64,000 nucleotides of DNA, taken from an uncultured bacterium (lineage in GTDB: Bacteria > Babelota > Babeliae > Babelales > Babelaceae). A model generated the notes under the pieces. That model saw only the letters and a program-made list of their open reading frames with translations, was not told the origin of the DNA and ran no database searches. Position numbers and translations under genes: made by a program. Below are positions 1 through 64,000 of the stretch, piece after piece. Each line of letters starts with the position of its first letter. Within the stretch, counting starts at the first letter, position 1. The stretch is taken from contig CAWKFG010000004.1 in the NCBI GenBank assembly GCA_963848965.1, positions 192,001 to 256,000 on the forward strand, in the 5' to 3' direction.

Positions 1-1134
1 TGCGATACGTATTTCTGGTGAACTTACATAAACAGGTAACTGAGCAATAAGTTCATCTAAATTCTTTCCCTTACTATATACAAGCTCGCACAAGCGTAAT
101 GCAGCATATATACCATCATCATAACCAAAGTATTTATCTTTAAAAAAGAAGTGACAACTATATTCTCCCGCAAAAACGGCATTATGCTTTTTCATATGAT
201 ACTTTATAATTGAGTGACCAGAAGGAGACTTAAAGAGTGTTCCACCATACTGGGCAATAACTTCAGATACAAGCCCTGAACACTTTACATCGAATATCAT
301 AGAGCCCTTTGTATATTTTTGCAGAATATCTTTTGCAAAAAGAGCTCCTAACTTATCTCCTAAAATAAGCTCGCCTGAAGGAAGTACCGCACTCATGCGA
401 TCTCCATCTCCGTCAAAGCCAATGCCAAACTGTGCCTGTACTACAAGCATTCTCTCTTTCAGAGATACCATATTTTTTTCTACCACAGGATCAGGATCAT
501 GTGCAGGAAAAGTTCCATCAATAGTTTCATACATAAGCTCAACAGTATCCCACTTAAGCAACCTTTTTAATTCACTCATAAGAGGACCTGTAGCACCATA
601 AGCACAATCGATAACAAGCGGAAGAGAAGCTCCTTGCAATCCTTTAAACTGCTCTGCCAACCATAGAGTATAGCGCTCTATGAGCGAAATACATTTATAG
701 GTACCCAGTTGTAAAGCTTTATACGATTTCTTCTGCTTAAAAAGCTCTCGTATTTCCTTAATTTGTGAACCCCATAAGGCATCTTTTGCCAAGCACAATT
801 TTATGCCATTATAGTCCTTACTATTGTGAGATGCTGTAACCATAAGTCCACCATCTACAGAAAGAACATGTAAGGAGAAATAGACTATGGGCGTTGAACA
901 CAATCCAAGATCAACAACATTAATTCCACTATCACGTAATGCTCTTATAAGCTCTTGCTGAATATACTCAGAGTGAACTCTTCCATCACGCGCAATAGAA
1001 ATAGTACATGTTGATCCTGTTTTTATAAGGTAATAGTATGCTATAGCAGTTCCTAAAGCATATACTTCTTCGAGCGGAAGCTCTGTACCAATTTTACCTC
1101 GTATATCATACTCTCTAAACACTGATTCAATCAC
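1..1134 (-). CDS. Phosphomannomutase/phosphoglucomutase (3' end runs off window)
   Basis: Not in ORF track; manual translation from GTG at 1134 gives MIESVFREYDIRG..., followed by the TASHN phosphoserine loop, DPDP/GTFP and DGDGDR metal-binding motifs. Confidence 0.92.
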   Translation of the reverse strand, partial: MIESVFREYDIRGKIGTELPLEEVYALGTAIAYYYLIKTGSTCTISIARDGRVHSEYIQQELIRALRDSGINVVDLGLCSTPIVYFSLHVLSVDGGLMVTASHNSKDYNGIKLCLAKDALWGSQIKEIRELFKQKKSYKALQLGTYKCISLIERYTLWLAEQFKGLQGASLPLVIDCAYGATGPLMSELKRLLKWDTVELMYETIDGTFPAHDPDPVVEKNMVSLKERMLVVQAQFGIGFDGDGDRMSAVLPSGELILGDKLGALFAKDILQKYTKGSMIFDVKCSGLVSEVIAQYGGTLFKSPSGHSIIKYHMKKHNAVFAGEYSCHFFFKDKYFGYDDGIYAALRLCELVYSKGKNLDELIAQLPVYVSSPEIRIA

Positions 1135-1387
1135 ACTCTTCCCTTTATACAAGAAATCTCTCTTTTTCTTACATGATACTGCAAAAAGCACAATATGCAA
1201 AGTATAAACAACTTTTATTTAATTCTCTTACAAGAGTACTAGCAAAAACACCTTCTAGGCAATAGTAGTATCTTATTTCTATTAAAGCCTTTGCCTAGTT
1301 ATTATGAGAATATTAAACAAACTCTTTAAAAATTATAGCAAATTTTTATAAAATAAAAATAAAAATAAATCACTATAAGGAGATTTT

Positions 1388-1798
1388 ATGAGGTACACTA
1401 TACTAGTTTTCACCTTTCTACTAATAACCAGCGCTCTACGAGGTCAAGTTTTTGATGCATGTCAAAAATGCCAAGATATTATAGCACAAGAAAATAAAAC
1501 ACTTGCAAGTCTAAAAGCTCAAAAACAGCAATTTACCTCGCAGCTCCTTGGAATTAAACTTTCGCAAGAAGGTTTAAAACAGCTTTCTACTCAAATGCAA
1601 ACTGCTACTGCAAATAAAGATGTACAAGCTCAAAGCAAAATCGCAAATCAAATACAATTTCTTAATGCAGCTCTATCTTTACAAGCTACGTCCCAAGCAT
1701 TACGACAACAAAGACGAGCACTCTGTAAACAGTGTAAAGATAGTGTAGATCAAGTACAACAGCTTGTTGAAGAAGCATCAAGACAGCTTGAGGAGTAA
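1388..1798 (+). CDS. Secreted coiled-coil hypothetical protein with two CxxC motifs
   Basis: RBS AAGGAG, signal peptide, Gln/Leu-rich heptads, CQKC and CKQC at either end. Confidence 0.75.
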   Translation: MRYTILVFTFLLITSALRGQVFDACQKCQDIIAQENKTLASLKAQKQQFTSQLLGIKLSQEGLKQLSTQMQTATANKDVQAQSKIANQIQFLNAALSLQATSQALRQQRRALCKQCKDSVDQVQQLVEEASRQLEE

Positions 1799-1870
1799 AT
1801 ACTAAAAAGTAGCCAATAAGGTACTATCATGGTATAGTAAAAGAGAGAAAAAACACTCTTGAGCTTTACC

Positions 1871-4585
1871 ATGATCCCATTAAAATTACATATTAAGAAC
1901 TTCGTTAGTTACGGTACTACTACACAAATAGTAGACTTTGCACCTTACCAGCTTATATGCCTTTCGGGCAAGAATGGGCATGGTAAATCTGCATTGCTTG
2001 ATGCATTAACATGGGTATTGTGGGGCCATGCACGCAAAATCAGCGGTATAAACAAGGCCGATGATGGTCTTTTGCGTATTGGCCAAACACATATGATGGT
2101 AAGCCTGGACTTTTCCTGTAATAGTATACTCTATCGTGTCCGGCGAGAATACACCTCTAGTTCTCACAAGCCATTTAGTGGCCTTGAATTTGGCATAGTC
2201 GATCCTTCTTCAGGGCTTTTTAGAGCACTTACTGATAAAACTATTCGAACAACACAAGATAAAATTGAGTCGATGATTGGTCTTGATTATGAATCATTTA
2301 TTAATTCTGCATTTTTACGACAAGGACAGTCAAATGAGTTCTCTAAAAAGTCGCCCAAAGATCGCAAAGAAATTTTAGCAACTATTTTAGGTCTTGATCA
2401 CTTTGAGCGGATGCGCAAACTTGCAGCTGATAGGGCAAAAGAAGCACTCATAGAGAAAGAGCATCTTGTAAAACTACACGAACAAATTAAAAGTGAACTC
2501 TCTCAAAAAGATAGTACAGCACAGCGTCTTAGCGAGCTCAAGGCGCTACTTGCAAGTCTTAGTAACAAAGAGGCAGAAGTAAAAGCTGAAGTACAAGAGC
2601 TTAAGCAGCAGTTTCAGGAGCTTGCAGATAATAAAGTAAAAGCTGAACGTATAGAGTTTCAAAAAGAGCAGCTTTCTATAACTATTAAGGAACAGACAGC
2701 TGATGTTATACAGGCCATACAAAAATATCGGCAGATTACTAACGAACAAAAAAAGAGAATAGATTACAAAAAGCTTGAAGAAGAACGTACGCAGTTACAG
2801 CAACGCCAGAGTGTTCTTCAAGATCTTGCTCATAAAAAGCTAGCACTCAAAGAGCAGATCCTTGCAAAAAAAGAAGCATATAGAATACGTGTACATACCT
2901 TAGAACAGGCATATAACGACAGTGTTCAAAAAAACACATTACTTTTACAACAACATACGTTGTCTCTTCAAACACTTATTGAACAACAAAAAGAGCTTGA
3001 ACTTCGCAAAAGCAGAGAAACAGAGGAATATAAAAAGCTTCTTAAAGAGCTTGAAGTACTTCAAAAACCTGTTGCAGAAAATAATGAACTTTTATTAGAA
3101 CAAGAAACGAAACGCTTTGAACGGCGTAAAGCACACTATCATGAATTTATAGCAAAAGGGAATACCCTTACTGCAGAGCTTAAAAATAATGCCCATAAAA
3201 AGCATATGTCTCAAGCAGCAAAAAAGCCTGTATGCCCTTTGTGTGAACAAGATTTATCTCCTGACTACAAAAAGTCATTACAAAAAACGCTCGATCGACA
3301 AGAATCTCTTATTAACCATCAGCTTGATCGAATAACACAGGTTATTAAAAGTTTAAAACTGCTTCTTGTTGAACATAATATGCGCATTGAGCAATTACGC
3401 CTACTCCTTGAAACACAAAAAATGAACGAAATTAAAACAACAGAACTTCAAAAAAACATAGCAAAAGCTCTTGAGCAACTATACACGTTAGAAGAACAGA
3501 GCACTCACCTTGCTCATACCTATAAAGCAGAGCAGCATGCAAAACAGCAAACAGAACAACAACAGGCTACTTTTGAACAAACATTTGAAAAAGCACTTGC
3601 TGAAGATTACGAAATACAAAAACTTTTACAAGAACTACCAGCACTTGAACAATCTCTTGCACTCATAGTATATGATGGTGAAGAAGAAAAGCAGATACCT
3701 CTTCGTATTTACGAGCTTAATCAAGTACTACAGACACAAGCAGAGTTGCTCAAAGAAAGTGCGTTACAAGAACAGCGCAGAACATCTATTGAGCAAACAT
3801 ATAAGAATATAAAGCACCTTAAAGAGCTCAGACAATTACTTGTAGAAGAAAGTGCAACATACACTTTTTATAAAGATCGTGAACGAGAGTTACATAACAA
3901 AGAAGCAGAAATCTCTACAAAGCTTCAGCTTATCGCACAAGAAAAAGAGCTCGTTATTCACCAAAAAGGTGCTCTTGAACAGCACTATGCAAGTATTGAA
4001 CAACGAGAAAAAGAGTATAAACAGCAGCAAACAACACTGAAAAATCTTTATCAAACAATTGAAGAGTATACAGCTATTGCTTCAGCACTCAGTAAAGATG
4101 GTATTCAAGCGTTGCTTATTGAAGATGCTATTCCTGAAATTGAACATGAAGCAAATACCCTGCTTTCTCGTCTTACTGATAATCAGGCACATTTAACTAT
4201 TGAGTCACTACGCGATTTACGGAGTGGCAAAACAAAAGAGACACTAGATATTAAAATCTCTGATCCTATTGGCATACGGCCCTATGAGCTATTCTCCGGC
4301 GGTGAAGCATTTAGAATTGATTTTGCGCTTCGTATTGCTATCTCCAAATTACTTGCTCGCAGAGCAGGAACTGCTTTACAAACACTTATCATTGATGAAG
4401 GGTTCGGCTCTCAAGATGAAGAAGGACTTTCAAACATCATGGAAGCACTACATAAAATACAAGATGATTTTGCAAAAATTATCGTTGTTTCTCATTTACC
4501 GTCATTAAAAGAGCAATTTCCTGTTCATTTTCTTGTCTACAAGACAGCCCAAGGAAGTATAGTAAAAGTTATAGAAAATGGATGA
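1871..4585 (+). CDS. sbcC: SbcC/Rad50 family SMC-like ATPase
   Basis: Walker A GKNGHGKS, LRQGQ Q-loop, long coiled coil with central CPLC zinc hook, FSGGE signature, IIDEGFG Walker B; ATG 1871 preferred over TTG 1859. Confidence 0.92.
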   Translation: MIPLKLHIKNFVSYGTTTQIVDFAPYQLICLSGKNGHGKSALLDALTWVLWGHARKISGINKADDGLLRIGQTHMMVSLDFSCNSILYRVRREYTSSSHKPFSGLEFGIVDPSSGLFRALTDKTIRTTQDKIESMIGLDYESFINSAFLRQGQSNEFSKKSPKDRKEILATILGLDHFERMRKLAADRAKEALIEKEHLVKLHEQIKSELSQKDSTAQRLSELKALLASLSNKEAEVKAEVQELKQQFQELADNKVKAERIEFQKEQLSITIKEQTADVIQAIQKYRQITNEQKKRIDYKKLEEERTQLQQRQSVLQDLAHKKLALKEQILAKKEAYRIRVHTLEQAYNDSVQKNTLLLQQHTLSLQTLIEQQKELELRKSRETEEYKKLLKELEVLQKPVAENNELLLEQETKRFERRKAHYHEFIAKGNTLTAELKNNAHKKHMSQAAKKPVCPLCEQDLSPDYKKSLQKTLDRQESLINHQLDRITQVIKSLKLLLVEHNMRIEQLRLLLETQKMNEIKTTELQKNIAKALEQLYTLEEQSTHLAHTYKAEQHAKQQTEQQQATFEQTFEKALAEDYEIQKLLQELPALEQSLALIVYDGEEEKQIPLRIYELNQVLQTQAELLKESALQEQRRTSIEQTYKNIKHLKELRQLLVEESATYTFYKDRERELHNKEAEISTKLQLIAQEKELVIHQKGALEQHYASIEQREKEYKQQQTTLKNLYQTIEEYTAIASALSKDGIQALLIEDAIPEIEHEANTLLSRLTDNQAHLTIESLRDLRSGKTKETLDIKISDPIGIRPYELFSGGEAFRIDFALRIAISKLLARRAGTALQTLIIDEGFGSQDEEGLSNIMEALHKIQDDFAKIIVVSHLPSLKEQFPVHFLVYKTAQGSIVKVIENG

Positions 4586-4587
4586 TG

Positions 4588-5163
4588 CTATTTTTTATAA
4601 TATTCCTTGAGCCCTTCTTGTGTAGGCTTAAGTCCTTTTTCCTCTTCTGTCCAGTTTGCTGGACATACTTGGCCATGCTCTTTAGTAAAGTGTACAGCAT
4701 CCAACAACCTCAACACTTCTTGAGTATTTCTGCCTAACGAAAGATTATTTATTTGAGCAACTTGCACAATATTTTCATTATCTATAATAAAAATACCTCG
4801 TAATGCTATACCCTTGTCTTCATCAAGCACTTCATATGCTCGAGAAATGGACTTTGTAATATCTGAAAGTAAAGGATAGGTTATTCCTTGTATACCACCC
4901 TGCTCTTTTGGCTGAGCAAGCCACGCTAAATGGCTATACACTGAGTCAACTGATACACCTAAGATAACAGCATTACGTTGCTCAAACTCGCTTATTGACT
5001 CCTGAAACGCATGCAGCTCAGTAGGACATACAAACGTAAAGTCTAAAGGATAAAAGAAAAGTACTTTATAGGCATCCTTAAAATCTTCAAAATAAATATC
5101 TTTAACTTCTTCGTTTACAATTGCTTGACAAGAAAATGATGGTGCACGTTTTCCTACTAACAT
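4588..5163 (-). CDS. ahpC: 2-Cys peroxiredoxin (AhpC/TSA family)
   Basis: FYPLDFTFVCPTE and VCPANW motifs. Confidence 0.93.
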   Translation of the reverse strand: MLVGKRAPSFSCQAIVNEEVKDIYFEDFKDAYKVLFFYPLDFTFVCPTELHAFQESISEFEQRNAVILGVSVDSVYSHLAWLAQPKEQGGIQGITYPLLSDITKSISRAYEVLDEDKGIALRGIFIIDNENIVQVAQINNLSLGRNTQEVLRLLDAVHFTKEHGQVCPANWTEEEKGLKPTQEGLKEYYKK

Positions 5164-5260
5164 ACGGATTCCTTACAAATTTAGAGTAAGATGAGATCTG
5201 TTTTCTTGATAAAGTATAGAGTATATAGTAGATTTTTTACAACTATACTAAGGAGGTTTT

Positions 5261-5968
5261 ATGACGGTCAAAAAAGTTATTCATTATAGAAATGCTTTAA
5301 AATTTGGATTTGATACCTTTATTGATAATTTCTTTCTTTTTCTTAAAGCATCGCTTACATATGCTGCTCTTTTTATAGGGGCTCTCATAGCTGCTTTTGT
5401 TATTCCTTTGTTTATCTGGTACTTAATTAAAAACCAAGCTATCAAAGACACTCCCTTTTGGGCACGCCTTCTGTATGGCGGTATCATTGGCCTAACAGTA
5501 AGCATGGTAGGATCTTACTATGCAGCTAATCTTACAAGAGTAAGCCTTGCTCTTTATGAAGGTCAAAGCATAACACTCAAAGATTTTTTTAGCATAAGAA
5601 TGTCTCTTTTTTTCCGCTTTTTTGTTGCCGTATTTCTTTATGGCTTTAAAGTTTTATTAGGTACATTCTTATTAATTATACCAGGTCTTTATCTCTGGGT
5701 AAAATATGCCTTTACTGGGTATTTTATTTTAGAAGAAGATGCATCTATCTCTCAGGATATGGACCGCAATAGTCATTTAACGTATGGCGCTAAATGGAAA
5801 TTACTCTGGTTTAATTGGTTTTTATATATTCTTGAATTTCTCTGCAGCGCAGGTATAATAACGCTTATTCTCTATCCAGCATTCACGCTCATTCATACTC
5901 ATGTATACAAACAGTTACGCATGTATGAACATACAGGCGAGGTAAAAAGCTTACCTATCCAAGACTGA
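5261..5968 (+). CDS. Integral membrane hypothetical protein (DUF975-like)
   Basis: Four to five hydrophobic helices, LLIIPGLY and S..LT.G.KWKL patterns; strong RBS. Confidence 0.65.
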   Translation: MTVKKVIHYRNALKFGFDTFIDNFFLFLKASLTYAALFIGALIAAFVIPLFIWYLIKNQAIKDTPFWARLLYGGIIGLTVSMVGSYYAANLTRVSLALYEGQSITLKDFFSIRMSLFFRFFVAVFLYGFKVLLGTFLLIIPGLYLWVKYAFTGYFILEEDASISQDMDRNSHLTYGAKWKLLWFNWFLYILEFLCSAGIITLILYPAFTLIHTHVYKQLRMYEHTGEVKSLPIQD

Positions 5969-5976
5969 AAGTCATT

Positions 5977-6001
5977 AGGGCAGCTTATAAAGCTGCCCTT
6001 T
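5977..6001. terminator. Bidirectional intrinsic terminator
   Basis: AGGGCAGCTT/AAGCTGCCCT hairpin between convergent genes. Confidence 0.7.
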
Positions 6002-6026
6002 ATAATAAAATATACTGTGAGGGACA

Positions 6027-7388
6027 CTAAAGCAGTAAACTTGCAACCATTGCTGAAAGAAGATTTGCCAGTGCTCCTCCAAATACAGCACGTACGCCTA
6101 ATTGGCTGAGCCACGCTCGTTTATCTGGAACTAGTGCACCAATACCACCAATTTGTATACCAATACAAGAAAAGTTAGAGAATCCGCAAAGTGCATAGGT
6201 AAGAATTGATACAGCTCTTGTTGGTAACCCCATTTTGATCATCTTATCATAAGCTACAAGCTCGTTAACAGCTACTTTAGTACCAATAAGCTGGCTTGCT
6301 TGTAATGCTTCTGAACCAGTAAAGCCTAAAAGCCATCCAAAAGGCAAACAGATCCATGCAAAAATGGTGTCTAGCGTAATAACAGGAAGATTAAGGCTAA
6401 ACAGCTCATTAAGTTTTGTGCAAGAGAAGCTCAAGAGTGCATTAAACATACCAAGCAGCGCTAAGAATGAAATAAGCATAGCTCCCACGTTTAAAGCAAG
6501 CCATAATCCATCCGAAGTACCCTGTGAGATAGCATCAAGCACATTACCCGATTTCATCTCATAGGTAGCAGTTGCATCGCACATTGCCTGCGGCTCTTCT
6601 GTTTCAGGATAGATAATTTTTGAAATTAAAATAGTTGCAGGAATAGCCATAACACTTGCAGCAAGTAAGTGAGTAGCAGGTACTCCCATAACAGCAAACA
6701 CTGCTAAAATAGAGCCACTAATCGTTCCCATACCACTAATCATAACTACTAAGAATTCAGATTTAGTCATGCTCTTAAGATAATGCTTAATAAGAAGTGG
6801 TGCTTCTGTTTGTCCTAAAAAGCTATTTGCAATAGCACATAAGGTTTCTGGCCCTGTAGTTCCTAAAAGTGGCCGTATCCCTTTATTTAAAACCATTACC
6901 ACTGCTTGCACGATACCCAAATAGAAGAGCATCGACATTAATGCACTAAAAAATATAATAACAGGTAACACCTTAATAGCAAAGGTAAAGCCCCAAGGCC
7001 CCTGAGCATCACTTAACCTGCCAAAGACAAACTCTATACCCTTATCAGCAGCCATATAAAGCTTAGTAAAGCCATCTGCTACATACGAGATACTAGTATG
7101 CCCTACAGATGTCTTTAATACAAGCACCGCAAGCGTAAAGTGTAAAAGAAGCCCAATGGATACTAATTTCCAGTTAATTCGCCTTCGGTTATTCGACATA
7201 AGTACGGCAAGACCTAAAATAACTCCAATACCAAGCACATTGTAAATCCTATTATGCTCTAACAAGTAGGAGAATATATCTATTGAAGATCCTTGTGTGA
7301 ACATTAACACTGCAATACCTGCGATAACCGCCATACTGAGCATATTATACAGTCTTTTATGCTCAAGTAGATAGGATACAATGGCCAT
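6027..7388 (-). CDS. nupC: Concentrative nucleoside transporter (CNT/NupC family) with duplicated N-terminal helix
   Basis: VLPVIIFFS, FLGQTEAPL, NELVAY, YALCGFSNFS motifs. Confidence 0.92.
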   Translation of the reverse strand: MAIVSYLLEHKRLYNMLSMAVIAGIAVLMFTQGSSIDIFSYLLEHNRIYNVLGIGVILGLAVLMSNNRRRINWKLVSIGLLLHFTLAVLVLKTSVGHTSISYVADGFTKLYMAADKGIEFVFGRLSDAQGPWGFTFAIKVLPVIIFFSALMSMLFYLGIVQAVVMVLNKGIRPLLGTTGPETLCAIANSFLGQTEAPLLIKHYLKSMTKSEFLVVMISGMGTISGSILAVFAVMGVPATHLLAASVMAIPATILISKIIYPETEEPQAMCDATATYEMKSGNVLDAISQGTSDGLWLALNVGAMLISFLALLGMFNALLSFSCTKLNELFSLNLPVITLDTIFAWICLPFGWLLGFTGSEALQASQLIGTKVAVNELVAYDKMIKMGLPTRAVSILTYALCGFSNFSCIGIQIGGIGALVPDKRAWLSQLGVRAVFGGALANLLSAMVASLLL

Positions 7389-7407
7389 GGAAGATCCTTA
7401 TAGTAAA

Positions 7408-8481
7408 TTAGTGGAAATTAAGTGGTTGTTTACGCCTTTCTTGACGCTCTCTTTCTCGTAGAGCATCTACGATTTCATCAAGCTCTCCTTCAAGTACCAT
7501 ATCAAGCTTTTTAAGAGTAACCTCTACTTGATGGTCAGTAACTCGGTTTTGAGGAAAATTATAGGTACGCACTTTCTCTGCTCGCATACCAGATCCGACA
7601 AGCTCTTTACGTTTTTGGCTCAGTTCAGCTTCTTGTTTTTCCTGTTGTGCAGCAAGTAACCGCGCTTGCAACATCTTGAGTGCCTTGGCCTTATTTTTAT
7701 GCTGTGACCGTTCATCTTGACAGGTTACTACAACGCCGCTTGGAATATGAGTGATACGCACTGCAGAGTCAGTTGTGTTAACATGCTGTCCTCCTGCACC
7801 GCTTGAACGATAAACGTCTATACGCAAGTCTGCAGGATTAATAGAAATATCTACTTCTTCAGCCTCGGGCAATACAGCAACCGTTGCAGTTGAAGTGTGA
7901 ATTCTTCCCGATGCTTCAGTTACCGGTACACGTTGCACTCTATGCACCCCTGACTCATATTTTAAGTGACCATAGACTCCTTTACCTTCGATATGGAGCA
8001 CAATTTCTCGATATCCTCCAAGGTCAGTTGTACTAATACTCACTACAGATACGCGCCAGTTATGCTTCATGGCATAATTGGTGTACATACGCAACAAATC
8101 GGCAGCAAAAAGTGAGGCTTCTTGACCACCTGCTCCTGCCCTAATTTCAACGAATGCTGATCGAGAATCCATCTCATTAGGCGGGAACATAAGGTTCTCA
8201 AGAGCTTCTTGCTCACGCTTAAGAGCGTTTTGAACAGTCTGCAACTCTTCATCAAGCAATTGTGCAAATTCTGGATCTGTATTTGCAGCTTTTTGTTCTT
8301 CAAGCTGCTTATATTCATCTTCAAGGCGCACAATTTCCTTGTGCTTAGAAAGAAGAGTTGAAAGAACAGAAAGCTCTTTTTGCACAACATGTCGTTTGCT
8401 GTTCTCAAGCGCTGGAGAGCTTACCTGTTCAGCAAGCTCATCATATCGGTTTTGAAGTATATCCCAAGAGATAGCACTCAT
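7408..8481 (-). CDS. prfA: Peptide chain release factor 1
   Basis: GGQ motif, PVT anticodon-mimic tripeptide, RTYNFPQNRVTDH. Confidence 0.97.
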   Translation of the reverse strand: MSAISWDILQNRYDELAEQVSSPALENSKRHVVQKELSVLSTLLSKHKEIVRLEDEYKQLEEQKAANTDPEFAQLLDEELQTVQNALKREQEALENLMFPPNEMDSRSAFVEIRAGAGGQEASLFAADLLRMYTNYAMKHNWRVSVVSISTTDLGGYREIVLHIEGKGVYGHLKYESGVHRVQRVPVTEASGRIHTSTATVAVLPEAEEVDISINPADLRIDVYRSSGAGGQHVNTTDSAVRITHIPSGVVVTCQDERSQHKNKAKALKMLQARLLAAQQEKQEAELSQKRKELVGSGMRAEKVRTYNFPQNRVTDHQVEVTLKKLDMVLEGELDEIVDALRERERQERRKQPLNFH

Positions 8482-8486
8482 AACTC

Positions 8487-8687
8487 TTAGCTATCCTTAT
8501 ACTTTTTCTTGAATTTTTCGATACGACCAGCTGTATCTACGTGTTTTTGCTCACCAGTAAAGAATGGATGGCATTGTGAACACAAAGTTACACGAATTTC
8601 CTTACGAGTTGAGCTTGTTCTAAACTCGTTACCACAAGTACAGCGTGCTGTAAGCTCATGGCTCGTTGGATGTAGTTCTTTTTTCAT
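8487..8687 (-). CDS. rpmE: 50S ribosomal protein L31 (Zn-binding type)
   Basis: MKKELHP...CTCG...[10 protein letters not shown]...GRIEKF; upstream of prfA. Confidence 0.97.
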
Positions 8688-8890
8688 AAATAACTCCTTA
8701 AAATGTCTCTATCTTTTTAAAAGAAGAGAGCTCAAAAAACTTGAGCTCTTGCCTATTTATAGTATACCATAGGATAAGTAGTATGACAATTTAGACTTTC
8801 AAAAAGCTTCTACGAATCTTTTTCTCTAATCACTATAAGTAATTTTCTTATCTTACTCTTAATGGGCCATTATCAAGCATTATCTTTGAT

Positions 8891-8930
8891 TTTTGACCAT
8901 GAAAGGCCAAAACATGGTTGAATTTTGACC
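8891..8930. promoter_or_regulatory. Orphan TTTTGACC-N6-GG(T/C)CAAAA palindromic box plus a half site
   Basis: Same motif as upstream of the AAA/DUF4143 genes at 17590 and 20441; half sites at 8891 and 8923. Confidence 0.5.
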
Positions 8931-9142
8931 ATAAATTTAAAATTAACCTTTATAATGCCTAAAAATTGTCCTCAAACGCCTCCTTTGCTCCAGGACTCTC
9001 TTCTGGAAATTCATACTTATTCTTTTTATGCGAGTACCCTCATCTTATACATGGCAGCACCTGCTAGAGCAAGTTGCTCAAATAATATGTTGCTTTATAC
9101 TAAAGAATTAAAGATAACTATTTTATACCTTAGGGAAATTCC

Positions 9143-10642
9143 ATGTATCTTAAAAAACTCTCACTTCTTATGAGCATTATGTTTTTACCATCATACGTAT
9201 TCTCTCAATTTACTCCTCATGCTGATCGTTGGGATTGGAAAGCTATAAATACCAAAGACATTACTTTTGGAAAGCATTTTTTATGGGGTGCAGCTATTTG
9301 TGAATACCAGAACTCTGGTGCATTTCACTGCGATAAAAATAATTGGGCACACTGGGAAAATACCACATTCGCCAACGGTAAGCCGCACACTGTCAACGGA
9401 CAGAAATCTGGCCCTTCTTGTAATCATTGGGATCTCTATAGAAAAGATATTGAGCTTATGAAGCAACTTGGACTCAATTCTTTTAGATTCTCTGTTGAAT
9501 GGAGCAAAATAGAACCTCAGGAAGGCACTTTTGATGAACCTGCCATACAGCATTATGTAGACTTTTGTAATGCGTTGCTAGAAGCAGAGATTAAGCCTTT
9601 AATAACTCTCCATCACTTTACTCATCCACAGTGGTTTGAAGATAAAGGCGCTTTTGAACATGAAGAAAATATTACCTACTTTGTTCGATTTGCAAAAAGA
9701 GTATTTGAAGCGCTTGGATCTAAAGTACACTTATGGTGTACTCTTAATGAGCCTACAATCTATGCATTCCAGGGCTATGTTCGTGGTGTTTTTCCTCCTG
9801 GTAAAAAAAGCTTTGCTGAACTCTTTCCTAATCAACTTGCAGTACATGTACTAAGAAACCTTATGATAGCTCATACACAAGTTTATAAAACTCTTAAAGC
9901 TATGCCTCATGGTGATAGGGCTCAAATAGGCTTAGTACATCAGTATTTGCGCTTTATGCCCTATACTAGTTGGCATCTTCTTGAAAAGCTTCCTGGCTTT
10001 GCACTCAACCATTTTCTTAATGATGTAGTACTCAACTTCTGTTCTACAGGAACATTTAAATACAACTTTTATGTACCATGTATTGCAAATATTCATGCTG
10101 AATACCAAGCTCCAGAAGGTCCACTACTAGACTTTATTGGGCTTAATTACTACTCTCGTGTGCTTGTTCATTTTAAATGGCTTATATTGCCTATGTCCTC
10201 TTGCTATCCACACGAAATTATGACCGATATGCCCTATGCGATGTACGCTCAAGGTCTCTATGAGGCTATTAAAGATGTAGCTCGCCTACGAGTACCTATT
10301 TATATTACTGAAAACGGAATTGCCGACGAAAAAGATACAAAAAGAAAGCAGTTTCTTAAGCAATATATATATGCACTAAGTACTGCTATTAGAGACGGCT
10401 ACGATGTGCGAGGCTTCTACTACTGGAGTCTCACAGACAACTTTGAATGGGACATGGGATATACAATGCGATTCGGTCTTTATGGAGTTAACTTCCAAAC
10501 GCAAGAACGAACATTAAGAAAAGGCTCTCAATACTATGCTAAAGTTATTCGTAAAGCACGAGAAGGACAGCTATCACGACCATTTGCTCTTGTTTCACCA
10601 CCACAAAAAGAATCTCAGCCTACACATGAAAAGCAAGCATAA
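9143..10642 (+). CDS. Glycoside hydrolase family 1 (beta-glucosidase-like) with signal peptide
   Basis: FRFSVEWSKIEP, TLHHF, catalytic TLNEP and ITENG, WSLTDNFEW motifs. Confidence 0.93.
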   Translation: MYLKKLSLLMSIMFLPSYVFSQFTPHADRWDWKAINTKDITFGKHFLWGAAICEYQNSGAFHCDKNNWAHWENTTFANGKPHTVNGQKSGPSCNHWDLYRKDIELMKQLGLNSFRFSVEWSKIEPQEGTFDEPAIQHYVDFCNALLEAEIKPLITLHHFTHPQWFEDKGAFEHEENITYFVRFAKRVFEALGSKVHLWCTLNEPTIYAFQGYVRGVFPPGKKSFAELFPNQLAVHVLRNLMIAHTQVYKTLKAMPHGDRAQIGLVHQYLRFMPYTSWHLLEKLPGFALNHFLNDVVLNFCSTGTFKYNFYVPCIANIHAEYQAPEGPLLDFIGLNYYSRVLVHFKWLILPMSSCYPHEIMTDMPYAMYAQGLYEAIKDVARLRVPIYITENGIADEKDTKRKQFLKQYIYALSTAIRDGYDVRGFYYWSLTDNFEWDMGYTMRFGLYGVNFQTQERTLRKGSQYYAKVIRKAREGQLSRPFALVSPPQKESQPTHEKQA

Positions 10643-10659
10643 ATTTGTACAACAAACCA

Positions 10660-10681
10660 AAAGGGCCCCAGAGGGCCCTTT
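10660..10681. terminator. Bidirectional intrinsic terminator
   Basis: AAAGGGCCC/GGGCCCTTT hairpin between convergent genes. Confidence 0.7.
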
Positions 10682-10697
10682 ATTTGTGATCTCTCTT

Positions 10698-11195
10698 TTA
10701 TTTTGCCAAATACTTCAAGAGCCTTTCGTATAATTCTTGAGGAAGAGCTTTTTCAACTTCTTCTTGGTTAAGTTTTCCTTGCTGTATTAAATCTGCTACT
10801 TTCTTTAAACCACTAGTGGCTAAAGTTGGCCCTTCTGGCTTTAAAAGTTCTGCTAATTCTCTATGACCTGCAACAAGAGCAATGTCTGAAGCCGTTTGTC
10901 CTTGAGTATTCCTTACAGCTTTATCAGCACCCACTTTAAGTAATTGCTGAACAATCTCTTTATTTCCCTTATCAGCTGCTGCCATAAGCATAGTCCAACC
11001 TATATAAGGTTGATGCCAGTCATGCCCACCTTCAAGCTTTTTATCCACATTAAAAGGCTCAAACGTAGAAAATGCTTTATATTTGAGAACTTCATCGAAC
11101 ATAGACTTAAAGTTCTCTGAATCGTTCTTTATAATAGAAGAGATAATATCCAAAAAGTCACATTGTATGTATGGTATATAAAGTGAAAATACCAT
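10698..11195 (-). CDS. Ankyrin-repeat protein with C-terminal BC/Cul-box-like module
   Basis: GWTMLMAAADKGNKEIVQQLLKVGAD and GQTASDIA ankyrin repeats; probable true start at ATG 11227 (RBS AAGGAG) is one base out of frame in a T-run. Confidence 0.8.
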   Translation of the reverse strand: MVFSLYIPYIQCDFLDIISSIIKNDSENFKSMFDEVLKYKAFSTFEPFNVDKKLEGGHDWHQPYIGWTMLMAAADKGNKEIVQQLLKVGADKAVRNTQGQTASDIALVAGHRELAELLKPEGPTLATSGLKKVADLIQQGKLNQEEVEKALPQELYERLLKYLAK

Positions 11196-11357
11196 TATAA
11201 AAACAAGTTTTTTAGATTCAAAAACATAGCACTCCTTAAATATATTTTTATTTGAAAATAATTTCCATTATTATATATTATTACAGTTCCTTCCTTCTGA
11301 TTTCAAGCATTTTATATATAATAATTACGTGCATAATAAAATTGTAGTGGACTTGTA

Positions 11358-11410
11358 GAAGCTCAAACCCCATGGACTACCTCCACCTCTAGAGGCCAGG
11401 AGAATTCTTA
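11358..11410. mobile_element. Possible degenerate IS200/IS605-type end hairpin remnant
   Basis: GC-rich imperfect hairpin CTCCACCTCTAGAGGCCAGGAG in an AT-rich intergenic region; no transposase nearby. Confidence 0.25.
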
Positions 11411-11431
11411 CTACTTGTTGTTAAAGACTAA

Positions 11432-11458
11432 TAAAGGGCAGCTGAGTGCTGCCCTTTA
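11432..11458. terminator. Intrinsic terminator
   Basis: TAAAGGGCAGC/GCTGCCCTTTA hairpin downstream of 11479..12093. Confidence 0.7.
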
Positions 11459-11478
11459 AGTTTTCATAACTACTATTA

Positions 11479-12093
11479 TTATCTATCTGTTTTAGGCTCA
11501 GGAGCACAAACACAGCGAGAATCTTCTAACTCTTTTACCTCTTCCATAGTTTGAGGAACAAGATTGTCTTGTGTCTTCTTCACCCAACTGTCATAAAAAG
11601 ATTGTAGTTGCTTATAGAGCATTCCTATTCTTTCTAATTCTTGTGTATTTTGAGTTCGTAGGTCCACAGATGGCAATATAATCTTAGTAAAACACTCATC
11701 AACTTTGAATAATTGTAGAGTATCCAATATACCCCTTTGAAAAGCATTCCAACATTTAAATAGTGTTTGCCCATCAGCTAAATCATCTACAAAAGTATTA
11801 TAAAGTATACCTTCTGCATAAAATCGTAGACTCAGCTCTTTCTCCCATAGATCATGCCAAGCTCGTGAATCTTTAACCAATAGAGAAAGCTTAGCTAGTA
11901 CATCACAATAGTTAGTGCCAAAGCGTTGTCCTTTTTTGTAATATTCTTCTGCACTAAGAGGACAATCCTCTTTATAATTTTCTGCAACATACATGCGCAT
12001 CTTTTGCTTTTCTTTTTCCATACCATATGAGAAAGCAGGCACTAGTATAAGACTAAGAGCACATAATTTTTTTGCTAAATACATATTTTTCAT
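11479..12093 (-). CDS. Secreted hypothetical protein
   Basis: Signal peptide ending SYG|ME; no recognised domain. Confidence 0.7.
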   Translation of the reverse strand: MKNMYLAKKLCALSLILVPAFSYGMEKEKQKMRMYVAENYKEDCPLSAEEYYKKGQRFGTNYCDVLAKLSLLVKDSRAWHDLWEKELSLRFYAEGILYNTFVDDLADGQTLFKCWNAFQRGILDTLQLFKVDECFTKIILPSVDLRTQNTQELERIGMLYKQLQSFYDSWVKKTQDNLVPQTMEEVKELEDSRCVCAPEPKTDR

Positions 12094-12311
12094 ATTTTAC
12101 CTTTCAATCATTATGTTTTTTGTTAACATAACTTTTATCATACAGAAAATAATAGATTTATCAAAACCTCTCTATAGAAAATCATAGTACATTAAGCAAT
12201 TGTGCCTTAGTTAGCACGTTCATGAGAGCTGTTACATAATTTCTAGCTAAAGGTACAGTAATAGCAGAAAACAAGTATGGTTACTCTATTTTTTCTTTTA
12301 AGGAATCATCA

Positions 12312-12749
12312 ATGAACAAATTACAAAAGATTCTTATTATAGCTTTCTTCTTTTCAGTTAACACTCACGCAGTTTTACTTACCAACGGAGCTCACATCCC
12401 TTATGCAAAAGTAAAGCATGTCTATGATATTCTAAAAACATTAGAAAAAGAGAAGTGCTATTGTCTCTTAGCAGATTTATATAGAGCTTCAAAGAGCAAG
12501 CAGCTCAATCCGGATACTTTTGTACTCAATGATGTGCTAAACAAGAAAGATAGCAACAGAATGCAAACTGCAATAGAGCTTGGCCTCTGTGACAAAACAG
12601 GAGCTCTTGATACTGATACTGCTCATATTATTAACTCTTCTATTAGTACAATGTTCAAGGCACCACGCTGGGTTATATATGTGACAGTAAAATCACCTAT
12701 AAGTTGGAAAAACTATTTTTCTTTAAGTTATTGGAAAGAAAAAGCATAA
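12312..12749 (+). CDS. Secreted hypothetical protein
   Basis: RBS AAGGA; signal peptide ending THA. Confidence 0.7.
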   Translation: MNKLQKILIIAFFFSVNTHAVLLTNGAHIPYAKVKHVYDILKTLEKEKCYCLLADLYRASKSKQLNPDTFVLNDVLNKKDSNRMQTAIELGLCDKTGALDTDTAHIINSSISTMFKAPRWVIYVTVKSPISWKNYFSLSYWKEKA

Positions 12750-12874
12750 AAAAAGGATGGGAGATTAAGAATTCAAGGATGCCAAACTACGTCGATTCTT
12801 GTTATTCAATAGTATTTGCTGTATAATTAATTTAAAAATAAATAGAATTAACATTACTTTAAAAGGATTATCGT

Positions 12875-13285
12875 ATGTCAATCAAATACTATTTTATTGC
12901 CGTTTTTCTTCTTGGTACCTCATTAGCTCAAGCAATGGATGTTACACAACCGCAAGGTCAAAGTACTTTAACAGAAGCTCAAAAAGCACTTTTTATGTTC
13001 CGCGCTCGTGGCTTAATGTTTGTAAAAGCTGCTCAAGAAAATAAAACTGCCGTAGTTAATGCTCTTTTACCAACCATTGGTACCCTTATTAATACGAAGG
13101 ATCAAGCTGGCAAAAGTGCTCTTCATCATGCAGTAGGCAATCAAAATAGAGAAATGGTACAAGCTTTAGTAAGAGCTCAAGCTGATATTACTCTCGCAGA
13201 TAATGCAGGGCAAACACCTTTAGACCTTGCAAGAGAAACAAATAACACAGAAATTATAGCTCTTTTATCTCCAAAGCAAAAATAA
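12875..13285 (+). CDS. Secreted ankyrin-repeat protein
   Basis: Signal peptide AQA|MD; GKSALHHAV and GQTPLDLA repeats. Confidence 0.88.
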   Translation: MSIKYYFIAVFLLGTSLAQAMDVTQPQGQSTLTEAQKALFMFRARGLMFVKAAQENKTAVVNALLPTIGTLINTKDQAGKSALHHAVGNQNREMVQALVRAQADITLADNAGQTPLDLARETNNTEIIALLSPKQK

Positions 13286-13522
13286 GTAAGTTCATTACGA
13301 AAAAGAACTGAATATTTCTATTTCTTTGATCAACCAGTGAAAAAGTATCAAAAAAGAATTATCACCTTAATTCTCCTGTGCTATACTCAAAAGTAGCTTC
13401 AATAATGAAAAAATCATCAGATAAACTAACCTTTTACTACTTAATTATTGCGAATAAAGCTATTAATTTTGTATAGTAAGTAGAGTAAAATAATCAAATA
13501 ATTTATCTATAAGGAGAATAAA

Positions 13523-13873
13523 ATGAATTATAAGACTTTTTTAGGGATACTTCTTGTATTTCCTTTTACCACTTTTGGCATGGAGCCAGATCCAGCATCT
13601 GTTGATAGTCCTCTAAATGCAGCTGGAGAAACTCCCTTAATGCGAGCTATAACCTATGGAGATAAAGATAAAGTACAAAAGCTTATTAAAGCAGGTGCTA
13701 ATATTAATTTCGTAACTAAATATGGTATGACTCCTCATGCCCTTGCTACTATAGGCTCTATGTTTAGTCCCGAAGCACAAGCTATATTAAAGCTTCTTGA
13801 AGAACATGGGGCACACGGAGGCCCTATGCCCCTTAAAATAACAGTCGGATCAAAAACAAAAGAATCAAAATAA
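13523..13873 (+). CDS. Small secreted ankyrin-repeat protein (paralog of 17887..18207)
   Basis: Signal peptide TFG|ME; GETPLMRAI...LIKAGANIN. Confidence 0.88.
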   Translation: MNYKTFLGILLVFPFTTFGMEPDPASVDSPLNAAGETPLMRAITYGDKDKVQKLIKAGANINFVTKYGMTPHALATIGSMFSPEAQAILKLLEEHGAHGGPMPLKITVGSKTKESK

Positions 13874-13894
13874 TGATTTGCTTGAATTAGATTT

Positions 13895-13925
13895 AAGATG
13901 GCCAAAAAACTTTGGCCATCTTTTT
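13895..13925 (+). terminator. Intrinsic terminator
   Basis: AAGATGGCCAAA/TTTGGCCATCTT hairpin followed by T tract. Confidence 0.75.
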
Positions 13926-13998
13926 ATTCCCGCACAAGCCTCTCGTGCATATACTCTTGCAAAGCTCGTAGCTCAGCATACTATGCCCTTTATTCAAC

Positions 13999-15180
13999 TT
14001 ATACGTTGGTTAATTCTTCTTTTAGATCCTGCGGAAGTACTTTCTCTGCTTTTGTACTAAAAGTCTGATTATTTTTGCGTATATAGGCTAGAGTAATTTC
14101 CTTAAGTGTTGCCACTTGTATCTTCTTTTTATCTTTAAGTCTGGTCAGCCATAAATACTTAGGCTCTGGACCACCTCTGGTATCAACGGGTTCTCCTTTA
14201 CCTAATACCTCGAGCCATTTTCCTCCTTGGCTAATAGCCTTAAGAGCAACTAAGGGAAGATTTGTCGATATGCTCAAGAGCTTAGCCTGATCACCATCAT
14301 CAATTGAATCATCATTTACCATGAGATTAAGAATTGAACGTATATAGGGAGTATTTTCAATACAAAGTTTGCTTAGTTGAGGTGCCATAACCGCTTTTTC
14401 TGGCACTTTTACAAGTGGGTTATTATCTAGATCTACATATTGTAATGTAGGATATTCCGAAGGCATACTGTCAGAAATATCAGTAAGCCGATTATTACTA
14501 AGCGTAAGTGAGGTAAGTCTTGTATTATACTTTAAAGCATCAGCAGAAAGTCCTTTGAGATAGTTATCACTCACGTCTAATATCTCTAATAGAGGACAAT
14601 AATAAAAAATAGTCGCAGGAAGCTCTTGAAGGTAATTATGATTCAATCGAAGAGATTTAAGTTTTTTACACAATACAAAAAGATTTCCAGAAAGCTTTGT
14701 AAGCATATTACTTGAAATCCATAAGTATTCTAATATGCTCTTGTCTGAAAAAGTATCTTCAGCAAGTAAATTTATCTTATTAGAACCAAGATCAAGGCCA
14801 GATAATCGTGAGAAACATTCCAAATCTTTCTTTTTTAAAGATGTAAGAGCATTTTCTGAGAGCCTTACGGAATCAATAGTGCTTACATTAGAATGAGAAG
14901 CTGATATAAATTCTTTTAAATGCTCAAGCGAGGCTATATTTAAACCCTGAAGATAAAGACTTTTCTTATCATAACTGAAAAGTTGACCATTACTGAGTCT
15001 ATGTGCAAATTCCACCTTCGTTCTTAACTTCAAAAGATCAAGGACCCCAACAGTTGCTTTTTCTTTTTTAGAATGTACAATCTGCTGGCCATGCCGAGCC
15101 GATTCCTTCTTTTCTTGCTCCATACCCTGCATATACATAAAAAGACTTATACTTGCTAAAGTTAAAAATAGTTTTTTCAT
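13999..15180 (-). CDS. Secreted leucine-rich-repeat protein with C-terminal BC/Cul-box-like module
   Basis: Probable start ATG 15180 (MKKLFLTLASISLFMYMQG|ME); about eight LxxLxLxxNxL repeats; tail TLKEITLAYI...LPQDLKEEL. Confidence 0.88.
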   Translation of the reverse strand: MKKLFLTLASISLFMYMQGMEQEKKESARHGQQIVHSKKEKATVGVLDLLKLRTKVEFAHRLSNGQLFSYDKKSLYLQGLNIASLEHLKEFISASHSNVSTIDSVRLSENALTSLKKKDLECFSRLSGLDLGSNKINLLAEDTFSDKSILEYLWISSNMLTKLSGNLFVLCKKLKSLRLNHNYLQELPATIFYYCPLLEILDVSDNYLKGLSADALKYNTRLTSLTLSNNRLTDISDSMPSEYPTLQYVDLDNNPLVKVPEKAVMAPQLSKLCIENTPYIRSILNLMVNDDSIDDGDQAKLLSISTNLPLVALKAISQGGKWLEVLGKGEPVDTRGGPEPKYLWLTRLKDKKKIQVATLKEITLAYIRKNNQTFSTKAEKVLPQDLKEELTNV

Positions 15181-15196
15181 AGTGAGCCCATTCAAT

Positions 15197-15225
15197 AAAA
15201 AAGCGGTACTAGAAAGTACCGCTTT
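15197..15225 (-). terminator. Intrinsic terminator
   Basis: AAAGCGGTACT/AGTACCGCTTT hairpin with U tract on the minus strand after 15233..15976. Confidence 0.7.
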
Positions 15226-15232
15226 AAATGTG

Positions 15233-15976
15233 TTAGAGACAAAACGCAAATGCGTATGACGGTTGCTTAAATCTCTTATATTCTGCTTCTTTTTCAAGAG
15301 CATTGTGCTGCACTAAAAATTCTTTTGCAAAATCATTTTTCATGTTGCGTGCCTCATTATAAGCAAAATAAAGGTAGAGATCTCGCGGTGTACATTCAGG
15401 CCGATCTTCTGAAGCAATACCAGGTGATGAACTTGCTACCTCTTCTAACTCAAGTGACAATGCGGTATGTTTAAAAAGCTCAACGATTTTTAAATGCTTT
15501 TTCAACTGAATACGCGTATCATCTCTATCCTGTACCAACTCTAATTCTTCAACTTTAGAAGAAATGAGGGTTCGGATAAGTTCCATAACAGCTCTTTTTT
15601 CAGAAAGTTTTAAATTATTATTTTTAAAAAGAACAAGAAAAGCCAATTCAACAAGATCTTTTACAGGATGACTGTAAATTATGCTGTGAGTTAGATCAAG
15701 GTTAAGATAAGTCACTAGTCGCTTATTAACTTCTTGTTGCAGCTCTTGTGGCAAGAGTGAAAGGAAAGTCGCTTTATACATAGCATCTTGTGGTAGTTGT
15801 TTTAAGCGTTTAAGCGCGTTATTATATACTTCTTCAGAATTTACCGGATTACTTCGCTTTACCGGTGGAAGCAGGGACCTCTTAGGTTGCTCCTCATGAT
15901 TCATTGCACGTATAGTTGAGATGCTCAATAATAGCACGCTTACGAGTGCCGTTACTTTATATGATGTCATATACAA
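15233..15976 (-). CDS. Secreted hypothetical protein with F-box-like segment
   Basis: Signal peptide IRA|MN; FLSLLPQELQQEV. Confidence 0.7.
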   Translation of the reverse strand: MYMTSYKVTALVSVLLLSISTIRAMNHEEQPKRSLLPPVKRSNPVNSEEVYNNALKRLKQLPQDAMYKATFLSLLPQELQQEVNKRLVTYLNLDLTHSIIYSHPVKDLVELAFLVLFKNNNLKLSEKRAVMELIRTLISSKVEELELVQDRDDTRIQLKKHLKIVELFKHTALSLELEEVASSSPGIASEDRPECTPRDLYLYFAYNEARNMKNDFAKEFLVQHNALEKEAEYKRFKQPSYAFAFCL

Positions 15977-16082
15977 ATCCTTTAATCAAGGCAATTATTA
16001 ATAATATTCATTACAATAGAATTTCTATAATTCTATTGGTAAATTATAATAAAAAATTATAAATAAAGCAAATAAAACTATA

Positions 16083-16190
16083 ATATGCTTATCCTAATTG
16101 ACAAGTTGCGTGACTTTTGCTCATCCGACAAGCTCCACACAAAAGCAAGGATCTGCGATAGGAAGCCTGTTTCCAGTCAATAAGATCATG
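16083..16190 (-). pseudogene. Decayed N-terminal remnant of an AAA+/DUF4143 ATPase
   Basis: Manual translation HDLIDWKQASYRRSLLLCGACRMSKSHATCQLG* aligns with LLEWKNSTLRMPLLIRGARQVGKTHAARNLG of 19976..20284. Confidence 0.75.
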
Positions 16191-16226
16191 AAAATAGCTA
16201 GGTGGGTACTCCTAAAAGATCTTTCT

Positions 16227-17021
16227 TCAGTAATTACGGTAAGGCTGTGCCTCATTCCATGCTTTGCTTAACGTATCTCTAAATAGTTGATCAAGTTCAT
16301 TTACATCTGGTTGATTTTTAAAATGTAACTCTTTTACATAGTTATTAAAATACTCAATCTGCCTTTCAGCATAGTCATTAATAATAGAAATCCGAGGAGC
16401 TTTATCTAATTCCTCTCCATTAATTTTTCTTTCAAGCAACTGCAGAATAGCCTGCTTGAGTTCTCCTCTTTCAAGCAAAGTATTCATCATAAGTTGAAAA
16501 TCTAGAGGAGCCATTTCATGAAAATTTTCAATCCATGCGCAAGCTAACAAAGGACGAAGAACATAAAAATATTTTTTTACCCATACGATATCTCCTTGTA
16601 AATATTCTTTGTAGTTATTAAGAGCCATGCTCAAATAATGGTACAAGCATGATTGAGGATTAAAATAGTTACGAGCTAGTCGTCTCGCTTGTTCAGCAAA
16701 GTCAGTATACTCTACATATACAATAGGGCTATTAAGCCACTCCATCATCGATGGATTAGACTTGCTAAATAGCCTTAAGGCTTTTCTTATCTCCCATCCA
16801 GCTAAATCAATATCGTTTGATAAAATTTTTTCAAAATTATCCTTCTTATCCCCTATTGAAAGATACCACTCAAAATGATGCACATAAATAAATCGGACAT
16901 CCCAATCGCTATTAGTAGATGCAAATCCCCAGGCTCTACTACCTGACTCTACAGCATATAAGATTTTTATTGATCTTTGTTCTTCTAACGCTTTCAATTC
17001 TTTTATTATTGCTTCTTTCAT
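16227..17021 (-). CDS. Predicted nucleotidyltransferase (YcgL/RlaP-like, Pol-beta fold)
   Basis: ESGSRAWGFAS..SDWDVRFIY, SNPSMMEWL, KKYFYVLRPLLA motifs. Confidence 0.88.
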   Translation of the reverse strand: MKEAIIKELKALEEQRSIKILYAVESGSRAWGFASTNSDWDVRFIYVHHFEWYLSIGDKKDNFEKILSNDIDLAGWEIRKALRLFSKSNPSMMEWLNSPIVYVEYTDFAEQARRLARNYFNPQSCLYHYLSMALNNYKEYLQGDIVWVKKYFYVLRPLLACAWIENFHEMAPLDFQLMMNTLLERGELKQAILQLLERKINGEELDKAPRISIINDYAERQIEYFNNYVKELHFKNQPDVNELDQLFRDTLSKAWNEAQPYRNY

Positions 17022-17057
17022 TGGAACTCCATAAGCGCAAAAACTGCTTTTCCATAC

Positions 17058-17589
17058 TCAGACTATTTTCTCTACAGTTTGATTTTTAACAACAGCAGCA
17101 ATAGCATATAAAGGATATGAGTAGATCCTATCTCTAGCTGAGTATACATAGTTATTTCTCGAAAAGTGTATTCCGTAAGGGATTTTAGGATGCTCTTTTA
17201 GAAAGAGATGCATACTTTTTAGAGCACCTCCAGTACCGCTTTTAACTTCTATAGGAATAACATGCTCATTATGTTGTATAAGATAATCAATCTCTGCTTG
17301 ACTTCCACGTTCAGCACGCTGCCAATAATATAGCTCTGCTTTCATATGAGGATCTGCGTACACTAAGAGCTCTTGACCAACAAACGCTTCAATAAATTCG
17401 CCTTTGTTAACAAATTGATCAAAAGGATTTACTAACCATTGGCCTAACCGAAGTCCCAATTGTGCCTGAGTTAAAGCAACGTCAAGGCAAAATACCTTAA
17501 ATACTTCAGGATCAACTTGAGCTCCTAAAGGATCTACGATAGGAAGCTTGTTTCCATTCAAGAAGATAATGATCAATAAAACGGCGCAT
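17058..17589 (-). pseudogene. AAA+/DUF4143 ATPase with large internal deletion
   Basis: ATG 17589 gives MRRFIDHYLLEWKQASYRRS, then joins out of frame to the C-terminal third (PLGAQ...LYYWQR...AEIDYL...PIEVKSG); Walker A and B absent. Confidence 0.85.
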
Positions 17590-17633
17590 GGTCAAAATTC
17601 AAAGATAGTTTAGCCTAAATATGGTCAAAATTC
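17590..17633 (-). promoter_or_regulatory. Repeated TTTTGACC boxes, 33-bp period, abutting the start codon
   Basis: GGTCAAAA at 17590 and 17623. Confidence 0.6.
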
Positions 17634-17886
17634 AAACATCTTTATAATTTTATAAGACGCGGAACATAAGTATACTATTTGATGCACTTTTTAAAACAAA
17701 GAAATTATAGCGTCCTTTTCTCCTTGAGAGGGATACCTAAGCTCATCTTTGGCATCTTATATGCCAGTTAAAGATAAAAGATCCTATAGAAAGCCAAAGG
17801 TTTTTAATATAAACTTGAAATTATAATTAATAATTTTGTATACTGACCATAATAATATAAATATACGACTATTACAAGGAGATAGT

Positions 17887-18207
17887 ATGGCCTGCAAAGT
17901 TTTTTATGCACTACTTATTGTATTACCTTTTACAATTTTCGGTATGGAACCAGCAGCTGTTGATCGTCCCTTAGATAAAGCGGGAAATACTCTTTTAATA
18001 AAAGCTATAGCTAGTGGTAACATAGACGAAGTAGAACGACTTATAAAACTTGGTGCCAATGTTAATCTGCGTACCGCATATGGTATAACCCCTTTCAGCC
18101 TTGCCTTTATGCTAGCCACAGTTGATCCGGATAAAGGAGAACCTATAGTAGATACACTCAGAAAATATGGCGCAACAGCTGCTAGAACCTCCAAAATAAG
18201 AGATTAA
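17887..18207 (+). CDS. Small secreted ankyrin-repeat protein (paralog of 13523..13873)
   Basis: RBS AAGGAG before ATG 17887; IFG|ME; GNTLLIKAI...LIKLGANVN. Confidence 0.88.
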   Translation: MACKVFYALLIVLPFTIFGMEPAAVDRPLDKAGNTLLIKAIASGNIDEVERLIKLGANVNLRTAYGITPFSLAFMLATVDPDKGEPIVDTLRKYGATAARTSKIRD

Positions 18208-18296
18208 GCCTGGCTTGATTAGTATGATAGTTATAGCTGCTACACTCAATGATAGTCAAATTAAATACACAATAAAATAATTATTAAGGAGAGAAA

Positions 18297-18548
18297 ATGG
18301 TTAAAAAAACACTTGTTCTTATTGCTCTTGTAACAGCTACTGTATATTCTCATTCACTTTACTCGAGTCTTTGTGAATGTACCCTTAGTACCCAACCAAT
18401 TACTGATACTACAACTTCTTCTACAGGAGTACGAACATTTCATTTTCAATATACCAATATATCTAATGTAGATGATTGCAGAACACGATGCCAGGAAAAA
18501 AAGGCTGAATATAACATGCCTTATATGACTGGTCATTTTACAAAATAA
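18297..18548 (+). CDS. Small secreted cysteine-rich protein (CxC...CxxxC)
   Basis: RBS AAGGAG, signal peptide, CEC and CRTRC. Confidence 0.8.
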   Translation: MVKKTLVLIALVTATVYSHSLYSSLCECTLSTQPITDTTTSSTGVRTFHFQYTNISNVDDCRTRCQEKKAEYNMPYMTGHFTK

Positions 18549-18627
18549 TGATGCCAATTATCTAAACCATTATAGTAGCTGATACGTATTTTCTTGTAAA
18601 ATTCACCGTGATTTTATAAAATTATAG

Positions 18628-18678
18628 CATGGAATGCATTACAGACTTTTTTATAATATTTATGGATCGCATTCCATG
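18628..18678. promoter_or_regulatory. Two ATGGA-N6-T(A/C)CA(G/T) boxes, 33-bp period
   Basis: ATGGAATGCATTACAG at 18629 and ATGGATCGCATTCCAT at 18662; together they also form a perfect 10-bp inverted repeat. Confidence 0.5.
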
Positions 18679-18690
18679 AATAGAAGTTTT

Positions 18691-19923
18691 ATGTTTGAAA
18701 AAATACGTGAACTTAGCCAATATTTTATAAAACTAAAATATGAGCACTATCAAAGGTATTTTATAAGAAGTACCCAACTCAAGCACAGATTTACAATTAT
18801 TTTAGGTGAACGTGGAATTGGAAAAACCACCACATTAATCCAATATCTCATGAAAACTGCCAATCATAATCCTTTGAGTGATGAAATTCTCTATGTTCAA
18901 GCCGACCATTTTTTAATTGGCAACACTTCTTTATATGAAATAGCTGAAACTTTCTGGAAGTTAGGTGGTAAACAAATTGCATTTGATGAGATTCATAAAT
19001 ACCCCCATTGGTCTTTAGAGCTAAAAAGTATTTACGACACATTTACCGATTTAAAAATAGTTGCTTCTGGTAGCTCTGCTTTAGAAATTACCAAAGGGAG
19101 CCATGATTTAGCAAGAAGAGCTGTAGTATACCATATGTTTGGATTATCGTTGAGAGAATTCATTGAATTAAAGTATACTATACAACTACCGACCTTAGAA
19201 CTTACCACTATTATTAGCGATCATACTAAGTTAGCCTTCGCTCTTATTGAAGAACTGGCACATAACAACTTAAAGATTTTAAAGCTTTTCAAGGAATACA
19301 TAGAATATGGTTATTATCCTTATTTCCAACAGTTTGAATCGATAGCCGAATTTAAGATTACCGTTGAACAAAATATCCACACAACGTTAGAATCTGATTT
19401 AGTAGCAATATACCCATATTTAACTGGAAATAGTATAAAAAAAATAAAACAATTAGTATCTTACCTTGCAGAATCAGTACCATTTACACCTAATTGGCAA
19501 ACTATAAAAAAAATTACAGAGATTGGGGATGATAGAACCATAAAAACATATTTTAAGTACCTAGAGGATGCATATATAATTTATGCTCTAGGGAGCTCAA
19601 CAAAAAAAATAAAAAAGCTAGAAGATCCTGAGAAAATTTTTCTTGCAAACACAAACCAACTATTTGCATTCGCATTTTTACAACCAGAAATAGGCAACTT
19701 ACGAGAAACCTTTTTCCTTAGTAACTTACGCCCTATCCATGATATCCAAGCAGCAAAAGATGTCGATTTTTTAGTTGATAGAAAATTCTTATTCGAGATT
19801 GGAGGAAAAAATAAAGATACAAAGCAGATCAGAGATAAAGATAGCGCTTACCTTGTTTTAAATAACATTGAGCATGGAACAGATAGACGTATCCCTCTTT
19901 GGTTATTTGGCTTTTTATATTAA
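18691..19923 (+). CDS. AAA+ ATPase (AAA_14/DUF4143-type) with C-terminal PD-(D/E)xK-like domain
   Basis: GERGIGKTT Walker A, FDEIH Walker B, SGSS, RETFF, DFLV...FEIGGK; start chosen at ATG 18691 (ORF open from 18634). Confidence 0.88.
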   Translation: MFEKIRELSQYFIKLKYEHYQRYFIRSTQLKHRFTIILGERGIGKTTTLIQYLMKTANHNPLSDEILYVQADHFLIGNTSLYEIAETFWKLGGKQIAFDEIHKYPHWSLELKSIYDTFTDLKIVASGSSALEITKGSHDLARRAVVYHMFGLSLREFIELKYTIQLPTLELTTIISDHTKLAFALIEELAHNNLKILKLFKEYIEYGYYPYFQQFESIAEFKITVEQNIHTTLESDLVAIYPYLTGNSIKKIKQLVSYLAESVPFTPNWQTIKKITEIGDDRTIKTYFKYLEDAYIIYALGSSTKKIKKLEDPEKIFLANTNQLFAFAFLQPEIGNLRETFFLSNLRPIHDIQAAKDVDFLVDRKFLFEIGGKNKDTKQIRDKDSAYLVLNNIEHGTDRRIPLWLFGFLY

Positions 19924-19975
19924 AAGATAGTTCATAAATGAGTAGAATTTTAAACATATCCTCCAAGGATTCGTT

Positions 19976-20284
19976 ATGAAACGCTTTATAGATAAATATC
20001 TGTTAGAATGGAAAAATAGTACCCTAAGAATGCCATTACTTATACGGGGTGCTCGACAGGTTGGAAAAACTCATGCTGCAAGAAATCTAGGTAAATCATT
20101 TGATGACTTTGTTGAAATCAATTTTGAACTCAACCCTCTCTCTACCATTTTTGAAAAAGATCTAGAACCTGAAAGGATTATACGCGATCTTGCCGTACTG
20201 CTTGGCCGCCCTCTTATTCAGGGCTTGCTCTTTCTCTTGAGTTTTATTCTAAAACTGACAACACTGTTGTCAGAAATTAGTTAG
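19976..20284 (+). pseudogene. 5' fragment of an AAA+/DUF4143 ATPase
   Basis: GARQVGKT Walker A; similarity to 20528..21842 ends around Walker B (~20240). Confidence 0.85.
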
Positions 20285-20295
20285 GGATCATCCTG

Positions 20296-20319
20296 CTCAA
20301 GGTTAAATTCCGAGCTCAA
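20296..20319 (+). repeat. 24-bp direct repeat, copy 1
   Basis: CTCAAGGTTAAATTCCGAGCTCAA; 22/24 identical to 21978..22001. Confidence 0.75.
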
Positions 20320-20440
20320 TGGTTTTTTATCTAATTTGATATTATTAAATCATAAGGACGAACTAGATAGCTTAAGCTCAAGATAATCCTTTACCTAGTT
20401 TCTTGTATTTTTTTGCTCAATTTTATATACTTAGTATAGA

Positions 20441-20528
20441 TTTTGACCGCGAAAGATCAAAATCATGCCCAAGTTTTAGCCCTAAATGGTTAAAATAAGG
20501 TCCAAATTTTAGCCATGTAAGGTAAAAA
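20441..20528. promoter_or_regulatory. Three 22-bp palindromic boxes TTTT(GA/AG)CC-N6-G(G/A)TNAAAA at exact 33-bp period
   Basis: Boxes start at 20441, 20474 and 20507; the last overlaps the ATG. Confidence 0.7.
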
Positions 20529-21842
20529 TGAGACGTTTAATTGATTCTTATCTTATAGAATGGAAAAATAGCTCAATCCGTAAATCTCTTATTATGGAGG
20601 GGAGCAAGACAAGTAGGAAAAACCTTTACTGTGAGAGAATTCGGCAAAACTTTTGAAAATTTTGTTGAGGTCAATCTTGAAAGTTCAGAAAAAGTAAGAA
20701 ATATTTTTGAGAAGGACTTACATCCTGATCGTATTTTAAGGGACTTAAGTTTACTAGTACAGCAAGATATTATACCTGGCAAAACACTTCTATTCCTTGA
20801 TGAAATACAAGCATCTCCTAGAGCATTTCTTTCTTTAAGATATTTTTATGAAGAGTTACCGAATCTTCATGTAATTGCTGCTGGGTCATTATTAGACTTT
20901 ACGATTCAACAAATTGGTATACCCGTTGGGAGAGTCAGTTCTCTGTATATATATCCAATGTCTTTCTATGAATTTTTACTGGCTATGAATGCAGATTTAG
21001 CAGCTGAAGCAATTTTAATTCATAACCCCAAAGATAAAATAGGAGAACCAATACACACTAAATTATTAGAATATTTAGCTGAATACCTAGCCGTAGGAGG
21101 AATGCCTGCAGCAATTAAATGTTGGAAAGATCAAAAAAATCCAAGAGAATGTTTTCAAATTCATCAATCTCTTATTGACGCTTATAAACAAGATTTTGAT
21201 AAATATGCAAAAGACTTTCAAATTAAATATCTTAAACTCTTATTTGAAAGAGCACTCTTAAAAATAGGAAAAAAATTTAAATATAGCTCACTTGGAGACT
21301 ATCGAAAAAGAGAATTAGAGCCTTGCCTAGATCTATTAGTTACAGCAGGCATAATGCATAAAATTTATAGAACAGATGGCAATGAAATTCCACTTGGAGT
21401 AGAATTCGGTTTAGATGATTTTAAAGTAATTTTTGTCGATATTGCACTCACTCAAGCTTTATTAAATATTAACTTAGCAGACTGGCTTTTGAATCCATTA
21501 CAAGATTTTATAAATAAAGGAGAAATTATTGAAGCATTTATCGGTCAAGAATTAATAGCTTATTCTGATCCTTATCAAAAAGCTCAGCTCTATTATTGGC
21601 GTAAAAATGAACCTTCTAGTCAAGCTGAAGTTGACTATCTTATACAAAAAAATAATTATGTAATTCCAACAGAAGTTAAAAGTGGAGCTACAGCTTTACT
21701 TAAAAGCTTAAAAATATTTTTAGAAAATAGGCCTAAAAGTCCCTATGGCATAAGATTTTCTATTAATGACTACTCTATACATCAGAAGGTTTATTCTTAC
21801 CCATTATATGCAGTTTATGGATTTTTACGATCAAAAGTTTGA
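20528..21842 (+). pseudogene. AAA+/DUF4143 ATPase with a single +1 frameshift near 20597 (possibly a sequence error)
   Basis: MRRLIDSYLIEWK from 20528; GARQVGKT is in the next frame; LFLDEIQ, AAGS, GGMP, AEVDYL, EVKSG motifs intact. Confidence 0.8.
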
Positions 21843-21977
21843 AGGAATCTAAGTTGAATAGCATTACGAAATTCATCATAAACTTCATAACCTATTTCTC
21901 TTCATAGCAGCAAGAATTGAATTACATTGCCTAAAGCACATCTTCTAGTAAGATTCTAAGGTTAAATATCAAGCTCC

Positions 21978-22001
21978 CTCAAGGTTAAATTCCGGGCTTA
22001 A
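21978..22001 (+). repeat. 24-bp direct repeat, copy 2
   Basis: CTCAAGGTTAAATTCCGGGCTTAA. Confidence 0.75.
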
Positions 22002-22031
22002 CATATTTGATCTAAAGTGGGCCGAAGCCTG

Positions 22032-22058
22032 TGCACTCCTAAGGAGATTCGAACTTCT
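22032..22058 (-). other. tRNA 3'-end-like fragment (possible att remnant)
   Basis: Minus strand AGAAG-TTCGAAT-CTCCT-TAGGAGT-G-CA resembles T-arm plus 3' acceptor strand; no 5' half. Confidence 0.4.
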
Positions 22059-22173
22059 ATTCTTTCTCCTAAAAAAATAACTAGAGAACTTACTTTATGT
22101 CTTTTTACTTTAATTTTTTAAACAATTATTATTATTGAGAGAATTATAATAAAAATTATAATAAAGGTGCTAT

Positions 22174-22494
22174 ATGTATCTAGTACCCATTTTATTATCA
22201 ATTTTCTTTTCTTTATCACTCTACGGTATAGAAAGAGAAGAGGCTGATCAAGTACAGCAAGTTAAACAAAAACCGCTAATACCATCATTGAATGATCTTA
22301 TATGGAGGCTTCATATTATGCGGCAACTACTAGGAATACCTATGACACTAGAAGAAATCGTAGAGCAACTACCTCGAGTAAGGATGTCAAAACTTTACTT
22401 TAAGATCTTAGATTTTTTAGAAGATCACGAGCTACGCGTAGGAATTCCATCCACAAAGAAGGAAATAGATAAAATGGCTCCTGAAAAGGGATAA
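22174..22494 (+). CDS. Secreted hypothetical protein (may extend to 22658 across frameshifts)
   Basis: Signal peptide LYG|IE; IPSLNDLI BC-box-like segment; open coding-like frames continue to TAA 22658. Confidence 0.6.
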   Translation: MYLVPILLSIFFSLSLYGIEREEADQVQQVKQKPLIPSLNDLIWRLHIMRQLLGIPMTLEEIVEQLPRVRMSKLYFKILDFLEDHELRVGIPSTKKEIDKMAPEKG

Positions 22495-22833
22495 ATGTTA
22501 TAGTAAAGTTCTAGGCCTTATGTATAATTATGGCATTATGTCTCCATGGAGCAAAAGCAAAAATTTATGATTACGCGAAACCTGCATTTGAGGAGCAATT
22601 GCCGGTGACGTATAGAACGTTAGCAAACCACCTTTTGAAGGCTTTAAAAAAGCCTTAACTGAAAGCTCAACTAAACTATTTTCTATGATAGTGCTTAAAT
22701 ATGTGATATAGCCGATCATTTGATATTCTTCTTACTTTTTTATATTTTATTGACATTTAAATATCTACTAAGGCAAATTTAAATTTATAATAGTTATAAG
22801 TAAGAACTAGACCATTTAACAAAGGAATTTATT

Positions 22834-23406
22834 ATGATCTCTTTAAACCAATGTTTAAGCCTATTTATAGTAACGTGTAGTTTCTTCCTATTACAGGGTA
22901 TAGCTCCGTACCCTTCTCATCCGTCTCCGGATACGTCTGCCCAGATTAAAAGCCTTAGCGACAATCCCATTAGACTCAGTGGTGTAGAATGTAAAGTTAA
23001 CATCGAAGATCATAGACCAGAATCATATACTGATAGTAAGATACCTAAATTTACTAATTACTTTACTCCTAAAGTTAGTTTAAACTGTTCAGGAAGCACA
23101 TATATACGTAAGGCAATTTTATTCCCTATAGATTGGGAACATTACATCAAACAAAATAGCGACTCTTTACCAGAAGCATTCAAGGAATATGCACTAGAAG
23201 AGAGACCAGAAATTCCTTTTAATGCAGTACCTTACACATCTAAGATATATCCTGGCAAAAGTTATCTTGCTCAAACTGAGGTTAGATCACTTAAAGAACA
23301 AGCCATAGACTACATTAAAAGGTATAAAGGGCAATATTTTACCATAAAGCAGTTGGAAGCTCTTGAAACTCTGCCTCAAGAACTTAAAGAAAAAATTAAC
23401 TTGTAG
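22834..23406 (+). CDS. Secreted protein with C-terminal BC/Cul-box-like module
   Basis: Signal peptide; tail SLKEQAIDYI...LPQELKEKI. Confidence 0.78.
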   Translation: MISLNQCLSLFIVTCSFFLLQGIAPYPSHPSPDTSAQIKSLSDNPIRLSGVECKVNIEDHRPESYTDSKIPKFTNYFTPKVSLNCSGSTYIRKAILFPIDWEHYIKQNSDSLPEAFKEYALEERPEIPFNAVPYTSKIYPGKSYLAQTEVRSLKEQAIDYIKRYKGQYFTIKQLEALETLPQELKEKINL

Positions 23407-24173
23407 TGGCTCGCAAGATAAGCTTTACTAATAATTACTTTCAGCAGATTAAGATTAATCGGAATGCGTTTAAGGCAAATGCTTTTGATCTGTTTGATAA
23501 AGCAATGGATTTCTTAGCCTTTTCCTTACCGGTAGCTGCTCACATTGAATCTGGAAACCCTGATCGTATTGAAACTCCTGCAATTCCTTATAGTGTTCTT
23601 CGTGAGGCTATTACTAATGCCTTAGTACATCGTGATTATAGTCATACAGGAGGATCAATAGCAATTGCCATATACGATGACCGAGTCAATATTACTAATG
23701 CTGGCTTCTTGCCTTCTGGCATTCGGATAAGCCAACTTGCTAAAGACCATCCTTCTATGCCACGCAATCCAGTAATTGCCCATGTATTTTATTTATGCCG
23801 AAAAATTGAAAAATGGGGCCGTGGTACCATCGATATGGTTGAAGATTGTAAAAGAGCGGGTAATCCGTCACCAAATTTTGAAGAGATTGGTAATCACTTC
23901 TCGGTAACATTACCATTTAAAAAACCTATCCGCAGCCTTGTACACACTAATTTAGAGCACATTGATTTAAGCAGACTAACTCCACGTCAGCAAGCAATTA
24001 TAAATGCTTTGAAAAATGGTCCTCTTAAAACGCAAGAAATCATAAAGGTCTTACACTTAAATTTAACCGATAGATCTATGCGACTAGAGCTTGCTCAACT
24101 TAAGAAAATGGGCCTAATTAAATCTAAAGGCAAAACCAAATCCTCAATATGGCTCTTGAATAACCATGAATAA
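23406..24173 (+). pseudogene. 5'-truncated HATPase_c_4 ('RecG C-terminal') + wHTH protein
   Basis: LREAITNALVHRDY, RNPVIA, IEKWGRG motifs and C-terminal HTH; usual N-terminal AlbA/Schlafen domain absent, no RBS. Confidence 0.75.
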
Positions 24174-24215
24174 TTCGGAAGTAATTCGGAAATAATTTGG
24201 AAATAATTCGGAAAT
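24172..24215 (+). repeat. Four tandem 11-bp repeats AATTCGGAAAT
   Basis: Units at 24172, 24183, 24194, 24205 directly at the stop codon of the wHTH gene. Confidence 0.85.
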
Positions 24216-24239
24216 TTTGCAAAACTTATTCACTAAAAA

Positions 24240-24803
24240 CTATGTCCAGAGGCTACCAAAATGTTTTGCAAAAAGGTCAATGCCTTCTTGAATTCTTTTT
24301 CGATGCTCCTCAAACTTATTATGATATTTCTCAAAAATTGGTCCCAAAATCTCAGATTGACGATCCCAAGCTAATGAATTTAAGGATTCATGCGGTTTAA
24401 GCCCTGCAAATCTTTGCTTATCTAATATCTCTAATTTTTTCAATTCTTTTCTGTACGGCTTTAATACCTGCGTGTATTCTTTATAATAATTTTCCACCTC
24501 TAGACCATTCCAGTCTCCGTGCTTTGCTATCCATCCAAAGGAGTAAACCATCTTGTCCAAACATAATAACCACTCATTAAATCTATCAGGGTTATCTGGA
24601 CCTTCGGGCTTTAGAGGATCAGGACCAAATGTAGCTGGATACCCAGTCATGGGATTTTTACCGTTATATAAATTTCTGTATTTTTTAAGAAAGGGATAAA
24701 TGATTCGAGCTAGAGTTACATCTCCGTTCCAAAGATCACGCCCTTCTACTTTAACTGAAACTTTATCTTTACTGTTTTTACTATATTCAATAGATACTTT
24801 CAC
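24240..24803 (-). CDS. Hypothetical protein resembling a phage-associated family
   Basis: DLWNGDVTLARIIYPFL...LDKMVYSF...IQEGIDLFAKHFGSLW pattern recalled from phage hypothetical proteins; not verified by search. Confidence 0.55.
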   Translation of the reverse strand: MKVSIEYSKNSKDKVSVKVEGRDLWNGDVTLARIIYPFLKKYRNLYNGKNPMTGYPATFGPDPLKPEGPDNPDRFNEWLLCLDKMVYSFGWIAKHGDWNGLEVENYYKEYTQVLKPYRKELKKLEILDKQRFAGLKPHESLNSLAWDRQSEILGPIFEKYHNKFEEHRKRIQEGIDLFAKHFGSLWT

Positions 24804-24873
24804 AATGAGACCCTATGCTTTACATACTATTAGCATTGAAGGCAATCCAAGATGAAGTTGATAAACGATCCTT

Positions 24874-24924
24874 TAAAGAAACTGGCTGTGCCAGGCGTAG
24901 CTCCATAGGAGCGAAGACTGGCGG
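24874..24924 (+). repeat. 51-bp direct repeat (att-like junction), distal copy
   Basis: 49/51 identical to 27877..27927, which overlaps the tRNA-Asp 3' end; contains hairpin GCTCC-ATA-GGAGC. Confidence 0.92.
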
Positions 24925-25059
24925 TACATAGTTGACGCGTTCAGGAACGGTCACGTTGAATTTGGCTTTAGGTTGCAGCATATTCAAACTATCTTTTCAA
25001 CCTTTAACTTGCCTCACCTTACAATCGAATCCTTACCTATAGATATAAAGGATTACTAA
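24919..25059 (+). pseudogene. Putative C-terminal tail of a tRNA-targeting large serine recombinase
   Basis: Open frame WRYIVDAFRNGHVEFGF...* beginning at the TGG that corresponds to the tRNA CCA; family assignment is from recalled WxxxxDxFR motif. Confidence 0.45.
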
Positions 25060-25233
25060 GAGTGACAGGCTCTTTTCAAGTTTACTGCAGTCTACGGTCT
25101 ACTCTTTCACCAAATTAGATAAGGATTTCCTTGCACCAACATAAAGAAGTTGTTAACTACTCTGAAATCAACTATGAAGCGTTTTGACTTTAGAGTATTA
25201 GAAAAATAGCTCTAAAGATAAATATCGAGCGCT

Positions 25234-26346
25234 TCATTTCTTTTCTTCTAGCAAGATTTCTTGTTTTTCAAGTTCAGCTTCAATCTCTTCAATGGTTGGC
25301 AGGCTGCTTTTGAATTCTTCGGGCAACTCATTTAAAATCTCTGTCATATATTGAGATACGCCAATCGGTGAGCGTATATTTCTTAAAGCATACTCAGCGA
25401 CAACATTATTTTTAGTCTTACATAGTAGTAAACCAATTGTAGGATTATCGTCTTTACCTTTTACCTTATCGTCAATTACTGCAAGATAGAAGTTAAGTTG
25501 ACCAATATCGCCAGGATCAAAATCTCTCGCTTTGAGCTCTATGGCTATATAACATCGCAATTGTATATGATAAAACATAAGGTCTACATAATAATCTTTA
25601 TCCTCCACTTCAAGGCGGTATTGCCTTCCTACAAGAGCAAAACCCTTACCAAGCTCAAGGAGAAACTTTTGGATATTATCTATAAGTCCTTGCTCTACAT
25701 CTTTTTCAATGTATTGCTTTTCCAAGGTCAAAAAATTAAAAATGTAAGGATCCTTGAAAGATTGTTGTGCCATATCAGATTGCGGCGTTGGTAATGTTTT
25801 TTGAAAATTATTAAGAGCTTTCCCTTCTCTATGATAAAGATTTGATTCTATCCAAATTTCAAGCATGCTCCTGCTCCAACCATGTTCTATGGCTTTTTGA
25901 GCATACCAAAATCGTTCATCAGTATCTTTTAACTTAGTTAATAAAATTACGTTGTGCCCCCAAGGTATATTAAAGATTGGGGTATCTTCAAATTGTCTCA
26001 CGGCTTGTGAGACTTTTTCATAAGCCAGGTAAAGGGCCCTCATTTTAAATAGATTCGCTCTAGAGAATCCGCCCATACCAGGAAAAGAGCTTTGAAGATC
26101 TTTAGCAAAATTCTCAATAACACTAGTCCCCCATTTTCCCTGTTTTTGCTTCTCTGCAAGAACTTCCCCAATATACCAGTAGAGCTTAATCAACTCTTTA
26201 CTTGCAGAAAGAACAGCTTTAACTTGTGCTTCTTGGATACGCTTTTTTACATCAGCCAATACTTGAGCATATTCTCTTAATTCTATACTTTTTGCATCAT
26301 TAATTGCAGCTTTGCTTCTGGCCTTCTTCGTCATAGTTTGTGCCAT
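25234..26346 (-). CDS. YhcG/DUF1016 family PD-(D/E)xK nuclease-domain protein
   Basis: LYWYIG, IPWGHN, FKDPYIFNFL, FLLELGKGF, VDLMFYH, IELK, GQLNFY motifs. Confidence 0.93.
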   Translation of the reverse strand: MAQTMTKKARSKAAINDAKSIELREYAQVLADVKKRIQEAQVKAVLSASKELIKLYWYIGEVLAEKQKQGKWGTSVIENFAKDLQSSFPGMGGFSRANLFKMRALYLAYEKVSQAVRQFEDTPIFNIPWGHNVILLTKLKDTDERFWYAQKAIEHGWSRSMLEIWIESNLYHREGKALNNFQKTLPTPQSDMAQQSFKDPYIFNFLTLEKQYIEKDVEQGLIDNIQKFLLELGKGFALVGRQYRLEVEDKDYYVDLMFYHIQLRCYIAIELKARDFDPGDIGQLNFYLAVIDDKVKGKDDNPTIGLLLCKTKNNVVAEYALRNIRSPIGVSQYMTEILNELPEEFKSSLPTIEEIEAELEKQEILLEEKK

Positions 26347-26392
26347 TCGCTTACCCCTTCTAGGATAGTTTAACTTTTTTATGATTTTATTC

Positions 26393-27055
26393 TTAGTTGA
26401 TAACTATACTCATAAAATTATTTACAGAATGGACCATTATAGGAGACCACAAAGATTGCGCTTTCTTAAATACATAACCAAATATCAAACCCATAAAAAT
26501 CATAGAACGTATTTCGCTCATTATCTCAAGAGCTCCTAAATTCTTTACCATAATCCAAATTGGAAAATGCATTATAGCAAATAAAACTGCACTAATAATA
26601 TTGGCTATCCAAAAACTCGATATCGATTCAATTTTTTGTAATAAATAGCCCCTAAAAACCACCTCCTCGCTTAACTCTACAAATATTATGCCGTTTAACC
26701 AAAAACCCACTGGTATATTAAAATTAAAAGTAATAAATCCTTTAATTAAGTAAATTATCAAACATCGTAGTGTAATTAGTATAAGCCCCGCAATGATACC
26801 TATAATCAAACCACGAAAAACATTATTATACAATTTCAAATATTTTAGAGGATTTTGCTTTAGCGTTAGCAATATGACAGGAAGTGCCCATATGATCAGC
26901 CTTACAAATAATGCCAATATATAATGACTTTTTAATAAAGTATGTGCATTTAGGTACACTTCAAATGTATGGGCAATCATGAACAATATAAAAAATATTG
27001 ATATTTCTAGTATTGTAATTTTTTTTTGATTAACTAACATGAAATCCATTTGCAT
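26393..27055 (-). CDS. CPBP (CAAX/Abi) family intramembrane metalloprotease
   Basis: EEVVFRG, FAIMH, HSVNN motifs; multiple TM helices. Confidence 0.92.
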   Translation of the reverse strand: MQMDFMLVNQKKITILEISIFFILFMIAHTFEVYLNAHTLLKSHYILALFVRLIIWALPVILLTLKQNPLKYLKLYNNVFRGLIIGIIAGLILITLRCLIIYLIKGFITFNFNIPVGFWLNGIIFVELSEEVVFRGYLLQKIESISSFWIANIISAVLFAIMHFPIWIMVKNLGALEIMSEIRSMIFMGLIFGYVFKKAQSLWSPIMVHSVNNFMSIVIN

Positions 27056-27106
27056 TATTCACCTGGTACTATTATAATATTTTGTAAATCCAAAAATATT
27101 TTGATA

Positions 27107-27763
27107 TCAGCTATCAAGCAATTTCTCGCTTTTCTGTAAGATTACACTATAAAAAGTTCTATGTGAACCGTAGCTTAACTTTTTCGCCCACGTTGATGGA
27201 TACTCTCTCAAATCATTGTACGTTAACGATTTAACATTCATAACGCTAAAACCAAGATTTTCAAGTTTTGGGATCATGGAATTTTGTAGGCATGCTTCAT
27301 TTAAGATAGGTAAATTAAGACGCTCAATCTCTTTTTTATCATGCTCTGGGTCATAACCAAAAATAACATGAACCAAAGCTTCAGTCTTACAAATTTTCTT
27401 AATGTTATTCCAAGTAAGCTCATGCGCTAAAACTATACCTTGAAGCAAAGTACCCCAAGGGAAGTTAATATAAACCTTATCGGCACTACCATTCAGCTCT
27501 CTAGGTAAGGTTTCAACAGAAGATAAGACGTATAGAACGTTAGCTAAACCACCCTTTGAGAGTTTTTTTAAAGCCTTAGCTGAAATCTCAACTAAGTTTT
27601 CGTGACAGGGATCAATACCAATAACCAGTGACTGCGGGTTTTCTTTAGCCATATGGTAAGCAAAAGAACCGTCACCGGTACCAATATCGACGATAACCAA
27701 AGGTCAATGTCATTGGTCGCTTCGATCTATTTCTACTAACTTTTTACCCTGAATAACTTTCAT
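27107..27763 (-). pseudogene. 16S rRNA (adenine-1408-N1)-methyltransferase, NpmA/KamB family; two in-frame TGA near the 5' end
   Basis: DIGTGDG, GIDP, NFPWGTLL, STWAKKL motifs; ATG 27763 gives MKVIQGKKLVEIDRSDQ*H*PLVIVDIG; remainder open from TTG 27700. Confidence 0.85.
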
Positions 27764-27876
27764 AACTTTTCTTTCTATTATAAACAGACTTTAGATTGTA
27801 TGCCAGCTGACTTGCGCGCCAAAGCTTTTAAGCGAGAGTAATGCTTTAGCCCGTGCCAGCCGCAACTTTAAACCTC

Positions 27877-27927
27877 TAAAGAAGCTGGCTGTGCCAGGCG
27901 TAGCTCCGTAGGAGCGAAGACTGGCGG
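27877..27927 (+). repeat. 51-bp direct repeat, tRNA-proximal copy
   Basis: Overlaps the last 6 nt of tRNA-Asp; hairpin GCTCC-GTA-GGAGC. Confidence 0.92.
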
Positions 27928-27999
27928 GGCTGACGAGGCTCGAACTCGCGACCTTCCGCGTGACAGGCGGACGCTCTGACCAAACTGAGCTACAGCCCC
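27922..27999 (-). tRNA. tRNA-Asp (GTC)
   Basis: Cloverleaf, anticodon loop CTGTCAC, TTCGA T-loop, encoded CCA. Confidence 0.97.
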
Positions 28000-28010
28000 G
28001 CTAAATTCTC

Positions 28011-28086
28011 TGGCTCCTCGGACAGGACTCGAACCTGTGACCTAACGATTAACAGTCGTGTGCTCTACCAACTGAGCTACCGAGGA
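28011..28086 (-). tRNA. tRNA-Asn (GTT)
   Basis: Cloverleaf, anticodon loop CTGTTAA, encoded CCA. Confidence 0.97.
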
Positions 28087-28095
28087 AAAATTTAA

Positions 28096-28171
28096 TGGTG
28101 GGCGGTGCTGGACTCGAACCAACGACCACCAGTTTGTAAGACTGGTGCTCTACCAACTGAGCTAACCGCCC
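28096..28171 (-). tRNA. tRNA-Val (TAC)
   Basis: Cloverleaf, anticodon loop CTTACAA, encoded CCA. Confidence 0.97.
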
Positions 28172-28182
28172 TCTGTACTATT

Positions 28183-28210
28183 ATTGTACCATACTTAGAG
28201 AATTATACAA
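28183..28210 (-). promoter_or_regulatory. Sigma70-like promoter of the tRNA operon
   Basis: TTGTAT-16 bp-TACAAT with TG extended -10. Confidence 0.5.
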
Positions 28211-28375
28211 GCCTAGGCTGCATTTTTATGCCTTTTTTAAGCGTTGCTTCGTCTAATTCATGGTAAGTAGAAAAAAAGTACCGTAAAAAAAAGAATTTGT
28301 CAAAAAAATATCACTTTTTTCTTAAATTTCGATTACACTTAAACAGGTTTAACATTTTATTGAAGCGAGGATCTT

Positions 28376-29284
28376 ATGGCGCGATTTGCTGATTATGTAA
28401 GGAATATCTTTTGGGTACTATTACTTTTACAGTTCCTTCCTGTATTTATTAAAAGTTTTAAGACCCACTACTCTGACCTTTTAGAAGCCAAAACTAAGGT
28501 GGGGGTCATCTGTATTGACGGAATAATCTACGAGTCAGATAAAAAGGTAAAAGAGCTTAAAAAGTTCTTTGAAGATAGTGATATAAAGGCTATTGTGCTT
28601 AAAATTGATTCTCCAGGAGGAGCTGCAGGCGGAGCTCAAGCACTGTATAACGAAATTAAACATTTTAAGAGTATTTATACAAATAAATATGTAATAGCTT
28701 ATGTTGAAAATATAGCCGCCTCTGGTGGGTACTATGTAGCATCTGCTGCAGACTATATTATTGCTACATCTGGGGCATTTATAGGAAGTATAGGTGTTTA
28801 TATTCAGCATCCTTATTTTAAAGATTTTATTGAACAATATAAGGTTAAATACGAAATAATAAAATCAGGTACCTATAAGGGTATGGGTAACATGTTTTTA
28901 GAACTCACTGATGAACAACGCAAGCTTTTACAAGGAGTTACTAATAACGTACACCAACAGTTTATTCGAGATGTAGCACAACAACGACCTGGCCTTGGGG
29001 ATACAAAGCTGTGGGGAGAAGCTCAAATATTTAGTGGAGAACAAGCTCTAAAGCTCAAGCTCATTGATGCTGTTGGCTCTCAGTCTACTGTTGTTAAAAC
29101 ACTAGAAGATAATGCCCACATTGAAGGCAAAATAGATTGGATAAAACCATCAAGAAAGCTTGGTATTCTTTCCTCACTTATTGGACAGGATAGCGATGAA
29201 GATAGTGGATCCTATCTTCATTCATTAGTCTCTACCGTATGTAAAGTAATTGAAGACCGTTATACGACCACTATTAGGACTTAA
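28376..29284 (+). CDS. sppA: Signal peptide peptidase SppA (S49)
   Basis: IDSPGG, AASGGYY, GSIGV, KSGTYK motifs. Confidence 0.93.
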   Translation: MARFADYVRNIFWVLLLLQFLPVFIKSFKTHYSDLLEAKTKVGVICIDGIIYESDKKVKELKKFFEDSDIKAIVLKIDSPGGAAGGAQALYNEIKHFKSIYTNKYVIAYVENIAASGGYYVASAADYIIATSGAFIGSIGVYIQHPYFKDFIEQYKVKYEIIKSGTYKGMGNMFLELTDEQRKLLQGVTNNVHQQFIRDVAQQRPGLGDTKLWGEAQIFSGEQALKLKLIDAVGSQSTVVKTLEDNAHIEGKIDWIKPSRKLGILSSLIGQDSDEDSGSYLHSLVSTVCKVIEDRYTTTIRT

Positions 29285-30188
29285 GAGGAATTTCGGTAGG
29301 AGGTTCTGGCAAAGTTGAGGAAGTATCTTCAACTTTGCTTTCTTCTGTAAGTTCTGCTCCCTTTTGTAGAATATAGCAATAAGAAATACGTGATAAGTCA
29401 ATTAAAGGCTTTATCGTTATTGCATGACTAAAGCTTTCCGGTTCACAGCTTGCTATATAACCAAGTCCAAAACCACGAGGAAATATAAGTCCTTCACCAC
29501 TTGAAATAACCATATCTCCCTCTTCAACTGTATCAAGATGGTTAACAAAGGTAAGGCGAGTATGCAAAGTATTGTTAACTCCTTCGTGAATACCCTGCAC
29601 TCCATTTTTTGAGCAATAAGCGGCTACCTTACAAAGTTTATCAGTAATAAGCGTCACCTTGCTGTAATAAGGATATACTTCTGTTACACGTCCTATTAAA
29701 CAATTTTTATAGACTGCTATCATATTAGGTACAATACCCTTGTTTTTTCCTGCATCAATAAGAAAAAAGTGCAGTGGCCGATCAGTATCCTTTTCTTCAA
29801 CTACTTCTGTTTGCATACGATCACCAAAGCTTTTAAAAAGTACTTGAGCAAGTACGCCTTTATCTGTCTTATAACGCTGTGCAAAATCAGTAAGCTCTTT
29901 TGTACCATCTTTATAACTGAGTATCGACTTTGTTTCAATAAGCTGCTTTTGTAAATTTTCTACCTGCTCTAATGAACTTTGCAAAAGGGAATTCAACTCT
30001 TTATACGAGGCCTTTTGTTGCCACCACCCTTGCAGCGGATGTACAAACGTATGTTGCAACACTAAAAATGGATATATAAAAACAGAGGCAATACCGTCTA
30101 TACTCTTTGATTGTAAAGAAAGAAACCGGTGTACCCCTACAAATAACAAAACTATTATGATAAGCGCATAAAAAACTTTTTTAACCAT
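29274..30188 (-). CDS. mreC: Rod shape-determining protein MreC
   Basis: N-terminal TM, coiled coil, LIGRV...SKVTLITD, SSGEGLIFPRG. Confidence 0.9.
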   Translation of the reverse strand: MVKKVFYALIIIVLLFVGVHRFLSLQSKSIDGIASVFIYPFLVLQHTFVHPLQGWWQQKASYKELNSLLQSSLEQVENLQKQLIETKSILSYKDGTKELTDFAQRYKTDKGVLAQVLFKSFGDRMQTEVVEEKDTDRPLHFFLIDAGKNKGIVPNMIAVYKNCLIGRVTEVYPYYSKVTLITDKLCKVAAYCSKNGVQGIHEGVNNTLHTRLTFVNHLDTVEEGDMVISSGEGLIFPRGFGLGYIASCEPESFSHAITIKPLIDLSRISYCYILQKGAELTEESKVEDTSSTLPEPPTEIPLKS

Positions 30189-30271
30189 ACAGAGAGCTCT
30201 GTTAAGATAGTTATCATATATACTTGTTAGTATACCAGAGCTCTCTTAAAACGCTACGTCCAACAATGTTC

Positions 30272-31414
30272 TTAATCAAGTACCGCCATAAACGGTGCAA
30301 ATTTATAGAATTTATAGCGTTCACACAAAGAACGAATACGCGGCACTAAAAGCAATGTATTAAATGCAAGCGAAGAAAGATAGCGTAAACGTGGTAACAC
30401 TGATCCCATCTCTTTACTATATAGCTTTCTATAAAGCGCTTTTTGCTCTTCGCTGCGCCTCATTTCCTGCTCAATAATTGCATCTTCCGTATCTTTTTTA
30501 GGATTTTTAAGCGCACATAGTATCTTGTATTTAGCATTATTATGTCGTAGGTCAACATTCAAATGAAAGTCATTATGAAGTTGATAATGCTCAGTAAAAT
30601 TACGTATCACTGCAGGCATTTCAGAGACAATATTTTTAATATCGCTATGATCTGCATCATAACCATTGATCTGTGTAGATACGTTTATCACACGCCCTGC
30701 TTCACTGCCTACATTCTCTAAGCAATAATTTCTAAACGTTGTAAGCGGTGTATACCACATCTTCATAGCACCGCGCCACGCTTTATGAGCATCGGTTGCA
30801 CCTAACAATTGAATGAGATCACTTGAAGAATAGAAATTACATAGCATAGTAAAGTTACTTGGTCTATATGACTGATCACCTGCTATTACCGGTGTGCCAA
30901 AATGAATCATTAAGTCAATTTTACCTTTAATATGATTACTTGCGTAATTTACTACATTACCACCATGACTGTGAGCAATAGTGATAATACGATGTCCATG
31001 ATGCTCATCAATAACCTGAGCAAGGTGTTTTCCTGCTTCATAACGATAGTTGTGCCCATCGTACCCTGACCATCGATAGAATACAAGTCGTACAGGCGCT
31101 TTATATTCATCAGCAAGTTTTTGAGCATATACTTTTACGCCTGGGAAAAAGTACTGTGCTTCATTTTGATATTCTTTGCTTTCTGCAGCAAATGTACCGT
31201 GCACTACAATAAGTGCAATTGGTTCTTTGCTCTCTATCTCTTCAGGTGTATACAGTAACGTACGCCGTACTCCTAGAAGTTGCGGCGCCTTCCATGCTAA
31301 CATGCCATAAGCACCCGCGATATCTTCGCTTGTGAACTCTTTCCACGTTACAGCACCATATAAAGAGAGAATCAAACTGGATACTATCCACACACAGACA
31401 AATAATTTTTTCAT
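30272..31414 (-). CDS. Secreted alpha/beta-hydrolase (lipase-like)
   Basis: Signal peptide from ATG 31414; VHGT, AHSHGG nucleophile elbow, D and H candidates. Confidence 0.82.
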   Translation of the reverse strand: MKKLFVCVWIVSSLILSLYGAVTWKEFTSEDIAGAYGMLAWKAPQLLGVRRTLLYTPEEIESKEPIALIVVHGTFAAESKEYQNEAQYFFPGVKVYAQKLADEYKAPVRLVFYRWSGYDGHNYRYEAGKHLAQVIDEHHGHRIITIAHSHGGNVVNYASNHIKGKIDLMIHFGTPVIAGDQSYRPSNFTMLCNFYSSSDLIQLLGATDAHKAWRGAMKMWYTPLTTFRNYCLENVGSEAGRVINVSTQINGYDADHSDIKNIVSEMPAVIRNFTEHYQLHNDFHLNVDLRHNNAKYKILCALKNPKKDTEDAIIEQEMRRSEEQKALYRKLYSKEMGSVLPRLRYLSSLAFNTLLLVPRIRSLCERYKFYKFAPFMAVLD

Positions 31415-31585
31415 GATACAACAAAACCTCCATAATAGATAAAAAACCATTTAATTTAAAGCTTTTTTATAGTATACGCGACAATACTTGTGTTGTCGAA
31501 AGGGGTAAAGAATGACAAAAATAATTGAAAATGCTATGATGGTGTAAAGTATTAAATAAAAGCATATTTCCACAAGGAGACCCTT

Positions 31586-32695
31586 ATGATCAAACATTCT
31601 ATTATAGTTCTCGCACACTTATTAATGCCCTTCTCTGCTTACTCACTGTTTACTGACGAACGCGGAGATGCTCTCATATATGCCATACGTATTGGCAATA
31701 TAGAACGTGTCAACAAAGCCTTACAAGATGGAGCATCAGTAAATTATTTAGAGGGATTCCCCCTTATTCTTGCCCTAGAAAACAACAGAGATGCTATAGC
31801 TCTACGACTTATTGAAGCAGGAGCAGATGTACATTTAAAAGAAGATGAAGCTTTCCTTATTGCAATTTCTCGTGAAAACCTAAATATGGTAAAACTTCTT
31901 TTAGCTCGTGGCGCTCAAATTAATAGACAGTCTGAAAACACTCTAACACGCGGATTTGAGGTTTTAGATGCTCCTAATGAAGGTTATGGCGCACCTTCTC
32001 TTGCGCGTTGTGCTATGGCACTGGAGCAACCTGCTCATAATCCTCAATTACATTCACACGGCTTTGAAATTATGAAAGAATTGTTAAAACGCGGTGCAGA
32101 TACTCTTGCTGCTTATAAATATGCAGATGCTATAGCGAAAGCGGATGGCCCTGATAAACACACCTATCAGGTTCTTCTAAGATATCTAGCATTTAAAAAA
32201 AACTATATTGCTATAAAATGCAAAGAGCTAAAAGATAATAAATACTCTCGTGCTTGTAACCCAGAAGTAACGGATCTACCCTATGGTCTCTGGCTTATAC
32301 TCCCTGCTAGACGTAACCATGAAAACTGTTCTCATCAAACTCCTTTTATATGGGCTTGCGCTTTAGCACATGAAGAAGACGTAAAAGCTCTCCTTAATTG
32401 TGGACTTCCTAAATCTTATAGTAATGCTCGAGATATCAGAGGATATACAGCTTTAATGTATGCAGCAAAACACAATCACAGTAATATTATTAAGCTACTT
32501 GCAACAAATGATCTTAGAGATAAAAATGGAAGATTAGTACTTACTAATAATGTTACTCAGTACATTGAAGCACTCATAGAGGCTACTAAAGAAAACAATT
32601 ATATACTCGCAACCGAGATCTTTCTTTTCCTTATTGCTCCCAACTTTGGTAAACAACGAAGTATTGATTTTATTAGCCCTCCTACAAAAGAGTAA
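31586..32695 (+). CDS. Secreted ankyrin-repeat protein
   Basis: Signal peptide; repeated LxxAxxxxxxxxVxxLLxxGA; GYTALMYAA. Confidence 0.88.
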   Translation: MIKHSIIVLAHLLMPFSAYSLFTDERGDALIYAIRIGNIERVNKALQDGASVNYLEGFPLILALENNRDAIALRLIEAGADVHLKEDEAFLIAISRENLNMVKLLLARGAQINRQSENTLTRGFEVLDAPNEGYGAPSLARCAMALEQPAHNPQLHSHGFEIMKELLKRGADTLAAYKYADAIAKADGPDKHTYQVLLRYLAFKKNYIAIKCKELKDNKYSRACNPEVTDLPYGLWLILPARRNHENCSHQTPFIWACALAHEEDVKALLNCGLPKSYSNARDIRGYTALMYAAKHNHSNIIKLLATNDLRDKNGRLVLTNNVTQYIEALIEATKENNYILATEIFLFLIAPNFGKQRSIDFISPPTKE

Positions 32696-32696
32696 C

Positions 32697-32738
32697 AAAA
32701 AGGGCGCTTGGATTTTCTCCAAGCGCCCTCTGTTTTTT
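32697..32738. terminator. Bidirectional intrinsic terminator
   Basis: AGGGCGCTTGGA/TCCAAGCGCCCT hairpin with A and T tracts. Confidence 0.78.
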
Positions 32739-32783
32739 AAAAGCCTTTGTTATGCAACATCAGTTACAAACGAATTAGCAATG

Positions 32784-34208
32784 TCATCTGCCCGTCGCAA
32801 AAAGTTTCTTACCGGCTTTGCAAGGCATATTATAAAGTTGTGTATATATTCGTGAAAAGATGTTACCTTTACTAAAGATATCTCTTCTATACAAATCGGA
32901 GAACTTCTTTTTCTGTTCATTGCTATACGGTACTTCCTGTTGTGCAGACTCTTGTTTATGCAGCATATCTGTTGTAGGTAAGTTTCTAATAGCAAGTATA
33001 AGACGTTTATCCTCGGCTGTATTTTTTTCCAGATCTATATTAAGGTCAAGATCATCATTAGCTATATATCGTTGTACAACTCGAGCACGAACGTTCCATA
33101 ATTCACTAAGAACACCTTGCTTTAAGATGCTGTGATCTGGATCACATCCGTTTAACTGCGTTCTTATGTTAACAATTCGCTTAACGTGAGCTTGTTGCAT
33201 CTCATCATCAGTCATAGATATCTTACGTTGAGGATCAAACATATGAACAATTCCCCATGTGTAATCACCTGGATGTGCTCCTGCTGCTAAATCCTGCATT
33301 TCTTGCTCTAATGGTAACGTTACCTTATTACCGCCAAAAAGACCTTTAAAGCCTCGTCCAAATGCTGAGAACTTATCTCCTACATATGAAGCAGCTTTCT
33401 TAGCAATAATGCCAATGCTTCTGTGTGCATTACAACCACCGCCAAGCTGAATAATATCTCCAGTGGAGTAAAAGTTAAGAAGAAGATCTATATTCATTGG
33501 TCTACATTCTTTAAAATCATGCCCTTCCTGAATTATAGGAGCACCTATATGTACTGCAAGTGCAATAGAATTAAAGAGCGAATGGCTTGCATGATTCACC
33601 ACGTTACCACCATGGCTATGAGCTATAGTAACAACTCTAAAATTAGAGAAGTAGGTATTAATTAAGTCCGCTAATACCTGTCCTGCAGATCGCCGTGCCG
33701 AATCCTCTTCAGCACCAGTCCAACCAAATGTTAGCATATGTACAGAAGTGTTTTGATAATATGCTGCTTGTTCTGCAAACTTCTTAGTCTTAGGAAGCAA
33801 GTTCATTCGATTTTCTTCATTCTCATCCATATACTCTGGGCTATGTGCTCGCGCATTAGTTCCATGAATAAGAAATACCACTATTGGAGCTGCGTGAGGA
33901 TCACGGTTAACAGGATTATATACCTTATAATGGAATACTCCTGCTCCTACAGACTCACTTATTTGTCTCCACCTAAACTTGTCTGCAATTATATTTGGTG
34001 AAACATCATTCCATCCAGTAGTATTAGGAATTTGGATCTGCTGTGGCTGTGCAATGCCATCTACATCAAGCCAGCTGTCTGCTAATGCGTCTTTTCCATA
34101 CCACGAACTGGCAGGATCAACGCCTGAAAAATGTCGTACCCCATCTGCGTGGACTAATCCACTCATAGATACGAGTGCTATAAGCGCTATAGCTATTTTA
34201 TATACCAT
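32784..34208 (-). CDS. Secreted alpha/beta-hydrolase (lipase-like), paralog of 30272..31414
   Basis: Signal peptide; IHGT, TIAHSHGGNVVN, NFYSTGDIIQ, DPDH. Confidence 0.82.
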   Translation of the reverse strand: MVYKIAIALIALVSMSGLVHADGVRHFSGVDPASSWYGKDALADSWLDVDGIAQPQQIQIPNTTGWNDVSPNIIADKFRWRQISESVGAGVFHYKVYNPVNRDPHAAPIVVFLIHGTNARAHSPEYMDENEENRMNLLPKTKKFAEQAAYYQNTSVHMLTFGWTGAEEDSARRSAGQVLADLINTYFSNFRVVTIAHSHGGNVVNHASHSLFNSIALAVHIGAPIIQEGHDFKECRPMNIDLLLNFYSTGDIIQLGGGCNAHRSIGIIAKKAASYVGDKFSAFGRGFKGLFGGNKVTLPLEQEMQDLAAGAHPGDYTWGIVHMFDPQRKISMTDDEMQQAHVKRIVNIRTQLNGCDPDHSILKQGVLSELWNVRARVVQRYIANDDLDLNIDLEKNTAEDKRLILAIRNLPTTDMLHKQESAQQEVPYSNEQKKKFSDLYRRDIFSKGNIFSRIYTQLYNMPCKAGKKLFATGR

Positions 34209-34469
34209 ACACCACCTATTTGTTAAATGTATTTATGTCAAAAATATTTTACTCCACTTGTATCAAAGAATACCTTATTTTGTATATTTGTCAACATGCT
34301 TATTTCTTTTAAATTATCAGATAAAAAATTTTACCTTCGCTTACTCACCATTTTCCTTATAAGTATAAAAGAGTATACCATACAGAACCTACCTTTATCA
34401 AAAGGTATCTTCTTTCTTAAAGTAAGCGAAACCAAATTATCATTAAACAAAGATTAAAGTCGGCAAGAT

Positions 34470-34596
34470 ATTCTCCACCTCATAACGACATGAGCTAGAG
34501 CTCGTGGAGGCCTAGACCTCTTATAAAGAAGCAGTGACCAATGAAGTGAAAATAGTAATGCTTGTATCCCCGCCCGACCTTAGAGGGAGATATCAC
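34470..34596 (+). mobile_element. Possible degenerate IS605/TnpB 3'-end remnant
   Basis: GTGGAGGC...GAAGCAG...ATCCCCGCCCGACCTTAGAGGGAGATATCAC resembles the recalled right-end organisation of IS605-type elements; no ORF. Confidence 0.3.
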
Positions 34597-34637
34597 TATA
34601 AAAGACATTATATTTTTTATACTATTTGCGAAAAGCA

Positions 34638-34667
34638 TTGACATTGAATAAAGCATTTTTATAAAAT
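34638..34667 (+). promoter_or_regulatory. Sigma70-like promoter
   Basis: TTGACA-18 bp-TAAAAT upstream of the small Cys-peptide operon. Confidence 0.5.
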
Positions 34668-34699
34668 TAATTCAGGTAGATAATTAAACAGGAGAAAAA

Positions 34700-34969
34700 A
34701 TGTTTCGTTATGCAAAAACAGCTTTACTACTCATTGCTAGCATGCTCTACATCTCTGTATCGGCAGGCACCTGTACATGTAAAATCGGTTCGCCAATGCC
34801 CACAGTAAGTCATCCTCAACCGGGAGTAACGATATCACAAATGAATTACTCAGAAACACTTCGTGGTGGGGTTCCTTCTCGCCAAGCATGCAAGGAGCTC
34901 TGCAAAAAAGTACGTAGAGACTTTGGATATCCACGAAATACGCCTGTTAATTATTCATTTAAACCATAA
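34700..34969 (+). CDS. Small secreted cysteine-rich protein (CxC...CxxxC)
   Basis: RBS AGGAG, signal peptide ending VSA, CTC and CKELC. Confidence 0.8.
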   Translation: MFRYAKTALLLIASMLYISVSAGTCTCKIGSPMPTVSHPQPGVTISQMNYSETLRGGVPSRQACKELCKKVRRDFGYPRNTPVNYSFKP

Positions 34970-35003
34970 GGAAACAAACACATTACTTTAAAAAGGAGAA
35001 ACT

Positions 35004-35150
35004 ATGTTTAAGAAAATCGCTTTAATGACTATTGCAGCAGTAATCTTTATGTCATCATTGCCTGTATTTGGATGTCCCTGCGGAGGAGCACGTCCTAAAA
35101 CATCAACTTCTAAAGTTCCACAAAATGGACAACAATCAACAAGAAGATAA
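35004..35150 (+). CDS. 48-aa secreted/lipo-peptide, mature part CPCGGARPK...
   Basis: Not in ORF track; RBS AAGGAG, MFKKIALMTIAAVIFMSSLPVFG|CPC..., terminator immediately after. Confidence 0.75.
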   Translation: MFKKIALMTIAAVIFMSSLPVFGCPCGGARPKTSTSKVPQNGQQSTRR

Positions 35151-35156
35151 ATAATT

Positions 35157-35177
35157 AAGGGCCCTTAAAGGGCCTTT
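35157..35177. terminator. Intrinsic terminator
   Basis: AAGGGCCCTT/AAGGGCCTTT hairpin. Confidence 0.65.
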
Positions 35178-35294
35178 CATTTAGTTAATCATACAAAACA
35201 CTTTTTCATCACTGTTTCTAGTATAAGTGACAAACAGCACACGTATGCTTTTACAACAACAAATGTAGTAATGTATACACCCTTTAATGCACAA

Positions 35295-36740
35295 CTAATC
35301 ATAATTTTGCGGATGCATAGTATGCCATGGTGTCGCCTGTTCGTAGGCATAGGCAGCTTGATATAACTGACCTTCTGACAAATCTGGCCCCACTAACTGG
35401 AACCCTATAGGAAGCATACTTTTAGTAAACCCACATGGAACACTTAATGCAGGAATACCTGCTAAATTAATAGGACCTGTAAAATAATCCTGAAGATCCA
35501 TCTCTATACTATTACCTTCATAGGCGCCAAACTTAAATGCTGGTATAGGAGCTCCTGGCATAAACAGCAGATCTACCTCTTTAAATGCTCTCATAAACTC
35601 ATCACGTATAAGACCTTGAACAATCTTAGCACTATTATAAAATTGATCTGCATGCCCTACTGATAATACATAATTACCAATTAAAATACGTGACTTTACT
35701 TCTAAACCAAATCCTTCATAACGAGTATTTGTATACATCTGGTTTAGTGTCTTACTCTCTTTACTTCTAAGGCCATAACGTACTCCGTCAAATCGTGCAA
35801 GATTAGATGCTGCTTCTGCACGACTCACCATAAAATAGGCAGCAGTTCCATGGTCCATCATAGGTAAAGTAAGACGTTTAATACGAGCACCTAATTTTTC
35901 AAAAGTACGTAGTGCTTCATTCAAACCAGTATACACTTCTTCATCAAATCCTTGAGCTTCAAGAGCATTATCTATAACTCCTAACGTAAACCCTTCTTTT
36001 AACTTTCCTGTTAAATACTTTGTATAATCTTGTGATACAACCTGTAGGCAACTTGAATCTCGATCATCTTTTCCAGCAATAAAAGACAGAATAAGTGCAT
36101 TATCATAGACATTACGTGTCAGCGGTCCTATCTGATCTAAAGAAGAAGCATATGCTATAAGACCATAACGAGAAACACGACCATATGTTGGTTTTAATCC
36201 TACAATTCCACAAAATGTCGCTGGTTGTCGTATAGATCCTCCCGTATCTGAACCTAATGCCCAAGGTACTAACCCTGCTGCTACAGCAGCTGCAGAACCA
36301 CTACTCGATCCTCCCGGAACTCTACTTGTATCCCACGGGTTTTTTGTAAGTTGAAATGCAGAAGCCTCAGAAGAGCTGCCCATACCAAACTCATCCATAT
36401 TTGCTCTTCCAATGAGCGGTGCTCCAGAGGCTTTAAGCCTTTTTATTGTAGTAGCATCATACGGTGCATTATAGTTTTCTAAAATCTTTGATGCACATGA
36501 GGTAACGCGTCCTTGCTGACATATGTTATCTTTTATAAGCCCTGGAATACCACGTAATGGTCCATCACCTGTTTTTTCCATAATAGATGATTGATCAAAA
36601 ATTTCTAAAGCAGATCCTAAAGTTGTATCATACTTTTTAAACCGCTCACCATAATAGGCGATAAGCTCTTGTGAAGTTATTTCTTTATCTTCAATTTTTT
36701 TTTGCAATGTTTTTATTGAAGCAAATGCTAGTTCTTTCAT
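35295..36740 (-). CDS. gatA: Asp/Glu-tRNA amidotransferase subunit A, copy 2
   Basis: [35 protein letters not shown]. Confidence 0.95.
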
Positions 36741-36761
36741 GCAAACCTTACTCGTAACATT

Positions 36762-38207
36762 TTATTTGTAATTTTGTGGATGCATAGTATGCCATGGTGT
36801 TGCCTGTTCATAGGCATATGCCGCTTGAAACAACTGACCTTCTGATAAATCTGGTCCCATAAGCTGGAAACCTATAGGAAGCATACTTTTAGTAAATCCA
36901 CAAGGAACACTTAATGCAGGAGTTCCCGTTAAGTTGCTTGGAGAAGTAAAATAGTCCTGAAGATCCATCTCTATACTCTCGAGCCCAATTTCTCCAAATT
37001 TAAATGCGGCAATAGGGGTAACCGGACCAAATAAAAGATCAACTTCTTTAAACGCTTTATTAAGCTCATCTCGCATAAGACCTTGTACAATCTTAGCACT
37101 ATTATAAAATTGATCTGCATGTCCTACTGATAACGCATAATTACCGATTAAGATACGCGATTTTACTAAAAATCCAAATCCTTCACCTCGAGTGTTTGTA
37201 TACATTTCGTTAAGAGTCTCACTCTTTTTACTTCTATGCCCATAACGAACTCCGTCAAATCGTGCAAGATTAGACGCAGCTTCTGCACGACTTACAAGAA
37301 AGTATGTTGCAGCACCATGGTCCATCATAGGTAAGGTAAGACGCTTAATACGAGCACCTAGTTTTTCAAAGGTACGTAATGCTTCATTCAAAGCAGCATA
37401 CACCTCTTCATTAAACCCTTGAGCTTCAAGAGCATTATCTATAACTCCTAACGTAAATCCTTCTTTTAACTTTCCTGTTAAATGCTTTGTATAATCTTGT
37501 GGCTCAACAGGTAAACTACTTGAATCATGCACGTCTTTTCCTGCCATTACTGAAAGAATAAGTGCATTATCATAAACTTCACGTGTAAGCACTCCTATTT
37601 GATCTAAAGAAGAAGCATATGCTATAAGACCATAACGAGAGACAAGTCCATATGTTGGCTTTAGTCCTACAATTCCGCAAAATGCAGCCGGTTGTCGTAC
37701 TGAACCTCCTGTTTCTGTGCCTAATGCCCAGGGCACTAGTCCGGCAGCTACAGCAGCTGCAGAGCCACTACTTGATCCTCCTGGAACTCTACTTGTGTCC
37801 CACGGGTTTTTTGTAAGTTGAAATGCAGACGTTTCACCAGAGCTGCCCATAGCAAATTCGTCCATATTTGCTCTTCCAAGAATCGGAGCTCCTGCTTTTT
37901 TAAGCCTTTGTATAACAGTAGCATCATAAGGTGCATTATAACGTTCTAAAATCTTTGATGCACAAGATGCATTACGTCCCTGCTGACAGATATTATCTTT
38001 TATAAGCCCTGGAATACCATTGAGTGTTCCTGGTTGCATACGCTCTGTAATTGATTCAAGATCAAAAATCTGTAAGGCTGCATCGAGGTTTTTATTATGC
38101 TGCAGAAAGCGCTCTCTATAAAAAGAGAGTAACTCAGCTGGTTGTATCTCTTTACTTTCTACTTTTTTTTGTAACGTTCTTATTGAAGCAAATGAAAGTT
38201 CGTTCAT
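36762..38207 (-). CDS. gatA: Asp/Glu-tRNA amidotransferase subunit A, copy 1
   Basis: [35 protein letters not shown]; overlaps gatC stop. Confidence 0.95.
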   Translation of the reverse strand: MNELSFASIRTLQKKVESKEIQPAELLSFYRERFLQHNKNLDAALQIFDLESITERMQPGTLNGIPGLIKDNICQQGRNASCASKILERYNAPYDATVIQRLKKAGAPILGRANMDEFAMGSSGETSAFQLTKNPWDTSRVPGGSSSGSAAAVAAGLVPWALGTETGGSVRQPAAFCGIVGLKPTYGLVSRYGLIAYASSLDQIGVLTREVYDNALILSVMAGKDVHDSSSLPVEPQDYTKHLTGKLKEGFTLGVIDNALEAQGFNEEVYAALNEALRTFEKLGARIKRLTLPMMDHGAATYFLVSRAEAASNLARFDGVRYGHRSKKSETLNEMYTNTRGEGFGFLVKSRILIGNYALSVGHADQFYNSAKIVQGLMRDELNKAFKEVDLLFGPVTPIAAFKFGEIGLESIEMDLQDYFTSPSNLTGTPALSVPCGFTKSMLPIGFQLMGPDLSEGQLFQAAYAYEQATPWHTMHPQNYK

Positions 38208-38500
38208 AAGTCAGGGGTGCCTTTAAGAATCATAGGAACAACAAAATAATTTTCTTCACGCACAGGAGCTCGAGAGAGTATAAGTTCAGGATCAGTTTTT
38301 ATAATCTCATCAGCACGCATTACATTCACATTTTTAGGAAGTGGTTCCGGTTGTGCAGTAGCCGCAACCTCTTTTAAATGTGATGCATAAGAAAGCACCG
38401 CTTCTAGTTTACTCATAAGAGCAGGTATTTCTTCTTCTTGTACCCGTATCTGAGAAATAGCCCCTAAGCGCAGCACATCTTCTTTGGTAATTTTTACCAT
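38204..38500 (-). CDS. gatC: Asp/Glu-tRNA amidotransferase subunit C
   Basis: MVKITKEDV...NVMRAD...AP...YFVVP; directly upstream of gatA. Confidence 0.9.
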   Translation of the reverse strand: MVKITKEDVLRLGAISQIRVQEEEIPALMSKLEAVLSYASHLKEVAATAQPEPLPKNVNVMRADEIIKTDPELILSRAPVREENYFVVPMILKGTPDL

Positions 38501-39927
38501 TAAACACCTTTTAGTGATTGATTTTTCCACTCTTCACTTTTAAACTTGCGAAGATAAATAATACTCATAATAGCATTCCCCACATAGAGGGACCCATATA
38601 TAAGAATAAATTTAATTAAGAGATTATCAATAGGCAAACGAGAAATAAGGTATGAAGTAGGAATAAAATAGAACCCTGTAACAAGCATACGTACTACCAT
38701 TACCGTCCTCATTTGAGCAGCACCGCGCAAAGCTGCAGATAAAATAACTTGTATAAGATCAAAAAACACAAGCATACTCATAAAAGGAACTGTGGCTGCT
38801 GCAAAATCAGTAAATGCATTACCTTTATCAAAAAATGAGAGGAAAAACTGAGGCCACATAAGCAGTGCAAGAAGCAAACAAGAGACAAAGATCGTAGAAA
38901 TTACGAGTACTCTCGTTATATTATGCTTTATTCTTTGCCAACGTTGCGCTTTATAGTCGTTACTCACTAAAAAGGTAATCACTTGTGCAAACGCTATACC
39001 AGGTAATATAGAAACCTGTAAAGCGAGCTTCATAAAAGAGTAGGTAGGTAATATAGAGCATGCAGCATCAGGTGGCGCCCCTTTTACCATACAAGCGACC
39101 ATCTTGGCAAGCCAAATATAACATAAAGCAAAACTAGCTTTATCTATCATAACAGGCCAACTTAAGTGCAGTAACGATTTTAACGTTGCCCATTTAATAG
39201 GTGAAAAAAACTGCAATGTATATTTACGACTTTCAGCACTAGTACAGACATACCATAAAGCACCTATAAGCATAACAGAATACTGAATAACATAGGCGAG
39301 TGCAGACCCTTGAAAGCCCATACAAGGAAAGCCCCACGCACCAAAAATAAGAGCATAATCAAAAAATAAAAATACTGCAGCTCCTACAACAAACAGAAGC
39401 ATTGGTACTCGTGTATTTTTAATGCCGCGTAAAAAACCAAGAAGCGAGAAATAAATAAACGTAAAAAACACACCAACAGCACGTAATCGCAAGAAAGGGA
39501 CACCAAGCTCAACCATCTCTTGTGGAACACCATAAAATGCATATATAGCACATGCGCCCCAATAAAGAGAGAGAGCAATGAGACCACCTAATATCATTGT
39601 TATCCAAAAAGCATCAGTAGCCGTTTTGCCTGTTTTGTAATAAGCCTCTATACCATTATGTTGACCACACAATACTACCATACCGACTGAAAATCCATCT
39701 GCAATCTTTGTTATAAAATGGACCAAGGTATCAGTAACACCTAAGGTAGCATAAGCAGAACTATTTCCTAATACAGCAATAAATCTGCTATCAATAAGAG
39801 TAAGAGCGGTATAGAGCAAAAACGCAGTTATAAACTCTGGGTAAAAGTATCTCCAAAGGGCACTATAACTCTCTCCTTGCTCGTGCGCGTGTACAGTATT
39901 CGTTACCGTAAAAGTCTTTTTCATCAT
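38500..39927 (-). CDS. MATE family efflux transporter
   Basis: About 12 TMs; GFLRGIKNTRVP, GSALA, ALRGA motifs. Confidence 0.9.
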   Translation of the reverse strand: MMKKTFTVTNTVHAHEQGESYSALWRYFYPEFITAFLLYTALTLIDSRFIAVLGNSSAYATLGVTDTLVHFITKIADGFSVGMVVLCGQHNGIEAYYKTGKTATDAFWITMILGGLIALSLYWGACAIYAFYGVPQEMVELGVPFLRLRAVGVFFTFIYFSLLGFLRGIKNTRVPMLLFVVGAAVFLFFDYALIFGAWGFPCMGFQGSALAYVIQYSVMLIGALWYVCTSAESRKYTLQFFSPIKWATLKSLLHLSWPVMIDKASFALCYIWLAKMVACMVKGAPPDAACSILPTYSFMKLALQVSILPGIAFAQVITFLVSNDYKAQRWQRIKHNITRVLVISTIFVSCLLLALLMWPQFFLSFFDKGNAFTDFAAATVPFMSMLVFFDLIQVILSAALRGAAQMRTVMVVRMLVTGFYFIPTSYLISRLPIDNLLIKFILIYGSLYVGNAIMSIIYLRKFKSEEWKNQSLKGV

Positions 39928-40010
39928 TCACCTTCGGTAAACAGTTGTAGCTCTTTGCTATCACAATCCATTGTACTGTATAATCCTTTGTTCATCACGT
40001 CAACCATTGC

Positions 40011-40649
40011 TCAAGGAGTAACAGGCCTTCTCAAGAATACTAATTTTCTCTTCTTATTACCAAGAGTATACCATTCTTCTTTTTCTACAAGCGGTACCTC
40101 CTTTTCATGAGGGACCCAATCCTTTGATGCCCAGTAGACAAGCAATGCATCTTTATAAAGACTTGAAGGCTTAAACATACGTAGCAGTTCAGCAGGTTGC
40201 AATGAAGCACGAGCACAAAAAATTTCAATGTTATATACTGTTTTTCTTAAAAAAGTACGCCAATCTAAGTCATATACCTCTACTGAATCTAAACCAAGCC
40301 GCTCTATAACATCATATAAAAATTGTATTTTTTTATGATTTACTTCAATCAAAACAAGTGCTAGATGAGGATACTTAATCTTGAGTGGTAATGCAGGAAA
40401 CCCTGCACCAGTACCAACATCACATAAAGATCGTATCTTCTTACAGTCGATAAATTGATCTAATGCAAGAGAGTCATCAAAATGATCTGAAAGCACTCGT
40501 TTCAGGTCTGTAATAGCAGTGAGATTATGAATATCGTTCGTTTCTACTACCATACGGTAATACTGTTGAAATTGCTCAGTTTGCTCTGCTGTAAGAGCAT
40601 GGCGCTCTATAAATGATGCCCACAATTGAGAAGAAGATTCGTTTTTCAT
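40011..40649 (-). CDS. rsmG: 16S rRNA (guanine-527-N7)-methyltransferase
   Basis: NLTAI, HFDDSL, DVGTGAGFP, KK..FL motifs. Confidence 0.92.
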   Translation of the reverse strand: MKNESSSQLWASFIERHALTAEQTEQFQQYYRMVVETNDIHNLTAITDLKRVLSDHFDDSLALDQFIDCKKIRSLCDVGTGAGFPALPLKIKYPHLALVLIEVNHKKIQFLYDVIERLGLDSVEVYDLDWRTFLRKTVYNIEIFCARASLQPAELLRMFKPSSLYKDALLVYWASKDWVPHEKEVPLVEKEEWYTLGNKKRKLVFLRRPVTP

Positions 40650-40722
40650 AATGCAATCTAGACTTTGTTAAAGATTGTTTGTTACAGTTACTATAGTTTT
40701 ACCATTATATAAAGGGATAGTT

Positions 40723-41451
40723 ATGAAAAAATTACACCTTTTAAGTTTACTCTTTTTTCAGTGTACCATATTTTCCATAGTTGCTGAAATTCCTCCGCAT
40801 ATTATAACCTTTTTTATTCGTCCTTTACCGCCTGCTTATAAAGAAGCAGATCTTGCAAAACTTGAACGCTCTATAAGCTCTCCTGAAAAAATTGTAAAAA
40901 CCCTTATTAAAAAAGAAATTAACACACTACATCTCTATTCTGGTATCTATTCAAGCTATGGCGGTACCTTTGCTGTCTCTGATATGAACGGGCAAGTGGC
41001 CTTTGGCCGCAAAACTCCAGGACCGCGTCTTCATCTTATCGTTACTGAAGATATCAAAGCAGTACCAGTAAATCCGCTACGCAATAAAACGCTTCTTGGT
41101 TTTGTTCCAGATCCTAAAGCAGCTCTTCAATATTATCATTATGAACGCAAACAAGATCCAGAAACAGAACTTTACTCGTGGATTGTTACCGAAGAGCCGT
41201 TTGCAAAAAACAAGCGTATCCCTGTAGATGCTATTATTATTTTTGCACACCCTCGCCATATTGTTGTTCCTATAGGAACGACTCATACAACAGAGAGTGA
41301 AAACCTTGTATTACCAGACATTTTTACTACACACAATCTTACTTCGGCCCTTAATGCTCTCCGTTTCTTTAAAATACGTCATTATTTTTCCCGTGTAAAA
41401 ATAGTATATAAATTCCAACCAGATGGGTATCAGCAAAGGGTAAGTAATTAA
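40723..41451 (+). CDS. Secreted hypothetical protein
   Basis: Signal peptide from ATG 40723; no recognised domain. Confidence 0.7.
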   Translation: MKKLHLLSLLFFQCTIFSIVAEIPPHIITFFIRPLPPAYKEADLAKLERSISSPEKIVKTLIKKEINTLHLYSGIYSSYGGTFAVSDMNGQVAFGRKTPGPRLHLIVTEDIKAVPVNPLRNKTLLGFVPDPKAALQYYHYERKQDPETELYSWIVTEEPFAKNKRIPVDAIIIFAHPRHIVVPIGTTHTTESENLVLPDIFTTHNLTSALNALRFFKIRHYFSRVKIVYKFQPDGYQQRVSN

Positions 41452-41529
41452 CGCTATTTTTTTCAGATGGAAAAAATAGTGCTATACTAAAAGAAGTCTC
41501 AGCCTGAAAGTTTAAAAGGAACCGGTTTT

Positions 41530-42156
41530 ATGAAGTTACAAATTGCCTTTGACTTGATAGATAGTGATAAAGCACTTTCAATAGCAGCAGATACCGAATC
41601 ATATGCAGATATTTTTGAAGTTGGATCACTGCTTATTTATAAGTATGGAGATGTCGCTATTAAACGATTTAAAGAAAAGTTTCCTCATAAACTCCTTCTT
41701 GCTGATGCTAAAATTGTAGATCGTAGTAAAGATGCAGTAACACTCTTTGCTCAAGCAGGAGCTGACTGGATCACCGTTATGGCAGGAGCAGGAAAAAACG
41801 TTATACATACTGCCTGTACAATTGCTCACGAGCTTGGTAAAAAGATTATGCTTGATCTAGCTGATGCAAGTTCATTAGGCCAGTCTGCTTTAGAAGCTAA
41901 GAGTCTTGGCGTTGATGCTCTGCTGTTTCATAAACCAACTGAAGAAGATGAACAGTTGCTTTTTGCAGATCGTTGGGAAATGGTACGTGGTAATACCACC
42001 CTTCCTATCTTTATTTCTGCTGCCACTACCAGAGAGAATATTGCAGAACTTATTGCCATAGGTGCCTCTGGAATTATCATAGGTAATGCTATAATACGAT
42101 CAGATAACCCTCAACAAGAAGCTGCTTACTTTGCAAGCATTATGGGACGACGTTAA
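41530..42156 (+). CDS. Hexulose-6-phosphate synthase/KGPDC-like protein (OMP decarboxylase superfamily)
   Basis: MKLQIAFD, FEVG, ADAKIVD, AGADWITV motifs. Confidence 0.85.
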   Translation: MKLQIAFDLIDSDKALSIAADTESYADIFEVGSLLIYKYGDVAIKRFKEKFPHKLLLADAKIVDRSKDAVTLFAQAGADWITVMAGAGKNVIHTACTIAHELGKKIMLDLADASSLGQSALEAKSLGVDALLFHKPTEEDEQLLFADRWEMVRGNTTLPIFISAATTRENIAELIAIGASGIIIGNAIIRSDNPQQEAAYFASIMGRR

Positions 42157-42288
42157 GTCTGTAACTGCTTGCTTTTCTTTTATTTTTTTAAACTTTTTCA
42201 CTTGACATTTGACTTTTTGAAATTAACCTTTTTAATATAAAAATATAAGCATGCCCAAAAAGGCCTTACGTAAAAAAAATGAAGTGTT

Positions 42289-44565
42289 ATGAAAAAATTA
42301 TTAATTGTTGAGTCGCCCGCAAAAATTAAAACTATCTCTAAGTTTTTAGGCAAAGACTTTAAGATAATGTCCACGTTAGGACATATTAAAGATTTGCCTC
42401 AGCGTGAATTTGGTGTGAGTTTTAAGCCTACTATTGATCTTCATTATGTAGTGCTTGAAGGAAAAGAGAAAACGCTTGAAGATATTCGAAAAGAAGCACA
42501 AAAAGCTGATGCAATCTACTTGGCACCTGATCCAGACCGTGAAGGTGAAATCATTGCATGGCATGTAGAACAAGAAATTGCAAAGCTTGTTAAAGATAAG
42601 AATCATATTCACCGTATTACATTTAACGAAATTACAAAGCCAGCAATAGAAGAAGCGCTTGCTAACCCTACTGACGTTGATCTTAACAAGGTGGCAGCAC
42701 AACAAGCACGTCGTATTCTCGATAGGCTCGTAGGATATGAAGTATCTCCTATACTATGGAAAAAAGTTGCTAAAGGTCTTTCTGCAGGCCGCGTACAATC
42801 AGTGGCACTGAAACTTATTTGCGATCGTGAAGACGAGATCAAAACTTTTAAGCAAGAAGAGTATTGGACCATAGACGGTCTCTTTGCTTCTAAAAGCGGT
42901 ACTTTTACAGCTACTTTAGCAACAATCAATAAAAAGAAACCGACTATTACAAACGAAAAGGAAGCTCATAAAATAAGCGAAGAGATTCGCAAAGCACGCT
43001 TTGTAGTTGAATCGATTAAAGATTCTAAGCGGCTTAGAAATCCAGCGCCACCCTTTATGACAAGTACTTTACAACAGAGTGCTTATAATCAGCTTGGTTT
43101 TTCTGTACAACGTACTATGCAGGTAGCACAAAACCTCTATGAAGGGATCCCTCTTGATGATGCATCAACGCCTGTAGCGCTTATTACTTATATGCGTACT
43201 GATTCATTACGTATTTCTGATATTGCACTCAAGCAAGCACGAACCTTTATCCCTAAAGTATATGGTAAAGAGTATTTACCAGAGAAAGCACAAATTTATG
43301 CTAAAGGTAAAAAAGGACAAGATGCGCATGAAGCTATAAGGCCCATTGATGTAACTCTTACTCCTGAAAAAGTAAGCAAATATTTACCTTCAGATACAGC
43401 AAAACTGTATGAACTTATTTGGTGCAGATTTGTAGCAAGTCAGGTTAAACCTGCACAGTATGCACAGCGCCAGGTAACTATTGTTGGAGAGCCTGCTGGT
43501 AAAGGGCAATTTGTCTTTAAAGTTACCGGTTCTACTCTTATTTTTGATGGATTCTTAAAAGTATATAATCCAGATGAAGCTGATAAAGAAGAAGATACTA
43601 CAAAAGTAGTTATTCCTAAAGATTTAGAAAAAGATGAACTTTTAGACCTTGAGAAAGTTTCTCCAAAGCAGCATTTTACACAACCGCCACCACGATATAC
43701 TGAAGCTTCGCTTGTCAAAGAGCTTGAGCGTGAAGGAATTGGACGACCAAGTACTTATGCAACTATTTTAAAAACAATTCAAGCACGTTCATATACAACC
43801 TTAGATACTAAAAAACGGTTTGTTCCAACAGAGTTAGGCGCTGTTGTTACTAAGATGCTTACTGAAAATCTTCCTAAAATTATGGATGTCAGTTTTACTG
43901 CACGTATGGAAGAGGATCTTGATAAAATTGCGCAAGGTAACTTACAACGAGATACCCTTATTAATGATTTCTACGGAGACTTTGAAAAAGATTTAGAAGT
44001 ATTTAGAGGTGAAGCCAAAAAAGTTGTAGAACAGACTGATATTACCTGTCCACGTTGCCATGAAGGAAAACTCTTAATTCGCTTTGGAAAAGCAGGACCA
44101 TTTGCAGGATGTAGTAACTTTCCTAAATGTACCTTCACCAGCAACTTTGAGCGTCTTGACGATGGCTCTATTAAACTTATTACTCCTGAAGAGCCTAAGT
44201 TGCTTACTACTAAGTGTCCTGTATGCCAAAAACCATTGCGACAAATGCAGGGTAGATTTGGTCCTTTTGTTGCTTGCTCAGGATACCCTGGTTGCAAATA
44301 TATTCAGCCGGTAAAAGCAGACTTTAAATGTACGCAGTGTGGTAAAGGTGATCTTGTACAAAAAATTTGGCGTGGTAGCAAGTTCTGGGGCTGTAGTACC
44401 TACCCTGAATGTAACTTTTCTATCTCAGGTGAGATTGAAGGGACACCATGCGAGAAATGTAAAGCTCCCTATATGCTCAGACGTGTTGATAAAGAAGGTA
44501 ACATTACCTTTGTGTGTGGCAATAAAACATGCGGTTTTAAGAAAGCAGCACCCACAGAGCATTAA
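42289..44565 (+). CDS. topA: DNA topoisomerase I
   Basis: IVESPAK, DPDREGE, SAGRVQS, ITYMRTDS, C-terminal zinc ribbons. Confidence 0.97.
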   Translation: MKKLLIVESPAKIKTISKFLGKDFKIMSTLGHIKDLPQREFGVSFKPTIDLHYVVLEGKEKTLEDIRKEAQKADAIYLAPDPDREGEIIAWHVEQEIAKLVKDKNHIHRITFNEITKPAIEEALANPTDVDLNKVAAQQARRILDRLVGYEVSPILWKKVAKGLSAGRVQSVALKLICDREDEIKTFKQEEYWTIDGLFASKSGTFTATLATINKKKPTITNEKEAHKISEEIRKARFVVESIKDSKRLRNPAPPFMTSTLQQSAYNQLGFSVQRTMQVAQNLYEGIPLDDASTPVALITYMRTDSLRISDIALKQARTFIPKVYGKEYLPEKAQIYAKGKKGQDAHEAIRPIDVTLTPEKVSKYLPSDTAKLYELIWCRFVASQVKPAQYAQRQVTIVGEPAGKGQFVFKVTGSTLIFDGFLKVYNPDEADKEEDTTKVVIPKDLEKDELLDLEKVSPKQHFTQPPPRYTEASLVKELEREGIGRPSTYATILKTIQARSYTTLDTKKRFVPTELGAVVTKMLTENLPKIMDVSFTARMEEDLDKIAQGNLQRDTLINDFYGDFEKDLEVFRGEAKKVVEQTDITCPRCHEGKLLIRFGKAGPFAGCSNFPKCTFTSNFERLDDGSIKLITPEEPKLLTTKCPVCQKPLRQMQGRFGPFVACSGYPGCKYIQPVKADFKCTQCGKGDLVQKIWRGSKFWGCSTYPECNFSISGEIEGTPCEKCKAPYMLRRVDKEGNITFVCGNKTCGFKKAAPTEH

Positions 44566-45153
44566 TTATCTAGCATTCGAAACTATATCTACAGGTTCTT
44601 TAAGCTCTTTATGAAAAAATTTGTAGCTAAAACCGAAAATAGATGCTGAGACTACAACTGTTATTATATCTTTTACTGGCCCTTGAGGTTTAAATGGTGG
44701 TGCATATGCTGCACCTCCTGCACTTTGAATTTCTTTTATTCTTAGAGCTCCATGCTCACTTAAGCGCCTAAGCTTCGCAATCTCTACCAGTTTTTTTGCC
44801 TCTTTTAATGGAATTTCCTGCCAAAACATAGTCCCTGCGATTGCTATCTTTTCTTCATCAAGAAAATCTTCTATAACTAATGCTTGGCGCGGCTTTATAG
44901 CAAAAATATAGGTTGCATCTACATACATACCTTTAAGTATTGGAGCAAGCTGTTTTATAGGATGAGGAAATACTAGTATTTCAGGAGTGTTCTCAGAAAC
45001 TATCTCGTTTTTATAAACTCTTACATCATTATAGGTAACGAGCTTTACCACAATATCTTTACTATAGTTGTTAACAAGTTTTAAATCGTAGACACAGAGC
45101 GCTGTAACACTATAACTAATACCTGCTAGTAAGCATACTACTGTTTTTAACAT
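44566..45153 (-). CDS. Secreted hypothetical protein
   Basis: Signal-peptide-like N-terminus. Confidence 0.65.
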   Translation of the reverse strand: MLKTVVCLLAGISYSVTALCVYDLKLVNNYSKDIVVKLVTYNDVRVYKNEIVSENTPEILVFPHPIKQLAPILKGMYVDATYIFAIKPRQALVIEDFLDEEKIAIAGTMFWQEIPLKEAKKLVEIAKLRRLSEHGALRIKEIQSAGGAAYAPPFKPQGPVKDIITVVVSASIFGFSYKFFHKELKEPVDIVSNAR

Positions 45154-45377
45154 AAAAACCTTTATAAGTAACTGTTTACTTTCAGAGTATCATTTTTCCT
45201 AGAGTTTTCAATTTTTGCTTCACCTAAAACACCGTTCTAAAATATCTTTTACCGTACTGTTTTCTTCTCTATAACGTAGCTTAAGCGAATTAATAATACG
45301 ACTATTCTTTACCAGTTGCTCCTCACAAAAACTTCCCTATACTTAACTTAGGAAATCTTGTAACAGAAAGGATTAAT

Positions 45378-46001
45378 ATGCAAAAAATAGCACTTATCTT
45401 AGGAATGTTTAGCTTTTTTTCACTCATTGCAGATACTTCATCACTCTCTCCTCACATGGATCTTATATATGCAGTAAGACAATTAGATTATAGTAAAGTC
45501 TCGCAGCTCTTAGAAAAAGAAAAAGCGCTTCCTGCAGAACTTCAAAACGGACTTATTCGTGAAATTGATACTCTTATAGAAAAGGAAAAAAAGTCACATT
45601 GGAGTAAAGGATTTGCTAATCTCATAGTCGGTATTCCTCTTTCTATTATCTCTTTACGATTTCTCAACAAAGCATACGAGCACAATGTTGATAGAGAAGA
45701 TTCTCTAAAAGAGCTTGCACGCAGATTTATCAAAGTACAGCCTACAAAAGTCGCAGTTGCTCGTGAAGGCACAGGAGTATATGTTACTAATCTGCCATTA
45801 GTTGCTGTTGCTGGATTTTTGAGTGCAGTTGGCGCTCAAGCGGTACTTAAGGGTATAACATCTTTTTTCTCTGGTGAAAGCAAAAATTACTTTAAAGCGT
45901 TAGCTATGAAAAGTCTTATAGAAAACAAAGTCGTTTTTAGCAAGAAAAAGCTGTCTGTACAGTGGGATCCAAGTATCTTTGAAACTGATATACAATCATA
46001 A
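45378..46001 (+). CDS. Secreted/membrane hypothetical protein with two internal hydrophobic segments
   Basis: Signal peptide, two TM-like stretches. Confidence 0.65.
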   Translation: MQKIALILGMFSFFSLIADTSSLSPHMDLIYAVRQLDYSKVSQLLEKEKALPAELQNGLIREIDTLIEKEKKSHWSKGFANLIVGIPLSIISLRFLNKAYEHNVDREDSLKELARRFIKVQPTKVAVAREGTGVYVTNLPLVAVAGFLSAVGAQAVLKGITSFFSGESKNYFKALAMKSLIENKVVFSKKKLSVQWDPSIFETDIQS

Positions 46002-46012
46002 ATAAGCTTACG

Positions 46013-46038
46013 AAAAGAGGACCTTAAGGTCCTCTTTT
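46013..46038. terminator. Bidirectional intrinsic terminator
   Basis: AAAAGAGGACC/GGTCCTCTTTT hairpin. Confidence 0.78.
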
Positions 46039-47357
46039 TACATAATAGTTGGCAAGGTAAATTTAAAGGGAGCTTTTTTTGGATACAGTATAGAAACTAT
46101 CTCACGAATACTTAATCTATCAACAATAGAATAGAGATCCCATATTGATATAACACCATTATTAGCAGTGCTCAACATATACCGTCCATCTGGGCTAAAG
46201 CATAACGAAGAAATACCATCGTAATGAACATTATAATCTTTAAGTTCAATCAAATCATTCTTTATCTTCCTTGCTATAAACACAGTATTGTGTAAAGAAC
46301 TTGCCGCTATATAGTTATTTTGTGGATGAAGTGCAATACAGGAAACAGGTGGCCAAATTATACCGTAACCGCAATAAGATACAGCTCCATACTCATTATC
46401 TTTGGTAGCATAGACCTTTATCGCCCCGTTTTTATAACCTACTATAGCTTCTCTACCTCCCGGGGTAAAGTTCACAGCAGTGATAGCTCTTTGACTGCTC
46501 TTTGCAAGCAAATGAGTAGCTACAAAATTCCCTCTCCAATTTATAAGTACTCCTGCATACTGATGGTAAAGTTCGTTACGGCCACTATCATATCCTACAA
46601 GCAGTTGTTTACTTTGAGTGTGAAATACTGCGCAAGTGAGGTAAATATTCCTATGTTGCGGAAAAAATCCTAGCAAATTACTTGTATTTGTACATTGCCA
46701 GGTAGTGGGTGACCATGTGCGCATAGTAAAATCTTTAGAAAAAGAAAAAAATCGAGTAATTCCTGATGAGTTATATTCAAATGCCACAGCTATAACAGAT
46801 TGTGTATGTCCTCGTAAAACTGCAAGACATTTATTTTCGCTTATATCCCACACAGCAATAGTTGCGTCCTTAGAACCTGTAAGAGCATATTTACCATCTC
46901 TGCTAATAGTCAAACAGGTAATTGGTCCTTTGTGTGCTTGCAATGTTTGCGCTTGCATAGTACTTTTGTTAAGGACATATACATTACCATCCTCCGCTCC
47001 TAAAACAATAAAATGTCCATTGGGCGTAAATGACGAACAAGTAAAGGTAGTTACATAAGTAAGGCCCGGTAGAGTAACTTGCGCTAAAGTTGGCATATGT
47101 GATGAGCCTTTAAAAAGAGCGTGATAATAGTTCTTAAAAAAATAGTTACGAAGGTTGTTTTGCACACCTGCATCCAAAGCCTCTAAACTTTTTAACAACA
47201 ATTCTTGTTTCTTAAACGATGCTTGTTTCAATAATGTATCAATGGTAGAGCATGACGACTGTACTAAAGACTTTACATGCGACTGTGGGTCCATTGCTTT
47301 AAGACCAAAGAGAGGCATGAACACTAATAGGGTTATAAAAATATTTTTAAACATCAT
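46038..47357 (-). CDS. Secreted WD40-repeat protein
   Basis: Signal peptide LKA|MD; AHKGPIT...TGSKDATIAVWD, GHTQSV, FSPDG...SIWD repeats. Confidence 0.9.
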   Translation of the reverse strand: MMFKNIFITLLVFMPLFGLKAMDPQSHVKSLVQSSCSTIDTLLKQASFKKQELLLKSLEALDAGVQNNLRNYFFKNYYHALFKGSSHMPTLAQVTLPGLTYVTTFTCSSFTPNGHFIVLGAEDGNVYVLNKSTMQAQTLQAHKGPITCLTISRDGKYALTGSKDATIAVWDISENKCLAVLRGHTQSVIAVAFEYNSSGITRFFSFSKDFTMRTWSPTTWQCTNTSNLLGFFPQHRNIYLTCAVFHTQSKQLLVGYDSGRNELYHQYAGVLINWRGNFVATHLLAKSSQRAITAVNFTPGGREAIVGYKNGAIKVYATKDNEYGAVSYCGYGIIWPPVSCIALHPQNNYIAASSLHNTVFIARKIKNDLIELKDYNVHYDGISSLCFSPDGRYMLSTANNGVISIWDLYSIVDRLSIREIVSILYPKKAPFKFTLPTIM

Positions 47358-47484
47358 AGCACTATAATCCTTGAATAATTTTTTATGATAATTATTATAA
47401 TATCTATTATAAAATAAATTATAATTTATGCAAGAAACAATATGCTTATTTGATGATATAGCCAGTAGTTCACGAAAACAACCT

Positions 47485-48657
47485 TTATAGTGGCACTGTA
47501 GAAAGCGATTTCCAGCTTATTACACGACCCTGCGACCATTTCTGATCTTCATCACCTGCATATATAACCATACTATTTTCAGGATCTGCTTGGGCCAACT
47601 CATTCCAAAACCTAAGGCCATCAAAAAAGGATGGTGAAATTGTCTTTGCTGCTTTAATCTCTATAGGTATAAGCGTTTGTCCTTTATCAATAATACAATC
47701 TATCTCATGCCCTGTATGATCTCTCCAAAAATATAAGCCAGGATCTTTTCCTTGGTTATAGTATCTTTTGGCTAAGTCTGAAATAATAAGAGATTCAAAA
47801 AGGTTTCCCTTAAATGGATGCATAGGAAGTATTTCTGGAGTTATTTTAAGAAGAGAGCATACGAGTCCTGTATCATAAAAAAATAATTTAGGGCTTTTAG
47901 TAACCCGTTTACTAAAACTTCTATAGTGCGGCCTTAACAGAAATACAATATAGCTTGCCTCTAATAAAGAGAGCCATTGCCGAGCAGTATTATCACTAAT
48001 ACCACAATCATTAGCAAGAGATGTTAGATTTAGTAGCTGCCCAATACGTCCAGCACATAATTGGATAAAGGTTTGAAACAAATCAAGATTCTCTACTTGC
48101 CTTAGTTGCCGAACATCTCTTTCAAGGTATGTATGAATATACCCTCTATACCAACGATCAGCAGGTACTTCAGTTGTATAAAGAGGAGGATATGAGCCTT
48201 TATACATAAACTCTTCTATAGCTTGAGGAAGGAGCTGTGCTGCAGAAAGTTCTTCTATAGAAAGTGGTAAAAGTGTATGAATAGAAATTCTTCCAGCTAA
48301 TGACTGTGTAATAGCTTGATTCATAAGAAAATTCTGTGAACCAGTTAAGATAAACTGTCCTGGTCTCTTTTTCTCATCAACATAGGCTTGAATATACGAA
48401 AGGAGCTCTGGCACATGCTGAAATTCATCAATGATAAGGCCATGATCATTAAGATACTCTGCCAAAAAACCTCGTGGATCTACTGAAGCAAAGGTACGTA
48501 AATCTATGTTTTCTAAATTCACATACCGATAAGTACCAAAAATTTCACGTGCTAAAGTGGTCTTGCCTGCTTGTCTTGGGCCTAGTATAGCAACAACTGG
48601 GAAAAATTTTGCCATTTTAAGGATATCAGCAGTCATAGCACGACGTATAATCATCAA
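47485..48657 (-). CDS. AAA+/DUF4143 ATPase
   Basis: GPRQAGKTT, IIDEFQ, LTGSQ, TYLERDVR, YFWRD, EIDC, PIEIK. Confidence 0.92.
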   Translation of the reverse strand: MMIIRRAMTADILKMAKFFPVVAILGPRQAGKTTLAREIFGTYRYVNLENIDLRTFASVDPRGFLAEYLNDHGLIIDEFQHVPELLSYIQAYVDEKKRPGQFILTGSQNFLMNQAITQSLAGRISIHTLLPLSIEELSAAQLLPQAIEEFMYKGSYPPLYTTEVPADRWYRGYIHTYLERDVRQLRQVENLDLFQTFIQLCAGRIGQLLNLTSLANDCGISDNTARQWLSLLEASYIVFLLRPHYRSFSKRVTKSPKLFFYDTGLVCSLLKITPEILPMHPFKGNLFESLIISDLAKRYYNQGKDPGLYFWRDHTGHEIDCIIDKGQTLIPIEIKAAKTISPSFFDGLRFWNELAQADPENSMVIYAGDEDQKWSQGRVISWKSLSTVPL

Positions 48658-50261
48658 TTTCTCCTATCTTTGAAAATTCGAATTTCAAATTCGGATTTTC
48701 ATTTTTCTTAGAATAGCATGATTTAAACAATAAAATCAATTGCTTAAGGCTTAATAAAGTAATCTGTTTAGCTTTATGACCTCTATATTTCCAATAAAAA
48801 TAGTTTGTAAAGAGCAAAGAAGGATCATATCTTCTTTTTAACGTAAAGAATTGGTCTATCGTAGGATAACCAGCTCTCAGCTGCTCTTTTGTAAAATACA
48901 GCTGATACGGCAAAAAGAAGGTTCCTCCGAGCTTTAAAGCAAGATTTATGAGTTCTTGTGTTACAACTTTCATGTTTTCAAGAGCAGGAACTGAAACTCT
49001 TTGATTAAGATAGAGCACAATAGCAAACATATCTTGAGGAGCATAATTTAGTAGAATAAAAGATTGAGGTACAATACGGATTGATACGTTAAGCACGAGT
49101 ACTTTTCTCTTTTTAAGAACCTGTTTCATGCCATCAATAAACTCTATAAACCGAGTATGCGGCACAAAATACTCCTGTAAAATATCCGTTTCTTGAGAAA
49201 GAATATTTTCAAGGTATTCAACTGAATCATGCATAATTTGATTACGCGACATAAAAGTTTCGCTTTTTAAAGGCAGAGAAATATAAGGATCAATATACTT
49301 TTCTGCAAACCACTTAAATATGCGTGCATACATACGCCTTTTTAGACAGATTAACTAAAAATCTTCGTGTATTTACAAAGCTTACACGCCTTAAAGGTTC
49401 AAAAGGTCCTGTATAATCTTTTACTGGCTTATAACCATAGACAAGAGCCTCTTGAAGAAATGATAGCGGTGAAGTAGATAAATGAGCATACAGAAGACCA
49501 TACGTTTTATCTCGTACAGCTTTCTCAAAGAATTCTGGAAGCTCTTTATAATTCATAATCTTAAGTATACTTTGATACATAACGTTGTCGGTCACTTTTA
49601 AGGTTACTTCAAGCACTACTCCAAAGAGGCCATAACCACCAATAACCGTATTAAAAAGCTCATCTTCTTGCTCAATTTTCTTAATAGAACCATCTGCAAG
49701 CATGATAGTAAACGATTGAACGGTTGAAACTAACGTTTCATAAGGATCCATTCCGTGAGCATTAACAGAAAGGGATCCTCCTACGGTAAAAATGTCTGTC
49801 GACTGCATAGCCTTAACCGCTAATTTTTTAGGATGAAGAAAGAGTTGTATATCATGCCAGGTAACACCACTTTGTACGGTAAGAAGCTTATTTTTCTCAT
49901 CAAGAGATAGAATTTTATTAAAAGAAGTCATATCAAGTACAAGAGCATTCTTAAAAAACGCCTGCCCACCCATACTATGCCGCTTTCCTGCTATCGAGAT
50001 AGAGAGCTTTTTATCTCGAGCAAGTAGTAATGCATTACGTATTTCATCAACCGTTGATACAGTAGCAATATCGTAAACAGGTGTTTCATTCAGACAACTT
50101 GCATCGTTAATGGTTTTATGAGAAGTGCTCTTATCACTATTTAACCTAATAGGGCAGTAATCTGGAGAAAGCGGTGTAGCAGCATAATAAACAATTACTG
50201 TACCTACATATATAACACCCAATGTTATACAGAGCAATAATAACTTTTTAAATGTAGTCAT
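48626..50261 (-). pseudogene. FAD-binding oxidoreductase (PCMH/VAO family), frameshifted near 49335 (possibly a sequence error)
   Basis: GKRHSMGGQ, VGGSLSVNAHG, GGYGLFGV in 49314..50300; ILQEYFVP, GGTFFLPY, KRRYDP in 48626..49333. Confidence 0.8.
48672..48700. promoter_or_regulatory. 29-bp near-perfect palindrome upstream of the AAA/DUF4143 gene
   Basis: GAAAATTCGAATTT-C-AAATTCGGATTTTC, one mismatch. Confidence 0.55.
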
Positions 50262-50337
50262 ATACCTTTTGCTTAAAAGCCTGATAATACCTCGAAGCAA
50301 TTATACATAATCTTACATATAAAAAAGAAGTCTTAGA

Positions 50338-50703
50338 TTATAAATGAGTTTTTTGATTAATCATTAAAAGCAAGATAGTAAGAAGTTCCTTAGGCAAAAC
50401 TTTAAGGTAGCTATCTTCTTGAATAGGTCCAAAATAAGGCACTGCACCTATGCTTAATAGAGATGTAGTAGGATTTACATTTGTGCTTTCTACTGCCATT
50501 TTAAGAAATTCATCTTTAAGATCTTGTGGAAGTATCCGGACTTGCTCTTTAAGCTCAGACCAGTTTTTCTTTATATAGCATATTACAAGCTCTTTTAAAG
50601 AAGTTATACGAGGCTTATGCAGATACGCAGGACCCGCCATCATAATAGGAACAAAAAATAAGCTTATTGCAAGCATTTTAAATATTTTATTGAACATTAA
50701 CAT
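50338..50703 (-). CDS. Small secreted protein with BC/Cul-box-like and F-box-like segments
   Basis: Signal peptide from ATG 50703/50697; SLKELVICYI...LPQDLKDEF and YLKVLPKELL. Confidence 0.7.
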   Translation of the reverse strand: MLMFNKIFKMLAISLFFVPIMMAGPAYLHKPRITSLKELVICYIKKNWSELKEQVRILPQDLKDEFLKMAVESTNVNPTTSLLSIGAVPYFGPIQEDSYLKVLPKELLTILLLMINQKTHL

Positions 50704-50710
50704 CCTTACG

Positions 50711-50869
50711 TTATTTAGAAGGTAATTCATCTTTAAGCTCTTGAGGAAGTACTTGGTATGCTTGTTCTTTAAACTGAGACCAATTCTGCCTGACATAGCA
50801 CAGTCCGTTAGCAACAACGATTGAAGAAGAAAGAAGAGCCATTATATATGGTATAACTTTATATGACAT
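50711..50869 (-). CDS. 52-aa mini-protein: signal peptide plus partial BC/Cul-box-like module
   Basis: Not in ORF track; MSYKVIPYIMALLSSSIVVANGLCYVRQNWSQFKEQAYQVLPQELKDELPSK*, homologous to the module in 50338..50703. Confidence 0.7.
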   Translation of the reverse strand: MSYKVIPYIMALLSSSIVVANGLCYVRQNWSQFKEQAYQVLPQELKDELPSK

Positions 50870-50997
50870 ATAAAATCTTCCTAATTTTATAACATTATTA
50901 TTTATTTACAATAGATAATTTTTATATTATCTTAAGATCTTAGTTCTGTCAATCAAAATGCTTTATATGATTACCCAAAGGCCTTCCTGAAGCATCT

Positions 50998-52921
<1,924 letters not shown>

Positions 52922-53123
52922 ACAATAACGTAACCTACAATAAAAATGACAAACGATTTTTCAAGAATATGCATATATACAGCATAACTCAAAACTATAA
53001 TAAATACAAACAGAATGCTCAAACAAGCTCCCTTTATCTTCAGTAAACAAATTCTCCAGAAAGCTTTATACTTAATGGTATACTCAAGCTAGAAACACAC
53101 AAACATTACCACGAGTTATAAGC

Positions 53124-54008
53124 ATGCTACTAGTTGTTGTTCTTTATGCGCTTCTTGCGCTTACCTTTCCTCTTAGCCAGTTTGCTCTTTACTATAGTAA
53201 ACCAGTATTTTTGATTGCATTTCGCATGCTTTTGGCAGGAGTGCTCTTACTCGGCTACTATCGTATCGTACGAGGAAAGATCTCTGTAGATAAAAAGGAT
53301 TGGTGGCTATTTCTTAAAACCGCTTTCCTTTACATTTACCTTGCGTTTATACCTGAGTTTTGGGCACTACAATATGTGTCTTCTTTAAAGACTACTATTA
53401 TGTTTTCCTTAACCCCTTTTATAACGGCTTTTTTTGAATATTTTCTCTTTCATTACCGCTTTAGTAAAGAAAAAATTGCCGGTATGATTGTAGGAACGTT
53501 AGGCTTTGTTCCTCTCTTATTGCTTCCCAATACCCAATGCTTACCCTTTGGTACGTGTCGCGTACAATTTTTACCTGAAATAATGCTCATGATAGCCATT
53601 ACCTCTGGCGCATATGCATGGTTCTTGGTAAAAGAGCTTAATAAAAAAGGATACTCGCTCATTCTTATTAATGGTATAACTATGCTTCTTGGAGGTTTTA
53701 TGAGTCTTATAACACATCTGGTGACTTCACCCCTTGCAGAGCTTCCTATTTCTGATTTTCCTCGTTTTCTTGTCTATACACTTGCTCTTATTGGTATTTC
53801 AAACGTTATTGTTTATAATCTTTATGGCACTCTGCTCAAAAAATATAGTGCTACATTCCTTTCATTTGCAGGCTTCCTTTCTCCAATTTTTGGTACTGTG
53901 TATGCCTGGCTTTTTTTTAAAGAACATATTTCATGGCACTATTTTGTCTCATTTATCTTTGTCTCGTTAGGGCTATGGATGTTCTATCATGGAGAGAAAA
54001 AGAACTAG
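53124..54008 (+). CDS. DMT/EamA family transporter
   Basis: Ten TMs in two repeats; FRMLLAG, LSPIFG. Confidence 0.88.
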   Translation: MLLVVVLYALLALTFPLSQFALYYSKPVFLIAFRMLLAGVLLLGYYRIVRGKISVDKKDWWLFLKTAFLYIYLAFIPEFWALQYVSSLKTTIMFSLTPFITAFFEYFLFHYRFSKEKIAGMIVGTLGFVPLLLLPNTQCLPFGTCRVQFLPEIMLMIAITSGAYAWFLVKELNKKGYSLILINGITMLLGGFMSLITHLVTSPLAELPISDFPRFLVYTLALIGISNVIVYNLYGTLLKKYSATFLSFAGFLSPIFGTVYAWLFFKEHISWHYFVSFIFVSLGLWMFYHGEKKN

Positions 54009-54011
54009 TGC

Positions 54012-55109
54012 CTACGACTTTACAGCAACCCAGAGATCATAAAAGTCTTGCTCACTCAAGTCACCTTCAAGAGACCCTAATTTTAAGAAGCTAAAGCGCG
54101 CGAATTGGTCACGTGACATAGAGAGCAATGATTGAATGGTAGGAGGTGCCTTAATAAGAGATAAAGCCTCAAGTGTAGGCGGGAAGAAGCCAAGAACTTT
54201 AAAATTATGGACTAGCATATGTGGCGTATACATAAACTTCATAAACTCATAGACGAGCTCATCTTTATCAGTACTTGTAGGAAGAGCAAAGCTTTCAATA
54301 GTGACAAGACTTCCTTCCTTGGGCACTAAAAAATCTATAAATGGATAATTAGGTATAATACGTGCACCATCTGCGCTTGATATGACAGCAATCGTCACAT
54401 TTTTAGACTGTAAATAATAACTTGCTCTCAAATCTGCATATGCTTCTACAAAAGGTTTCTGCCTTACGAGTACTGCATAAATAGCTGGCAACATATCTTT
54501 TGTTACTATATTGAAGTGACCATAAAGATAAAATGCCGTAATAGGTATTGCCAATAAAGGATCATTTGGCATGACAACTTTTGAAGGCATTTTTATAGAA
54601 TCAAATAATAACCTCCAGCTAGGTTCTACCTGCTTATCTTTAAAAGACTCTTTATTAAATCCAATTCCGTATATTGACCATTCATAAGGAATTGAATACT
54701 CATTTGCTGGATCAAAATAGTGACCAAGTAAAATAGGATTAAGTTGTGCAACAAAAGGTAGTTTAGTTTTATCAAGCTTTTTAAGAAGATTTTCTCGCTT
54801 TAAAATATTTACTGCATAATCAGAAGGAAATATAAGATCATAACCACGTCCTTTTGTAGCACGCAGTTTTACCAAAAGTTCTTCATTACTTTCATAAAAA
54901 CTTACGTTAACACGAATACCTGTTTGTTTCTCAAAGCGTGCAATATGCTTTAAATCAAACATTCCTGACCATGCAAAAACATTTATACTACGTACTGTAG
55001 ATCTAGCTGGCAACAAATAAGCTAGGTATAAAAATATACCAATAAGTATAAGCCAAAAAGCTACTATCGCAGTACGAATAAAAAGTTTTTTAAGAGTAAC
55101 CATAATCAA
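54012..55109 (-). CDS. potD: Spermidine/putrescine ABC transporter substrate-binding protein
   Basis: FEKQTGI, ESNEEL, YDLIFPSDY, DPANEYSIPY, PKEG. Confidence 0.9.
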   Translation of the reverse strand: MIMVTLKKLFIRTAIVAFWLILIGIFLYLAYLLPARSTVRSINVFAWSGMFDLKHIARFEKQTGIRVNVSFYESNEELLVKLRATKGRGYDLIFPSDYAVNILKRENLLKKLDKTKLPFVAQLNPILLGHYFDPANEYSIPYEWSIYGIGFNKESFKDKQVEPSWRLLFDSIKMPSKVVMPNDPLLAIPITAFYLYGHFNIVTKDMLPAIYAVLVRQKPFVEAYADLRASYYLQSKNVTIAVISSADGARIIPNYPFIDFLVPKEGSLVTIESFALPTSTDKDELVYEFMKFMYTPHMLVHNFKVLGFFPPTLEALSLIKAPPTIQSLLSMSRDQFARFSFLKLGSLEGDLSEQDFYDLWVAVKS

Positions 55110-55894
55110 AATATCTTTGTTTTATTATTAAGTGAGCAAAAAATAATCACCAAGAGACTACTGAGCACAAGCAAGAAAGTTGATAACGCATTTACTACAG
55201 GTGACGCACCAGAACGAATCATACTAAAAATATATAATGACAATGTTTGAGCTTCACTTCCTGCACAAAAGAACGATAAAATAAAATCATCAAACGAGAT
55301 AATAAACACTAAGAGTCCAGCAGCACTAACAGCAGGAAGCAATAGAGGAAATATAACTCTCCAGAATGTCTGTCCATAGGTAGCACCCAAATCGAGCGAT
55401 GCTTCAGTCATATGTTTATCAATTCCTAAAAAACGAGCGTACAAAATAGGAACTGTATATCCTAATCCTAAAACGGTATGGCCTACAATAAGGGTTTGCA
55501 GTCCCAAAGGGACTACTAAAAAAGAGAATAAGCTTAGCAATCCAGCAGCTAATACAATCTCTGGTACTATAATATTACCATAGAGAAAGAGAAAAAAACG
55601 GTTAAAACGCTGTGATACATTATGGTAATAAATAAGACCTAAACTCATTATACTACTTAAAAAAGTTGCAGAAAGCGCAACTATAAGAGAATTATAAAAT
55701 GCTTTCCAGAGAGCTGATGCATAATAGAGCTCTGTATACCATTCTGTAGTAAAGCCTTTCCATGGAGCAGGAAACGGCGCTGTATTGAATGAAAAAACGA
55801 CAAGCACTACCATAGGAATATAAAGAAAGAGATAAATAGCCGCAACAACAATAGACAGTCCTGTACCACTTGTTGCTCGTTCTAAAATATTCAT
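55106..55894 (-). CDS. potC: Spermidine/putrescine ABC transporter permease
   Basis: FLYIP...FSFN, EASLDLGA, SFDDF. Confidence 0.92.
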   Translation of the reverse strand: MNILERATSGTGLSIVVAAIYLFLYIPMVVLVVFSFNTAPFPAPWKGFTTEWYTELYYASALWKAFYNSLIVALSATFLSSIMSLGLIYYHNVSQRFNRFFLFLYGNIIVPEIVLAAGLLSLFSFLVVPLGLQTLIVGHTVLGLGYTVPILYARFLGIDKHMTEASLDLGATYGQTFWRVIFPLLLPAVSAAGLLVFIISFDDFILSFFCAGSEAQTLSLYIFSMIRSGASPVVNALSTFLLVLSSLLVIIFCSLNNKTKIF

Positions 55895-56751
55895 CTTTGT
55901 TCCTTTATGATTCTACGAGCTACAAGATATAACAATCCTACAAAAAGTATCAATGCACAAGAGCTTATCACCGTAAATGCAGCTCCTAAAGAAAGTGTGC
56001 GGTTTGCAAGAACATATTGAGAAATAACAGATCCTACAAACATATATTTTTCACCCCCCATTAAGCCAGGAATAGCAAACTCTCCAAAAGATGGTACAAA
56101 AACTAAAGCAAATCCTGAAAGAACACCAGAAATTGATAGAGGAAGCGTAATACGAGTCCAGGTATGCCATGATGTAGCACCCAAATCCGCTGAAGCTTCT
56201 AATAACTTTCGATCAAATCTTTCTAAAATAGAATAAATAGGTAATACCATAAAAGGAAGATAGCTGTATACCATAAGAAGCATAATCGCTATAAACGAAT
56301 TTAAAAGTTGTAATGGCTCATGAATAAGGCCTAAACGAAGTAAAATAGTATTTAAAAGGCCTCCCTTATCAAGCACAAAAAACCATGCATAGACATGCAG
56401 CAGAAAGTTTGTCCAAAATGGCAAAATTAAAAGAAAAAGAAAAAAGTTTTTTAATCGTCCTGCTTTAAATGATACAAAATAGGCAAGTGGATAACCTACT
56501 AAAAAACAGAGAATTCCATTTGCAAGAGCAAGAGCGAGCGACTTAAAAATAATAAAAAGATACGTAGAGCTAAAAAAATGAGTATAATTTTCAGTTGTTA
56601 CTCCTTGGTATACCCCAAATCCTGAAAACTTCAAGATACTTACTATTGCAATAACAATGAGCGGCAAATAAAAGAACAGTATTTGCCATAAAAGCACAGG
56701 CACTACTATAAAAAAGGGTTTTTCTCCTTTAAAATTTGTATGCATGCTCAT
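55891..56751 (-). CDS. potB: Spermidine/putrescine ABC transporter permease
   Basis: GYPLAY, LPFWT, YLPFMVLP, EASADLGA; ATGA overlap with potA. Confidence 0.92.
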   Translation of the reverse strand: MSMHTNFKGEKPFFIVVPVLLWQILFFYLPLIVIAIVSILKFSGFGVYQGVTTENYTHFFSSTYLFIIFKSLALALANGILCFLVGYPLAYFVSFKAGRLKNFFLFLLILPFWTNFLLHVYAWFFVLDKGGLLNTILLRLGLIHEPLQLLNSFIAIMLLMVYSYLPFMVLPIYSILERFDRKLLEASADLGATSWHTWTRITLPLSISGVLSGFALVFVPSFGEFAIPGLMGGEKYMFVGSVISQYVLANRTLSLGAAFTVISSCALILFVGLLYLVARRIIKEQR

Positions 56752-57839
56752 CGCTCCAGTAAGACAACGTTTTCTTTTTGCCAATAAAGATATACTTGAT
56801 TATCATAGTCAATAATTTCTTGCGGAAAATGCTCTTCATTCTGCTGAAAGACTTGTAACAACTCATTGTTGTTAAGCCGTATATTGTATTGAGTAGATCT
56901 TCCGTGGTAAATAATACCTTCAACAATTCCTTCAAGCATATTAGAAAAGCCGGACACTTTCTTTTTTGTGATATAAATCTTTTCTGGCCGCACACTCATA
57001 AGCACTGCATGACCTTCCTGCATCCACGACTTTATCTTAGGAATATAGATAGCAAAAGCACCTAACTGCGGAATATCAATAAGATTATCTTGAGGAGTAA
57101 ACCGCAAAGTACCATGTAAAATATTAGTACTGCCTACGAATTTTGCAACAAACGACGATACAGGAAACTCATAAATTTCCTTAGGAGTTCCAATCTGCTC
57201 AACTTCTCCATTATGGTTCATAATTGCCATCTGATCTGCAACTGTTAATGCTTCTAGCTGATCATGCGTAACATAAATGAATGTCGTTTGAAGCTTTTCT
57301 TGAAGTTCGATAAGTTCAACAAGCATGCGCTCTCGCAGCTTAAAATCAAGTGCAGCTAATGGTTCATCTAAAAGCAGCACTTCCGGTTCATTTACTACTG
57401 CACGTGCAAGTGCTACTCGTTGTTGCTGTCCTCCTGAGAGTTGGCTAATAGCTTTGTAGACATGTGCTTCCAAATGCACTGTCTTTAAGACTTTCATAAC
57501 CTTCTCTTTAATAACATCTTGTGACAGCTTACGTATACGTAAACTATAAGCTACATTATCAAAAACGTTCAGATGAGGAAACAGTGCATAATTTTGAAAT
57601 ACAGTATTAATGCGACGCTGATTAATAGGAAGATGCGTAATATCTTGGTTACCTAAAAAGATTTTTCCGCTGTTTACTTCTTCAAAGCCGCCAATTAAAC
57701 GTAAAAGCGTAGTCTTCCCGCATCCGCTTGGACCAAGCAAAGCAAAAAACTTTCCTGACGGAATATCAAGACTAATATTTTCCAAAATAGGTTCACCATT
57801 ATAAGACTTGGTTACGTTATCTATTTTAATGCTTCTCAT
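56748..57839 (-). CDS. potA: Spermidine/putrescine ABC transporter ATPase
   Basis: GPSGCGKTT, VFQNYALFPH, LSGGQQQR, LLDEP, VTHD. Confidence 0.94.
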   Translation of the reverse strand: MRSIKIDNVTKSYNGEPILENISLDIPSGKFFALLGPSGCGKTTLLRLIGGFEEVNSGKIFLGNQDITHLPINQRRINTVFQNYALFPHLNVFDNVAYSLRIRKLSQDVIKEKVMKVLKTVHLEAHVYKAISQLSGGQQQRVALARAVVNEPEVLLLDEPLAALDFKLRERMLVELIELQEKLQTTFIYVTHDQLEALTVADQMAIMNHNGEVEQIGTPKEIYEFPVSSFVAKFVGSTNILHGTLRFTPQDNLIDIPQLGAFAIYIPKIKSWMQEGHAVLMSVRPEKIYITKKKVSGFSNMLEGIVEGIIYHGRSTQYNIRLNNNELLQVFQQNEEHFPQEIIDYDNQVYLYWQKENVVLLER

Positions 57840-58536
57840 TTCTATTGGCACCTGCAAAATACATAGGAACTATGACATCTGAAAATGTACAAGGAATCAC
57901 AATTGCTACTACTAAAAAAAGAAATACATAACCCATCTGCGGATACCACTTATCAAATCCGTGAGCAACCATATAAAATAGTGCAGCTAACGAGCTAATA
58001 AGAATATGAATAAAATGGGATCCCAATGAAAATACACGTAACATAGAAGAATGATGGTACCTCAACACCAGACCATTTAAAATACCAACACCAAGAAAAG
58101 GAAGGACATTCTGCAATTCTCTATGAAAGCAGATATGCAACTCCATTTCTATACCTAAAGCTCTTCCTGAAAGATACGGTAATATCACGTCTGAAAGCAT
58201 ACAAAAAACTGCTGGTGAAATAGTGCCTACAATAAGAGCTTTGCCAATACTATGAGAAAAGCGCGAAAAGGTGATAATTGTTCCTGTTGCTGCAAAAAGT
58301 ATATGCAAAAAGTGAAAGCTATGAAAAAGCATATGATAGCCAGAACATCGTGCTTCACGGGCAGCAAGACCAAATGATTGTACGGTAGCCGAATAATCTA
58401 ATAAGCTCAATATGACCATACCCAACGCTACTGAAAATATTGCATAGGGAAGATGATGTAAAAGTTCTGCCTTAAGTGAATAATCGTGATGATGATGATC
58501 ATTATGAATGTGTGATGTATGCGTAGTATTATGCAT
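57826..58536 (-). CDS. His-rich membrane protein with internal repeat (putative metal transporter)
   Basis: Probable start ATG 58536; His-rich N-terminus; two HxxH...CxxSD repeats in TM segments. Confidence 0.7.
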   Translation of the reverse strand: MHNTTHTSHIHNDHHHHDYSLKAELLHHLPYAIFSVALGMVILSLLDYSATVQSFGLAAREARCSGYHMLFHSFHFLHILFAATGTIITFSRFSHSIGKALIVGTISPAVFCMLSDVILPYLSGRALGIEMELHICFHRELQNVLPFLGVGILNGLVLRYHHSSMLRVFSLGSHFIHILISSLAALFYMVAHGFDKWYPQMGYVFLFLVVAIVIPCTFSDVIVPMYFAGANRNEKH

Positions 58537-58779
58537 GATTCTCGAAGTAAAGATACGTGAATAATATTTTGTTCTCTTTATTGAATATACGCTTTTTCTA
58601 TAAGAAAGCAAAAAGCCTACTTTGTTTAGGGTACTTTTTATAGTACCTCTTTTTTTTATAAAAAGCCAGCTACTATCATGATTTTCGGCGTTGCCAAAAA
58701 AATAAAAGTACATAGACTTAGATAAAAATGAATCACGTCTGTGATAACCCTTTACGCGAAATAGCATGAAAGGATGTAT

Positions 58780-59589
58780 ATGCGTATACTTTTTACTCTT
58801 ACCTTCCTTCTTTTTACCTCTAGCGGATTCGCTCATGAACCATTGGGAGACAACTCTGATCTTGATACAGATATATCAGAAGACATAACACGTGGTCCTA
58901 GAGAACACGCAGAAGGAATCTCACTTATTGGAGCCAATCTTTCCCCTCAAAACGAAAAGTTTGTAAAAGACCTTATGAAAGAGCTTGATGTAGATTATGG
59001 CCTCACTCTTTTACAACCGTCCGCTTACTTAAAAGAAATAAGTCCTCAATTTGCTTATGAAGCTGTTTTTCTAGCTGAATACTATACGCTCTTTATTAAC
59101 GAAGAATGGCTTAACAAACTCTCTGAACAAGAAAAGCGCTTTCTTATTGGAAAAAATCTTTTAAAAATTAAAAATCAATTACCGTACTTTAAACGAGCAA
59201 AAAAGCACTTTCTAAGAACAGCAGGCTTTCGTATAGGAGAATTTGTTTCTACACTTATACTCTATAAGTACCTTGGAAGAACAGAAACATTCAAAGGATC
59301 TGGTTGGTGGAAGAGATTACAAAGGCTCAGTATTGCCCTTATTCCTACGTTCTTATTTGAAGTACTTATCCAGCGCCCTCTTGCTAAAAAAACTGAAGAG
59401 CAAATGCTTTTTGATGATGCAAAATATGCTGTAGAGACGCTCAACTGTCATGACGGAGCTCTACAACTGTATAACCGTCTTAAGGAAGAACTTGCGCCAC
59501 AGGCACAAACTTCCTATTGGTACTATTACTATAAAGGCTTAGAAAAACTGATACCGTATATTGAATCTTTAAAAGCTCAAAAAGCTTAA
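58780..59589 (+). CDS. Secreted M48-peptidase-like protein lacking HExxH
   Basis: FINEEWLNKLSEQEKRFLIG followed by KNLLK where HExxH is expected; two TM segments follow. Confidence 0.55.
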   Translation: MRILFTLTFLLFTSSGFAHEPLGDNSDLDTDISEDITRGPREHAEGISLIGANLSPQNEKFVKDLMKELDVDYGLTLLQPSAYLKEISPQFAYEAVFLAEYYTLFINEEWLNKLSEQEKRFLIGKNLLKIKNQLPYFKRAKKHFLRTAGFRIGEFVSTLILYKYLGRTETFKGSGWWKRLQRLSIALIPTFLFEVLIQRPLAKKTEEQMLFDDAKYAVETLNCHDGALQLYNRLKEELAPQAQTSYWYYYYKGLEKLIPYIESLKAQKA

Positions 59590-59594
59590 CATAA

Positions 59595-59616
59595 AAGGGC
59601 ATCATACGATGCCCTT
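59595..59616. terminator. Bidirectional intrinsic terminator
   Basis: AAGGGCATC/GATGCCCTT hairpin. Confidence 0.7.
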
Positions 59617-59650
59617 ATTATTTTTCTTCAAGCTCCATAAGGCAGTTGAC

Positions 59651-60622
59651 TCAAGTTCCTTTGGCAAAGACTTCTTGGAGAGTAGCTTGAGCAAGGGCCA
59701 AAGCCGCTTGTGTAGATGGACTATCTGCAAGTGGATTTAACATAACAAAATCATGAATAGCTCCTAAGCAGCGCATAGCTCTTACCTGTACTCCTGCTTG
59801 CATCAGTTTATGAGCATATGCTTCAACTTCATCCCGTAATACATCGTTCTCTGCGCTAATAATAAGAGCAGGAGGAAGTCCTTTTAAGTGCTCAAGAGAG
59901 GCACTTAAAGGAGATAGTATATAGGCACTACGAGCTGCCTTGCTAGGCTCATAAGCATTCCAAAACCATTCCATTGCAGCTTTTGTTAACCATGGTCCTT
60001 GAGCAAACTCTTCGTACGAACGTGTATTGAAGCTCGCATCGGTTACTGGATAAAAAAGAACCTGGTACATAATAGAAGGACCTTTGCGCTCTTTAGCAAG
60101 TAATGTAACTGCTATTGCCATATTACCACCAACACTATCGCCAACCACAACCAACCGAGATGTATCAAGATTAAACTCTCGGCCATGCTGTGCAATATAT
60201 TCAGTTGCTGCATACGCCTCTTCTACTGCGACAGGATAATGAGCCTCTGGTGAAGGCGTATATTTAACAAAGACTACAGCCGACTGAGTACTGGAAGCAA
60301 TTCTACGAATAAGGTGGTCATGCGTATGCTCATTACCTAATATCCAGCCTCCTCCATGAAAAAACATAATAACAGGCAGAACATCGTTGCTCGAACGAAC
60401 AATACGAAGACCAATAGTTCCTTTTGGACCTGCTGGAATAGAGATATCTTCAATATGTACAGGTATCTCTTTAACCGGCTCTTTTTGCACAGTATTAAGA
60501 ACTTCACGAGCTTCTGCAATAGAAAGCGTATAAAGAGGAGGTCCTCCCTGTGCTTCTAACTTTTTAACAAACTGTGCAGTTGTAGGATCGAGTCTCTGTA
60601 TTACATCCTTATGTTCCATCAT
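59651..60622 (-). CDS. Alpha/beta hydrolase, HSL-like esterase
   Basis: HGGGW, GDSVGG, ENDVLRDE, IHDF. Confidence 0.93.
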   Translation of the reverse strand: MMEHKDVIQRLDPTTAQFVKKLEAQGGPPLYTLSIAEAREVLNTVQKEPVKEIPVHIEDISIPAGPKGTIGLRIVRSSNDVLPVIMFFHGGGWILGNEHTHDHLIRRIASSTQSAVVFVKYTPSPEAHYPVAVEEAYAATEYIAQHGREFNLDTSRLVVVGDSVGGNMAIAVTLLAKERKGPSIMYQVLFYPVTDASFNTRSYEEFAQGPWLTKAAMEWFWNAYEPSKAARSAYILSPLSASLEHLKGLPPALIISAENDVLRDEVEAYAHKLMQAGVQVRAMRCLGAIHDFVMLNPLADSPSTQAALALAQATLQEVFAKGT

Positions 60623-60834
60623 AACTCCAATAAGCGTATATCGACATGCTTTGTTTTATGATGAAAAAAGAAGATGCAAAATGTCAAGAAAACAAGCCCT
60701 CATTCTTACTCAATGCACTAGAGTAGTTCACAATGCTTTTTTATCTCTTGAGCTTAAGCTGTTGAGAAAAATGTAAATAAAGGTACCTTAATAAAGAGTT
60801 CAATTGAATCTTTGTAAATTAAGGCAGACTACCT

Positions 60835-62148
60835 ATGAATAGTATTAAGAAAATGTTACTTATTTTAGTAACTTTAGCATGTGCAGTTCCGCTAGGAGCA
60901 TTACCTATACGCAGCTTAAAAAATGTAGGCAATAGTTGTTTTATAAATGCCACAATTCAATGTCTTTCCCACATTGATAGCATGGCACTCTCTATACTTT
61001 TTGAAAAAGATGATTACTACAAGAAAAAATCGCTTGCAGCTCGTTATCGAAAACTTCTTAAGGAATTAAATAGTGAACAAGCGAGTGATAATAAAGTAAA
61101 GAAGCAGCTCAAAAAATTCTGTTCACAAAGTTGGGAAACTCTCGGTGTAAGAAAATATAGCCAACAGGATGCTGCAGAGCTTATTGATACTCTTTTTAAT
61201 CATATAACTGACTACGATATACAAGATACAGTTAAAGATACGTTGCCTTTCTACCCAGGCACTTATCAACCACAAACAATGCTGTCGAATCTCTTTTTCT
61301 CATGCGTTCATTCAATTCTTACGCCATTAGGACTCTTTGCACTTCCTTCTGTAAAAACAGAGCCTGTTAGTATGTTAACTATCCCATTTACACCTAAAGC
61401 TCTTACGTTAGAAGACTGCTTATCTGCTTATTTTATGCCAACAAAGCTTACAGGAAACGAAAAAATAACATACTTACCAGGCATTCGTGTAGATGCTCTG
61501 AAACGGCTTGCACTTAAGCATACTTCAGAATATCTTATTATACGACTTAATAGAAATAAGTTTACTGTTGAACATGATAGAAAGAACAACAAAGTATTTG
61601 TATCTACTAAGCTTTCTGAACCTGTAAGTTTTCCACTTACTCATCTTGATGTATCGCCATATTTTGATCTTGGATGTAAGCAAGAAGGCTATAAATATAA
61701 TCTTATATCATTTATTGTTCATGTTGGAAGCAGTGCATCATCAGGGCACTACACTGCTTATGTAAAAAATGAGGATGGATGGCATTATTGCGATGATAGA
61801 TCTATCATTAAAATAACAAATAAACAAATAGAGGACATTGCAAAGCGCGGATACGCCATTGACCCTCTACATTTGTTATTTCCAGAAAGTCAGCCACAAG
61901 AGAATATCAAAACAAGTAAACGACAAACGCCTGTTCTGTTTTTCTATGAAAAAGAGCCACGAGCGACTGATGAGTCAAAAGTTCCAGAGATAGCTTCACA
62001 TGAAGAAGTACTCAAGATAGCAAAAGATAAAGAGAACTCTCCCTCTATCATCCAAGAGACAGAGAAAAAAGTCTCAACAGAAATTCAGAGAAATACTCGT
62101 GATGTAGATTTGTTCACTTCTGATGAAGACTGTATAATACTCAATTAA
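60835..62148 (+). CDS. Secreted ubiquitin-specific protease (USP/peptidase C19)
   Basis: Cys box LKNVGNSCFINATIQCL, QQDAAE, LxRxxF, His box HVGSSASSGHYTAYVK...WHYCDD; signal peptide. Confidence 0.92.
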   Translation: MNSIKKMLLILVTLACAVPLGALPIRSLKNVGNSCFINATIQCLSHIDSMALSILFEKDDYYKKKSLAARYRKLLKELNSEQASDNKVKKQLKKFCSQSWETLGVRKYSQQDAAELIDTLFNHITDYDIQDTVKDTLPFYPGTYQPQTMLSNLFFSCVHSILTPLGLFALPSVKTEPVSMLTIPFTPKALTLEDCLSAYFMPTKLTGNEKITYLPGIRVDALKRLALKHTSEYLIIRLNRNKFTVEHDRKNNKVFVSTKLSEPVSFPLTHLDVSPYFDLGCKQEGYKYNLISFIVHVGSSASSGHYTAYVKNEDGWHYCDDRSIIKITNKQIEDIAKRGYAIDPLHLLFPESQPQENIKTSKRQTPVLFFYEKEPRATDESKVPEIASHEEVLKIAKDKENSPSIIQETEKKVSTEIQRNTRDVDLFTSDEDCIILN

Positions 62149-62169
62149 GATTCGTAATTCTTATATACA

Positions 62170-62199
62170 AAAAAGGTGTAGCATAAGCTACACCTTTTT
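62170..62199. terminator. Bidirectional intrinsic terminator
   Basis: AAAAAGGTGTAGC/GCTACACCTTTTT hairpin. Confidence 0.8.
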
Positions 62200-62217
62200 A
62201 CTCAAACAAAAACTCTT

Positions 62218-62781
62218 TTAAGCAGCGAGAGCTTGTTTTGCTTTTTCTGCTTGTACTTGCTTTGCTTTTGCTGCTTGCACTTCTTTTAATGGTTTTACTA
62301 TTAAATAATAGAAAAGAGCACCAAAACTTCCTGTTGCAGCTAACCCATAAAAGAGAGAGCTTGGTTTAGCAGGAAGTTTTTGTGAAAACTGCTGATTTTT
62401 TGCTTCTTGCACATTACTTGTAGCAGGTGCAGCTTTGGCGTCTACAGGAGCAGTACCTTGCGGAGCTGCATTTTCAGAAGTTCCTGAATTGGAGACTGGT
62501 GGTACAGCTTCAGGCATTTGCACAGTCTTAGTATCTGAAGTATCTGTTTTTATCTCCACAGTTACTGGTGGAACCGGCTTTTCAACTGGTACCTGAGGCT
62601 CCTGATTTACTGTGATAATCACCTCTGGTTGTGTACTTGGCTTAACCGGAGGCTTACTATGTAAAGTAGCTGTGTTACCACGAGGAGAAAGAGAAAGCGC
62701 TTCAGTAGTAGGTGAAGCAACATCTGCCATACCATAGCAATATGCTGAACTTACAAGAACAATAAATAATTTCTTCATCAT
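62218..62781 (-). CDS. Secreted Pro/Thr/Ala-rich protein with C-terminal membrane anchor
   Basis: Signal peptide CYG|MA, low-complexity stalk, TM segment, Lys/Ala-rich tail. Confidence 0.7.
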   Translation of the reverse strand: MMKKLFIVLVSSAYCYGMADVASPTTEALSLSPRGNTATLHSKPPVKPSTQPEVIITVNQEPQVPVEKPVPPVTVEIKTDTSDTKTVQMPEAVPPVSNSGTSENAAPQGTAPVDAKAAPATSNVQEAKNQQFSQKLPAKPSSLFYGLAATGSFGALFYYLIVKPLKEVQAAKAKQVQAEKAKQALAA

Positions 62782-62881
62782 GTGTTTACCCGTTATGGTT
62801 AAATGGTTATAACAACAATACCCACTATAGCACAGAGTGTAGTGCGATAAAATAAAAAGAGCAACTATCTTTCCAACTCAG

Positions 62882-64000
62882 CTAGAAAGCATGTCCTAAT
62901 GTTAAGAACCATGCATAGCGCCTATCTTTTTCATCACGTTTTTTCCACTTCCATCCTATATCAAATCGTATAGGGCCAATGGGTGTTGCACAACGTAATC
63001 CAAACCCCGTAGCGCCCAGCCATTTGTGTGCTTGAATATCTGCAAACTTGTTTTGTGCTAGTACACCCATATCAGTAAAAACTACTCCACTTAGCCACCT
63101 ATACAAAGGAAATCGAACTTCTGCATTAACATTAACCATTGATTTGCCTCCGATCGGTAACCAACTGCGCTCATGCTTACTTGTTACAAAAGAGTTAAGA
63201 GGAGGAACCATATCAGTTTCATAACCACGCAATGAAGTAGCTCCTCCTAAGTAAAAGCGTTCTGTCGGCAATATAGTAGAAAATTCTGCATTAAAGATAT
63301 GACCACATCTAAACCGTAGTGCTCCAATAATCGATTTATACAAAGGATAAACAAACGACTGTTCTAAAAGAGCTTTTACAAAAAAGCCTTTGTGAATACG
63401 CAGTGGAAACATACCACGTAGCGAAAGAAACGTAAAAGTACCTTTGGTAGGATCTAATTTATTATCAAAACTGTCCCACAAAAATGATGATTCAAGATAA
63501 AAGTATGGTTCTCGCTTATCGATTAATTGTGGTTTAAATTGAATAACAGGTGCAAGCCGCTCTGAAAGCCCAGAAAGCTTACTCAACTCGAATCCTACAG
63601 TACCACTTACCTGACCTTGCGGATATGCATGAGTGACACTTACTGAAAGGCCATCATGCGCTTCTTTGTATAAGCGCTCTTTACTTCCTCCCCCAATTGG
63701 CTGCTCGTACCGATCAGTGTAAATTTGATAGACTGATCGTAAAGGATAGTTACATGTCCATGGTATCTCATAAGAAAAAGCAGCATTACGTGTATACCGA
63801 GTAAGATCTGCATCCAATCGTAACTGATCTGCAATACCACAAGGATTTTTCCACAAAAAAGAGCCTCCTACTCTATAGGTAGTACCAGAGAGATTGGTAA
63901 AACTTGTGCTCATTTGCTGGAACCCAAAGCGCGTTCGTATCTCAAAGGGATCGTCTTCTACCACCTTTAGGATCATAGTTTTAGTACCCTCTTCCGTTGC
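62882..64000 (-). CDS. Omp85 (BamA/TamA) family outer membrane protein, 5' end outside window
   Basis: RFYLGG..SLRGY, TPIGPIRFD, C-terminal LGHAF. Confidence 0.92.
   Translation of the reverse strand, partial: ATEEGTKTMILKVVEDDPFEIRTRFGFQQMSTSFTNLSGTTYRVGGSFLWKNPCGIADQLRLDADLTRYTRNAAFSYEIPWTCNYPLRSVYQIYTDRYEQPIGGGSKERLYKEAHDGLSVSVTHAYPQGQVSGTVGFELSKLSGLSERLAPVIQFKPQLIDKREPYFYLESSFLWDSFDNKLDPTKGTFTFLSLRGMFPLRIHKGFFVKALLEQSFVYPLYKSIIGALRFRCGHIFNAEFSTILPTERFYLGGATSLRGYETDMVPPLNSFVTSKHERSWLPIGGKSMVNVNAEVRFPLYRWLSGVVFTDMGVLAQNKFADIQAHKWLGATGFGLRCATPIGPIRFDIGWKWKKRDEKDRRYAWFLTLGHAF

Follow-up and report, generated by a model that had tools for sequence, protein, structure and literature searches.

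What is the short protein segment that recurs, on bodies of quite different build, along one stretch of a Dependentiae genome, and onto what might it dock? The stretch analysed here, hereafter the window, comprises 64,000 nucleotides of a 1.73-Mb genome from an uncultured bacterium. The first-pass annotation had taken the segment for a BC box joined to a Cul2 box, by which exported proteins would recruit host Elongin B/C and Cullin-2. The recurring ~40-residue module, predicted to be helical, is real: six copies exist in the genome, five of them inside the window. At a probability of about one half, we favour a candidate role as a portable docking box of SOCS/VHL type, built of three helices and made for a host adaptor of the Elongin C type.

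Six copies of a module on four bodies

A module HMM seeded with the four clear copies and run against the 13,999 six-frame ORFs of the genome, a scan that the first-pass annotation had suggested, returned six copies at E ≤ 1e-9 (range 1e-9 to 4e-22), the next-best match standing at 0.004. An HMM of 41 family members recovers the identical six copies in the same genome (E 8.6e-17 to 2.1e-7), and a family-specific regular expression matches five real ORFs as compared to a mean of 0.05 across 20 shuffles. Translations and HMM together confirm the module in the four complete carriers and the partial one that had been named in the window; the sixth copy lies beyond it. The carriers, and two further proteins that had been counted with them, are the following:

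10698..11195, minus strand: ankyrin-repeat (ANK) protein of 165 aa (Pfam Ank_2, 1.3e-9), module C-terminal at 10701-10850
13999..15303, minus strand: leucine-rich-repeat (LRR) protein (Pfam LRR_8, 6.4e-27), module C-terminal at 14002-14133
22834..23406, plus strand: 190-aa orphan-body protein with leader, module C-terminal at 23263-23403 (HMM E 3.3e-20)
50338..50817, minus strand: short protein with leader, module at 50479-50625 (HMM E 4.1e-22)
50711..50869, minus strand: 52-codon ORF with a partial module, found by HMM, in another frame and directly upstream of the 50338-50817 ORF
C1:384163-384720, outside the window: full-length paralogue of the 22834 protein, found by HMM
46038..47357, minus strand: WD40 protein with leader (WD40 at 3.5e-36), not a module member
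22174..22494, plus strand: 106-aa protein with leader, no Pfam family, not a module member

The last two had been proposed as weaker members and drop out, as the 41-member HMM finds no match in either at E ≤ 10; when the WD40 protein is compared by BLASTP with a module-bearing Babeliales WD40 protein, the propeller alone aligns.

How different are the bodies? In an all-against-all BLASTP of the five complete carriers, similarity is limited to the 36-49-residue module, with one exception: the 22834 protein is a full-length paralogue of the C1 copy (52% identity over 151 residues). The distinct bodies therefore number four rather than five or six: ANK, LRR, an orphan family of two members, and the short protein.

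The ANK protein bears the most divergent copy (E 1e-17 as a seed, 2.1e-7 with the 41-member HMM), and three metagenomic ANK-plus-module proteins align with its last repeat and module. Its AF2 model places three helices at residues 125-138, 144-150 and 153-163, with pLDDT of about 71-75. In the LRR protein (module E 4.3e-20), the chain stops 10 residues past the Pro of the module; translation likely starts at an internal Met, and the resulting 393-aa product (about 13999-15180) would open with a hydrophobic leader that ends in ...MQG/MEQ; the protein-library entry (P0028) has this 393-aa form. The body of the 22834 protein matches no Pfam family at E ≤ 1. The 50338 protein is laid out as leader, module, linker and, near its end, a second LP-helix motif (SYLKVLPKELL...); its 119-aa library form (P0007) is the best-scoring library match, and the AF2 model of its module, from a 23-row alignment, has a mean pLDDT of 76.9. 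According to a three-frame translation, the 50711 ORF keeps only the distal half to two-thirds of the module and lacks the S/T-L start, with matches over profile positions 10-38 (E 1.9e-10) or, with the 41-member HMM, 15-41 (E 1.5e-8). It is probably the remnant of a tandem duplicate.

All carriers had been described as exported. Read by eye, export leaders appear in the LRR, 22834, 50338 and C1 proteins, whereas none is obvious in the ANK protein. Two earlier reports describe how Dependentiae export ANK proteins and others of their kind in large number by way of Sec leaders (PMC6561590, PMC4776705).

Conservation across the phylum

The module family is rare, with 44 matches among 1.84 billion proteins, and all source names seen are Dependentiae/Babeliales. 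Counted over 41 distinct, that is non-identical, modules, position 1 is S in 30 and T in 8, position 2 is Leu without exception, and position 10 is I (32), V (8) or A (1). Position 6 varies more (C 21, A 7, T 5, V 4, S 2, L 1, G 1). Downstream, the LP dipeptide has its L in 37 and its P in 40 modules; relative to it, D/E occupies +3 in 38, L +4 in 33 and I/L/V +8 in 34, so that LPx(D/E)L is near-invariant. From these counts, the constrained positions are the i, i+4, i+8 stripe of a BC-box helix plus a second helix of the form phi-P-x-x-phi-x-x-x-phi. The complete copies of our genome have A, V, V, T and G at position 6. Replacement of the central Cys in every copy, as had been noted, therefore holds for them and softens with the wider family, where Cys itself is present in 21/41 and C, A or S in 30/41 members.

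The module is C-terminal in 17 of the 41 proteins, whose chains stop 6-17 residues past the Pro; in another 19 it lies directly behind the leader. Elsewhere its bodies are ANK, WD40, LRR, ubiquitin-like or orphan. Might it be a mere structural cap or linker, partnerless and spread by duplication of gene ends? The helices of the ANK model do extend the repeat stack, Foldseek matches run over DARPin caps, and the truncated tandem copy at 50711-50869 speaks of recent local duplication. A cap is nonetheless hard to reconcile with a module that also occurs on LRR, WD40, ubiquitin-like and orphan bodies, N-terminally in some and C-terminally in others, or with a surface-exposed stripe that families throughout the phylum conserve despite their differing bodies, and we consider this explanation highly improbable.

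Likeness to known docking boxes

Does the module match a known box? Pfam models of SOCS_box, VHL, Elongin_A, F-box and PRANC matched nothing in the six proteins (E ≤ 1), in eight relatives or nine isolated modules (E ≤ 10), or in 31 library matches (E ≤ 0.01). Searched against the whole genome, SOCS_box (PF07525) gave no match at E ≤ 10 with 17 candidates scored, and the Elongin A domain (PF06881) matched no module in genomes G000, G184, G116, G194 and G110 at the same threshold. Profile searches of PDB sequences brought up neither SOCS nor VHL proteins; RAD7, DRC5 and an LRR protein (E 0.4-2.7) were the only rows of relevance.

Published consensus patterns discriminate poorly. A relaxed BC-plus-Cul2 pattern matches 39 real ORFs against a shuffled mean of 22.9 (maximum 33), and because shuffled ORFs match at more than half the real rate, such a match is almost worthless as evidence for a BC/Cul2 box. 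Under the permissive BC-box pattern, the five complete copies fit at positions 1, 2 and 10 (5/5 each) and at position 6 in one case, the Ala of the 22834 protein, which is the sole consensus-allowed residue there in the genome. The Cul2-box pattern phi-Pxx-phi-xxx-phi, likewise permissive and weak alone, occurs 8-25 residues downstream in 6/6 copies, with F/V/L/I/L/L at +8. The Cul5-box LPxP is found in none of the six: each has the form x-L-P-Q-(E/D)-L, the residue x being I, V, T, S, A or V, and the absence of the Cul5/SOCS motif from the window copies, as first described, is confirmed.

Weak leads that agree with one another point to a SOCS/VHL-type box. Among language-model neighbours, the top named Atlas clusters are SOCS_box, at 0.78 for a Cys-bearing relative and 0.77-0.78 for the LRR copy, and a Vif cluster ranks fourth for the Cys-bearing relative (0.76); all lie below 0.9 and serve as leads only. 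In a Foldseek search of the PDB with the AF2 module model, five of six matches are the CRL2 receptors APPBP2 and KLHDC3, topped by the N-terminal VHL box of APPBP2 and by KLHDC3-EloB/C, with scores within the range of chance helical matches. SOCS_box passes its Pfam cut-off in one of 261 Dependentiae genomes, in a different protein: this relative (G184) encodes a leader-box-ANK protein whose box scores 24.5 bits (cut-off 23.5), with Val at position 6, as in two copies here, plus LPLP. The module HMM gives this box 3.2 bits only, whereas hhalign aligns the module profile with it and with a G255 relative over 38 columns, end to end (P 2.2e-4, probability 45%). The profile comparison with VHL, SOCS and F-box families that had been suggested is thus negative at the level of Pfam and gives a weak lead, over the full module, in the alignment to a Pfam-positive Dependentiae SOCS box. 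Taken together with the C-terminal ends, these leads partly support a BC-box plus cullin-box (VHL/SOCS-type) module as the best fit among the readings tested; consensus matching and the Cul2 part of the original claim do not contribute.

Compared with the SOCS box, the module has the same layout and length, but carries I/L at position 7, where Arg is common in SOCS boxes, and lacks LPxP. ASB and WSB proteins parallel the ANK-plus-box and WD40-plus-box architectures. With the VHL boxes of CRL2 receptors (APPBP2, KLHDC3, ZYG11, LRR-1, FEM1, PRAME), it has in common a length of ~40 residues and, as predicted, a layout of three helices. As defined earlier, a VHL box joins a BC box, (S,T,P)LxxxC/S/Axxx-phi, to a Cul2 box, phi-Pxx-phi-xxx-phi, and VHL/SOCS boxes are known at the N- or C-terminus, on ANK, LRR, Kelch or TPR bodies (PMC4878042). 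The second-helix pattern and the terminal placement are shared, and the first-helix pattern is shared apart from position 6, where four of the five complete copies have V, V, T or G. On the other side, sequence and structure scores are not significant, the bearers are exported bacterial proteins, and the family has a signature of its own, with K3, Y9, N13 and D/E at LP+3.

A possible, if doubtful, alternative is a helical docking or assembly tag particular to this lineage and directed at some other partner—a host hub, a bacterial export or sorting factor, or the protein itself—whose BC/Cul likeness reflects convergence on a helix-turn-helix. The lack of a significant profile link to any known box, the near-equal matching of published patterns to shuffled sequence, the structural scores, all within chance range, and the tiny, Dependentiae/Babeliales-restricted family agree with it. 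So does the LP helix alone, found in ~40 further ORFs of the genome, including a 12-member leader-'SYLxLLPQELxxEL'-ANK family, which suggests a genome-wide tag; on its own, this helix may have a separate role. Against this, language-model features, Foldseek and hhalign all favour SOCS/VHL boxes over unrelated helical motifs, and conservation picks out precisely the stripe that faces Elongin C. An export signal, in turn, would be unexpected at either protein end and behind a normal Sec leader, and at least eight library members seem, by eye, to have no leader.

Could the module instead be a truncated or divergent F-box, or a PRANC-like box, docking on host Skp1-Cul1? ANK/F-box proteins do so in Legionella, Agrobacterium and poxviruses. 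In its second helix, LPxEL..., the module looks like F-box helix 1, the LPxE(L/I) helix being common to both, and true F-box-like and Skp1_POZ-type domains occur above cut-off in 27/261 and 45/261 Dependentiae genomes, respectively. With 19 Pfam-positive Dependentiae F-boxes, hhalign aligns the LP helix (P 0.0028), but over 18 columns at 11% probability as compared to 38 columns at 45% for the SOCS-type box. Neither the F-box (PF00646) nor the F-box-like (PF12937) model hits a module, the four weak matches of the latter in G000 (E 0.10-0.15) lying elsewhere, and no F-box/Skp1 structure is among the fold-search matches. Moreover, the most conserved part of the module is the helix preceding LP, which F-boxes lack, and the 6-17 residues after the Pro in 17/41 proteins—9-13 in four of the five complete copies of the genome—leave no room for F-box helices 2 and 3. 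Docking through an F-box is hence very unlikely. Bacterial F-box effectors and Dependentiae F-box-like domains do share with the module the grafting of a cullin-adaptor box onto ANK, LRR or WD40 bodies, and F-box domains are reported for TM6/Dependentiae in part of an earlier study (PMC4776705).

A putative handle for a host cullin ligase

How would an Elongin-C-type docking box work? Helix 1 is predicted to be amphipathic, of the form (S/T)-L-K-x-x-(C/A/T/V)-(I/L)-x-Y-I-x-x-N, and would be followed by a short helical linker and a second helix starting L-P-x-(D/E)-L-K-x-x-(I/L). Dependentiae appear to fuse this box to interchangeable bodies (ANK, LRR, WD40, ubiquitin-like, orphan), placing it immediately after a Sec leader or at the very C-terminus. 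Once delivered into the host cytosol, the Leu/position-6/Ile stripe of helix 1 would fit into the groove that host Elongin C, or a close POZ adaptor of the Skp1 family, offers, the LP helix would pack alongside towards a cullin, and the body domain could present a host protein for ubiquitylation. Viral BC-box hijackers such as HIV-1 Vif, adenovirus E4orf6 and the poxvirus ANK/BC proteins offer a precedent, with a parasite-encoded BC-box-like helix and variable target-binding parts; Vif has Ala at position 6, so non-Cys residues are tolerated. Here, in contrast, the carriers are bacterial and Sec-exported, and come as many paralogous bodies per genome.

Which cullin would be engaged? Specificity for Cullin-2 is unsupported: it had been drawn only from the missing LPxP, and a relative has the same box with LPLP. 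Cul2 is reported to be animal-specific (PMC2785787), as is Cul5, whereas the likely hosts of the module bearers are protists, in which the partner is probably not Cul2.

Cullin-RING ligase hijacking by bacteria is known from F-box, U-box and BTB mimics, and BC-box mimicry from viruses. In the literature retrieved, we found no mention of a BC/SOCS-type box in Dependentiae and no work on the function of any bacterial BC-box effector; the one related item lists Pfam SOCS_box domains for Endozoicomonas genomes (PMC9743535). If true, a modular bacterial box of this type would add a new route of host manipulation and bear on whether Elongin-C ligases operate in protists. For a phylum with almost no experimental data, the 41-member HMM would then provide a handle for finding host-directed effectors. 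A bolder and unlikely proposition is that Dependentiae own a family of Elongin-C-type boxes, missed by current SOCS, VHL and F-box models, as a plug-in handle that makes substrate receptors of many different binding domains in protists without Cul2 or Cul5. It would mean either that cullin ligases built on Elongin C are of ancient origin and functional in protists, or that those relatives which export small Skp1_POZ-only proteins as well bring both adaptor halves and hence a self-contained ligase-hijacking kit.

A module shared by otherwise unrelated proteins

What do the module-bearing proteins of this genome (G000) have in common? The first-pass annotation had placed one box of ~35-40 residues, consisting of a BC-box-like first helix (positions 1-13) and a second helix with the motif LPx(D/E)L (the LP helix), on proteins of different type, and the translations indeed show it there. 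A profile of the four clear copies, scanned against the 13,999 six-frame ORFs of G000, recovered six copies at E <= 1e-9, with the next best match at 0.004; five of the six lie within the window.

Copies of the module in G000
10698-11195: ankyrin-repeat (ANK) protein with module at 10701-10850
13999-15303: LRR protein with module at 14002-14133
22834-23406: orphan protein with module at 23263-23403
50338-50817: short protein with module at 50479-50625
50711-50869: 52-codon remnant, first helix of the module missing
C1:384163-384720 (contig C1, outside the window): full-length paralogue of the 22834 protein (52% over 151 residues)

Apart from the 22834 protein and its C1 paralogue, the bodies share no similarity beyond the module itself. 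Judged by eye, the LRR, 22834, 50338 and C1 proteins show a hydrophobic leader, and the ANK protein does not. The LRR leader (15120-15180, minus strand) ends in ...MQG/MEQ, and the leaders of many relatives end in ...A/G-M-(E/D/Q). A 41-member family profile recovers the same six copies, together with a possible, Cys-bearing seventh outside the window (C4:289258-290937; full-sequence E 0.0089, domain E 1.9). The WD40 protein at 46038 and the protein at 22174, both previously listed as weaker members, have no match to this profile at E <= 10 and are therefore non-members; reading the N-terminus of the WD40 protein as a decayed module was likewise rejected.

The family has a narrow range. At E <= 0.01, a six-copy profile matched two of 41 close relatives (G000 included in the count), and a nine-sequence profile matched 16 of 261 Dependentiae genomes, some of these matches being spurious hits to a single helix (HflX-like, GNAT-like and PpiD-like proteins, dismissed by eye). 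Clear members are found in G014, G109, G110 (five), G116 (three), G184 (five, four of them in tandem), G194 (three), G040 and G183. Searched exhaustively with HMMER, 1.84 billion representative proteins yielded only 44 at E <= 1e-3, five of which (P0029, P0030, P0034, P0038, P0051) were excluded from the counts as repeat-protein artefacts with multi-stretch matches (BTB x6, MucBP, LRR, low complexity). When 5.8 billion proteins were searched by word index, 15 matched at E <= 0.1, and wherever the source supplied a name it was Babeliales or Dependentiae ('Candidatus Babeliales bacterium', 'Candidatus Dependentiae bacterium'); IMG/VR scans with P0041 and P0035 yielded nothing useful. The module is C-terminal in 17/41 cases and sits just behind the leader in 19/41, accompanied by ANK repeats (before or after it), WD40 repeats (after it), LRRs, a ubiquitin-like domain (P0035) or one of several orphan folds. 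Some library proteins apparently have no leader (e.g. P0033, P0035, P0039-41, P0045, P0049, P0050). P0035, 114 aa long, has only two parts, a ubiquitin-like domain (Pfam ubiquitin, 5.2e-12) and, directly after it, a Cys-bearing module.

Across an alignment of 41 non-identical modules, Leu at position 2 is invariant, position 10 is aliphatic in all, and position 6 holds Cys in 21 and C, A or S in 30. Tyr at position 9 (30/41) and Asn at position 13 (31/41) are specific to the family, and the first helix is followed by the LP helix consensus L-P-x-(D/E)-L-x-x-x-(I/L/V). The lack of the central Cys, initially raised as a caveat, thus holds for the G000 copies but not for the family at large.

Comparison with SOCS, VHL and F-boxes

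Published BC-box and Cul2-box patterns are nearly uninformative as evidence: the relaxed combination matched 39 real ORFs vs 22.9 in shuffled sequence (maximum 33), and the strict one 12 vs 6.45. A family-specific pattern matched 5 real ORFs vs a mean of 0.05 in shuffles. The Pfam models SOCS_box, VHL, Elongin_A, F-box and PRANC were unmatched by whole proteins, relatives, isolated modules and library proteins alike. The SOCS_box model gave no match at E <= 10 in the whole of G000, Elongin_A none at the modules of five genomes, and the F-box-like model four weak matches in G000, none at a module. Sequence searches of the PDB with three profiles (A1, A3, A4) returned no SOCS or VHL protein and mostly designed LRR proteins, aligned via 'LPQG..'; the only relevant entries (E 0.4-2.7) were RAD7 (5zb2), DRC5 and an LRR protein, whose N-termini resemble the first helix of the module. 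Foldseek with the ANK protein model found DARPins and ANK proteins only, and is uninformative on the module.

Other comparisons gave leads in favour. One G184 protein clears the Pfam SOCS_box cut-off (24.5 bits) and has the architecture of the module proteins, with leader, box and ANK repeats; its box and the module align in register, and in this box position 6 is Val and the second helix has LPLP. The module HMM scores this box at only 3.2 bits, and hhalign aligns the module with it and a G255 relative over 38 columns (P 2.2e-4, probability 45%). The main rival, an F-box that would act through Skp1 and Cul1, was checked with a control set of 19 Pfam-positive F-boxes from the phylum; here hhalign aligned the LP helix only (18 columns, P 0.0028, probability 11%). 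Four of the five complete G000 copies stop only 9-13 residues past the Pro, a stretch long enough to hold the final helix of a SOCS/VHL box and too short for helices 2 and 3 of an F-box. Protein-language-model neighbours of a Cys-bearing relative and of the window's LRR copy were SOCS_box clusters (0.77-0.78), with HIV Vif also among those of the former (0.76), all below the tool's bar of 0.9 and therefore leads only.

The best reading, with a chance of roughly one in two, is that the module is a portable SOCS/VHL-type box. An exported binding domain carrying the module would then engage Elongin C of the host, or a closely related POZ adaptor, which in turn would link it to a cullin. The module family is real as a sequence family; parasite-encoded mimicry of cullin-ligase receptors is its putative function. 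The partner had been named as Cullin-2, an assignment we find unsupported, since it was based on the absence of LPxP, yet the same box of a relative has LPLP, and since Cul2 and Cul5 Elongin complexes were concluded to be animal-specific (Marin 2009, PMC2785787, in which amoebae are not mentioned). The same paper lists yeast Elongin C complexes that involve Cul3. As regards export, the literature describes one species in which 44% of coding sequences bear signal peptides, and mentions outer-membrane vesicles (PMC6561590). Our literature search found no paper linking Dependentiae with a SOCS box, and 'SOCS' does not occur in the two Dependentiae genomics papers searched (PMC6561590 and PMC4776705); a search for BC-box or Elongin effectors of bacteria turned up papers on viruses and hosts only. 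Pfam SOCS_box domains are listed for Endozoicomonas in PMC9743535.

The LP helix alone and other adaptor-type domains

The pattern LP[QK][ED]L, representing the LP helix alone, has 45 matches in G000 ORFs, so the helix may form a separate unit, the stand-alone motif being a possible independent version of the module's second helix. Some large proteins carry such a motif at their C-terminus ('YFxxLPKDLFxxLLLFL'). About twelve ANK paralogues on contig C1 (loci L002 and L003; C1:578605-609803) carry 'SYLxLLPQELxxEL' behind a leader, in the order leader, 'S/T-Y-L-x-L-L-P-Q-E/D-L-x-x-E-L-x-x-F' motif, ~130-residue helical linker and ANK repeats. Within the window, the 50338 protein combines both kinds of motif, the module and a stand-alone-type LP helix.

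LP-helix motifs in the window
15233-15976, minus strand: ORF adjoining the LRR gene, carrying 'FLSLLPQELQQEV'
50338-50480, minus strand: second LP-helix motif 'SYLKVLPKELLTILLL', stand-alone type, at the end of the short module protein

Other adaptor-type domains occur in the phylum. Skp1_POZ exceeds its cut-off in 45/261 Dependentiae genomes, mostly at the N-terminus of proteins of 300-900 residues, and in none of the G000 proteins. It is the sole Pfam domain in small leader-bearing proteins of 134-207 aa from eight genomes (loci L107-L114; G050, G202, G217, G060, G116, G180, G115, G051), an architecture that is that of Elongin C. Co-folding the exported G116 protein of this type, as a stand-in for Elongin C, with a G116 module scored 0.00, which is evidence neither for nor against binding. 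Genuine F-box-like domains are present in 27/261 genomes (G002, with 24 matches, and 26 others, L116-L139), and none exceeds the cut-off in G000.

Genomic setting

G000 comprises 1.73 Mb on five contigs, at a G+C content of about 37%; the window spans C4:192001-256000. Besides eukaryote-type repeat proteins, the window encodes housekeeping functions (prfA-like, topA, gidB, mreC, murB-like and metG pieces) and genes of mobile or defence type. The latter, together with an HATPase_c_4 gene, are interspersed with the module genes, which suggests a variable, recombination-prone region.

Genes interspersed with the module genes
16227-17021: RlaP
17058-17576: AAA_14/DUF4143 ATPase gene or fragment
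18634-19923: AAA_14/DUF4143 ATPase gene or fragment
20631-21842: AAA_14/DUF4143 ATPase gene or fragment
23406-24173: HATPase_c_4 protein
25234-26346: YhcG PD-(D/E)XK nuclease
47485-48657: AAA_14/DUF4143 ATPase gene or fragment

Methionyl-tRNA synthetase is split over three consecutive ORFs, which means that either the gene is disrupted or the assembly is faulty here.

Methionyl-tRNA synthetase ORFs
50998-51294, minus strand: N-terminal catalytic part
51317-52258, minus strand: rest of the core and anticodon domain
52391-52921, minus strand: C-terminal tRNA-binding-like piece

The window also encodes a 197-aa protein with a match to the 16S rRNA (adenine-1408-N1) methyltransferase family NpmA (27107-27700, minus strand; E 4.5e-60), whose members are known for aminoglycoside resistance.

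Follow-up and report, generated by a model that had tools for sequence, protein, structure and literature searches.

The first residues of mature exported proteins are known to carry information in several systems. In Bacteroidetes, signal peptidase I substrates carry Gln at P1′, which is cyclised to pyroglutamate (the Q-rule), according to the available parts of two reports (PMC5837995, PMC10653852). For TcpF, the disordered N-terminus of the mature protein is a machinery-specific export signal that is bound by a minor pilin, as the available portion of its description states (PMC10120004). Further, in Babela, a relative of the bacterium studied here, the T2SS (type II secretion system) was the sole secretion system found, as far as the accessible part of that genome report goes (PMC4378268).

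In this study, a 64,000-nucleotide stretch of the genome of an uncultured member of the Babelaceae (the window) was analysed together with the whole genome and several relatives. A preliminary description of the window had listed eight unrelated secreted proteins with Met directly behind the predicted cleavage site, and had proposed that such an N-terminus is a sorting signal for a second export step, or makes effectors look like host proteins, or marks captured genes that received a grafted signal peptide at the start codon. Here, the Met-first junction was found to follow a genome-wide rule, in which Met stands exactly at P1′ as the first residue of the predicted mature protein. A literature search found no published description of this rule.

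Results

Met-first junctions in the window

All eight junctions were found at the genes named in the preliminary description, each as a classic Sec signal peptide whose −3/−1 box abuts an in-frame ATG (Table 1). Five of the proteins were unrelated at E<0.01, as had been claimed, but three, encoded at 12875, 13523 and 17887, are paralogous ankyrin proteins (BLASTP E between 2e-5 and 8e-21), so that the eight genes represent six families. An AAGGAG stands upstream of the true start of the gene at 13523..13873, and the frame of the gene at 13999..15180 is open to 15303, although its signal peptide begins at the MKK at 15180. A further gene has a similar leader with Ile at +1; its junction is a variant, the ATA codon being one base away from ATG.

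Table 1. Genes of the window with a Met-first junction, and one variant (positions within the window; ↓, predicted cut)
Gene product	Coordinates	Strand	Signal peptide	Junction	+1 codon
204-aa protein, no Pfam family	11479..12093	-	24 aa	FSYG↓MEKEK	ATG 12019-12021
Ankyrin-repeat protein, 136 aa	12875..13285	+	20 aa	AQA↓MD	ATG 12935-12937
Ankyrin-repeat protein, 116 aa, paralogue of 17887	13523..13873	+	19 aa	TFG↓ME	ATG 13580-13582
Leucine-rich-repeat protein, 393 aa	13999..15180	-	19 aa	MQG↓ME	ATG 15121-15123
247-aa protein, no Pfam family, TTG start	15233..15976	-	24 aa	IRA↓MN	ATG 15902-15904
Ankyrin-repeat protein, 106 aa	17887..18207	+	19 aa	IFG↓ME	ATG 17944-17946
WD40 beta-propeller protein, 439 aa	46038..47357	-	21 aa	LKA↓MD	ATG 47292-47294
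Pro/Ala-rich protein, 187 aa, no Pfam family	62218..62781	-	17 aa	CYG↓MA	ATG 62728-62730
106-aa protein, variant with Ile at +1	22174..22494	+		SLSLYG↓IEREE	ATA 22228-22230

Genome-wide extent of the junction

The genome is small (1.73 Mb) and parasite-like, and signal peptides and ankyrin proteins are abundant in it. With cleavage sites predicted heuristically from the n and h regions and the −3/−1 rule, the Met-first junction was present in 169 to 264 of the ~1513 genes of the whole genome, that is, in more than a tenth of all proteins. The 169-member set was defined by a Met immediately ahead of the first charged residue that follows the hydrophobic core, with no condition on −1 or −3; Met occupied that position in 169 of 744 hydrophobic N-termini, compared with 1.9% at comparable interior positions (binomial P 1.3e-124). 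Similarly, when junctions were defined as a small residue, X and a polar residue, X was Met in 181 proteins, while the runner-up, Leu, was found in 72.

The 188 strict members fell into 79 BLASTP clusters, with 70 singletons, and similar 5′UTR plus leader DNA was found in just 42 of 17578 pairs, with no common 5′ cassette. The Met-first class therefore comprises 79 or more families that are unrelated to one another, as is their 5′ DNA.

Leader and cut-site features

The leaders of the Met class had the properties of Sec/signal peptidase I leaders that are built into the prediction, namely a positively charged n-region and an uncharged hydrophobic h-region inside roughly the first 30 residues, with a mean of 1.36 K/R in the first 8 residues and a median length of 20 aa. 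In the 169-member set, the −1 residue was A, G, S or C in 155 proteins (A 60, G 49, S 37, C 9; T in 9 others), compared with 33.6% of 575 non-Met controls, and the −3 residue was L, S, I, V, T, A or C. The predicted cleavage box thus lies in exact register with Met rather than elsewhere, which by the preliminary description would have refuted its proposal. The favoured c-region before Met was Ser-Ser-Leu-Tyr-[Ala/Gly/Ser], giving the motif S-S-L-Y-[AGS]↓M-E across the cut. Tyr at −2 was found in 31% of Met vs. 10% of non-Met leaders, and Ser at −4 in 28% vs. 7%; since the non-Met cut sites were picked by our own scoring matrix, only the comparisons at −2, −4 and −5 are unbiased.

Behind the cut, the +2 residue of the strict class (n=188) was mostly Glu (E 106, Q 31, K 22, D 4, N 4), and +2 Glu accounted for 56% in the Met class, compared with 6.4% of non-exported proteins that have Glu as their second residue. 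A second residue of the type accepted by the acetyltransferase NatB (Glu, Asp, Asn or Gln) was present in 145 of 188 strict and 178 of 264 inclusive members. Without any preset condition on +2 (n=173), residues permitting Met removal were rare (S 4, T 2), as were bulky hydrophobic ones (Y 4, F 3). By composition, residues +2 to +31 were 31% charged in the Met class vs. 24% in non-Met proteins.

The genome has one Peptidase_S26 (signal peptidase I) match (G000:C1:323737-324447). These results indicated that the Met class combines ordinary leaders of the Sec/signal peptidase I kind with effector-type proteins, and that Met does not label substrates for a second, dedicated signal peptidase. With a single such enzyme and a motif that straddles its cut site, Met at P1′ together with Tyr/Phe at P2 and Leu at P3 could instead tune the release rate of abundant effectors, with no later reader, and a +2 residue that differs by lineage could then track drift in the S2′ pocket of the enzyme. 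This is improbable, as BamA, HtrA and other proteins with very different P1′/P2′ residues are substrates that this one enzyme has to cleave as well, the model offers no reason for tuning effectors only, and we know of no signal peptidase I that prefers Met at P1′.

Partition between effector-type and envelope proteins

Met stood at the junction in 69 of the 79 ankyrin proteins. A Pfam scan of 156 Met-class proteins assigned a family to 86 of them, 50 being ankyrin proteins and the remainder LRR, WD40, zf-C2H2, RING, UCH, PP2C, PLA2_B, TPR, AAA, MutS_V and similar families; one FtsK match was a false positive, and no envelope-biogenesis family occurred among these 86. The 106 non-Met leaders included BamA, Trypsin_2 (HtrA-like), S49 (SppA), S41 (Ctp) and Amidase_3 (AmiC) but only four ankyrin proteins, and the three secretins of the genome were all non-Met. 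Resident proteins with a non-Met leader have Gln, Glu, Lys, Asp or Leu at the predicted +1. The enrichment of +1 Met in effector-like over housekeeping proteins, on which the preliminary description had made its proposal depend, is therefore strong: the junction separates effector-type from ordinary envelope proteins, and nearly all of its carriers are effector types. Eukaryote-like proteins that do not have Met include three WD40 proteins, an IBR protein, two DnaJ and two DSPc proteins, and paralogues can differ in having it (the DSPc trio).

Differences among relatives

The Met-first rule has a patchy distribution among relatives, and lineages vary in their +2 residue. It was D in 8 and E in 1 in relative G005, and E in 6 and D in 5 in G001, while ankyrin paralogues of G048 had V, I or A behind Met. 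Three Met-class proteins of the genome studied here have non-Met homologues in G048. In relative G008, used as a control, +1 Met was 0 of 93, with 0 in 200 kb of that genome, and G041 had two Met junctions in 100 kb.

Met as a selected residue rather than a start codon

Shine-Dalgarno (SD) 4-mers preceded 2 of 188 junction ATGs (1.1%), compared with 98 of the true starts (52%) of these 188 genes and 7.6% of 1146 random internal ATGs. The junction Met codon was never GTG or TTG, while about 15% of the true starts were (27 of 186 and 29 of 188 genes); at junctions with Leu or Val, TTG was used in 8 of 51 and GTG in 0 of 13, near background. The +2 Glu codons GAA and GAG were used 71:29 vs. 67:33 genome-wide, indicating that selection acts on the residue and not on the bases. 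The junction Met thus behaves as a selected N-terminal amino acid, and neither as a second start codon nor as an unselected leftover.

An always in-frame ATG would suit dual initiation, in which each gene yields an exported and a cytoplasmic form. It is very improbable, however, that this explains the junction: SD motifs are rarer there than at random internal ATGs in an organism that clearly uses them, real starts vary where the junction codon does not, Met and the cleavage box are exactly in register, and it is not obvious what ankyrin, RING and C2H2 effectors would do in the bacterial cytoplasm.

Alternatively, Met could be a former start codon, left behind when a gene that was captured or had been cytoplasmic gained a leader by upstream extension or grafting. 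AT-rich upstream DNA would readily encode Lys-rich, hydrophobic leaders, the effector families are patchy among genomes, and such a history may account for the origin of some junctions. As the reason why Met persists, grafting at start codons, as the preliminary description had it, is disfavoured by the lack of a common 5′ cassette, the excess of +2 Glu over position 2 of non-exported proteins, the invariable ATG and the exact register of the cut. Moreover, Met has been kept in most ankyrin proteins while the surrounding leaders diverged past detectable DNA similarity, and the homologues in G048 have Met-less leaders. An unselected leftover is accordingly a highly improbable explanation.

Discussion

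The favoured reading, held with low confidence, is that the Met-first N-terminus is a post-Sec sorting tag read by the T2SS. Cleavage by signal peptidase would expose a Met-Glu/Gln N-terminus with a short charged stretch behind it, and the two together would act as the tag in the periplasm. Tagged proteins would be handed to the T2SS and released to the host, while envelope-resident proteins, having no tag, would stay. The reader would be a bacterial component that co-evolves with the tag, such as the pseudopilus tip, GspC or the secretin, which would account for the lineage-dependent +2 preference. The genome encodes a T2SS operon (L072:14583-19349) with T2SSF, T2SSG and three further N_methyl pseudopilins, as well as its three secretins.

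Several points stand against the sorting tag. To our knowledge, no linear signal has been established for classical T2SS substrates, and a tag of two to four residues holds little information. The c-region upstream of the cut differs as well, which is not required for a tag that is read only once cleavage has taken place. Some eukaryote-like proteins are without Met and the DSPc paralogues differ, and relatives with a T2SS-bearing lifestyle have little or no Met enrichment (G008, G041). Finally, the partition between effectors and housekeeping proteins is predicted equally well by a function of the N-terminus inside the host.

That function, a close rival though on balance unlikely, would be exerted in the cytosol or nucleus of the host. 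There, a Met kept in place by a +2 residue that blocks its removal resembles a primary host translation product. By the established N-degron rules, the first residue sets stability, and Met would avoid the destabilising Glu, Gln, Asp, Lys and Leu ends that ordinary cuts produce and that the resident proteins do expose. The exposed Met end might also be acetylated like the substrates of NatB, whose specificity is equally established. The confinement of Met to proteins with eukaryote-type domains, its exactly N-terminal position at the predicted cut, and the rarity of +2 residues that permit Met removal or are bulky and hydrophobic are all consistent with such mimicry. On the other hand, Ala, Ser, Thr, Gly and Val at +1 would be stabilising too, yet are unused. 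Ankyrin paralogues of G048 begin with Met-Ile, Met-Val or Met-Ala, and the first of these would act as a Met-hydrophobic degron. Acetylation of N-termini is, besides, mainly co-translational. The NatB reading of the preliminary description fits only loosely: the second residue is mostly of NatB type, but the Glu:Asp ratio of 106:4 here vs. ~1:8 in G005, where Asp dominates, does not follow from a general host rule, as NatB accepts both. Of the three original proposals, then, the second-export signal and the host-like N-terminus both survive, with evidence that fits either.

Signal-peptide-bearing GNAT enzymes are encoded in the genome, one of them in the RimJ/RimL-type alpha-amino acetyltransferase family. 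It is conceivable, but extremely improbable, that an exported GNAT acetylates the Met-Glu end outside the bacterial cytoplasm, so that effectors would reach the host with a forged NatB-type Ac-Met-Glu, indistinguishable from native proteins. Signal peptidase and exported acetyltransferase would then form an N-terminal mimicry pathway, and the host-side function in general would show how a bacterium meets the N-terminal quality control of eukaryotes. If the sorting tag were true, secreted effectors and periplasmic residents in a Sec/type II pathway would for the first time be told apart by a simple linear code, and the effectors of an entire group of uncultured protist parasites could be read from sequence; the effector list here would comprise 169 to 264 proteins, many of which have no known domain. 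For annotation, an in-frame ATG right behind the leader invites gene finders to start genes too late and thereby lose the export signal.

Comparison with known systems

The Met-class leaders resemble classical Sec/signal peptidase I signal peptides in their n-, h- and c-regions, −3/−1 rule, median length and single peptidase gene, but Ser, Leu and Tyr are unusually frequent in their c-region and +1 is Met, which is rare in textbook signal-peptide sets. Like the Q-rule, the Met-first rule is lineage-specific, concerns the first residue exposed by signal peptidase I and is visible genome-wide; it differs in using Met instead of Gln and in covering effector-type proteins only, not most exported proteins. 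The genome does not follow the Q-rule itself: Gln made up ~8% of predicted +1 residues among the 106 non-Met leaders, and a search limited to glutaminyl cyclase of the PF05096 type found none in this 88.7% complete genome.

Lipoprotein sorting codes (the Lol +2 rule and the Bacteroidetes lipoprotein export signal) act on lipidated Cys ends cut by signal peptidase II. As in those codes, the residues right after the cleaved leader would set the final compartment, but with Met at +1 there is no lipobox Cys, and −3 Leu (35%) with −1 A/G/S is only superficially lipobox-like. The consensus of the Plasmodium PEXEL (host-targeting) motif is RxLxE/Q/D. The second residue of the new N-terminus is thus Glu, Gln or Asp, the same set as at +2 here and in the relatives. 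There, too, as far as the available parts of two reports describe it, a proteolytic cut creates the N-terminus on which the export of effectors into the host cell depends (bioRxiv 10.1101/2023.07.12.548774, PMC3567231). The likeness is one of analogy only, as PEXEL belongs to a eukaryotic parasite, an ER aspartic protease and the PTEX translocon, and its first residue is variable and not Met. Among the TcpF/CofJ export signals, which belong to type IV pilus/T2SS-related machines, TcpF differs in being a single substrate with a longer, Tyr-dependent signal, where hundreds of candidate substrates share a Met-Glu start here; in the available part of its description (PMC10120004), however, an N-terminal segment of a mature Sec-exported protein is read in the periplasm in a machinery-specific manner, which parallels the lineage-specific +2 residue of the Met class.

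Methionine at predicted signal peptidase junctions

Gene calling with a codon-usage model gave 1513 genes (87% coding) on the five contigs (1,726,235 bases) of the genome, and leaders and cut sites were predicted by purpose-built heuristics, with several class definitions used side by side. Among 744 hydrophobic N-termini, there were 169 in which Met immediately preceded the first charged position beyond the core (ME 131, MK 26), compared with a background of 1.9% at 69,535 comparable interior positions (P ~1e-124). When the junction was defined as a small residue, X and a polar residue, X was Met in 181 proteins, Leu in 72, Phe in 40 and Ile in 40. The Met class, that is, a Sec leader with a small residue at -1 and Met at +1 of the predicted signal peptidase I cut, comprised 188 proteins by a strict and 264 of the 1513 by a lenient definition, with the junction consensus S-S-L-Y-[A/G/S]↓M-E-[K/P/Q/R]-[E/A/D/P] (arrow, predicted cut). 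To control the pipeline, it was applied to 200 kb of G008, an AT-rich relative, where 93 hydrophobic N-termini gave 0 Met junctions.

The window (C4:192001-256000) is AT-rich, with a GC content of 0.33-0.385. The preliminary description had listed eight unrelated window proteins with Met at +1. Each of the eight leaders begins with a Lys-rich segment, continues into an uncharged hydrophobic core and ends in a small -1 residue, after which an in-frame ATG follows, so the junctions stand as described. Their independence needs correction: E values of 2e-5 to 8e-21 make the three ankyrin proteins paralogues of one another, and no relationship was seen for the remaining five at E<0.01, which makes six families; a Pfam search of the eight genes left three without a match (see the table). 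In a ninth window gene, encoding a small protein, the effector-type leader is followed by Ile-Glu, and the Ile codon is ATA, one base off ATG; the sequence suggests a Met-class junction that was altered by mutation or in which Ile is tolerated. Other window leaders expose ordinary residues, and an ankyrin-repeat protein without a signal peptide adjoins the Met-class gene cluster at 11.5-18.2 kb.

Locations of window genes and of other loci considered in the text (window positions for the window; locus positions for L handles, which are loci of this genome, G000, except L158)
Location	Feature	N-terminus or junction
Window 9143-10642	GH1 enzyme	VFS↓QF, ordinary residue
Window 10698-11195 (-)	Ankyrin-repeat protein	No signal peptide
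Window 11479	No Pfam match	Met at +1
Window 12312-12749		THA↓VL, ordinary residue
Window 12875	Ankyrin repeats (Pfam)	Met at +1
Window 13523-13873	Ankyrin repeats (Pfam)	Met at +1
Window 13999	LRR (Pfam)	Met at +1
Window 15233	No Pfam match	Met at +1
Window 17887	Ankyrin repeats (Pfam)	Met at +1
Window 22174-22494 (+)	Small protein	SLSLYG↓IE
Window 32784-34208		VHA↓DG, ordinary residue
Window 45378-46001		LIA↓DT, ordinary residue
Window 46038	WD40 (Pfam)	Met at +1
Window 62218	No Pfam match	Met at +1
L013 (G000:C1:230167-249950), about 2934-10625	Tandem array of C2H2 zinc-finger genes	Met class
L018:2796-3677(-)	Mito_carr protein	Met class
L024:15846-18386	Three dual-specificity-phosphatase paralogues	VVA↓MEMAY, VIA↓KQTT, VIA↓KKTT
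L066:154-978(+)	GNAT	Leader-like
L078:17814-18347(-)	GNAT	Leader-like
L084:14109-14801(+)	GNAT	Leader-like
L089:8916-9518(+)	GNAT	Leader-like
G000:C4:764493-774996 (outside the window)	Three secretin-domain genes	Non-Met
L158 (G048:C2:1000001-1020000)	Five tandem ankyrin paralogues	SLHG↓M[V/I/A]AELTEE

The junction methionine is selected as a residue

As one origin of the junction, the preliminary description had proposed leaders grafted onto captured genes at their start codons. The organism uses Shine-Dalgarno (SD) sites: among the 188 strict genes, 52% have AGGA, GGAG or GAGG upstream of the true start. Such a motif precedes the junction ATG in just 2 of these genes (1.1%), less often than it precedes 1146 random internal ATGs (7.6%). 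GTG or TTG is the real start of ~15% of genes (27/186; 29/188). Leu and Val junctions showed no excess of TTG (8/51, background 9%) or of GTG (0/13, background 12%). The GAA:GAG ratio of the +2 Glu codons, 71:29, matched the genome-wide 67:33, ruling out a nucleotide-level signal at this position. Glu followed the junction Met in 56% of cases, compared with 6.4% at residue 2 of non-exported proteins, where Lys makes up 16%. Further, in the 169-member set, which was defined with no condition on -1, this position held A, G, S or C in 155 proteins (91.7%) and Thr in another 9, compared with 33.6% A/G/S/C where the residue is not Met. These results indicated that the peptidase box lies in exact register with the junction, and that the N-terminal Met of effector-type proteins is selected as a residue.

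Clustered by BLASTP, the mature parts of the 188 proteins fell into 79 groups. One of these, mostly ankyrin, has 86 members and another has 11; seven more are small, and 70 proteins stand alone. When 17,578 pairs were compared for their 5'UTR and leader DNA, just 42 proved similar, including 13 that linked different clusters. There is thus no common 5' cassette, which rules out a mobile leader cassette and, together with the +2 Glu excess and the codon and register tests, disfavours grafting as the reason why the Met persists. At L024, the leaders of three neighbouring dual-specificity-phosphatase paralogues are homologous; one exposes Met-Glu and the other two Lys, indicating that Met can be gained or lost between close paralogues.

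Met junctions are restricted to effector-type proteins

Pfam families (E<=1e-6) were assigned to 53 of the 59 largest Met-class members: 40 ankyrin, 3 WD40, 2 zf-C2H2, 3 AAA, and one each of MutS_V, PLA2_B, FGase, Metallophos and FtsK, the last of which crosses the membrane several times and was wrongly included in the strict class. Of the remaining 129, 32 with an ankyrin regex match were left out and 97 were searched at E<=1e-8, giving families in 33: 10 ankyrin, 5 LRR, 3 WD40, 7 zf-C2H2, and one each of TPR, RING, UCH, Mito_carr, ADP-ribosylglycohydrolase, DUF6829, DSPc and DnaJ. No envelope-biogenesis family was among the matches of these 59 and 97 proteins.

Strict leaders without a nearby Met numbered 106, with a Pfam family in 36. 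They included the envelope families BamA, Trypsin_2 (HtrA-like), S49, S41 with PDZ, and Amidase_3; enzymes (two ALO, RPE65, nucleoside hydrolase, GH1, two alpha/beta hydrolases, PEBP, VWA, Metallophos, two DSPc and two Rce1-like); and eukaryote-like proteins (3 WD40, 4 ankyrin, one of them really P↓ME, IBR, 2 DnaJ and MutS_V). Six members are taken to be false positives of the heuristic. Five of these, MurA, GlmU, an amino-acid kinase and two DUF4143 proteins, have no secretory function; the case of the sixth, an acyltransferase, is less certain. Among 79 ankyrin proteins found by regex, inspection by eye showed a leader with a small residue and Met in 69, a hydrophobic N-terminus without this junction in 3 and no leader in 7. 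The Met junction is therefore restricted to effector-type proteins, and the excess of +1 Met in effector-like over housekeeping proteins, raised in the preliminary description, is borne out by 69 of 79 ankyrin proteins with it and envelope families without it.

The array at L013 holds seven Met-class genes for eukaryote-type C2H2 zinc-finger proteins behind signal peptides, which are candidate host-nucleus effectors, and L018 encodes a mitochondrial-carrier-family protein with a Met-class signal peptide. About 26 junctions genome-wide, for example in large ankyrin genes on G000:C1 and C4, read Met-Lys-Arg and continue with acidic and basic runs resembling nuclear localisation signals; in E. 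coli, Sec export is said to be impeded by basic residues immediately behind the cut.

The second residue is lineage-specific

The relatives were 60 sampled genomes of the same order in 12 families, with f4, f6 to f9, f11 and f12 represented by only a few kb. Met junctions per 200 kb numbered 20 in G000, 14 in G001 and 13 in G005, Met being the top residue in all three, and 3 in G048 and 0 in G008; 100 kb of G041 held 2, both from one paralogue pair. The +2 residue was E in 6 and D in 5 in G001, and D in 8 and E in 1 in G005; small↓ME occurred in family f2 and small↓MD in family f3. Of 13 ankyrin ORFs in G048, 9 had small↓M, followed at +2 by V, I, A, E or K, and close paralogues make up five of the 9; the tandem paralogues at L158 place an aliphatic residue after Met. 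These counts indicated that the rule is lineage-variable and strongest in G000, and that the +2 preference shifts between lineages.

Homologues of individual proteins were also compared. BamA is non-Met in G000; among 30 genomes, its N-terminus clearly showed small↓M in 4 and ambiguously in 2. Of the 12 relatives with a readable PLA2_B homologue, none showed it. For ADP-ribosylglycohydrolase and UCH, G048 alone had homologues, two non-Met and one an ambiguous P↓MN. Proteins of G048 homologous to the Met-class PLA2_B, to ADP-ribosylglycohydrolase and to one UCH thus lack the Met; DUF6829 had no homologue in the 5 genomes searched.

A general host rule, either N-degron avoidance or NatB mimicry, would account for the partition between effectors and housekeeping proteins, and for the scarcity at +2 of bulky hydrophobics and of residues permitting Met removal. 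However, it gives no reason why Ala, Ser or Gly is unused at +1, nor why unrelated families converge on Glu in G000 and on Asp in G005, and we give it less than an even chance, close behind the sorting tag discussed below.

Export machinery

The genome has one Peptidase_S26 gene, so the same enzyme must cut the Met and non-Met classes, and a dedicated second signal peptidase is ruled out for G000; across G001, G005, G008 and G048, Peptidase_S26 copy number (1 to 3) does not track the Met rule. Neither of two Peptidase_M24 genes has a leader, which speaks against an exported Met aminopeptidase, and a glutaminyl cyclase of type PF05096 was not found in the genome. Four of six GNAT genes, all below NCBIfam cut-offs, have leader-like N-termini, none with a Met junction; one of the four belongs to Acetyltransf_3, a RimJ/RimL/SpeG-like family.

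The T2SS operon encodes T2SSF, T2SSG, three further N_methyl pseudopilins and, in the GspK position, a large protein without family assignment. Complex prediction of its three largest pseudopilin-like proteins with a mature window ankyrin effector (13523-13873) scored 0.00 twice, without controls, and speaks neither for nor against binding. Three secretin-domain genes, none with Met at +1, lie close together. Their open frames span 1153, 818 and 796 aa, and the latter two have a near-identical N-domain stretch in common; several secretins might serve separate export routes.

A possible sorting tag and its parallels

The exposed Met and its second residue may together form a sorting tag that would be read by a co-evolving reader, since such a reader would explain a +2 residue shifting between lineages (Glu in G000, Asp in G005) across dozens of unrelated families. 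The c-region before the cut, which also differs in the Met class, is evidence against this. The sorting tag is put forward tentatively, at less than an even chance and only slightly ahead of the host rule, and the probability left after the tag and the host rule falls jointly to cleavage kinetics, dual starts and leftover start codons.

The word methionine does not occur in the main text of the Chromulinavorax (PMC6561590) and Babela (PMC4378268) papers. Added here are tests of SD motifs, codons and register, a count of families, the partition between effectors and housekeeping proteins, the finding of one peptidase gene and the patchy distribution with a shifting +2. T2SS is the only outer-membrane route reported for Babela, a cultured member of the phylum (PMC4378268), and a machinery-specific N-terminal export signal has a precedent in TcpF (PMC10120004). 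As a concept, the Met junction may be likened to PEXEL.

Follow-up and report, generated by a model that had tools for sequence, protein, structure and literature searches.

The tRNA-Asp locus

The window, i.e., the whole 64,000-nucleotide stretch of DNA analysed here, which belongs to contig C4 of the assembly, carries three genes beside a tRNA cluster, enclosed between the two copies of one direct-repeat pair (24870–24924 and 27873–27927). The copies are 55 nt long, identical at 52 of 55 positions (95%) and 3003 bp apart from start to start. The features of the locus are as follows.

24870–24918, minus strand: far copy of the tRNA-Asp trailer hairpin, putative host-side ‘B’ arm of an attL-type joint (direct repeat; trailer-family nhmmer match C4:216923-216870, E = 9e-11)
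24919–24924, plus strand: 6-mer TGGCGG, complement of the last 6 nt of tRNA-Asp, with the putative crossover at its 5th–6th bases (sequence and reconstructed attP sites)
24919–25059, plus strand: orphan segment coding for the C-terminal tail of a large serine recombinase (LSR), putative element-side P′ arm, including the GTTGAC arm at 24931–24936 (tail HMM, E = 2.5e-12)
25234–26346, minus strand: cargo gene 1, YhcG/DUF1016 PDDEXK nuclease family, 370 aa (Pfam YhcG_C 5.6e-66, DUF1016_N 7.9e-39)
26393–27055, minus strand: cargo gene 2, CPBP/Rce1-like intramembrane protease, 220 aa (Pfam Rce1-like 1.3e-19)
27107–27772, minus strand: cargo gene 3, broken homologue of the NpmA-family 16S rRNA (A1408) methyltransferases (Pfam NpmA 4.5e-60, 203 bits for a cut-off of 60)
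27873–27927, minus strand: near copy, native trailer hairpin and the last 6 nt of tRNA-Asp, putative attB-type joint (direct repeat, trailer family, RNA fold)
27922–28171, minus strand: cluster of tRNA-Val(tac), tRNA-Asn(gtt) and tRNA-Asp(gtc), the anchor of the locus (ARAGORN, Rfam)
28376–29284, plus strand: SppA-like S49 peptidase, the conserved neighbour across the tRNA cluster (Pfam)

An earlier note on this DNA had described a pair of 51-bp repeats 3003 bp apart, of which only 6 nt are shared with the tRNA. This pair is real, and the 51-mer is contained in the 55-nt repeat. The tRNA-Asp(gtc) gene lies at 27922–27999 on the minus strand (ARAGORN; Rfam score 69.3 bits), and its overlap with the near repeat copy is indeed restricted to 27922–27927, TGGCGG, the complement of the CCGCCA end of the tRNA. 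The remaining 49 nt of this copy are tRNA trailer. The nested hairpin noticed in the repeat was likewise recovered, in that the trailer folded as RNA gives a hairpin in which the CCA end is also paired, and the open frame said to begin at the TGG of the far copy is present (24919–25056, 46 codons, then a stop). No recombinase was found in the window, in agreement with the reported lack of an integrase, and the unit between the repeats accordingly carries none.

Among Rfam families, only the three tRNAs score above the curated thresholds between 24700 and 28300; no family matches the trailer, the tail or an IS110-type element. The segment after the far copy was considered as a decayed tRNA, a reading that was rejected when ARAGORN found none there. 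On the near side, 27773–27872 contains no recognisable LSR remnant. The SppA-like peptidase adjoins the Val-Asn-Asp tRNA cluster in 15 of 24 family loci. To the left of the unit, a 187-aa ORF (24240–24803) has a homologue in one of the 40 other genomes searched; this ORF proved uninformative as a marker of the empty site, the sole homologue being located near tRNA-Glu/Lys.

A recombinase tail at the far joint

The frame that follows the far copy matches the C-terminal tail of the intact LSR P0059 (residues 483–512) at 18 of 30 positions with E = 1e-10 in a single BLASTP comparison, which bears out the earlier proposal of a serine-recombinase type of element. LSRs of this family possess Resolvase, Recombinase and Zn-ribbon domains (Pfam). 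The gene terminates within a convergent tRNA in 27 of the 30 LSR loci examined, as expected for an attachment site that overlaps the recombinase 3′ end, and in 7 of those 27 the tRNA is the tRNA-Asp(gtc) of the Val-Asn-Asp cluster. Counted from the side of the tRNA, 3 of the 24 tRNA-Asp loci in the family have a close LSR and one has a distant LSR.

Comparison of these loci suggests that in the LSR family of Dependentiae the recombinase gene itself contains the attachment site, placed at a Trp codon that does not vary and whose TGG is complementary to CCA. In the attP sites reconstructed for G135 and for contig C1 of the window's own genome (G000), 6-bp inverted arms flank 14 nt and are centred on the 5th–6th bases of the 6-mer. 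The spacing between the 6-mer and GTTGAC at the far joint of the window is 6 nt, the same as in G135.

The far joint possesses a host-side arm, i.e., the 49-nt trailer, and a short common core, with the identity to the tRNA ending after 6 nt. The far trailer copy is thus fused through the 6-mer to a detached LSR tail and the attachment site appears to lie inside the LSR gene, suggesting that the far joint is an attL-type scar (trailer, TGGCGG, then LSR tail) and that the near joint has the form of an intact attB-type site (trailer, TGGCGG, then tRNA-Asp). The assignment of the far joint as attL-type follows from its left arm, which is tRNA trailer rather than the 3′ end of a recombinase.

The single LSR gene of this genome (P0001) terminates within tRNA-Arg(tcg), and a tblastn search with P0001 across the assembly returned only C1:377112-378569, with no fragment elsewhere. 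The whole assembly contains two Phage_integrase matches, both proteins of about 310 aa, and one Resolvase match, all on contig C1. Since the assembly is only 88.7% complete, the LSR counts are lower bounds.

Trailers and tails across the genome

The trailer directly follows the CCA in about 10 of the 34 tRNA/tmRNA genes of this genome, and a variant of it is present at 9 of 24 tRNA-Asp genes of relatives. Compensatory changes occur in the trailer stem beside the CCA. The trailer hairpin therefore reads as a native tRNA feature of the phylum, and the repeat, rather than being confined to the tRNA-Asp locus, is one member of a tRNA-trailer family. A trailer search with nhmmer (E ≤ 1e-5) yielded 16 matches, 9 of which follow tRNAs and 7 of which are orphans. 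Six of the orphans directly abut a tail match; for the seventh, which is on the small contig C3, the adjoining tail is no more than a weak tblastn fragment. With that weak case included, each of the 16 strong copies has a tRNA before it or an LSR tail beside it, unlike a dispersed high-copy repeat unrelated to tRNAs.

A search of G000 with the tail HMM gave 20 copies with E ≤ 0.012, including 15 on which the model had been trained, so that 20 tail relics stand against one LSR gene. The joints carry the 6-mer of the tRNA that anchors them, i.e., TGGCGG for Asp, TGGCGT for Glu and TGGCGC for Arg-tcg, while the Arg-tct joints have TGGTGT in 5 of 7 uninterrupted copies. The cognate 6-mer is also found at joints in G135, G004 and G060. 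Within G000, the same layout of trailer, core, tail and cargo is seen as an array of 8 joints at tRNA-Arg(tct) and as 2 units at tRNA-Glu. About 20 apparent LSR scars seem to mark stacks of gene cassettes at the tRNA genes of this protist-dwelling bacterium. The integron-like array that had been proposed at a tRNA finds its counterpart at these two tRNAs, whereas at tRNA-Asp, where cassettes were thought to be stacked, a single cassette is demonstrable.

Cargo genes

The three cargo genes are accessory. None of them occurs within 1.5 kb of the tRNA cluster at any of the 24 family loci, which is not the pattern of genes that are syntenic and core in relatives. Homologues of YhcG, often fragmentary, are present in 18 of 31 family genomes and NpmA homologues in 2 of 31; the CPBP protease gene is confined to 1 of 31, G000 itself. 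The NpmA-type gene is interrupted after codon 20 by two in-frame TGA codons. The unit as a whole is flanked by att-derived direct repeats and lacks recombination and transfer genes.

No sequencing run contained more than 0.11 of the sampled words of the locus. In the four metagenome runs examined, contig coverage is limited to the tRNA cluster, the trailer and the CPBP gene; the segment 26361–27051 is approximately 98% identical in contigs of all four, with unlike flanks. Two ‘skips’ from approximately 24903/24904 to approximately 27886/27911 were considered as a possible empty site, with sides of only 23–24 nt and 88% likeness. They are no evidence of an empty site, because they derive from tRNA-Asp and trailer sequences of other organisms.

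Related genomes

In G060, the order is tRNA-Asp, trailer, cargo, full-length LSR, cargo, tail and trailer, so that a cassette without a recombinase sits precisely in the gap from the tRNA core to a full-length LSR. G142 and G152 each have a second LSR (31% identical) at the tRNA tip, and the first LSR, 11–13 kb away, reads into a full tail; these two are true attP-like tandem joints. G027 has six tail copies 0.8 kb apart and six cassettes of paired small ORFs which, named by eye, resemble toxin–antitoxin pairs. The G027 tail copies have no conserved trailer arm, and thus trailer duplication is not universal.

Origin of the unit

We consider it probable that 24870–27927 is a recombinase-less gene cassette located between two joints that were made by the tRNA-targeting LSR family of Dependentiae. 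Three elements of this reading are shown by the sequences, i.e., how the joints are built, that the far one is homologous to the LSR tail, and that related LSRs use the same tRNA. In the proposed mechanism, the crossover would take place within the attP inside the recombinase gene, a few bases past the invariant Trp codon, and because the attP sits there, insertion at the tRNA 3′ tip would remove the last ~30 codons of the recombinase, i.e., the tail. The severed tail would then come to lie at the far end of the element, joined to the displaced tRNA trailer. The likeliest route from such an insertion to a unit of attL, cargo and attB would be recombination at the common core. Either a circle with a trailer–core–tail site could have entered at the tRNA, or a helper LSR element could have excised from a state like that of G060 and left the cassette behind; the layout of G060 matches the intermediate proposed for the latter. 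The cassettes could yet be movable in trans by the one LSR of the genome. However, canonical LSRs are described as recombining attP with attB, with attL × attR requiring a directionality factor (excerpted text of PMC12286644), and several points speak against the proposed explanation: the window has no recombinase, the near side bears no recognisable LSR remnant, the G027 tails come without a conserved trailer arm, a trailer–core–tail circle recombining with attB would be a non-standard LSR pair, no candidate directionality factor was found, and homologous recombination within the 55-nt trailers would yield the same product.

The last of these points belongs to an alternative that we regard as unlikely, though one to be taken seriously, in which the far joint is an old LSR scar, whereas the cassette and the second trailer arose via homologous recombination or duplication among tRNA trailers and were never site-specifically mobile. 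The trailers do form a family with near-identical members at other tRNAs, a crossover anywhere in 55 nt of 95% identity would suffice for the structure, and neither a recombinase nor a candidate directionality factor was found in the unit. However, trailer, core and tail with cargo recur in 2 units at tRNA-Glu and 8 joints at tRNA-Arg(tct), with the 6-mer proper to each tRNA, which, together with the position of the G060 cassette and with the lack of any trailer copy free of a tRNA or tail at E ≤ 1e-5, argues for LSR-made joints.

The remaining alternatives are far less probable. The earlier note had read the far joint as attP-like, with recombinase 3′ end, core and tail marking the meeting point of two tandem elements, and such joints do occur in G142 and G152, but we find this reading very improbable for the window: the arm on the left side of the 6-mer consists of tRNA trailer, which matches the near copy at 52 of 55 positions and contains an in-frame stop codon, and no LSR fragment was found. 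Classical genomic islands, too, typically have direct repeats at a tRNA and accessory cargo, and on this reading the repeats would be the att core of a tyrosine integrase that has since been lost. This is scarcely credible here: the repeat reaches no more than 6 nt into the tRNA, homology links the element-side arm to an LSR tail, the relatives have LSRs rather than tyrosine integrases at tRNA-Asp, and the window has no tyrosine recombinase, the two of the assembly being on another contig. It would take an equally implausible coincidence for a dispersed REP- or MITE-like repeat to have landed beside the tRNA by chance; the repeat has several genomic copies, as this would require, but the strong ones divide into the 9 that follow tRNA genes and the 7 that lie beside an LSR tail (on C3 a weak fragment).

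If the LSR-made cassettes are still movable, a bolder and more tentative idea may be entertained, namely that Dependentiae run a serine-recombinase counterpart of the integron. The tRNA tip would be the fixed insertion site, the trailer–core–tail joints would be the cassette sites, and one LSR acting in trans would excise, re-insert and shuffle recombinase-less defence, toxin–antitoxin and resistance-type cassettes; the near-identical trailer arms within an array would be the footprint of this shuffling, gone through many times over, and loss or restoration of the tail would switch the state of the enzyme. Such a system would represent a second, mechanistically unrelated path to integron-like gene capture, in the small genomes of host-dependent bacteria. 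The cassettes may also account for one class of enigmatic “mini-ORFs” and of repeats at tRNA ends that such genomes contain.

Comparison with known systems

Serine integrases are prized for genome engineering and are viewed as enzymes with one attP and one attB, the site being outside their own gene. The Dependentiae family differs in that it appears to aim at the universal CCA tip of tRNA genes, to rewrite its own C-terminus with each integration and to leave stacks of recombinase-less cassettes. It shares with the phiC31/Bxb1/A118 class the Resolvase, Recombinase and Zn-ribbon domains, a short core instead of a long identity block, attP inverted arms around a central dinucleotide, and hybrid attL/attR joints after integration. 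Unlike in that class, the putative attP is within the recombinase ORF, the targets are tRNA 3′ tips, and many orphan attL-type joints border recombinase-less cassettes. Literature searches returned no description of an LSR with attP in its own gene at tRNA tips together with recombinase-less cassettes, and no work on serine recombinases in Dependentiae. As judged from the listed matches, a search on LSRs, tRNA genes, attP and genomic islands gave nothing on this design, and among the matches listed for serine integrase gene truncation upon integration there was none that fits. According to a passage of PMC9262239, tRNA genes are not among the sites used by the serine integrases of mycobacteriophages. 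In the Ralstonia phages phiRSM1 and phiRSM3, according to a section of PMC4471427, the integration site of a serine recombinase is formed by the 13 bp at the 3′ end of a tRNA-Ser gene, so that a tRNA 3′ end is targeted there too; however, this is a small recombinase of the resolvase/invertase type with an intergenic attP, and cassette arrays, as seen in Dependentiae, are not described in that section.

The arrays in G000 and G027 resemble integrons in that accessory, toxin–antitoxin and defence cassettes are split by a repeated site and have one fixed anchor. In contrast to integrons, the Dependentiae arrays are without an IntI-type tyrosine recombinase (the two Phage_integrase genes of the assembly being on C1), what recurs in place of attC is a tRNA trailer with one half of an LSR attP, and the anchor is a tRNA gene. 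Streptococcal CIMEs, which belong to tyrosine-integrase ICEs, are flanked by att repeats, have lost their recombination module, can be moved by a related adjacent helper and undergo tandem accretion. The unit in the window is likewise att-flanked and without a recombination module, whereas its helper would be an LSR and its joints are apparently attL- and attB-type.

The Mx8 integrase, like those of the SSV type, is a tyrosine recombinase. For both, integration is reported to alter or split the 3′ part of int, leaving the severed piece at the element's opposite end, and attP is inside the int gene as it appears to be in the Dependentiae LSR (excerpts of PMC6070905 and PMC5861418, the latter also classing the SSV-type integrases as tyrosine recombinases). 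An attP within a gene is also known from mycobacteriophage integration-dependent immunity, in which, as a section of PMC9262239 describes, the protein loses a C-terminal tag and is thereby altered when the phage integrates at a tRNA; there, however, it is the repressor gene that is cut, and the enzyme is a tyrosine integrase.

Unlike the Mx8 and SSV enzymes, the Dependentiae LSR would lose only a short tail. In the predicted structure of the intact P0059 (29-row alignment), the mean pLDDT is 77 and the tail (residues 482–516) falls below 50, suggesting that the tail is probably unfolded. Because only this short segment is lost, the truncated LSR probably keeps its folded domains whole. The predicted structure gives no clue to the role of the tail, and a regulatory role would be only a guess. 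Among close relatives, a quick tree indicates that the LSRs change their target tRNA.

The attachment joints at tRNA-Asp

A repeat search recovered a single direct-repeat pair, whose 55-nt copies are 52/55 identical and lie 3003 bp apart, with three genes between them:

24870-24924, far copy of the repeat
24919-25056, open frame that begins with the TGG in the far copy, then a stop
25234-26346, minus strand, YhcG/DUF1016 nuclease
26393-27055, minus strand, CPBP/Rce1-like protease
27107-27772, minus strand, NpmA-family 16S rRNA methyltransferase homologue, interrupted after codon 20 by two TGA codons in frame
27873-27927, near copy of the repeat
28171-27922, minus strand, tRNA-Val, tRNA-Asn, tRNA-Asp cluster

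The near copy overlaps tRNA-Asp by the last 6 nt only, and the remaining 49 nt constitute the trailer, i.e., the DNA directly after CCA, which RNA folding predicts to form a nested hairpin with the CCA end paired within the fold. The repeat with its 6-nt tRNA overlap and the open frame at the distal TGG had both been claimed in the earlier note and were borne out, as was the absence of an integrase: domain searches and a large serine recombinase (LSR) search found no recombinase gene in the window.

In the source assembly (1.73 Mb, five contigs, 88.7% complete), where the window is C4:192001-256000 and which the names of protein homologues assign to the Dependentiae (TM6), a list of all 34 sequences downstream of tRNA/tmRNA genes showed a like hairpin directly 3′ of CCA in about 10, and one follows tRNA-Asp in 9 of 24 loci from other genera of the family, while pairing in the stem adjoining CCA is kept through changes on both sides. 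The trailer is therefore a native host feature, not brought by the element. An nhmmer profile gave 16 matches at E ≤ 1e-5 in this genome, although 13 of these belong to the profile itself and so are bound to match. Nine of the 16 come after a tRNA gene, the other seven being orphans. The hairpin (window 27873-27921) likewise comes straight after the encoded CCA in many tRNA genes of Dependentiae and in the tmRNA gene (loci L064, L068, L069, L072, L075-L077 and L079, besides the source genome). In its outer stem the discriminator, CCA and 3 further nt pair with a complement lying downstream, and the differences between tRNAs are compensatory. The hairpin has no match among Rfam families and may be a signal for processing or termination.

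The recombinase family and its targets

The sequence 3′ of the far copy recurs in the source genome, the copies differing mostly at third codon positions of the frame. The sole LSR of the assembly, P0001 (486 aa; C1:378569-377112), has a frame that enters a convergent tRNA-Arg(tcg), its last Trp codon being the complement of CCA. A protein search yielded 2185 relatives; the top 120 share 64-72% identity, and most have a length of 484-486 aa. Among the 35 of these 120 whose C-termini were inspected, many tails of the longer relatives are a tRNA read in reverse. Set against LSRs, a check suggested in the earlier note, the window frame proved homologous to a different C-terminal segment (tail), one that is not reverse-read tRNA: in one pairwise comparison, 18/30 residues match the tail of P0059, an intact homologue (E 1e-10). 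An HMM of 21 tail sequences, cut by coordinates, finds 20 copies in the source genome at E ≤ 0.012, of which 15 are training sequences and two lie on C3, a 9.5-kb contig that may duplicate a portion of C1. Of the seven orphan trailers, six adjoin a tail copy without a gap, and the seventh (C3) adjoins a weak tail fragment only (tblastn E 6.6). This distribution speaks against a dispersed repeat unrelated to tRNAs.

LSR matches at E ≤ 1e-30 occur in 54 of 151 sampled genomes of the phylum, many with several copies or fragments, a patchy distribution as expected for a mobile element. At 27 of the 30 best loci, the LSR frame ends inside a convergent tRNA; the other three (G142, G152 and G060) read on into a full tail, all 2.7-13 kb from a Val-Asn(-Asp) cluster. 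In a quick tree with SH-aLRT support only, targets change between sister enzymes, and P0001 groups, weakly supported, among Asp-targeting LSRs.

Target tRNAs of the LSR loci
Glu-ttc, 10 loci
Asp-gtc, 7 loci
Arg-tcg, 3 loci
Arg-tct, 3 loci
Gln, 2 loci
Glu-ctc, 1 locus
Met, 1 locus

The tail homology and these 27/30 loci uphold a serine-recombinase type with its att site at the recombinase 3′ end, whereas the proposed attP-like joint between two tandem elements is wrong here: the far joint reads trailer, 6-mer (complement of the last 6 nt of the tRNA), tail, and is attL-type, and the near joint reads trailer, 6-mer, tRNA, and is attB-type. Genomes G142 and G152 do show genuine tandem accretion, including an attP-like joint: a second, 31% identical LSR sits at the tRNA tip.

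attP was reconstructed by joining the recombinase-side and tail-side arms of simple elements (genome G135 and source contig C1), giving 6-bp inverted arms around 14 nt whose midpoint lies at bases 5-6 of the shared 6-mer. The far joint of the window is spaced alike. Each joint bears the 6-mer of its anchoring tRNA in the source genome, and also in G135, G004 and G060.

Joint 6-mers in the source genome
Asp, TGGCGG
Glu, TGGCGT, two copies at the tRNA-Glu locus (C4:518937 and 521609)
Arg-tcg, TGGCGC
Arg-tct, TGGTGT in 5/7 uninterrupted copies, the other 2 decayed

Two further TGGCGT copies lie on contig C2 without a tRNA-Glu anchor. The cognate 6-mers and the attP centring would fit a serine-recombinase crossover inside the 6-mer. 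The predicted fold of an intact LSR (P0059) is confident to about residue 480 and the tail has pLDDT <50, so the integrated, truncated LSR probably keeps all folded domains.

A 1.18-kb IS110-family element (DEDD_Tnp_IS110 + Transposase_20) is present in three copies, 99.7-100% identical (C1:386006-387189, C1:396656-397839, C4:450972-452147; loci L008, L010). Because all three lie at the same point of LSR joints, between the post-trailer 5-mer and the GTTGAC/GTTTAC arm, it appears to target the LSR attachment core. Two further remnants, each a right end alone, are located at C1:387950 and C3:8645.

Related arrays and origin of the unit

The same architecture recurs at tRNA-Glu, with two joints and GIY-YIG and AlbA_2/HATPase_c_4 cargo genes. 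At this locus (L005, C4:518000-527000), a paralogous 80-aa GIY-YIG gene follows each trailer copy, about two-thirds identical by eye. At tRNA-Arg(tct), which no LSR adjoins in the source genome, eight joints spaced 1.3-6.8 kb apart separate the genes of a histidine phosphatase, a tRNA-binding protein, AAA_14/DUF4143 ATPases, AbiEi/AbiEii, Fic, an ankyrin protein and YhcG pieces. A reverse transcriptase/maturase gene of a group II intron splits one YhcG/DUF1016 gene there (C4:443931-447109; L010 11932-15110). Left of the 6-mer, the arms in each of these arrays look like the trailer that the anchoring tRNA has at present. A very integron-like mini-array was observed in genome G027 (C8, L044, 3224-7185), 44-48 kb from an LSR at tRNA-Asp: six LSR-tail repeats about 0.8 kb apart, with two adjacent small toxin-antitoxin-like ORFs in each interval (RelE/HigB-like, PIN-like; named by eye) and only about 4 nt conserved left of the 6-mer.

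Formally, an attL-cargo-attB unit would arise if a trailer-core-tail circle recombined at the core with the tRNA site or, equally, if the LSR element were excised from a state like that of G060, which reads tRNA-Asp, hairpin trailer, 2.7 kb of recombinase-less cargo, full-length LSR, 4.6 kb, tail, 6-mer, trailer. Both pairings are non-standard, since a canonical LSR acts on attP plus attB and requires a directionality factor to run in reverse (PMC12286644). A live alternative for the origin of such units is homologous recombination inside the trailer. Cassette mobility is plausible.

CIMEs and the IS1111-attC group are further comparison systems, and the Mx8 integrase is a tyrosine enzyme. According to PMC9262239, tRNA genes are not targets of the serine integrases of mycobacteriophages, whereas most sampled loci of the present LSR family end inside them. 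Other described systems are phiRSM phages with a small serine recombinase, the Ser-tRNA 3′ end as target and attP between two genes (PMC4471427); Mx8, whose attP lies within the int coding sequence, so that integration creates a new int 3′ end (PMC6070905); and SSV-type integrases, tyrosine recombinases whose internal att site interrupts int on integration (PMC5861418). Full-text literature searches found no description of an LSR with such a layout, or of such cassette arrays.

Cargo of the window

The cargo is accessory. None of the three cargo genes lies within 1.5 kb of the tRNA cluster at any of 24 family loci, so that the core synteny raised in the earlier note as an alternative was not encountered, and SppA is kept on the other side of the cluster at 15 of them. 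The NpmA-like gene occurs in 2 of 31 family genomes, the CPBP gene in 1 and YhcG, often as fragments, in 18. The NpmA family is known for aminoglycoside-resistance 16S rRNA methyltransferases; the homologue seen in only 1 of the 30 other family genomes is partial.

Left of the far joint, window 19976-24803 holds more genes of kinds found in cassette arrays elsewhere, namely a disrupted AAA_14/DUF4143 ATPase (19976-20284 and 20631-21842) and a truncated HATPase_c_4 protein (23406-24173), together with small orphan ORFs and an 11-bp tandem repeat (24169-24230). This stretch probably represents cassette DNA of greater age that has decayed and shows no detectable joints. The CPBP gene alone (window 26361-27051) matches contigs compared from four metagenome runs at about 98% identity, with 14-18 differences over about 690 nt (runs from sediment, soil, freshwater, one unlabelled); the flanks diverge at the same two boundaries, and the gene looks like a gene-sized unit recently moved between contexts.

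Follow-up and report, generated by a model that had tools for sequence, protein, structure and literature searches.

The described proteins closest in kind to the one analysed here come from Babela massiliensis, for which Pagnier 2015 (PMC4378268) reported three secreted C19 ubiquitin C-terminal hydrolases together with one F-box and one RING protein; the supplement of that paper also counts such genes in Amoebophilus, Protochlamydia and Cardinium. According to a 2026 review, the characterised bacterial USPs are TssM and SnUSP1-3 only, and its passages on the subject leave Babela, TM6 and Dependentiae unmentioned. The relevant passages in the main text of the report on the Simkania enzymes (Boll 2023, PMC10643670) contain no mention of 'signal peptide', Babela or TM6, and neither C19 nor peptidase was found in the corresponding main-text passages of Yeoh 2015. 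A phylum survey, tree or assay of Babelota USPs was not found in the literature, subscription papers and bioRxiv supplements lying outside the search. Because secreted C19 hydrolases were reported in B. massiliensis, the protein described below (P0001) is a further member of a described kind, and the single gene is unsurprising given the 2015 annotations in Babela. New here are the phylum-wide scale and the independence of the USP family, a spread that was not found in print.

The USP gene, its active site and its predicted fold

The gene lies in the window (the whole 64,000-nucleotide stretch that was analysed), within an 873-kb contig of a genome of 1.73 Mb, 37% GC and 88.7% completeness. 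Proteins of this genome were 85.6% (187 aa), 77.7% (94 aa) and 68.5% (498 aa) identical to the flanks of Dependentiae/Babeliales loci, and at most 53% identical to flanks from Chlamydiae, Verrucomicrobia, Holosporaceae and Bacteroidota groups, the latter figures resting on different genes than those for Babeliales. No 16S motifs were found in the assembly. The best-scoring USP relatives with a titled record likewise belong to Babeliales/Dependentiae. By these protein matches, the enzyme is most likely encoded by a Babelota/Dependentiae genome. The reading frame encodes 437 aa with neither an internal stop nor an intron, and its GC content (0.350) and GC3 (0.244) both differ by less than one standard deviation from those of the genome (means 0.376 and 0.261). 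It is a single gene, flanked by a lipase/esterase gene that diverges from it and a hypothetical gene that converges on it. The following features were assigned.

60821..60824, + strand: AAGG, a possible ribosome-binding site 10 nt upstream of the ATG, by sequence reading
60835..62148, + strand: USP/C19 deubiquitinase-type protease gene (P0001), 437 aa, by ORF calling and profile matches
60835..60900, + strand: predicted Sec signal peptide, residues 1-22, cut at A22|L23, by hydropathy rule and cleavage matrix
60901..61956, + strand: USP catalytic domain, residues 23-374, thumb-palm-fingers, zinc-finger CxxC pairs absent, by predicted model and alignment
60922..60948, + strand: Cys box N30-N38, which contains the oxyanion residue Asn30 and the catalytic Cys35 (codon 60937-60939), by alignment
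61162..61179, + strand: QQD box Q110-E115, with E115 at the probable site of the glutamate that binds ubiquitin Arg72, by alignment
61747..61752, + strand: catalytic His305 and aromatic gatekeeper Tyr306, by alignment
61792..61797, + strand: Asp320 as the third critical residue and Asp321 as the fourth, by alignment
61957..62145, + strand: acidic C-terminal tail, residues 375-437, of low confidence and little conserved, by pLDDT and alignment
62170..62199, no strand assigned: 13-bp hairpin flanked on both sides by A and T runs, between converging genes, by folding energy

The hairpin has a folding energy of -18.7 kcal/mol (z -7.8), and none of 200 shuffled sequences was equally stable. It is absent from the list given by a consensus scan; it is likely a two-way terminator. 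Elsewhere in the window, methionyl-tRNA synthetase appears as two ORFs of 176 and 313 aa (51317-52921, - strand), two 481-aa amidase (GatA-like) genes stand in tandem (35295-38207, - strand), and an NpmA-like 16S rRNA A1408 methyltransferase, of a family linked to aminoglycoside resistance, was found at 27107-27700 (- strand; E 4.5e-60).

The first-pass annotation had called the product a USP of eukaryotic type, with complete Cys, QQD and His boxes and intact Cys/His/Asp candidates, and this assignment was confirmed. The Pfam UCH profile (PF00443) matched residues 28-339 with 127 bits (E 1.2e-36; cut-off 23.9). Among solved structures, 68 sequences matched, and every one among the matches listed was a USP, the top one being USP15 (E 8e-18), with USP8 and USP2 among the further top matches of the sequence search. 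The boxes are in register with those of USP15 (N30-x-G-N-S-C35-F-I-N38, Q110-Q-D-A-A-E115, G304-H305-Y306 and W316-x-x-C-D320-D321), and C35, D112, H305, W316 and D321 were invariant across 30 aligned relatives. Following the names that PMC10867860 gives to the third and the fourth of the critical USP residues, the third catalytic residue is better assigned to D320, with D321 as the fourth. A conserved USP glutamate binds ubiquitin Arg72 (PMC10719079), and an aromatic gatekeeper role has been described in USPs (10.1101/2020.07.01.182683).

The AlphaFold model has a mean pLDDT of 86, with block means of 34-63 from residue 381 onward in the tail. Foldseek returned USPs only, among the matches listed, and the model could be aligned to USP2 over 307 residues (VIA-align; Z 32.5, rmsd 2.6), including the predicted finger strands at residues 156-229. 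The fingers are without CxxC pairs, as they are in 78 of 132 relatives. Sequence identity to solved USPs is 19-28%, and two positions depart from the family pattern: Asn241 stands where 67 of 132 family domains have Phe, and Val367 where the alignment consensus is Tyr. By analogy with USP7, both sites may line the pocket for ubiquitin Leu71/Leu73. The protein is a USP of eukaryotic type with a complete active site, and it is probably functional.

Leader, secretion machinery and exported companions

An N-terminal leader was recognised by a rule of our own, distinct from SignalP, that requires an uncharged 9-residue core with a hydropathy of at least 2 and a net positive charge before the core. 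The N-terminus of the protein has two lysines and a core at residues 8-16 with a mean hydropathy of 3.06, and the leader is its sole strongly hydrophobic 19-residue stretch. A cleavage matrix, for which 200 leaders from the same genome served as the training set, scored A22|L23 at 9.3 bits, compared with 4.2 bits for the next site, and predicted the same cleavage site in P0002, which is 71% identical. These heuristic results bear out the Sec signal peptide that had been proposed from the sequence. Among relatives, the USP domain begins at most 10 residues from the predicted cut in 64 of the 96 scored, and 104 of 127 USP ORFs of phylum genomes, read from the first ATG, passed the leader rule. 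The 127 were taken from 32 loci and 80 regions, which cover the better-scoring part of about 200 matches; duplicates had been merged, and three further ORFs had been excluded for their open 5′ ends. The controls passed rarely (internal methionines, 4/627; window enzymes, 2/19; viral USPs, 0/68). A point against the export reading is that the rule also passes 520 of the 1177 genome ORFs of at least 150 aa (44%, membrane proteins included). For Chromulinavorax, signals on 44% of the proteins have been published.

Profile searches of the genome revealed type II secretion parts, namely three secretins, a T2SSC-like protein, a PilM/T2SSL-like protein and two T2SSE ATPase genes. A type II-like cluster with three secretin genes was observed at L246:3388-15000 (G000:C4:763-775 kb), where Yeoh 2015 had described two copies in seven genomes. 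No FHIPEP or VirB4-type matches, taken as markers of type III and type IV systems, were found, which is weak evidence because the genome is 88.7% complete. Type II was described as the only secretion system in Babela (Pagnier 2015, PMC4378268), and it was reported as core across the phylum (Yeoh 2015); the profile matches of the present genome fit these reports.

It had further been proposed that the window encodes ubiquitin writers beside the protease, and here the annotation was not upheld: none of the 53 window proteins scanned with Pfam matched an F-box, SOCS, BTB or RING domain, a rescan of 10 proteins or parts at E up to 1 gave no E3 domains, and Atlas look-ups of two window proteins returned scores below 0.9 only. 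The box-like motifs of the window were recognised by eye or with a self-built profile only. Genome-wide Pfam searches for F-box-like, OTU and C48 domains found none; the absence of F-box-like and OTU domains from the genome is not thereby demonstrated, because these two profiles were silent in the controls too. RING domains were matched eight times, four of them over the cut-off. The seven ORFs concerned each carry an export-like leader and lie outside the window; they include G000:C4:581219-585445, C1:455399-456961, C1:572282-574387 and C4:340295-341092. Across the phylum, RING matches occur in 160 of 261 genomes (73 of the 90 with a USP and 87 of the 171 without), in counts to which related genomes contribute non-independently. 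A write-and-erase set is plausible for the genome; for the window, candidate writers rest on the resemblance of the box-like motifs.

Several shared motifs were observed in proteins of the genome. A Y-L-x-L-L-P-Q-[ED]-L-like motif occurs in about 15 ORFs, mostly right after the leader, in G000:C1:538552-609806 and a few other places. It resembles a divergent F-box, the Pfam F-box-like profile gave no match to it, and window ORF 15233-15976 is similar by eye. Another motif is shared by window ORFs 13999-15303, 22834-23406 and 50338-50817 and by G000:C1:384160-384711; its profile was seeded on two members, with support from neither Pfam nor Atlas, and it is called BC/SOCS-box-like here by resemblance. 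At residues 13-32, Ala/Gly/Ser followed by Met-Glu/Gln/Asp/Asn was found in 157 of 655 leader-bearing ORFs, compared with 9 of 1224 in a control window; examples are window ORFs 46038-47357, 13999-15303, 12875-13285, 11479-12093 and 15233-15976. Many exported proteins would thus begin with a fresh Met after cleavage, a start similar to the NatB type of eukaryotic cytosolic N-terminus. The mature USP would begin Leu-Pro. A literature search on a fresh Met behind bacterial signal peptides returned no relevant title.

Spread and descent of the Babelota USPs

Bacterial USPs had been described in the first-pass annotation as only sporadic, which does not hold for this phylum, where USPs were described for Babela massiliensis in 2015 and are often present in several copies. 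Of 261 phylum genomes, 90 carry a PF00443 match above the cut-off, as do 63 of the 189 good ones; such matches were found in 50 of 145 genera and in none of 14 controls. They occur in 29 of 40 genomes of the family to which the present genome belongs, 28 of 35 of another and 9 of 80 of a third, with none in ten families. Matches number about 200 in total (150 listed and 52 more), with up to nine per genome and two in the present one. The second USP of the genome (L002:1441-2763; G000:C1:503140-504462, - strand) is 29% identical to the first, carries a leader and about 110 extra residues ahead of the domain, and lies near ORFs that are integrase-like and recombinase-like by eye.

From the phylum, 137 USP domains were cut out, of which 132 are near full length; Cys, His and Asn/Asp are retained in 121 of the latter. 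Of the remaining domains, five have Cys and His with Ser or Glu as the third residue, and one is without His. Five extra domains of tandem USP proteins are without both Cys and His. Fusions of USPs with ankyrin or pentapeptide repeats were observed as well, and tandem USP polyproteins of up to 3751 aa and five domains are encoded at L107:7931-19183, L124:1395-3935, L141:3482-6040, L092:1914-5510 and L098:2922-6554. USP-like ORFs (L041-L082, P0020, P0126 and P0137) were also observed in records of Parachlamydiaceae, other Chlamydiae, Cardinium, Amoebophilaceae, Holosporaceae, Rickettsiales, Puniceicoccales, Oligoflexales and Christensenellaceae; the chlamydial ones shown are without a leader by their N-terminus, and several from other groups have one. 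Among metagenome contigs, DNA of a close relative was not found, the best matches being 24-33% identical. A 128-aa ORF with a partial ubiquitin-like match whose end is not Gly-Gly was observed at L033:1381-1767 (- strand).

Phylogeny against eukaryotic and giant-virus USPs, which had been suggested as a check, placed the protein among Babelota enzymes. In a FastTree phylogeny of 271 rows it fell inside a pure Babelota group (support 86), with the Babelota label needing 25 changes over the tree and some eukaryotic and other bacterial rows scattered among Babelota. A quick mixture-model tree of 72 rows put all 34 Babelota rows outside the eukaryote-plus-virus side (83 and 93 SH-aLRT, unstarred). 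A careful tree was then restricted to 40 selected rows, with most long rows excluded. It joined the protein to P0003 at 99/97, within a five-row Babelota group that includes the paralog at 96/92, and it placed the viruses in one clade (100/98) within a eukaryotic USP8/15-like group (96/90). The split between bacteria and eukaryotes had weak support (75/89), with one Babelota row across it, and long-branch pull may shape it. All trees were unrooted. Where their eukaryotic rows carry a name, it is that of an animal, a fungus, a plant or, once, an alga; no protist is among the names, and several rows are unnamed.

The AU test rejected a grouping of the five-row group with five viral rows (p 5e-05; the group was picked after the tree had been seen), and a giant-virus origin was rejected on this result. 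Because the protein groups with Babelota and the viral grouping is rejected, it is an old resident and not a recent viral gift. One Babelota clade was recovered in 0 of 200 bootstrap trees of the 40 rows and was not rejected by the AU test (p 0.28), nor was one bacterial clade (p 0.55); a single origin of Babelota USPs is neither established nor rejected by these trees and tests.

Candidate function and comparison with described systems

The family, the motifs, the predicted fold, the leader, the phylum spread, the type II parts and the absence of the type III/IV markers tested are direct observations; each step of transport and catalysis is one that we infer. The protein is a C19 protease with a complete active site which, after predicted Sec and likely type II export, likely strips ubiquitin from the bacterial compartment and from the bacterium's own exported proteins in a protist host. 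Signal peptidase would cut after Ala22 and release a nearly bare catalytic domain into the periplasm, where it would fold before leaving through a secretin channel in the outer membrane. Ubiquitin of the host would then lie in the cleft between fingers and palm, with Glu115 gripping Arg72 and Tyr306 admitting Gly-Gly only, and Cys35, His305 and Asp320-321 would cut the isopeptide bond in the manner of papain, presumably with little linkage preference, as in Simkania SnUSP1/2. The outcome would be that ubiquitin-driven clearance is delayed and exported bacterial proteins are kept stable. Weak points of this mechanism are Asn241 and Val367, the nearly inactive SnUSP3 precedent, and the vacuole membrane in Babela. 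The exported effector that had been proposed thus retains its leader, its intact residues and a plausible host-directed role, with its companion writers in the window no more than box-like candidates.

Once exported, the enzyme might instead leave chains in general alone: its target could be ubiquitin-like, such as NEDD8, SUMO or a modifier specific to protists, or it could be one particular ubiquitinated host protein. The USP fold offers precedents in the USP18-ISG15 and USP36-Fubi structures, USPL1 and SnUSP3, and Asn241 and Val367 are off the family norm in a protein so distant from solved USPs; however, the retained Glu115 and Tyr306 fit a substrate with Arg72 and Gly-Gly, and Ub-PA reacted with 3 of 3 Simkania USPs (PMC10643670), so that we regard a substrate of this kind as unlikely. 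Since Babela grows in a vacuole (PMC4378268), ubiquitin in the cytosol might lie beyond the reach of type II export alone. The enzyme could then stop short of the host cytosol, in the periplasm, at the surface (possibly through a lipid anchor on Cys16) or in the vacuole lumen, and free ubiquitinated host material for digestion and uptake by bacteria that, as published for the phylum (Yeoh 2015 among the sources), rely on host nutrients. Cys16 does follow the hydrophobic core in both P0001 and P0002, yet the next relatives (P0003, P0140, P0141 and P0156) are without it, the top predicted cut is A22|L23, and the same leader is found on ankyrin and RING proteins, whose partners must be cytosolic; confinement outside the cytosol is therefore considered very unlikely.

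It is highly improbable that the enzyme serves to process ubiquitin-like proteins or fusions made by the bacterium itself. One partial ubiquitin-like ORF is present in the genome and PF00240 matches occur in 23 of 261 phylum genomes, but the ORF does not end in Gly-Gly and 81 of the 90 USP genomes are without a PF00240 match, and bacterial ubiquitin was accordingly rejected as a general USP substrate; as only nine USP genomes have such a match, the substrate is probably not bacterial. When the sequence is searched by itself, its nearest matches that are not Babelota-like are 22-28% identical and either virus-like or eukaryotic. A contaminant contig might give such matches, and so might a gene recently acquired from a eukaryote or a giant virus and now decaying. 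That explanation is scarcely credible: contamination was rejected on the evidence of the 873-kb contig, on which the gene lies amid bacterial genes with genome-like GC and GC3, and the uninterrupted frame, the Babelota grouping at 96/92 and the rejected virus grouping (p 5e-05) stand against a recent transfer.

A broader scenario can be offered tentatively, and taken as a whole it is more doubtful than probable. No known bacterial deubiquitinase family would be larger than the Babelota USPs, which would form an ancient bacterial branch of their own. It would stem from one uptake, with an early eukaryote as donor, that preceded the radiation of the order; a Sec leader was then added and the zinc finger often lost, tandem polyproteins with dead spare domains arose, and members came to be shared with chlamydiae and other symbionts. 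Together with exported RING proteins and box-like adaptors, they would make up a full write-and-erase kit that is delivered without type III or IV secretion. The phylum adds about 200 USP matches, and many of these are compact domains that should express easily. They would allow tests of protist ubiquitin defences, of a Sec/type II cargo route to the host cytosol, and of the evolution of a eukaryotic family inside bacteria.

Compared with eukaryotic USPs, of which USP2, USP8, USP15, USP21 and USP12/46 are its best sequence or fold matches and have the same catalytic layout, the protein differs in its identity of at most 28%, its lack of finger CxxC pairs, its signal peptide and its position, which is not nested among the sampled eukaryotic rows. 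The giant-virus USPs (IMG/VR loci) are likewise compact, single-domain enzymes in parasites of protists, but they are without a leader in 68 of 68 cases and form their own clade (100/98) in the eukaryotic USP8/15-like part of the tree. Burkholderia TssM, which the first-pass annotation had chosen for comparison, is a bacterial USP-family enzyme that was reported to be type II-secreted (PMC10719079). It proved a poor match, since TssM has an Ig-fold domain and lacks the entire Fingers subdomain, whereas the model of the present enzyme has full fingers; a TssM-type architecture was rejected on the predicted finger strands, which align with USP2. SnUSP1-3 of Simkania negevensis (Chlamydiae) share a conventional USP domain, a full active site and an aromatic gatekeeper, and they too come from a bacterium that infects protists (Boll 2023, PMC10643670). 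Two of the three are active and linkage-promiscuous, and SnUSP3 keeps all motifs and hardly cleaves chains. By their description, these are large proteins with hydrophobic regions, in contrast to the nearly bare domain of the mature protein analysed here. Closest are the Babela C19 hydrolases, which agree in phylum (most likely), family and predicted signal peptide and are encoded alongside F-box and RING proteins and type II secretion. They belong to another organism, are described at annotation level only (PMC4378268), and fall outside the sequences sampled in the present trees. In one of them, BAB00636.1 (459 aa; SignalP 3 of 3), the leader stands directly ahead of the Cys box, as it does in P0001.
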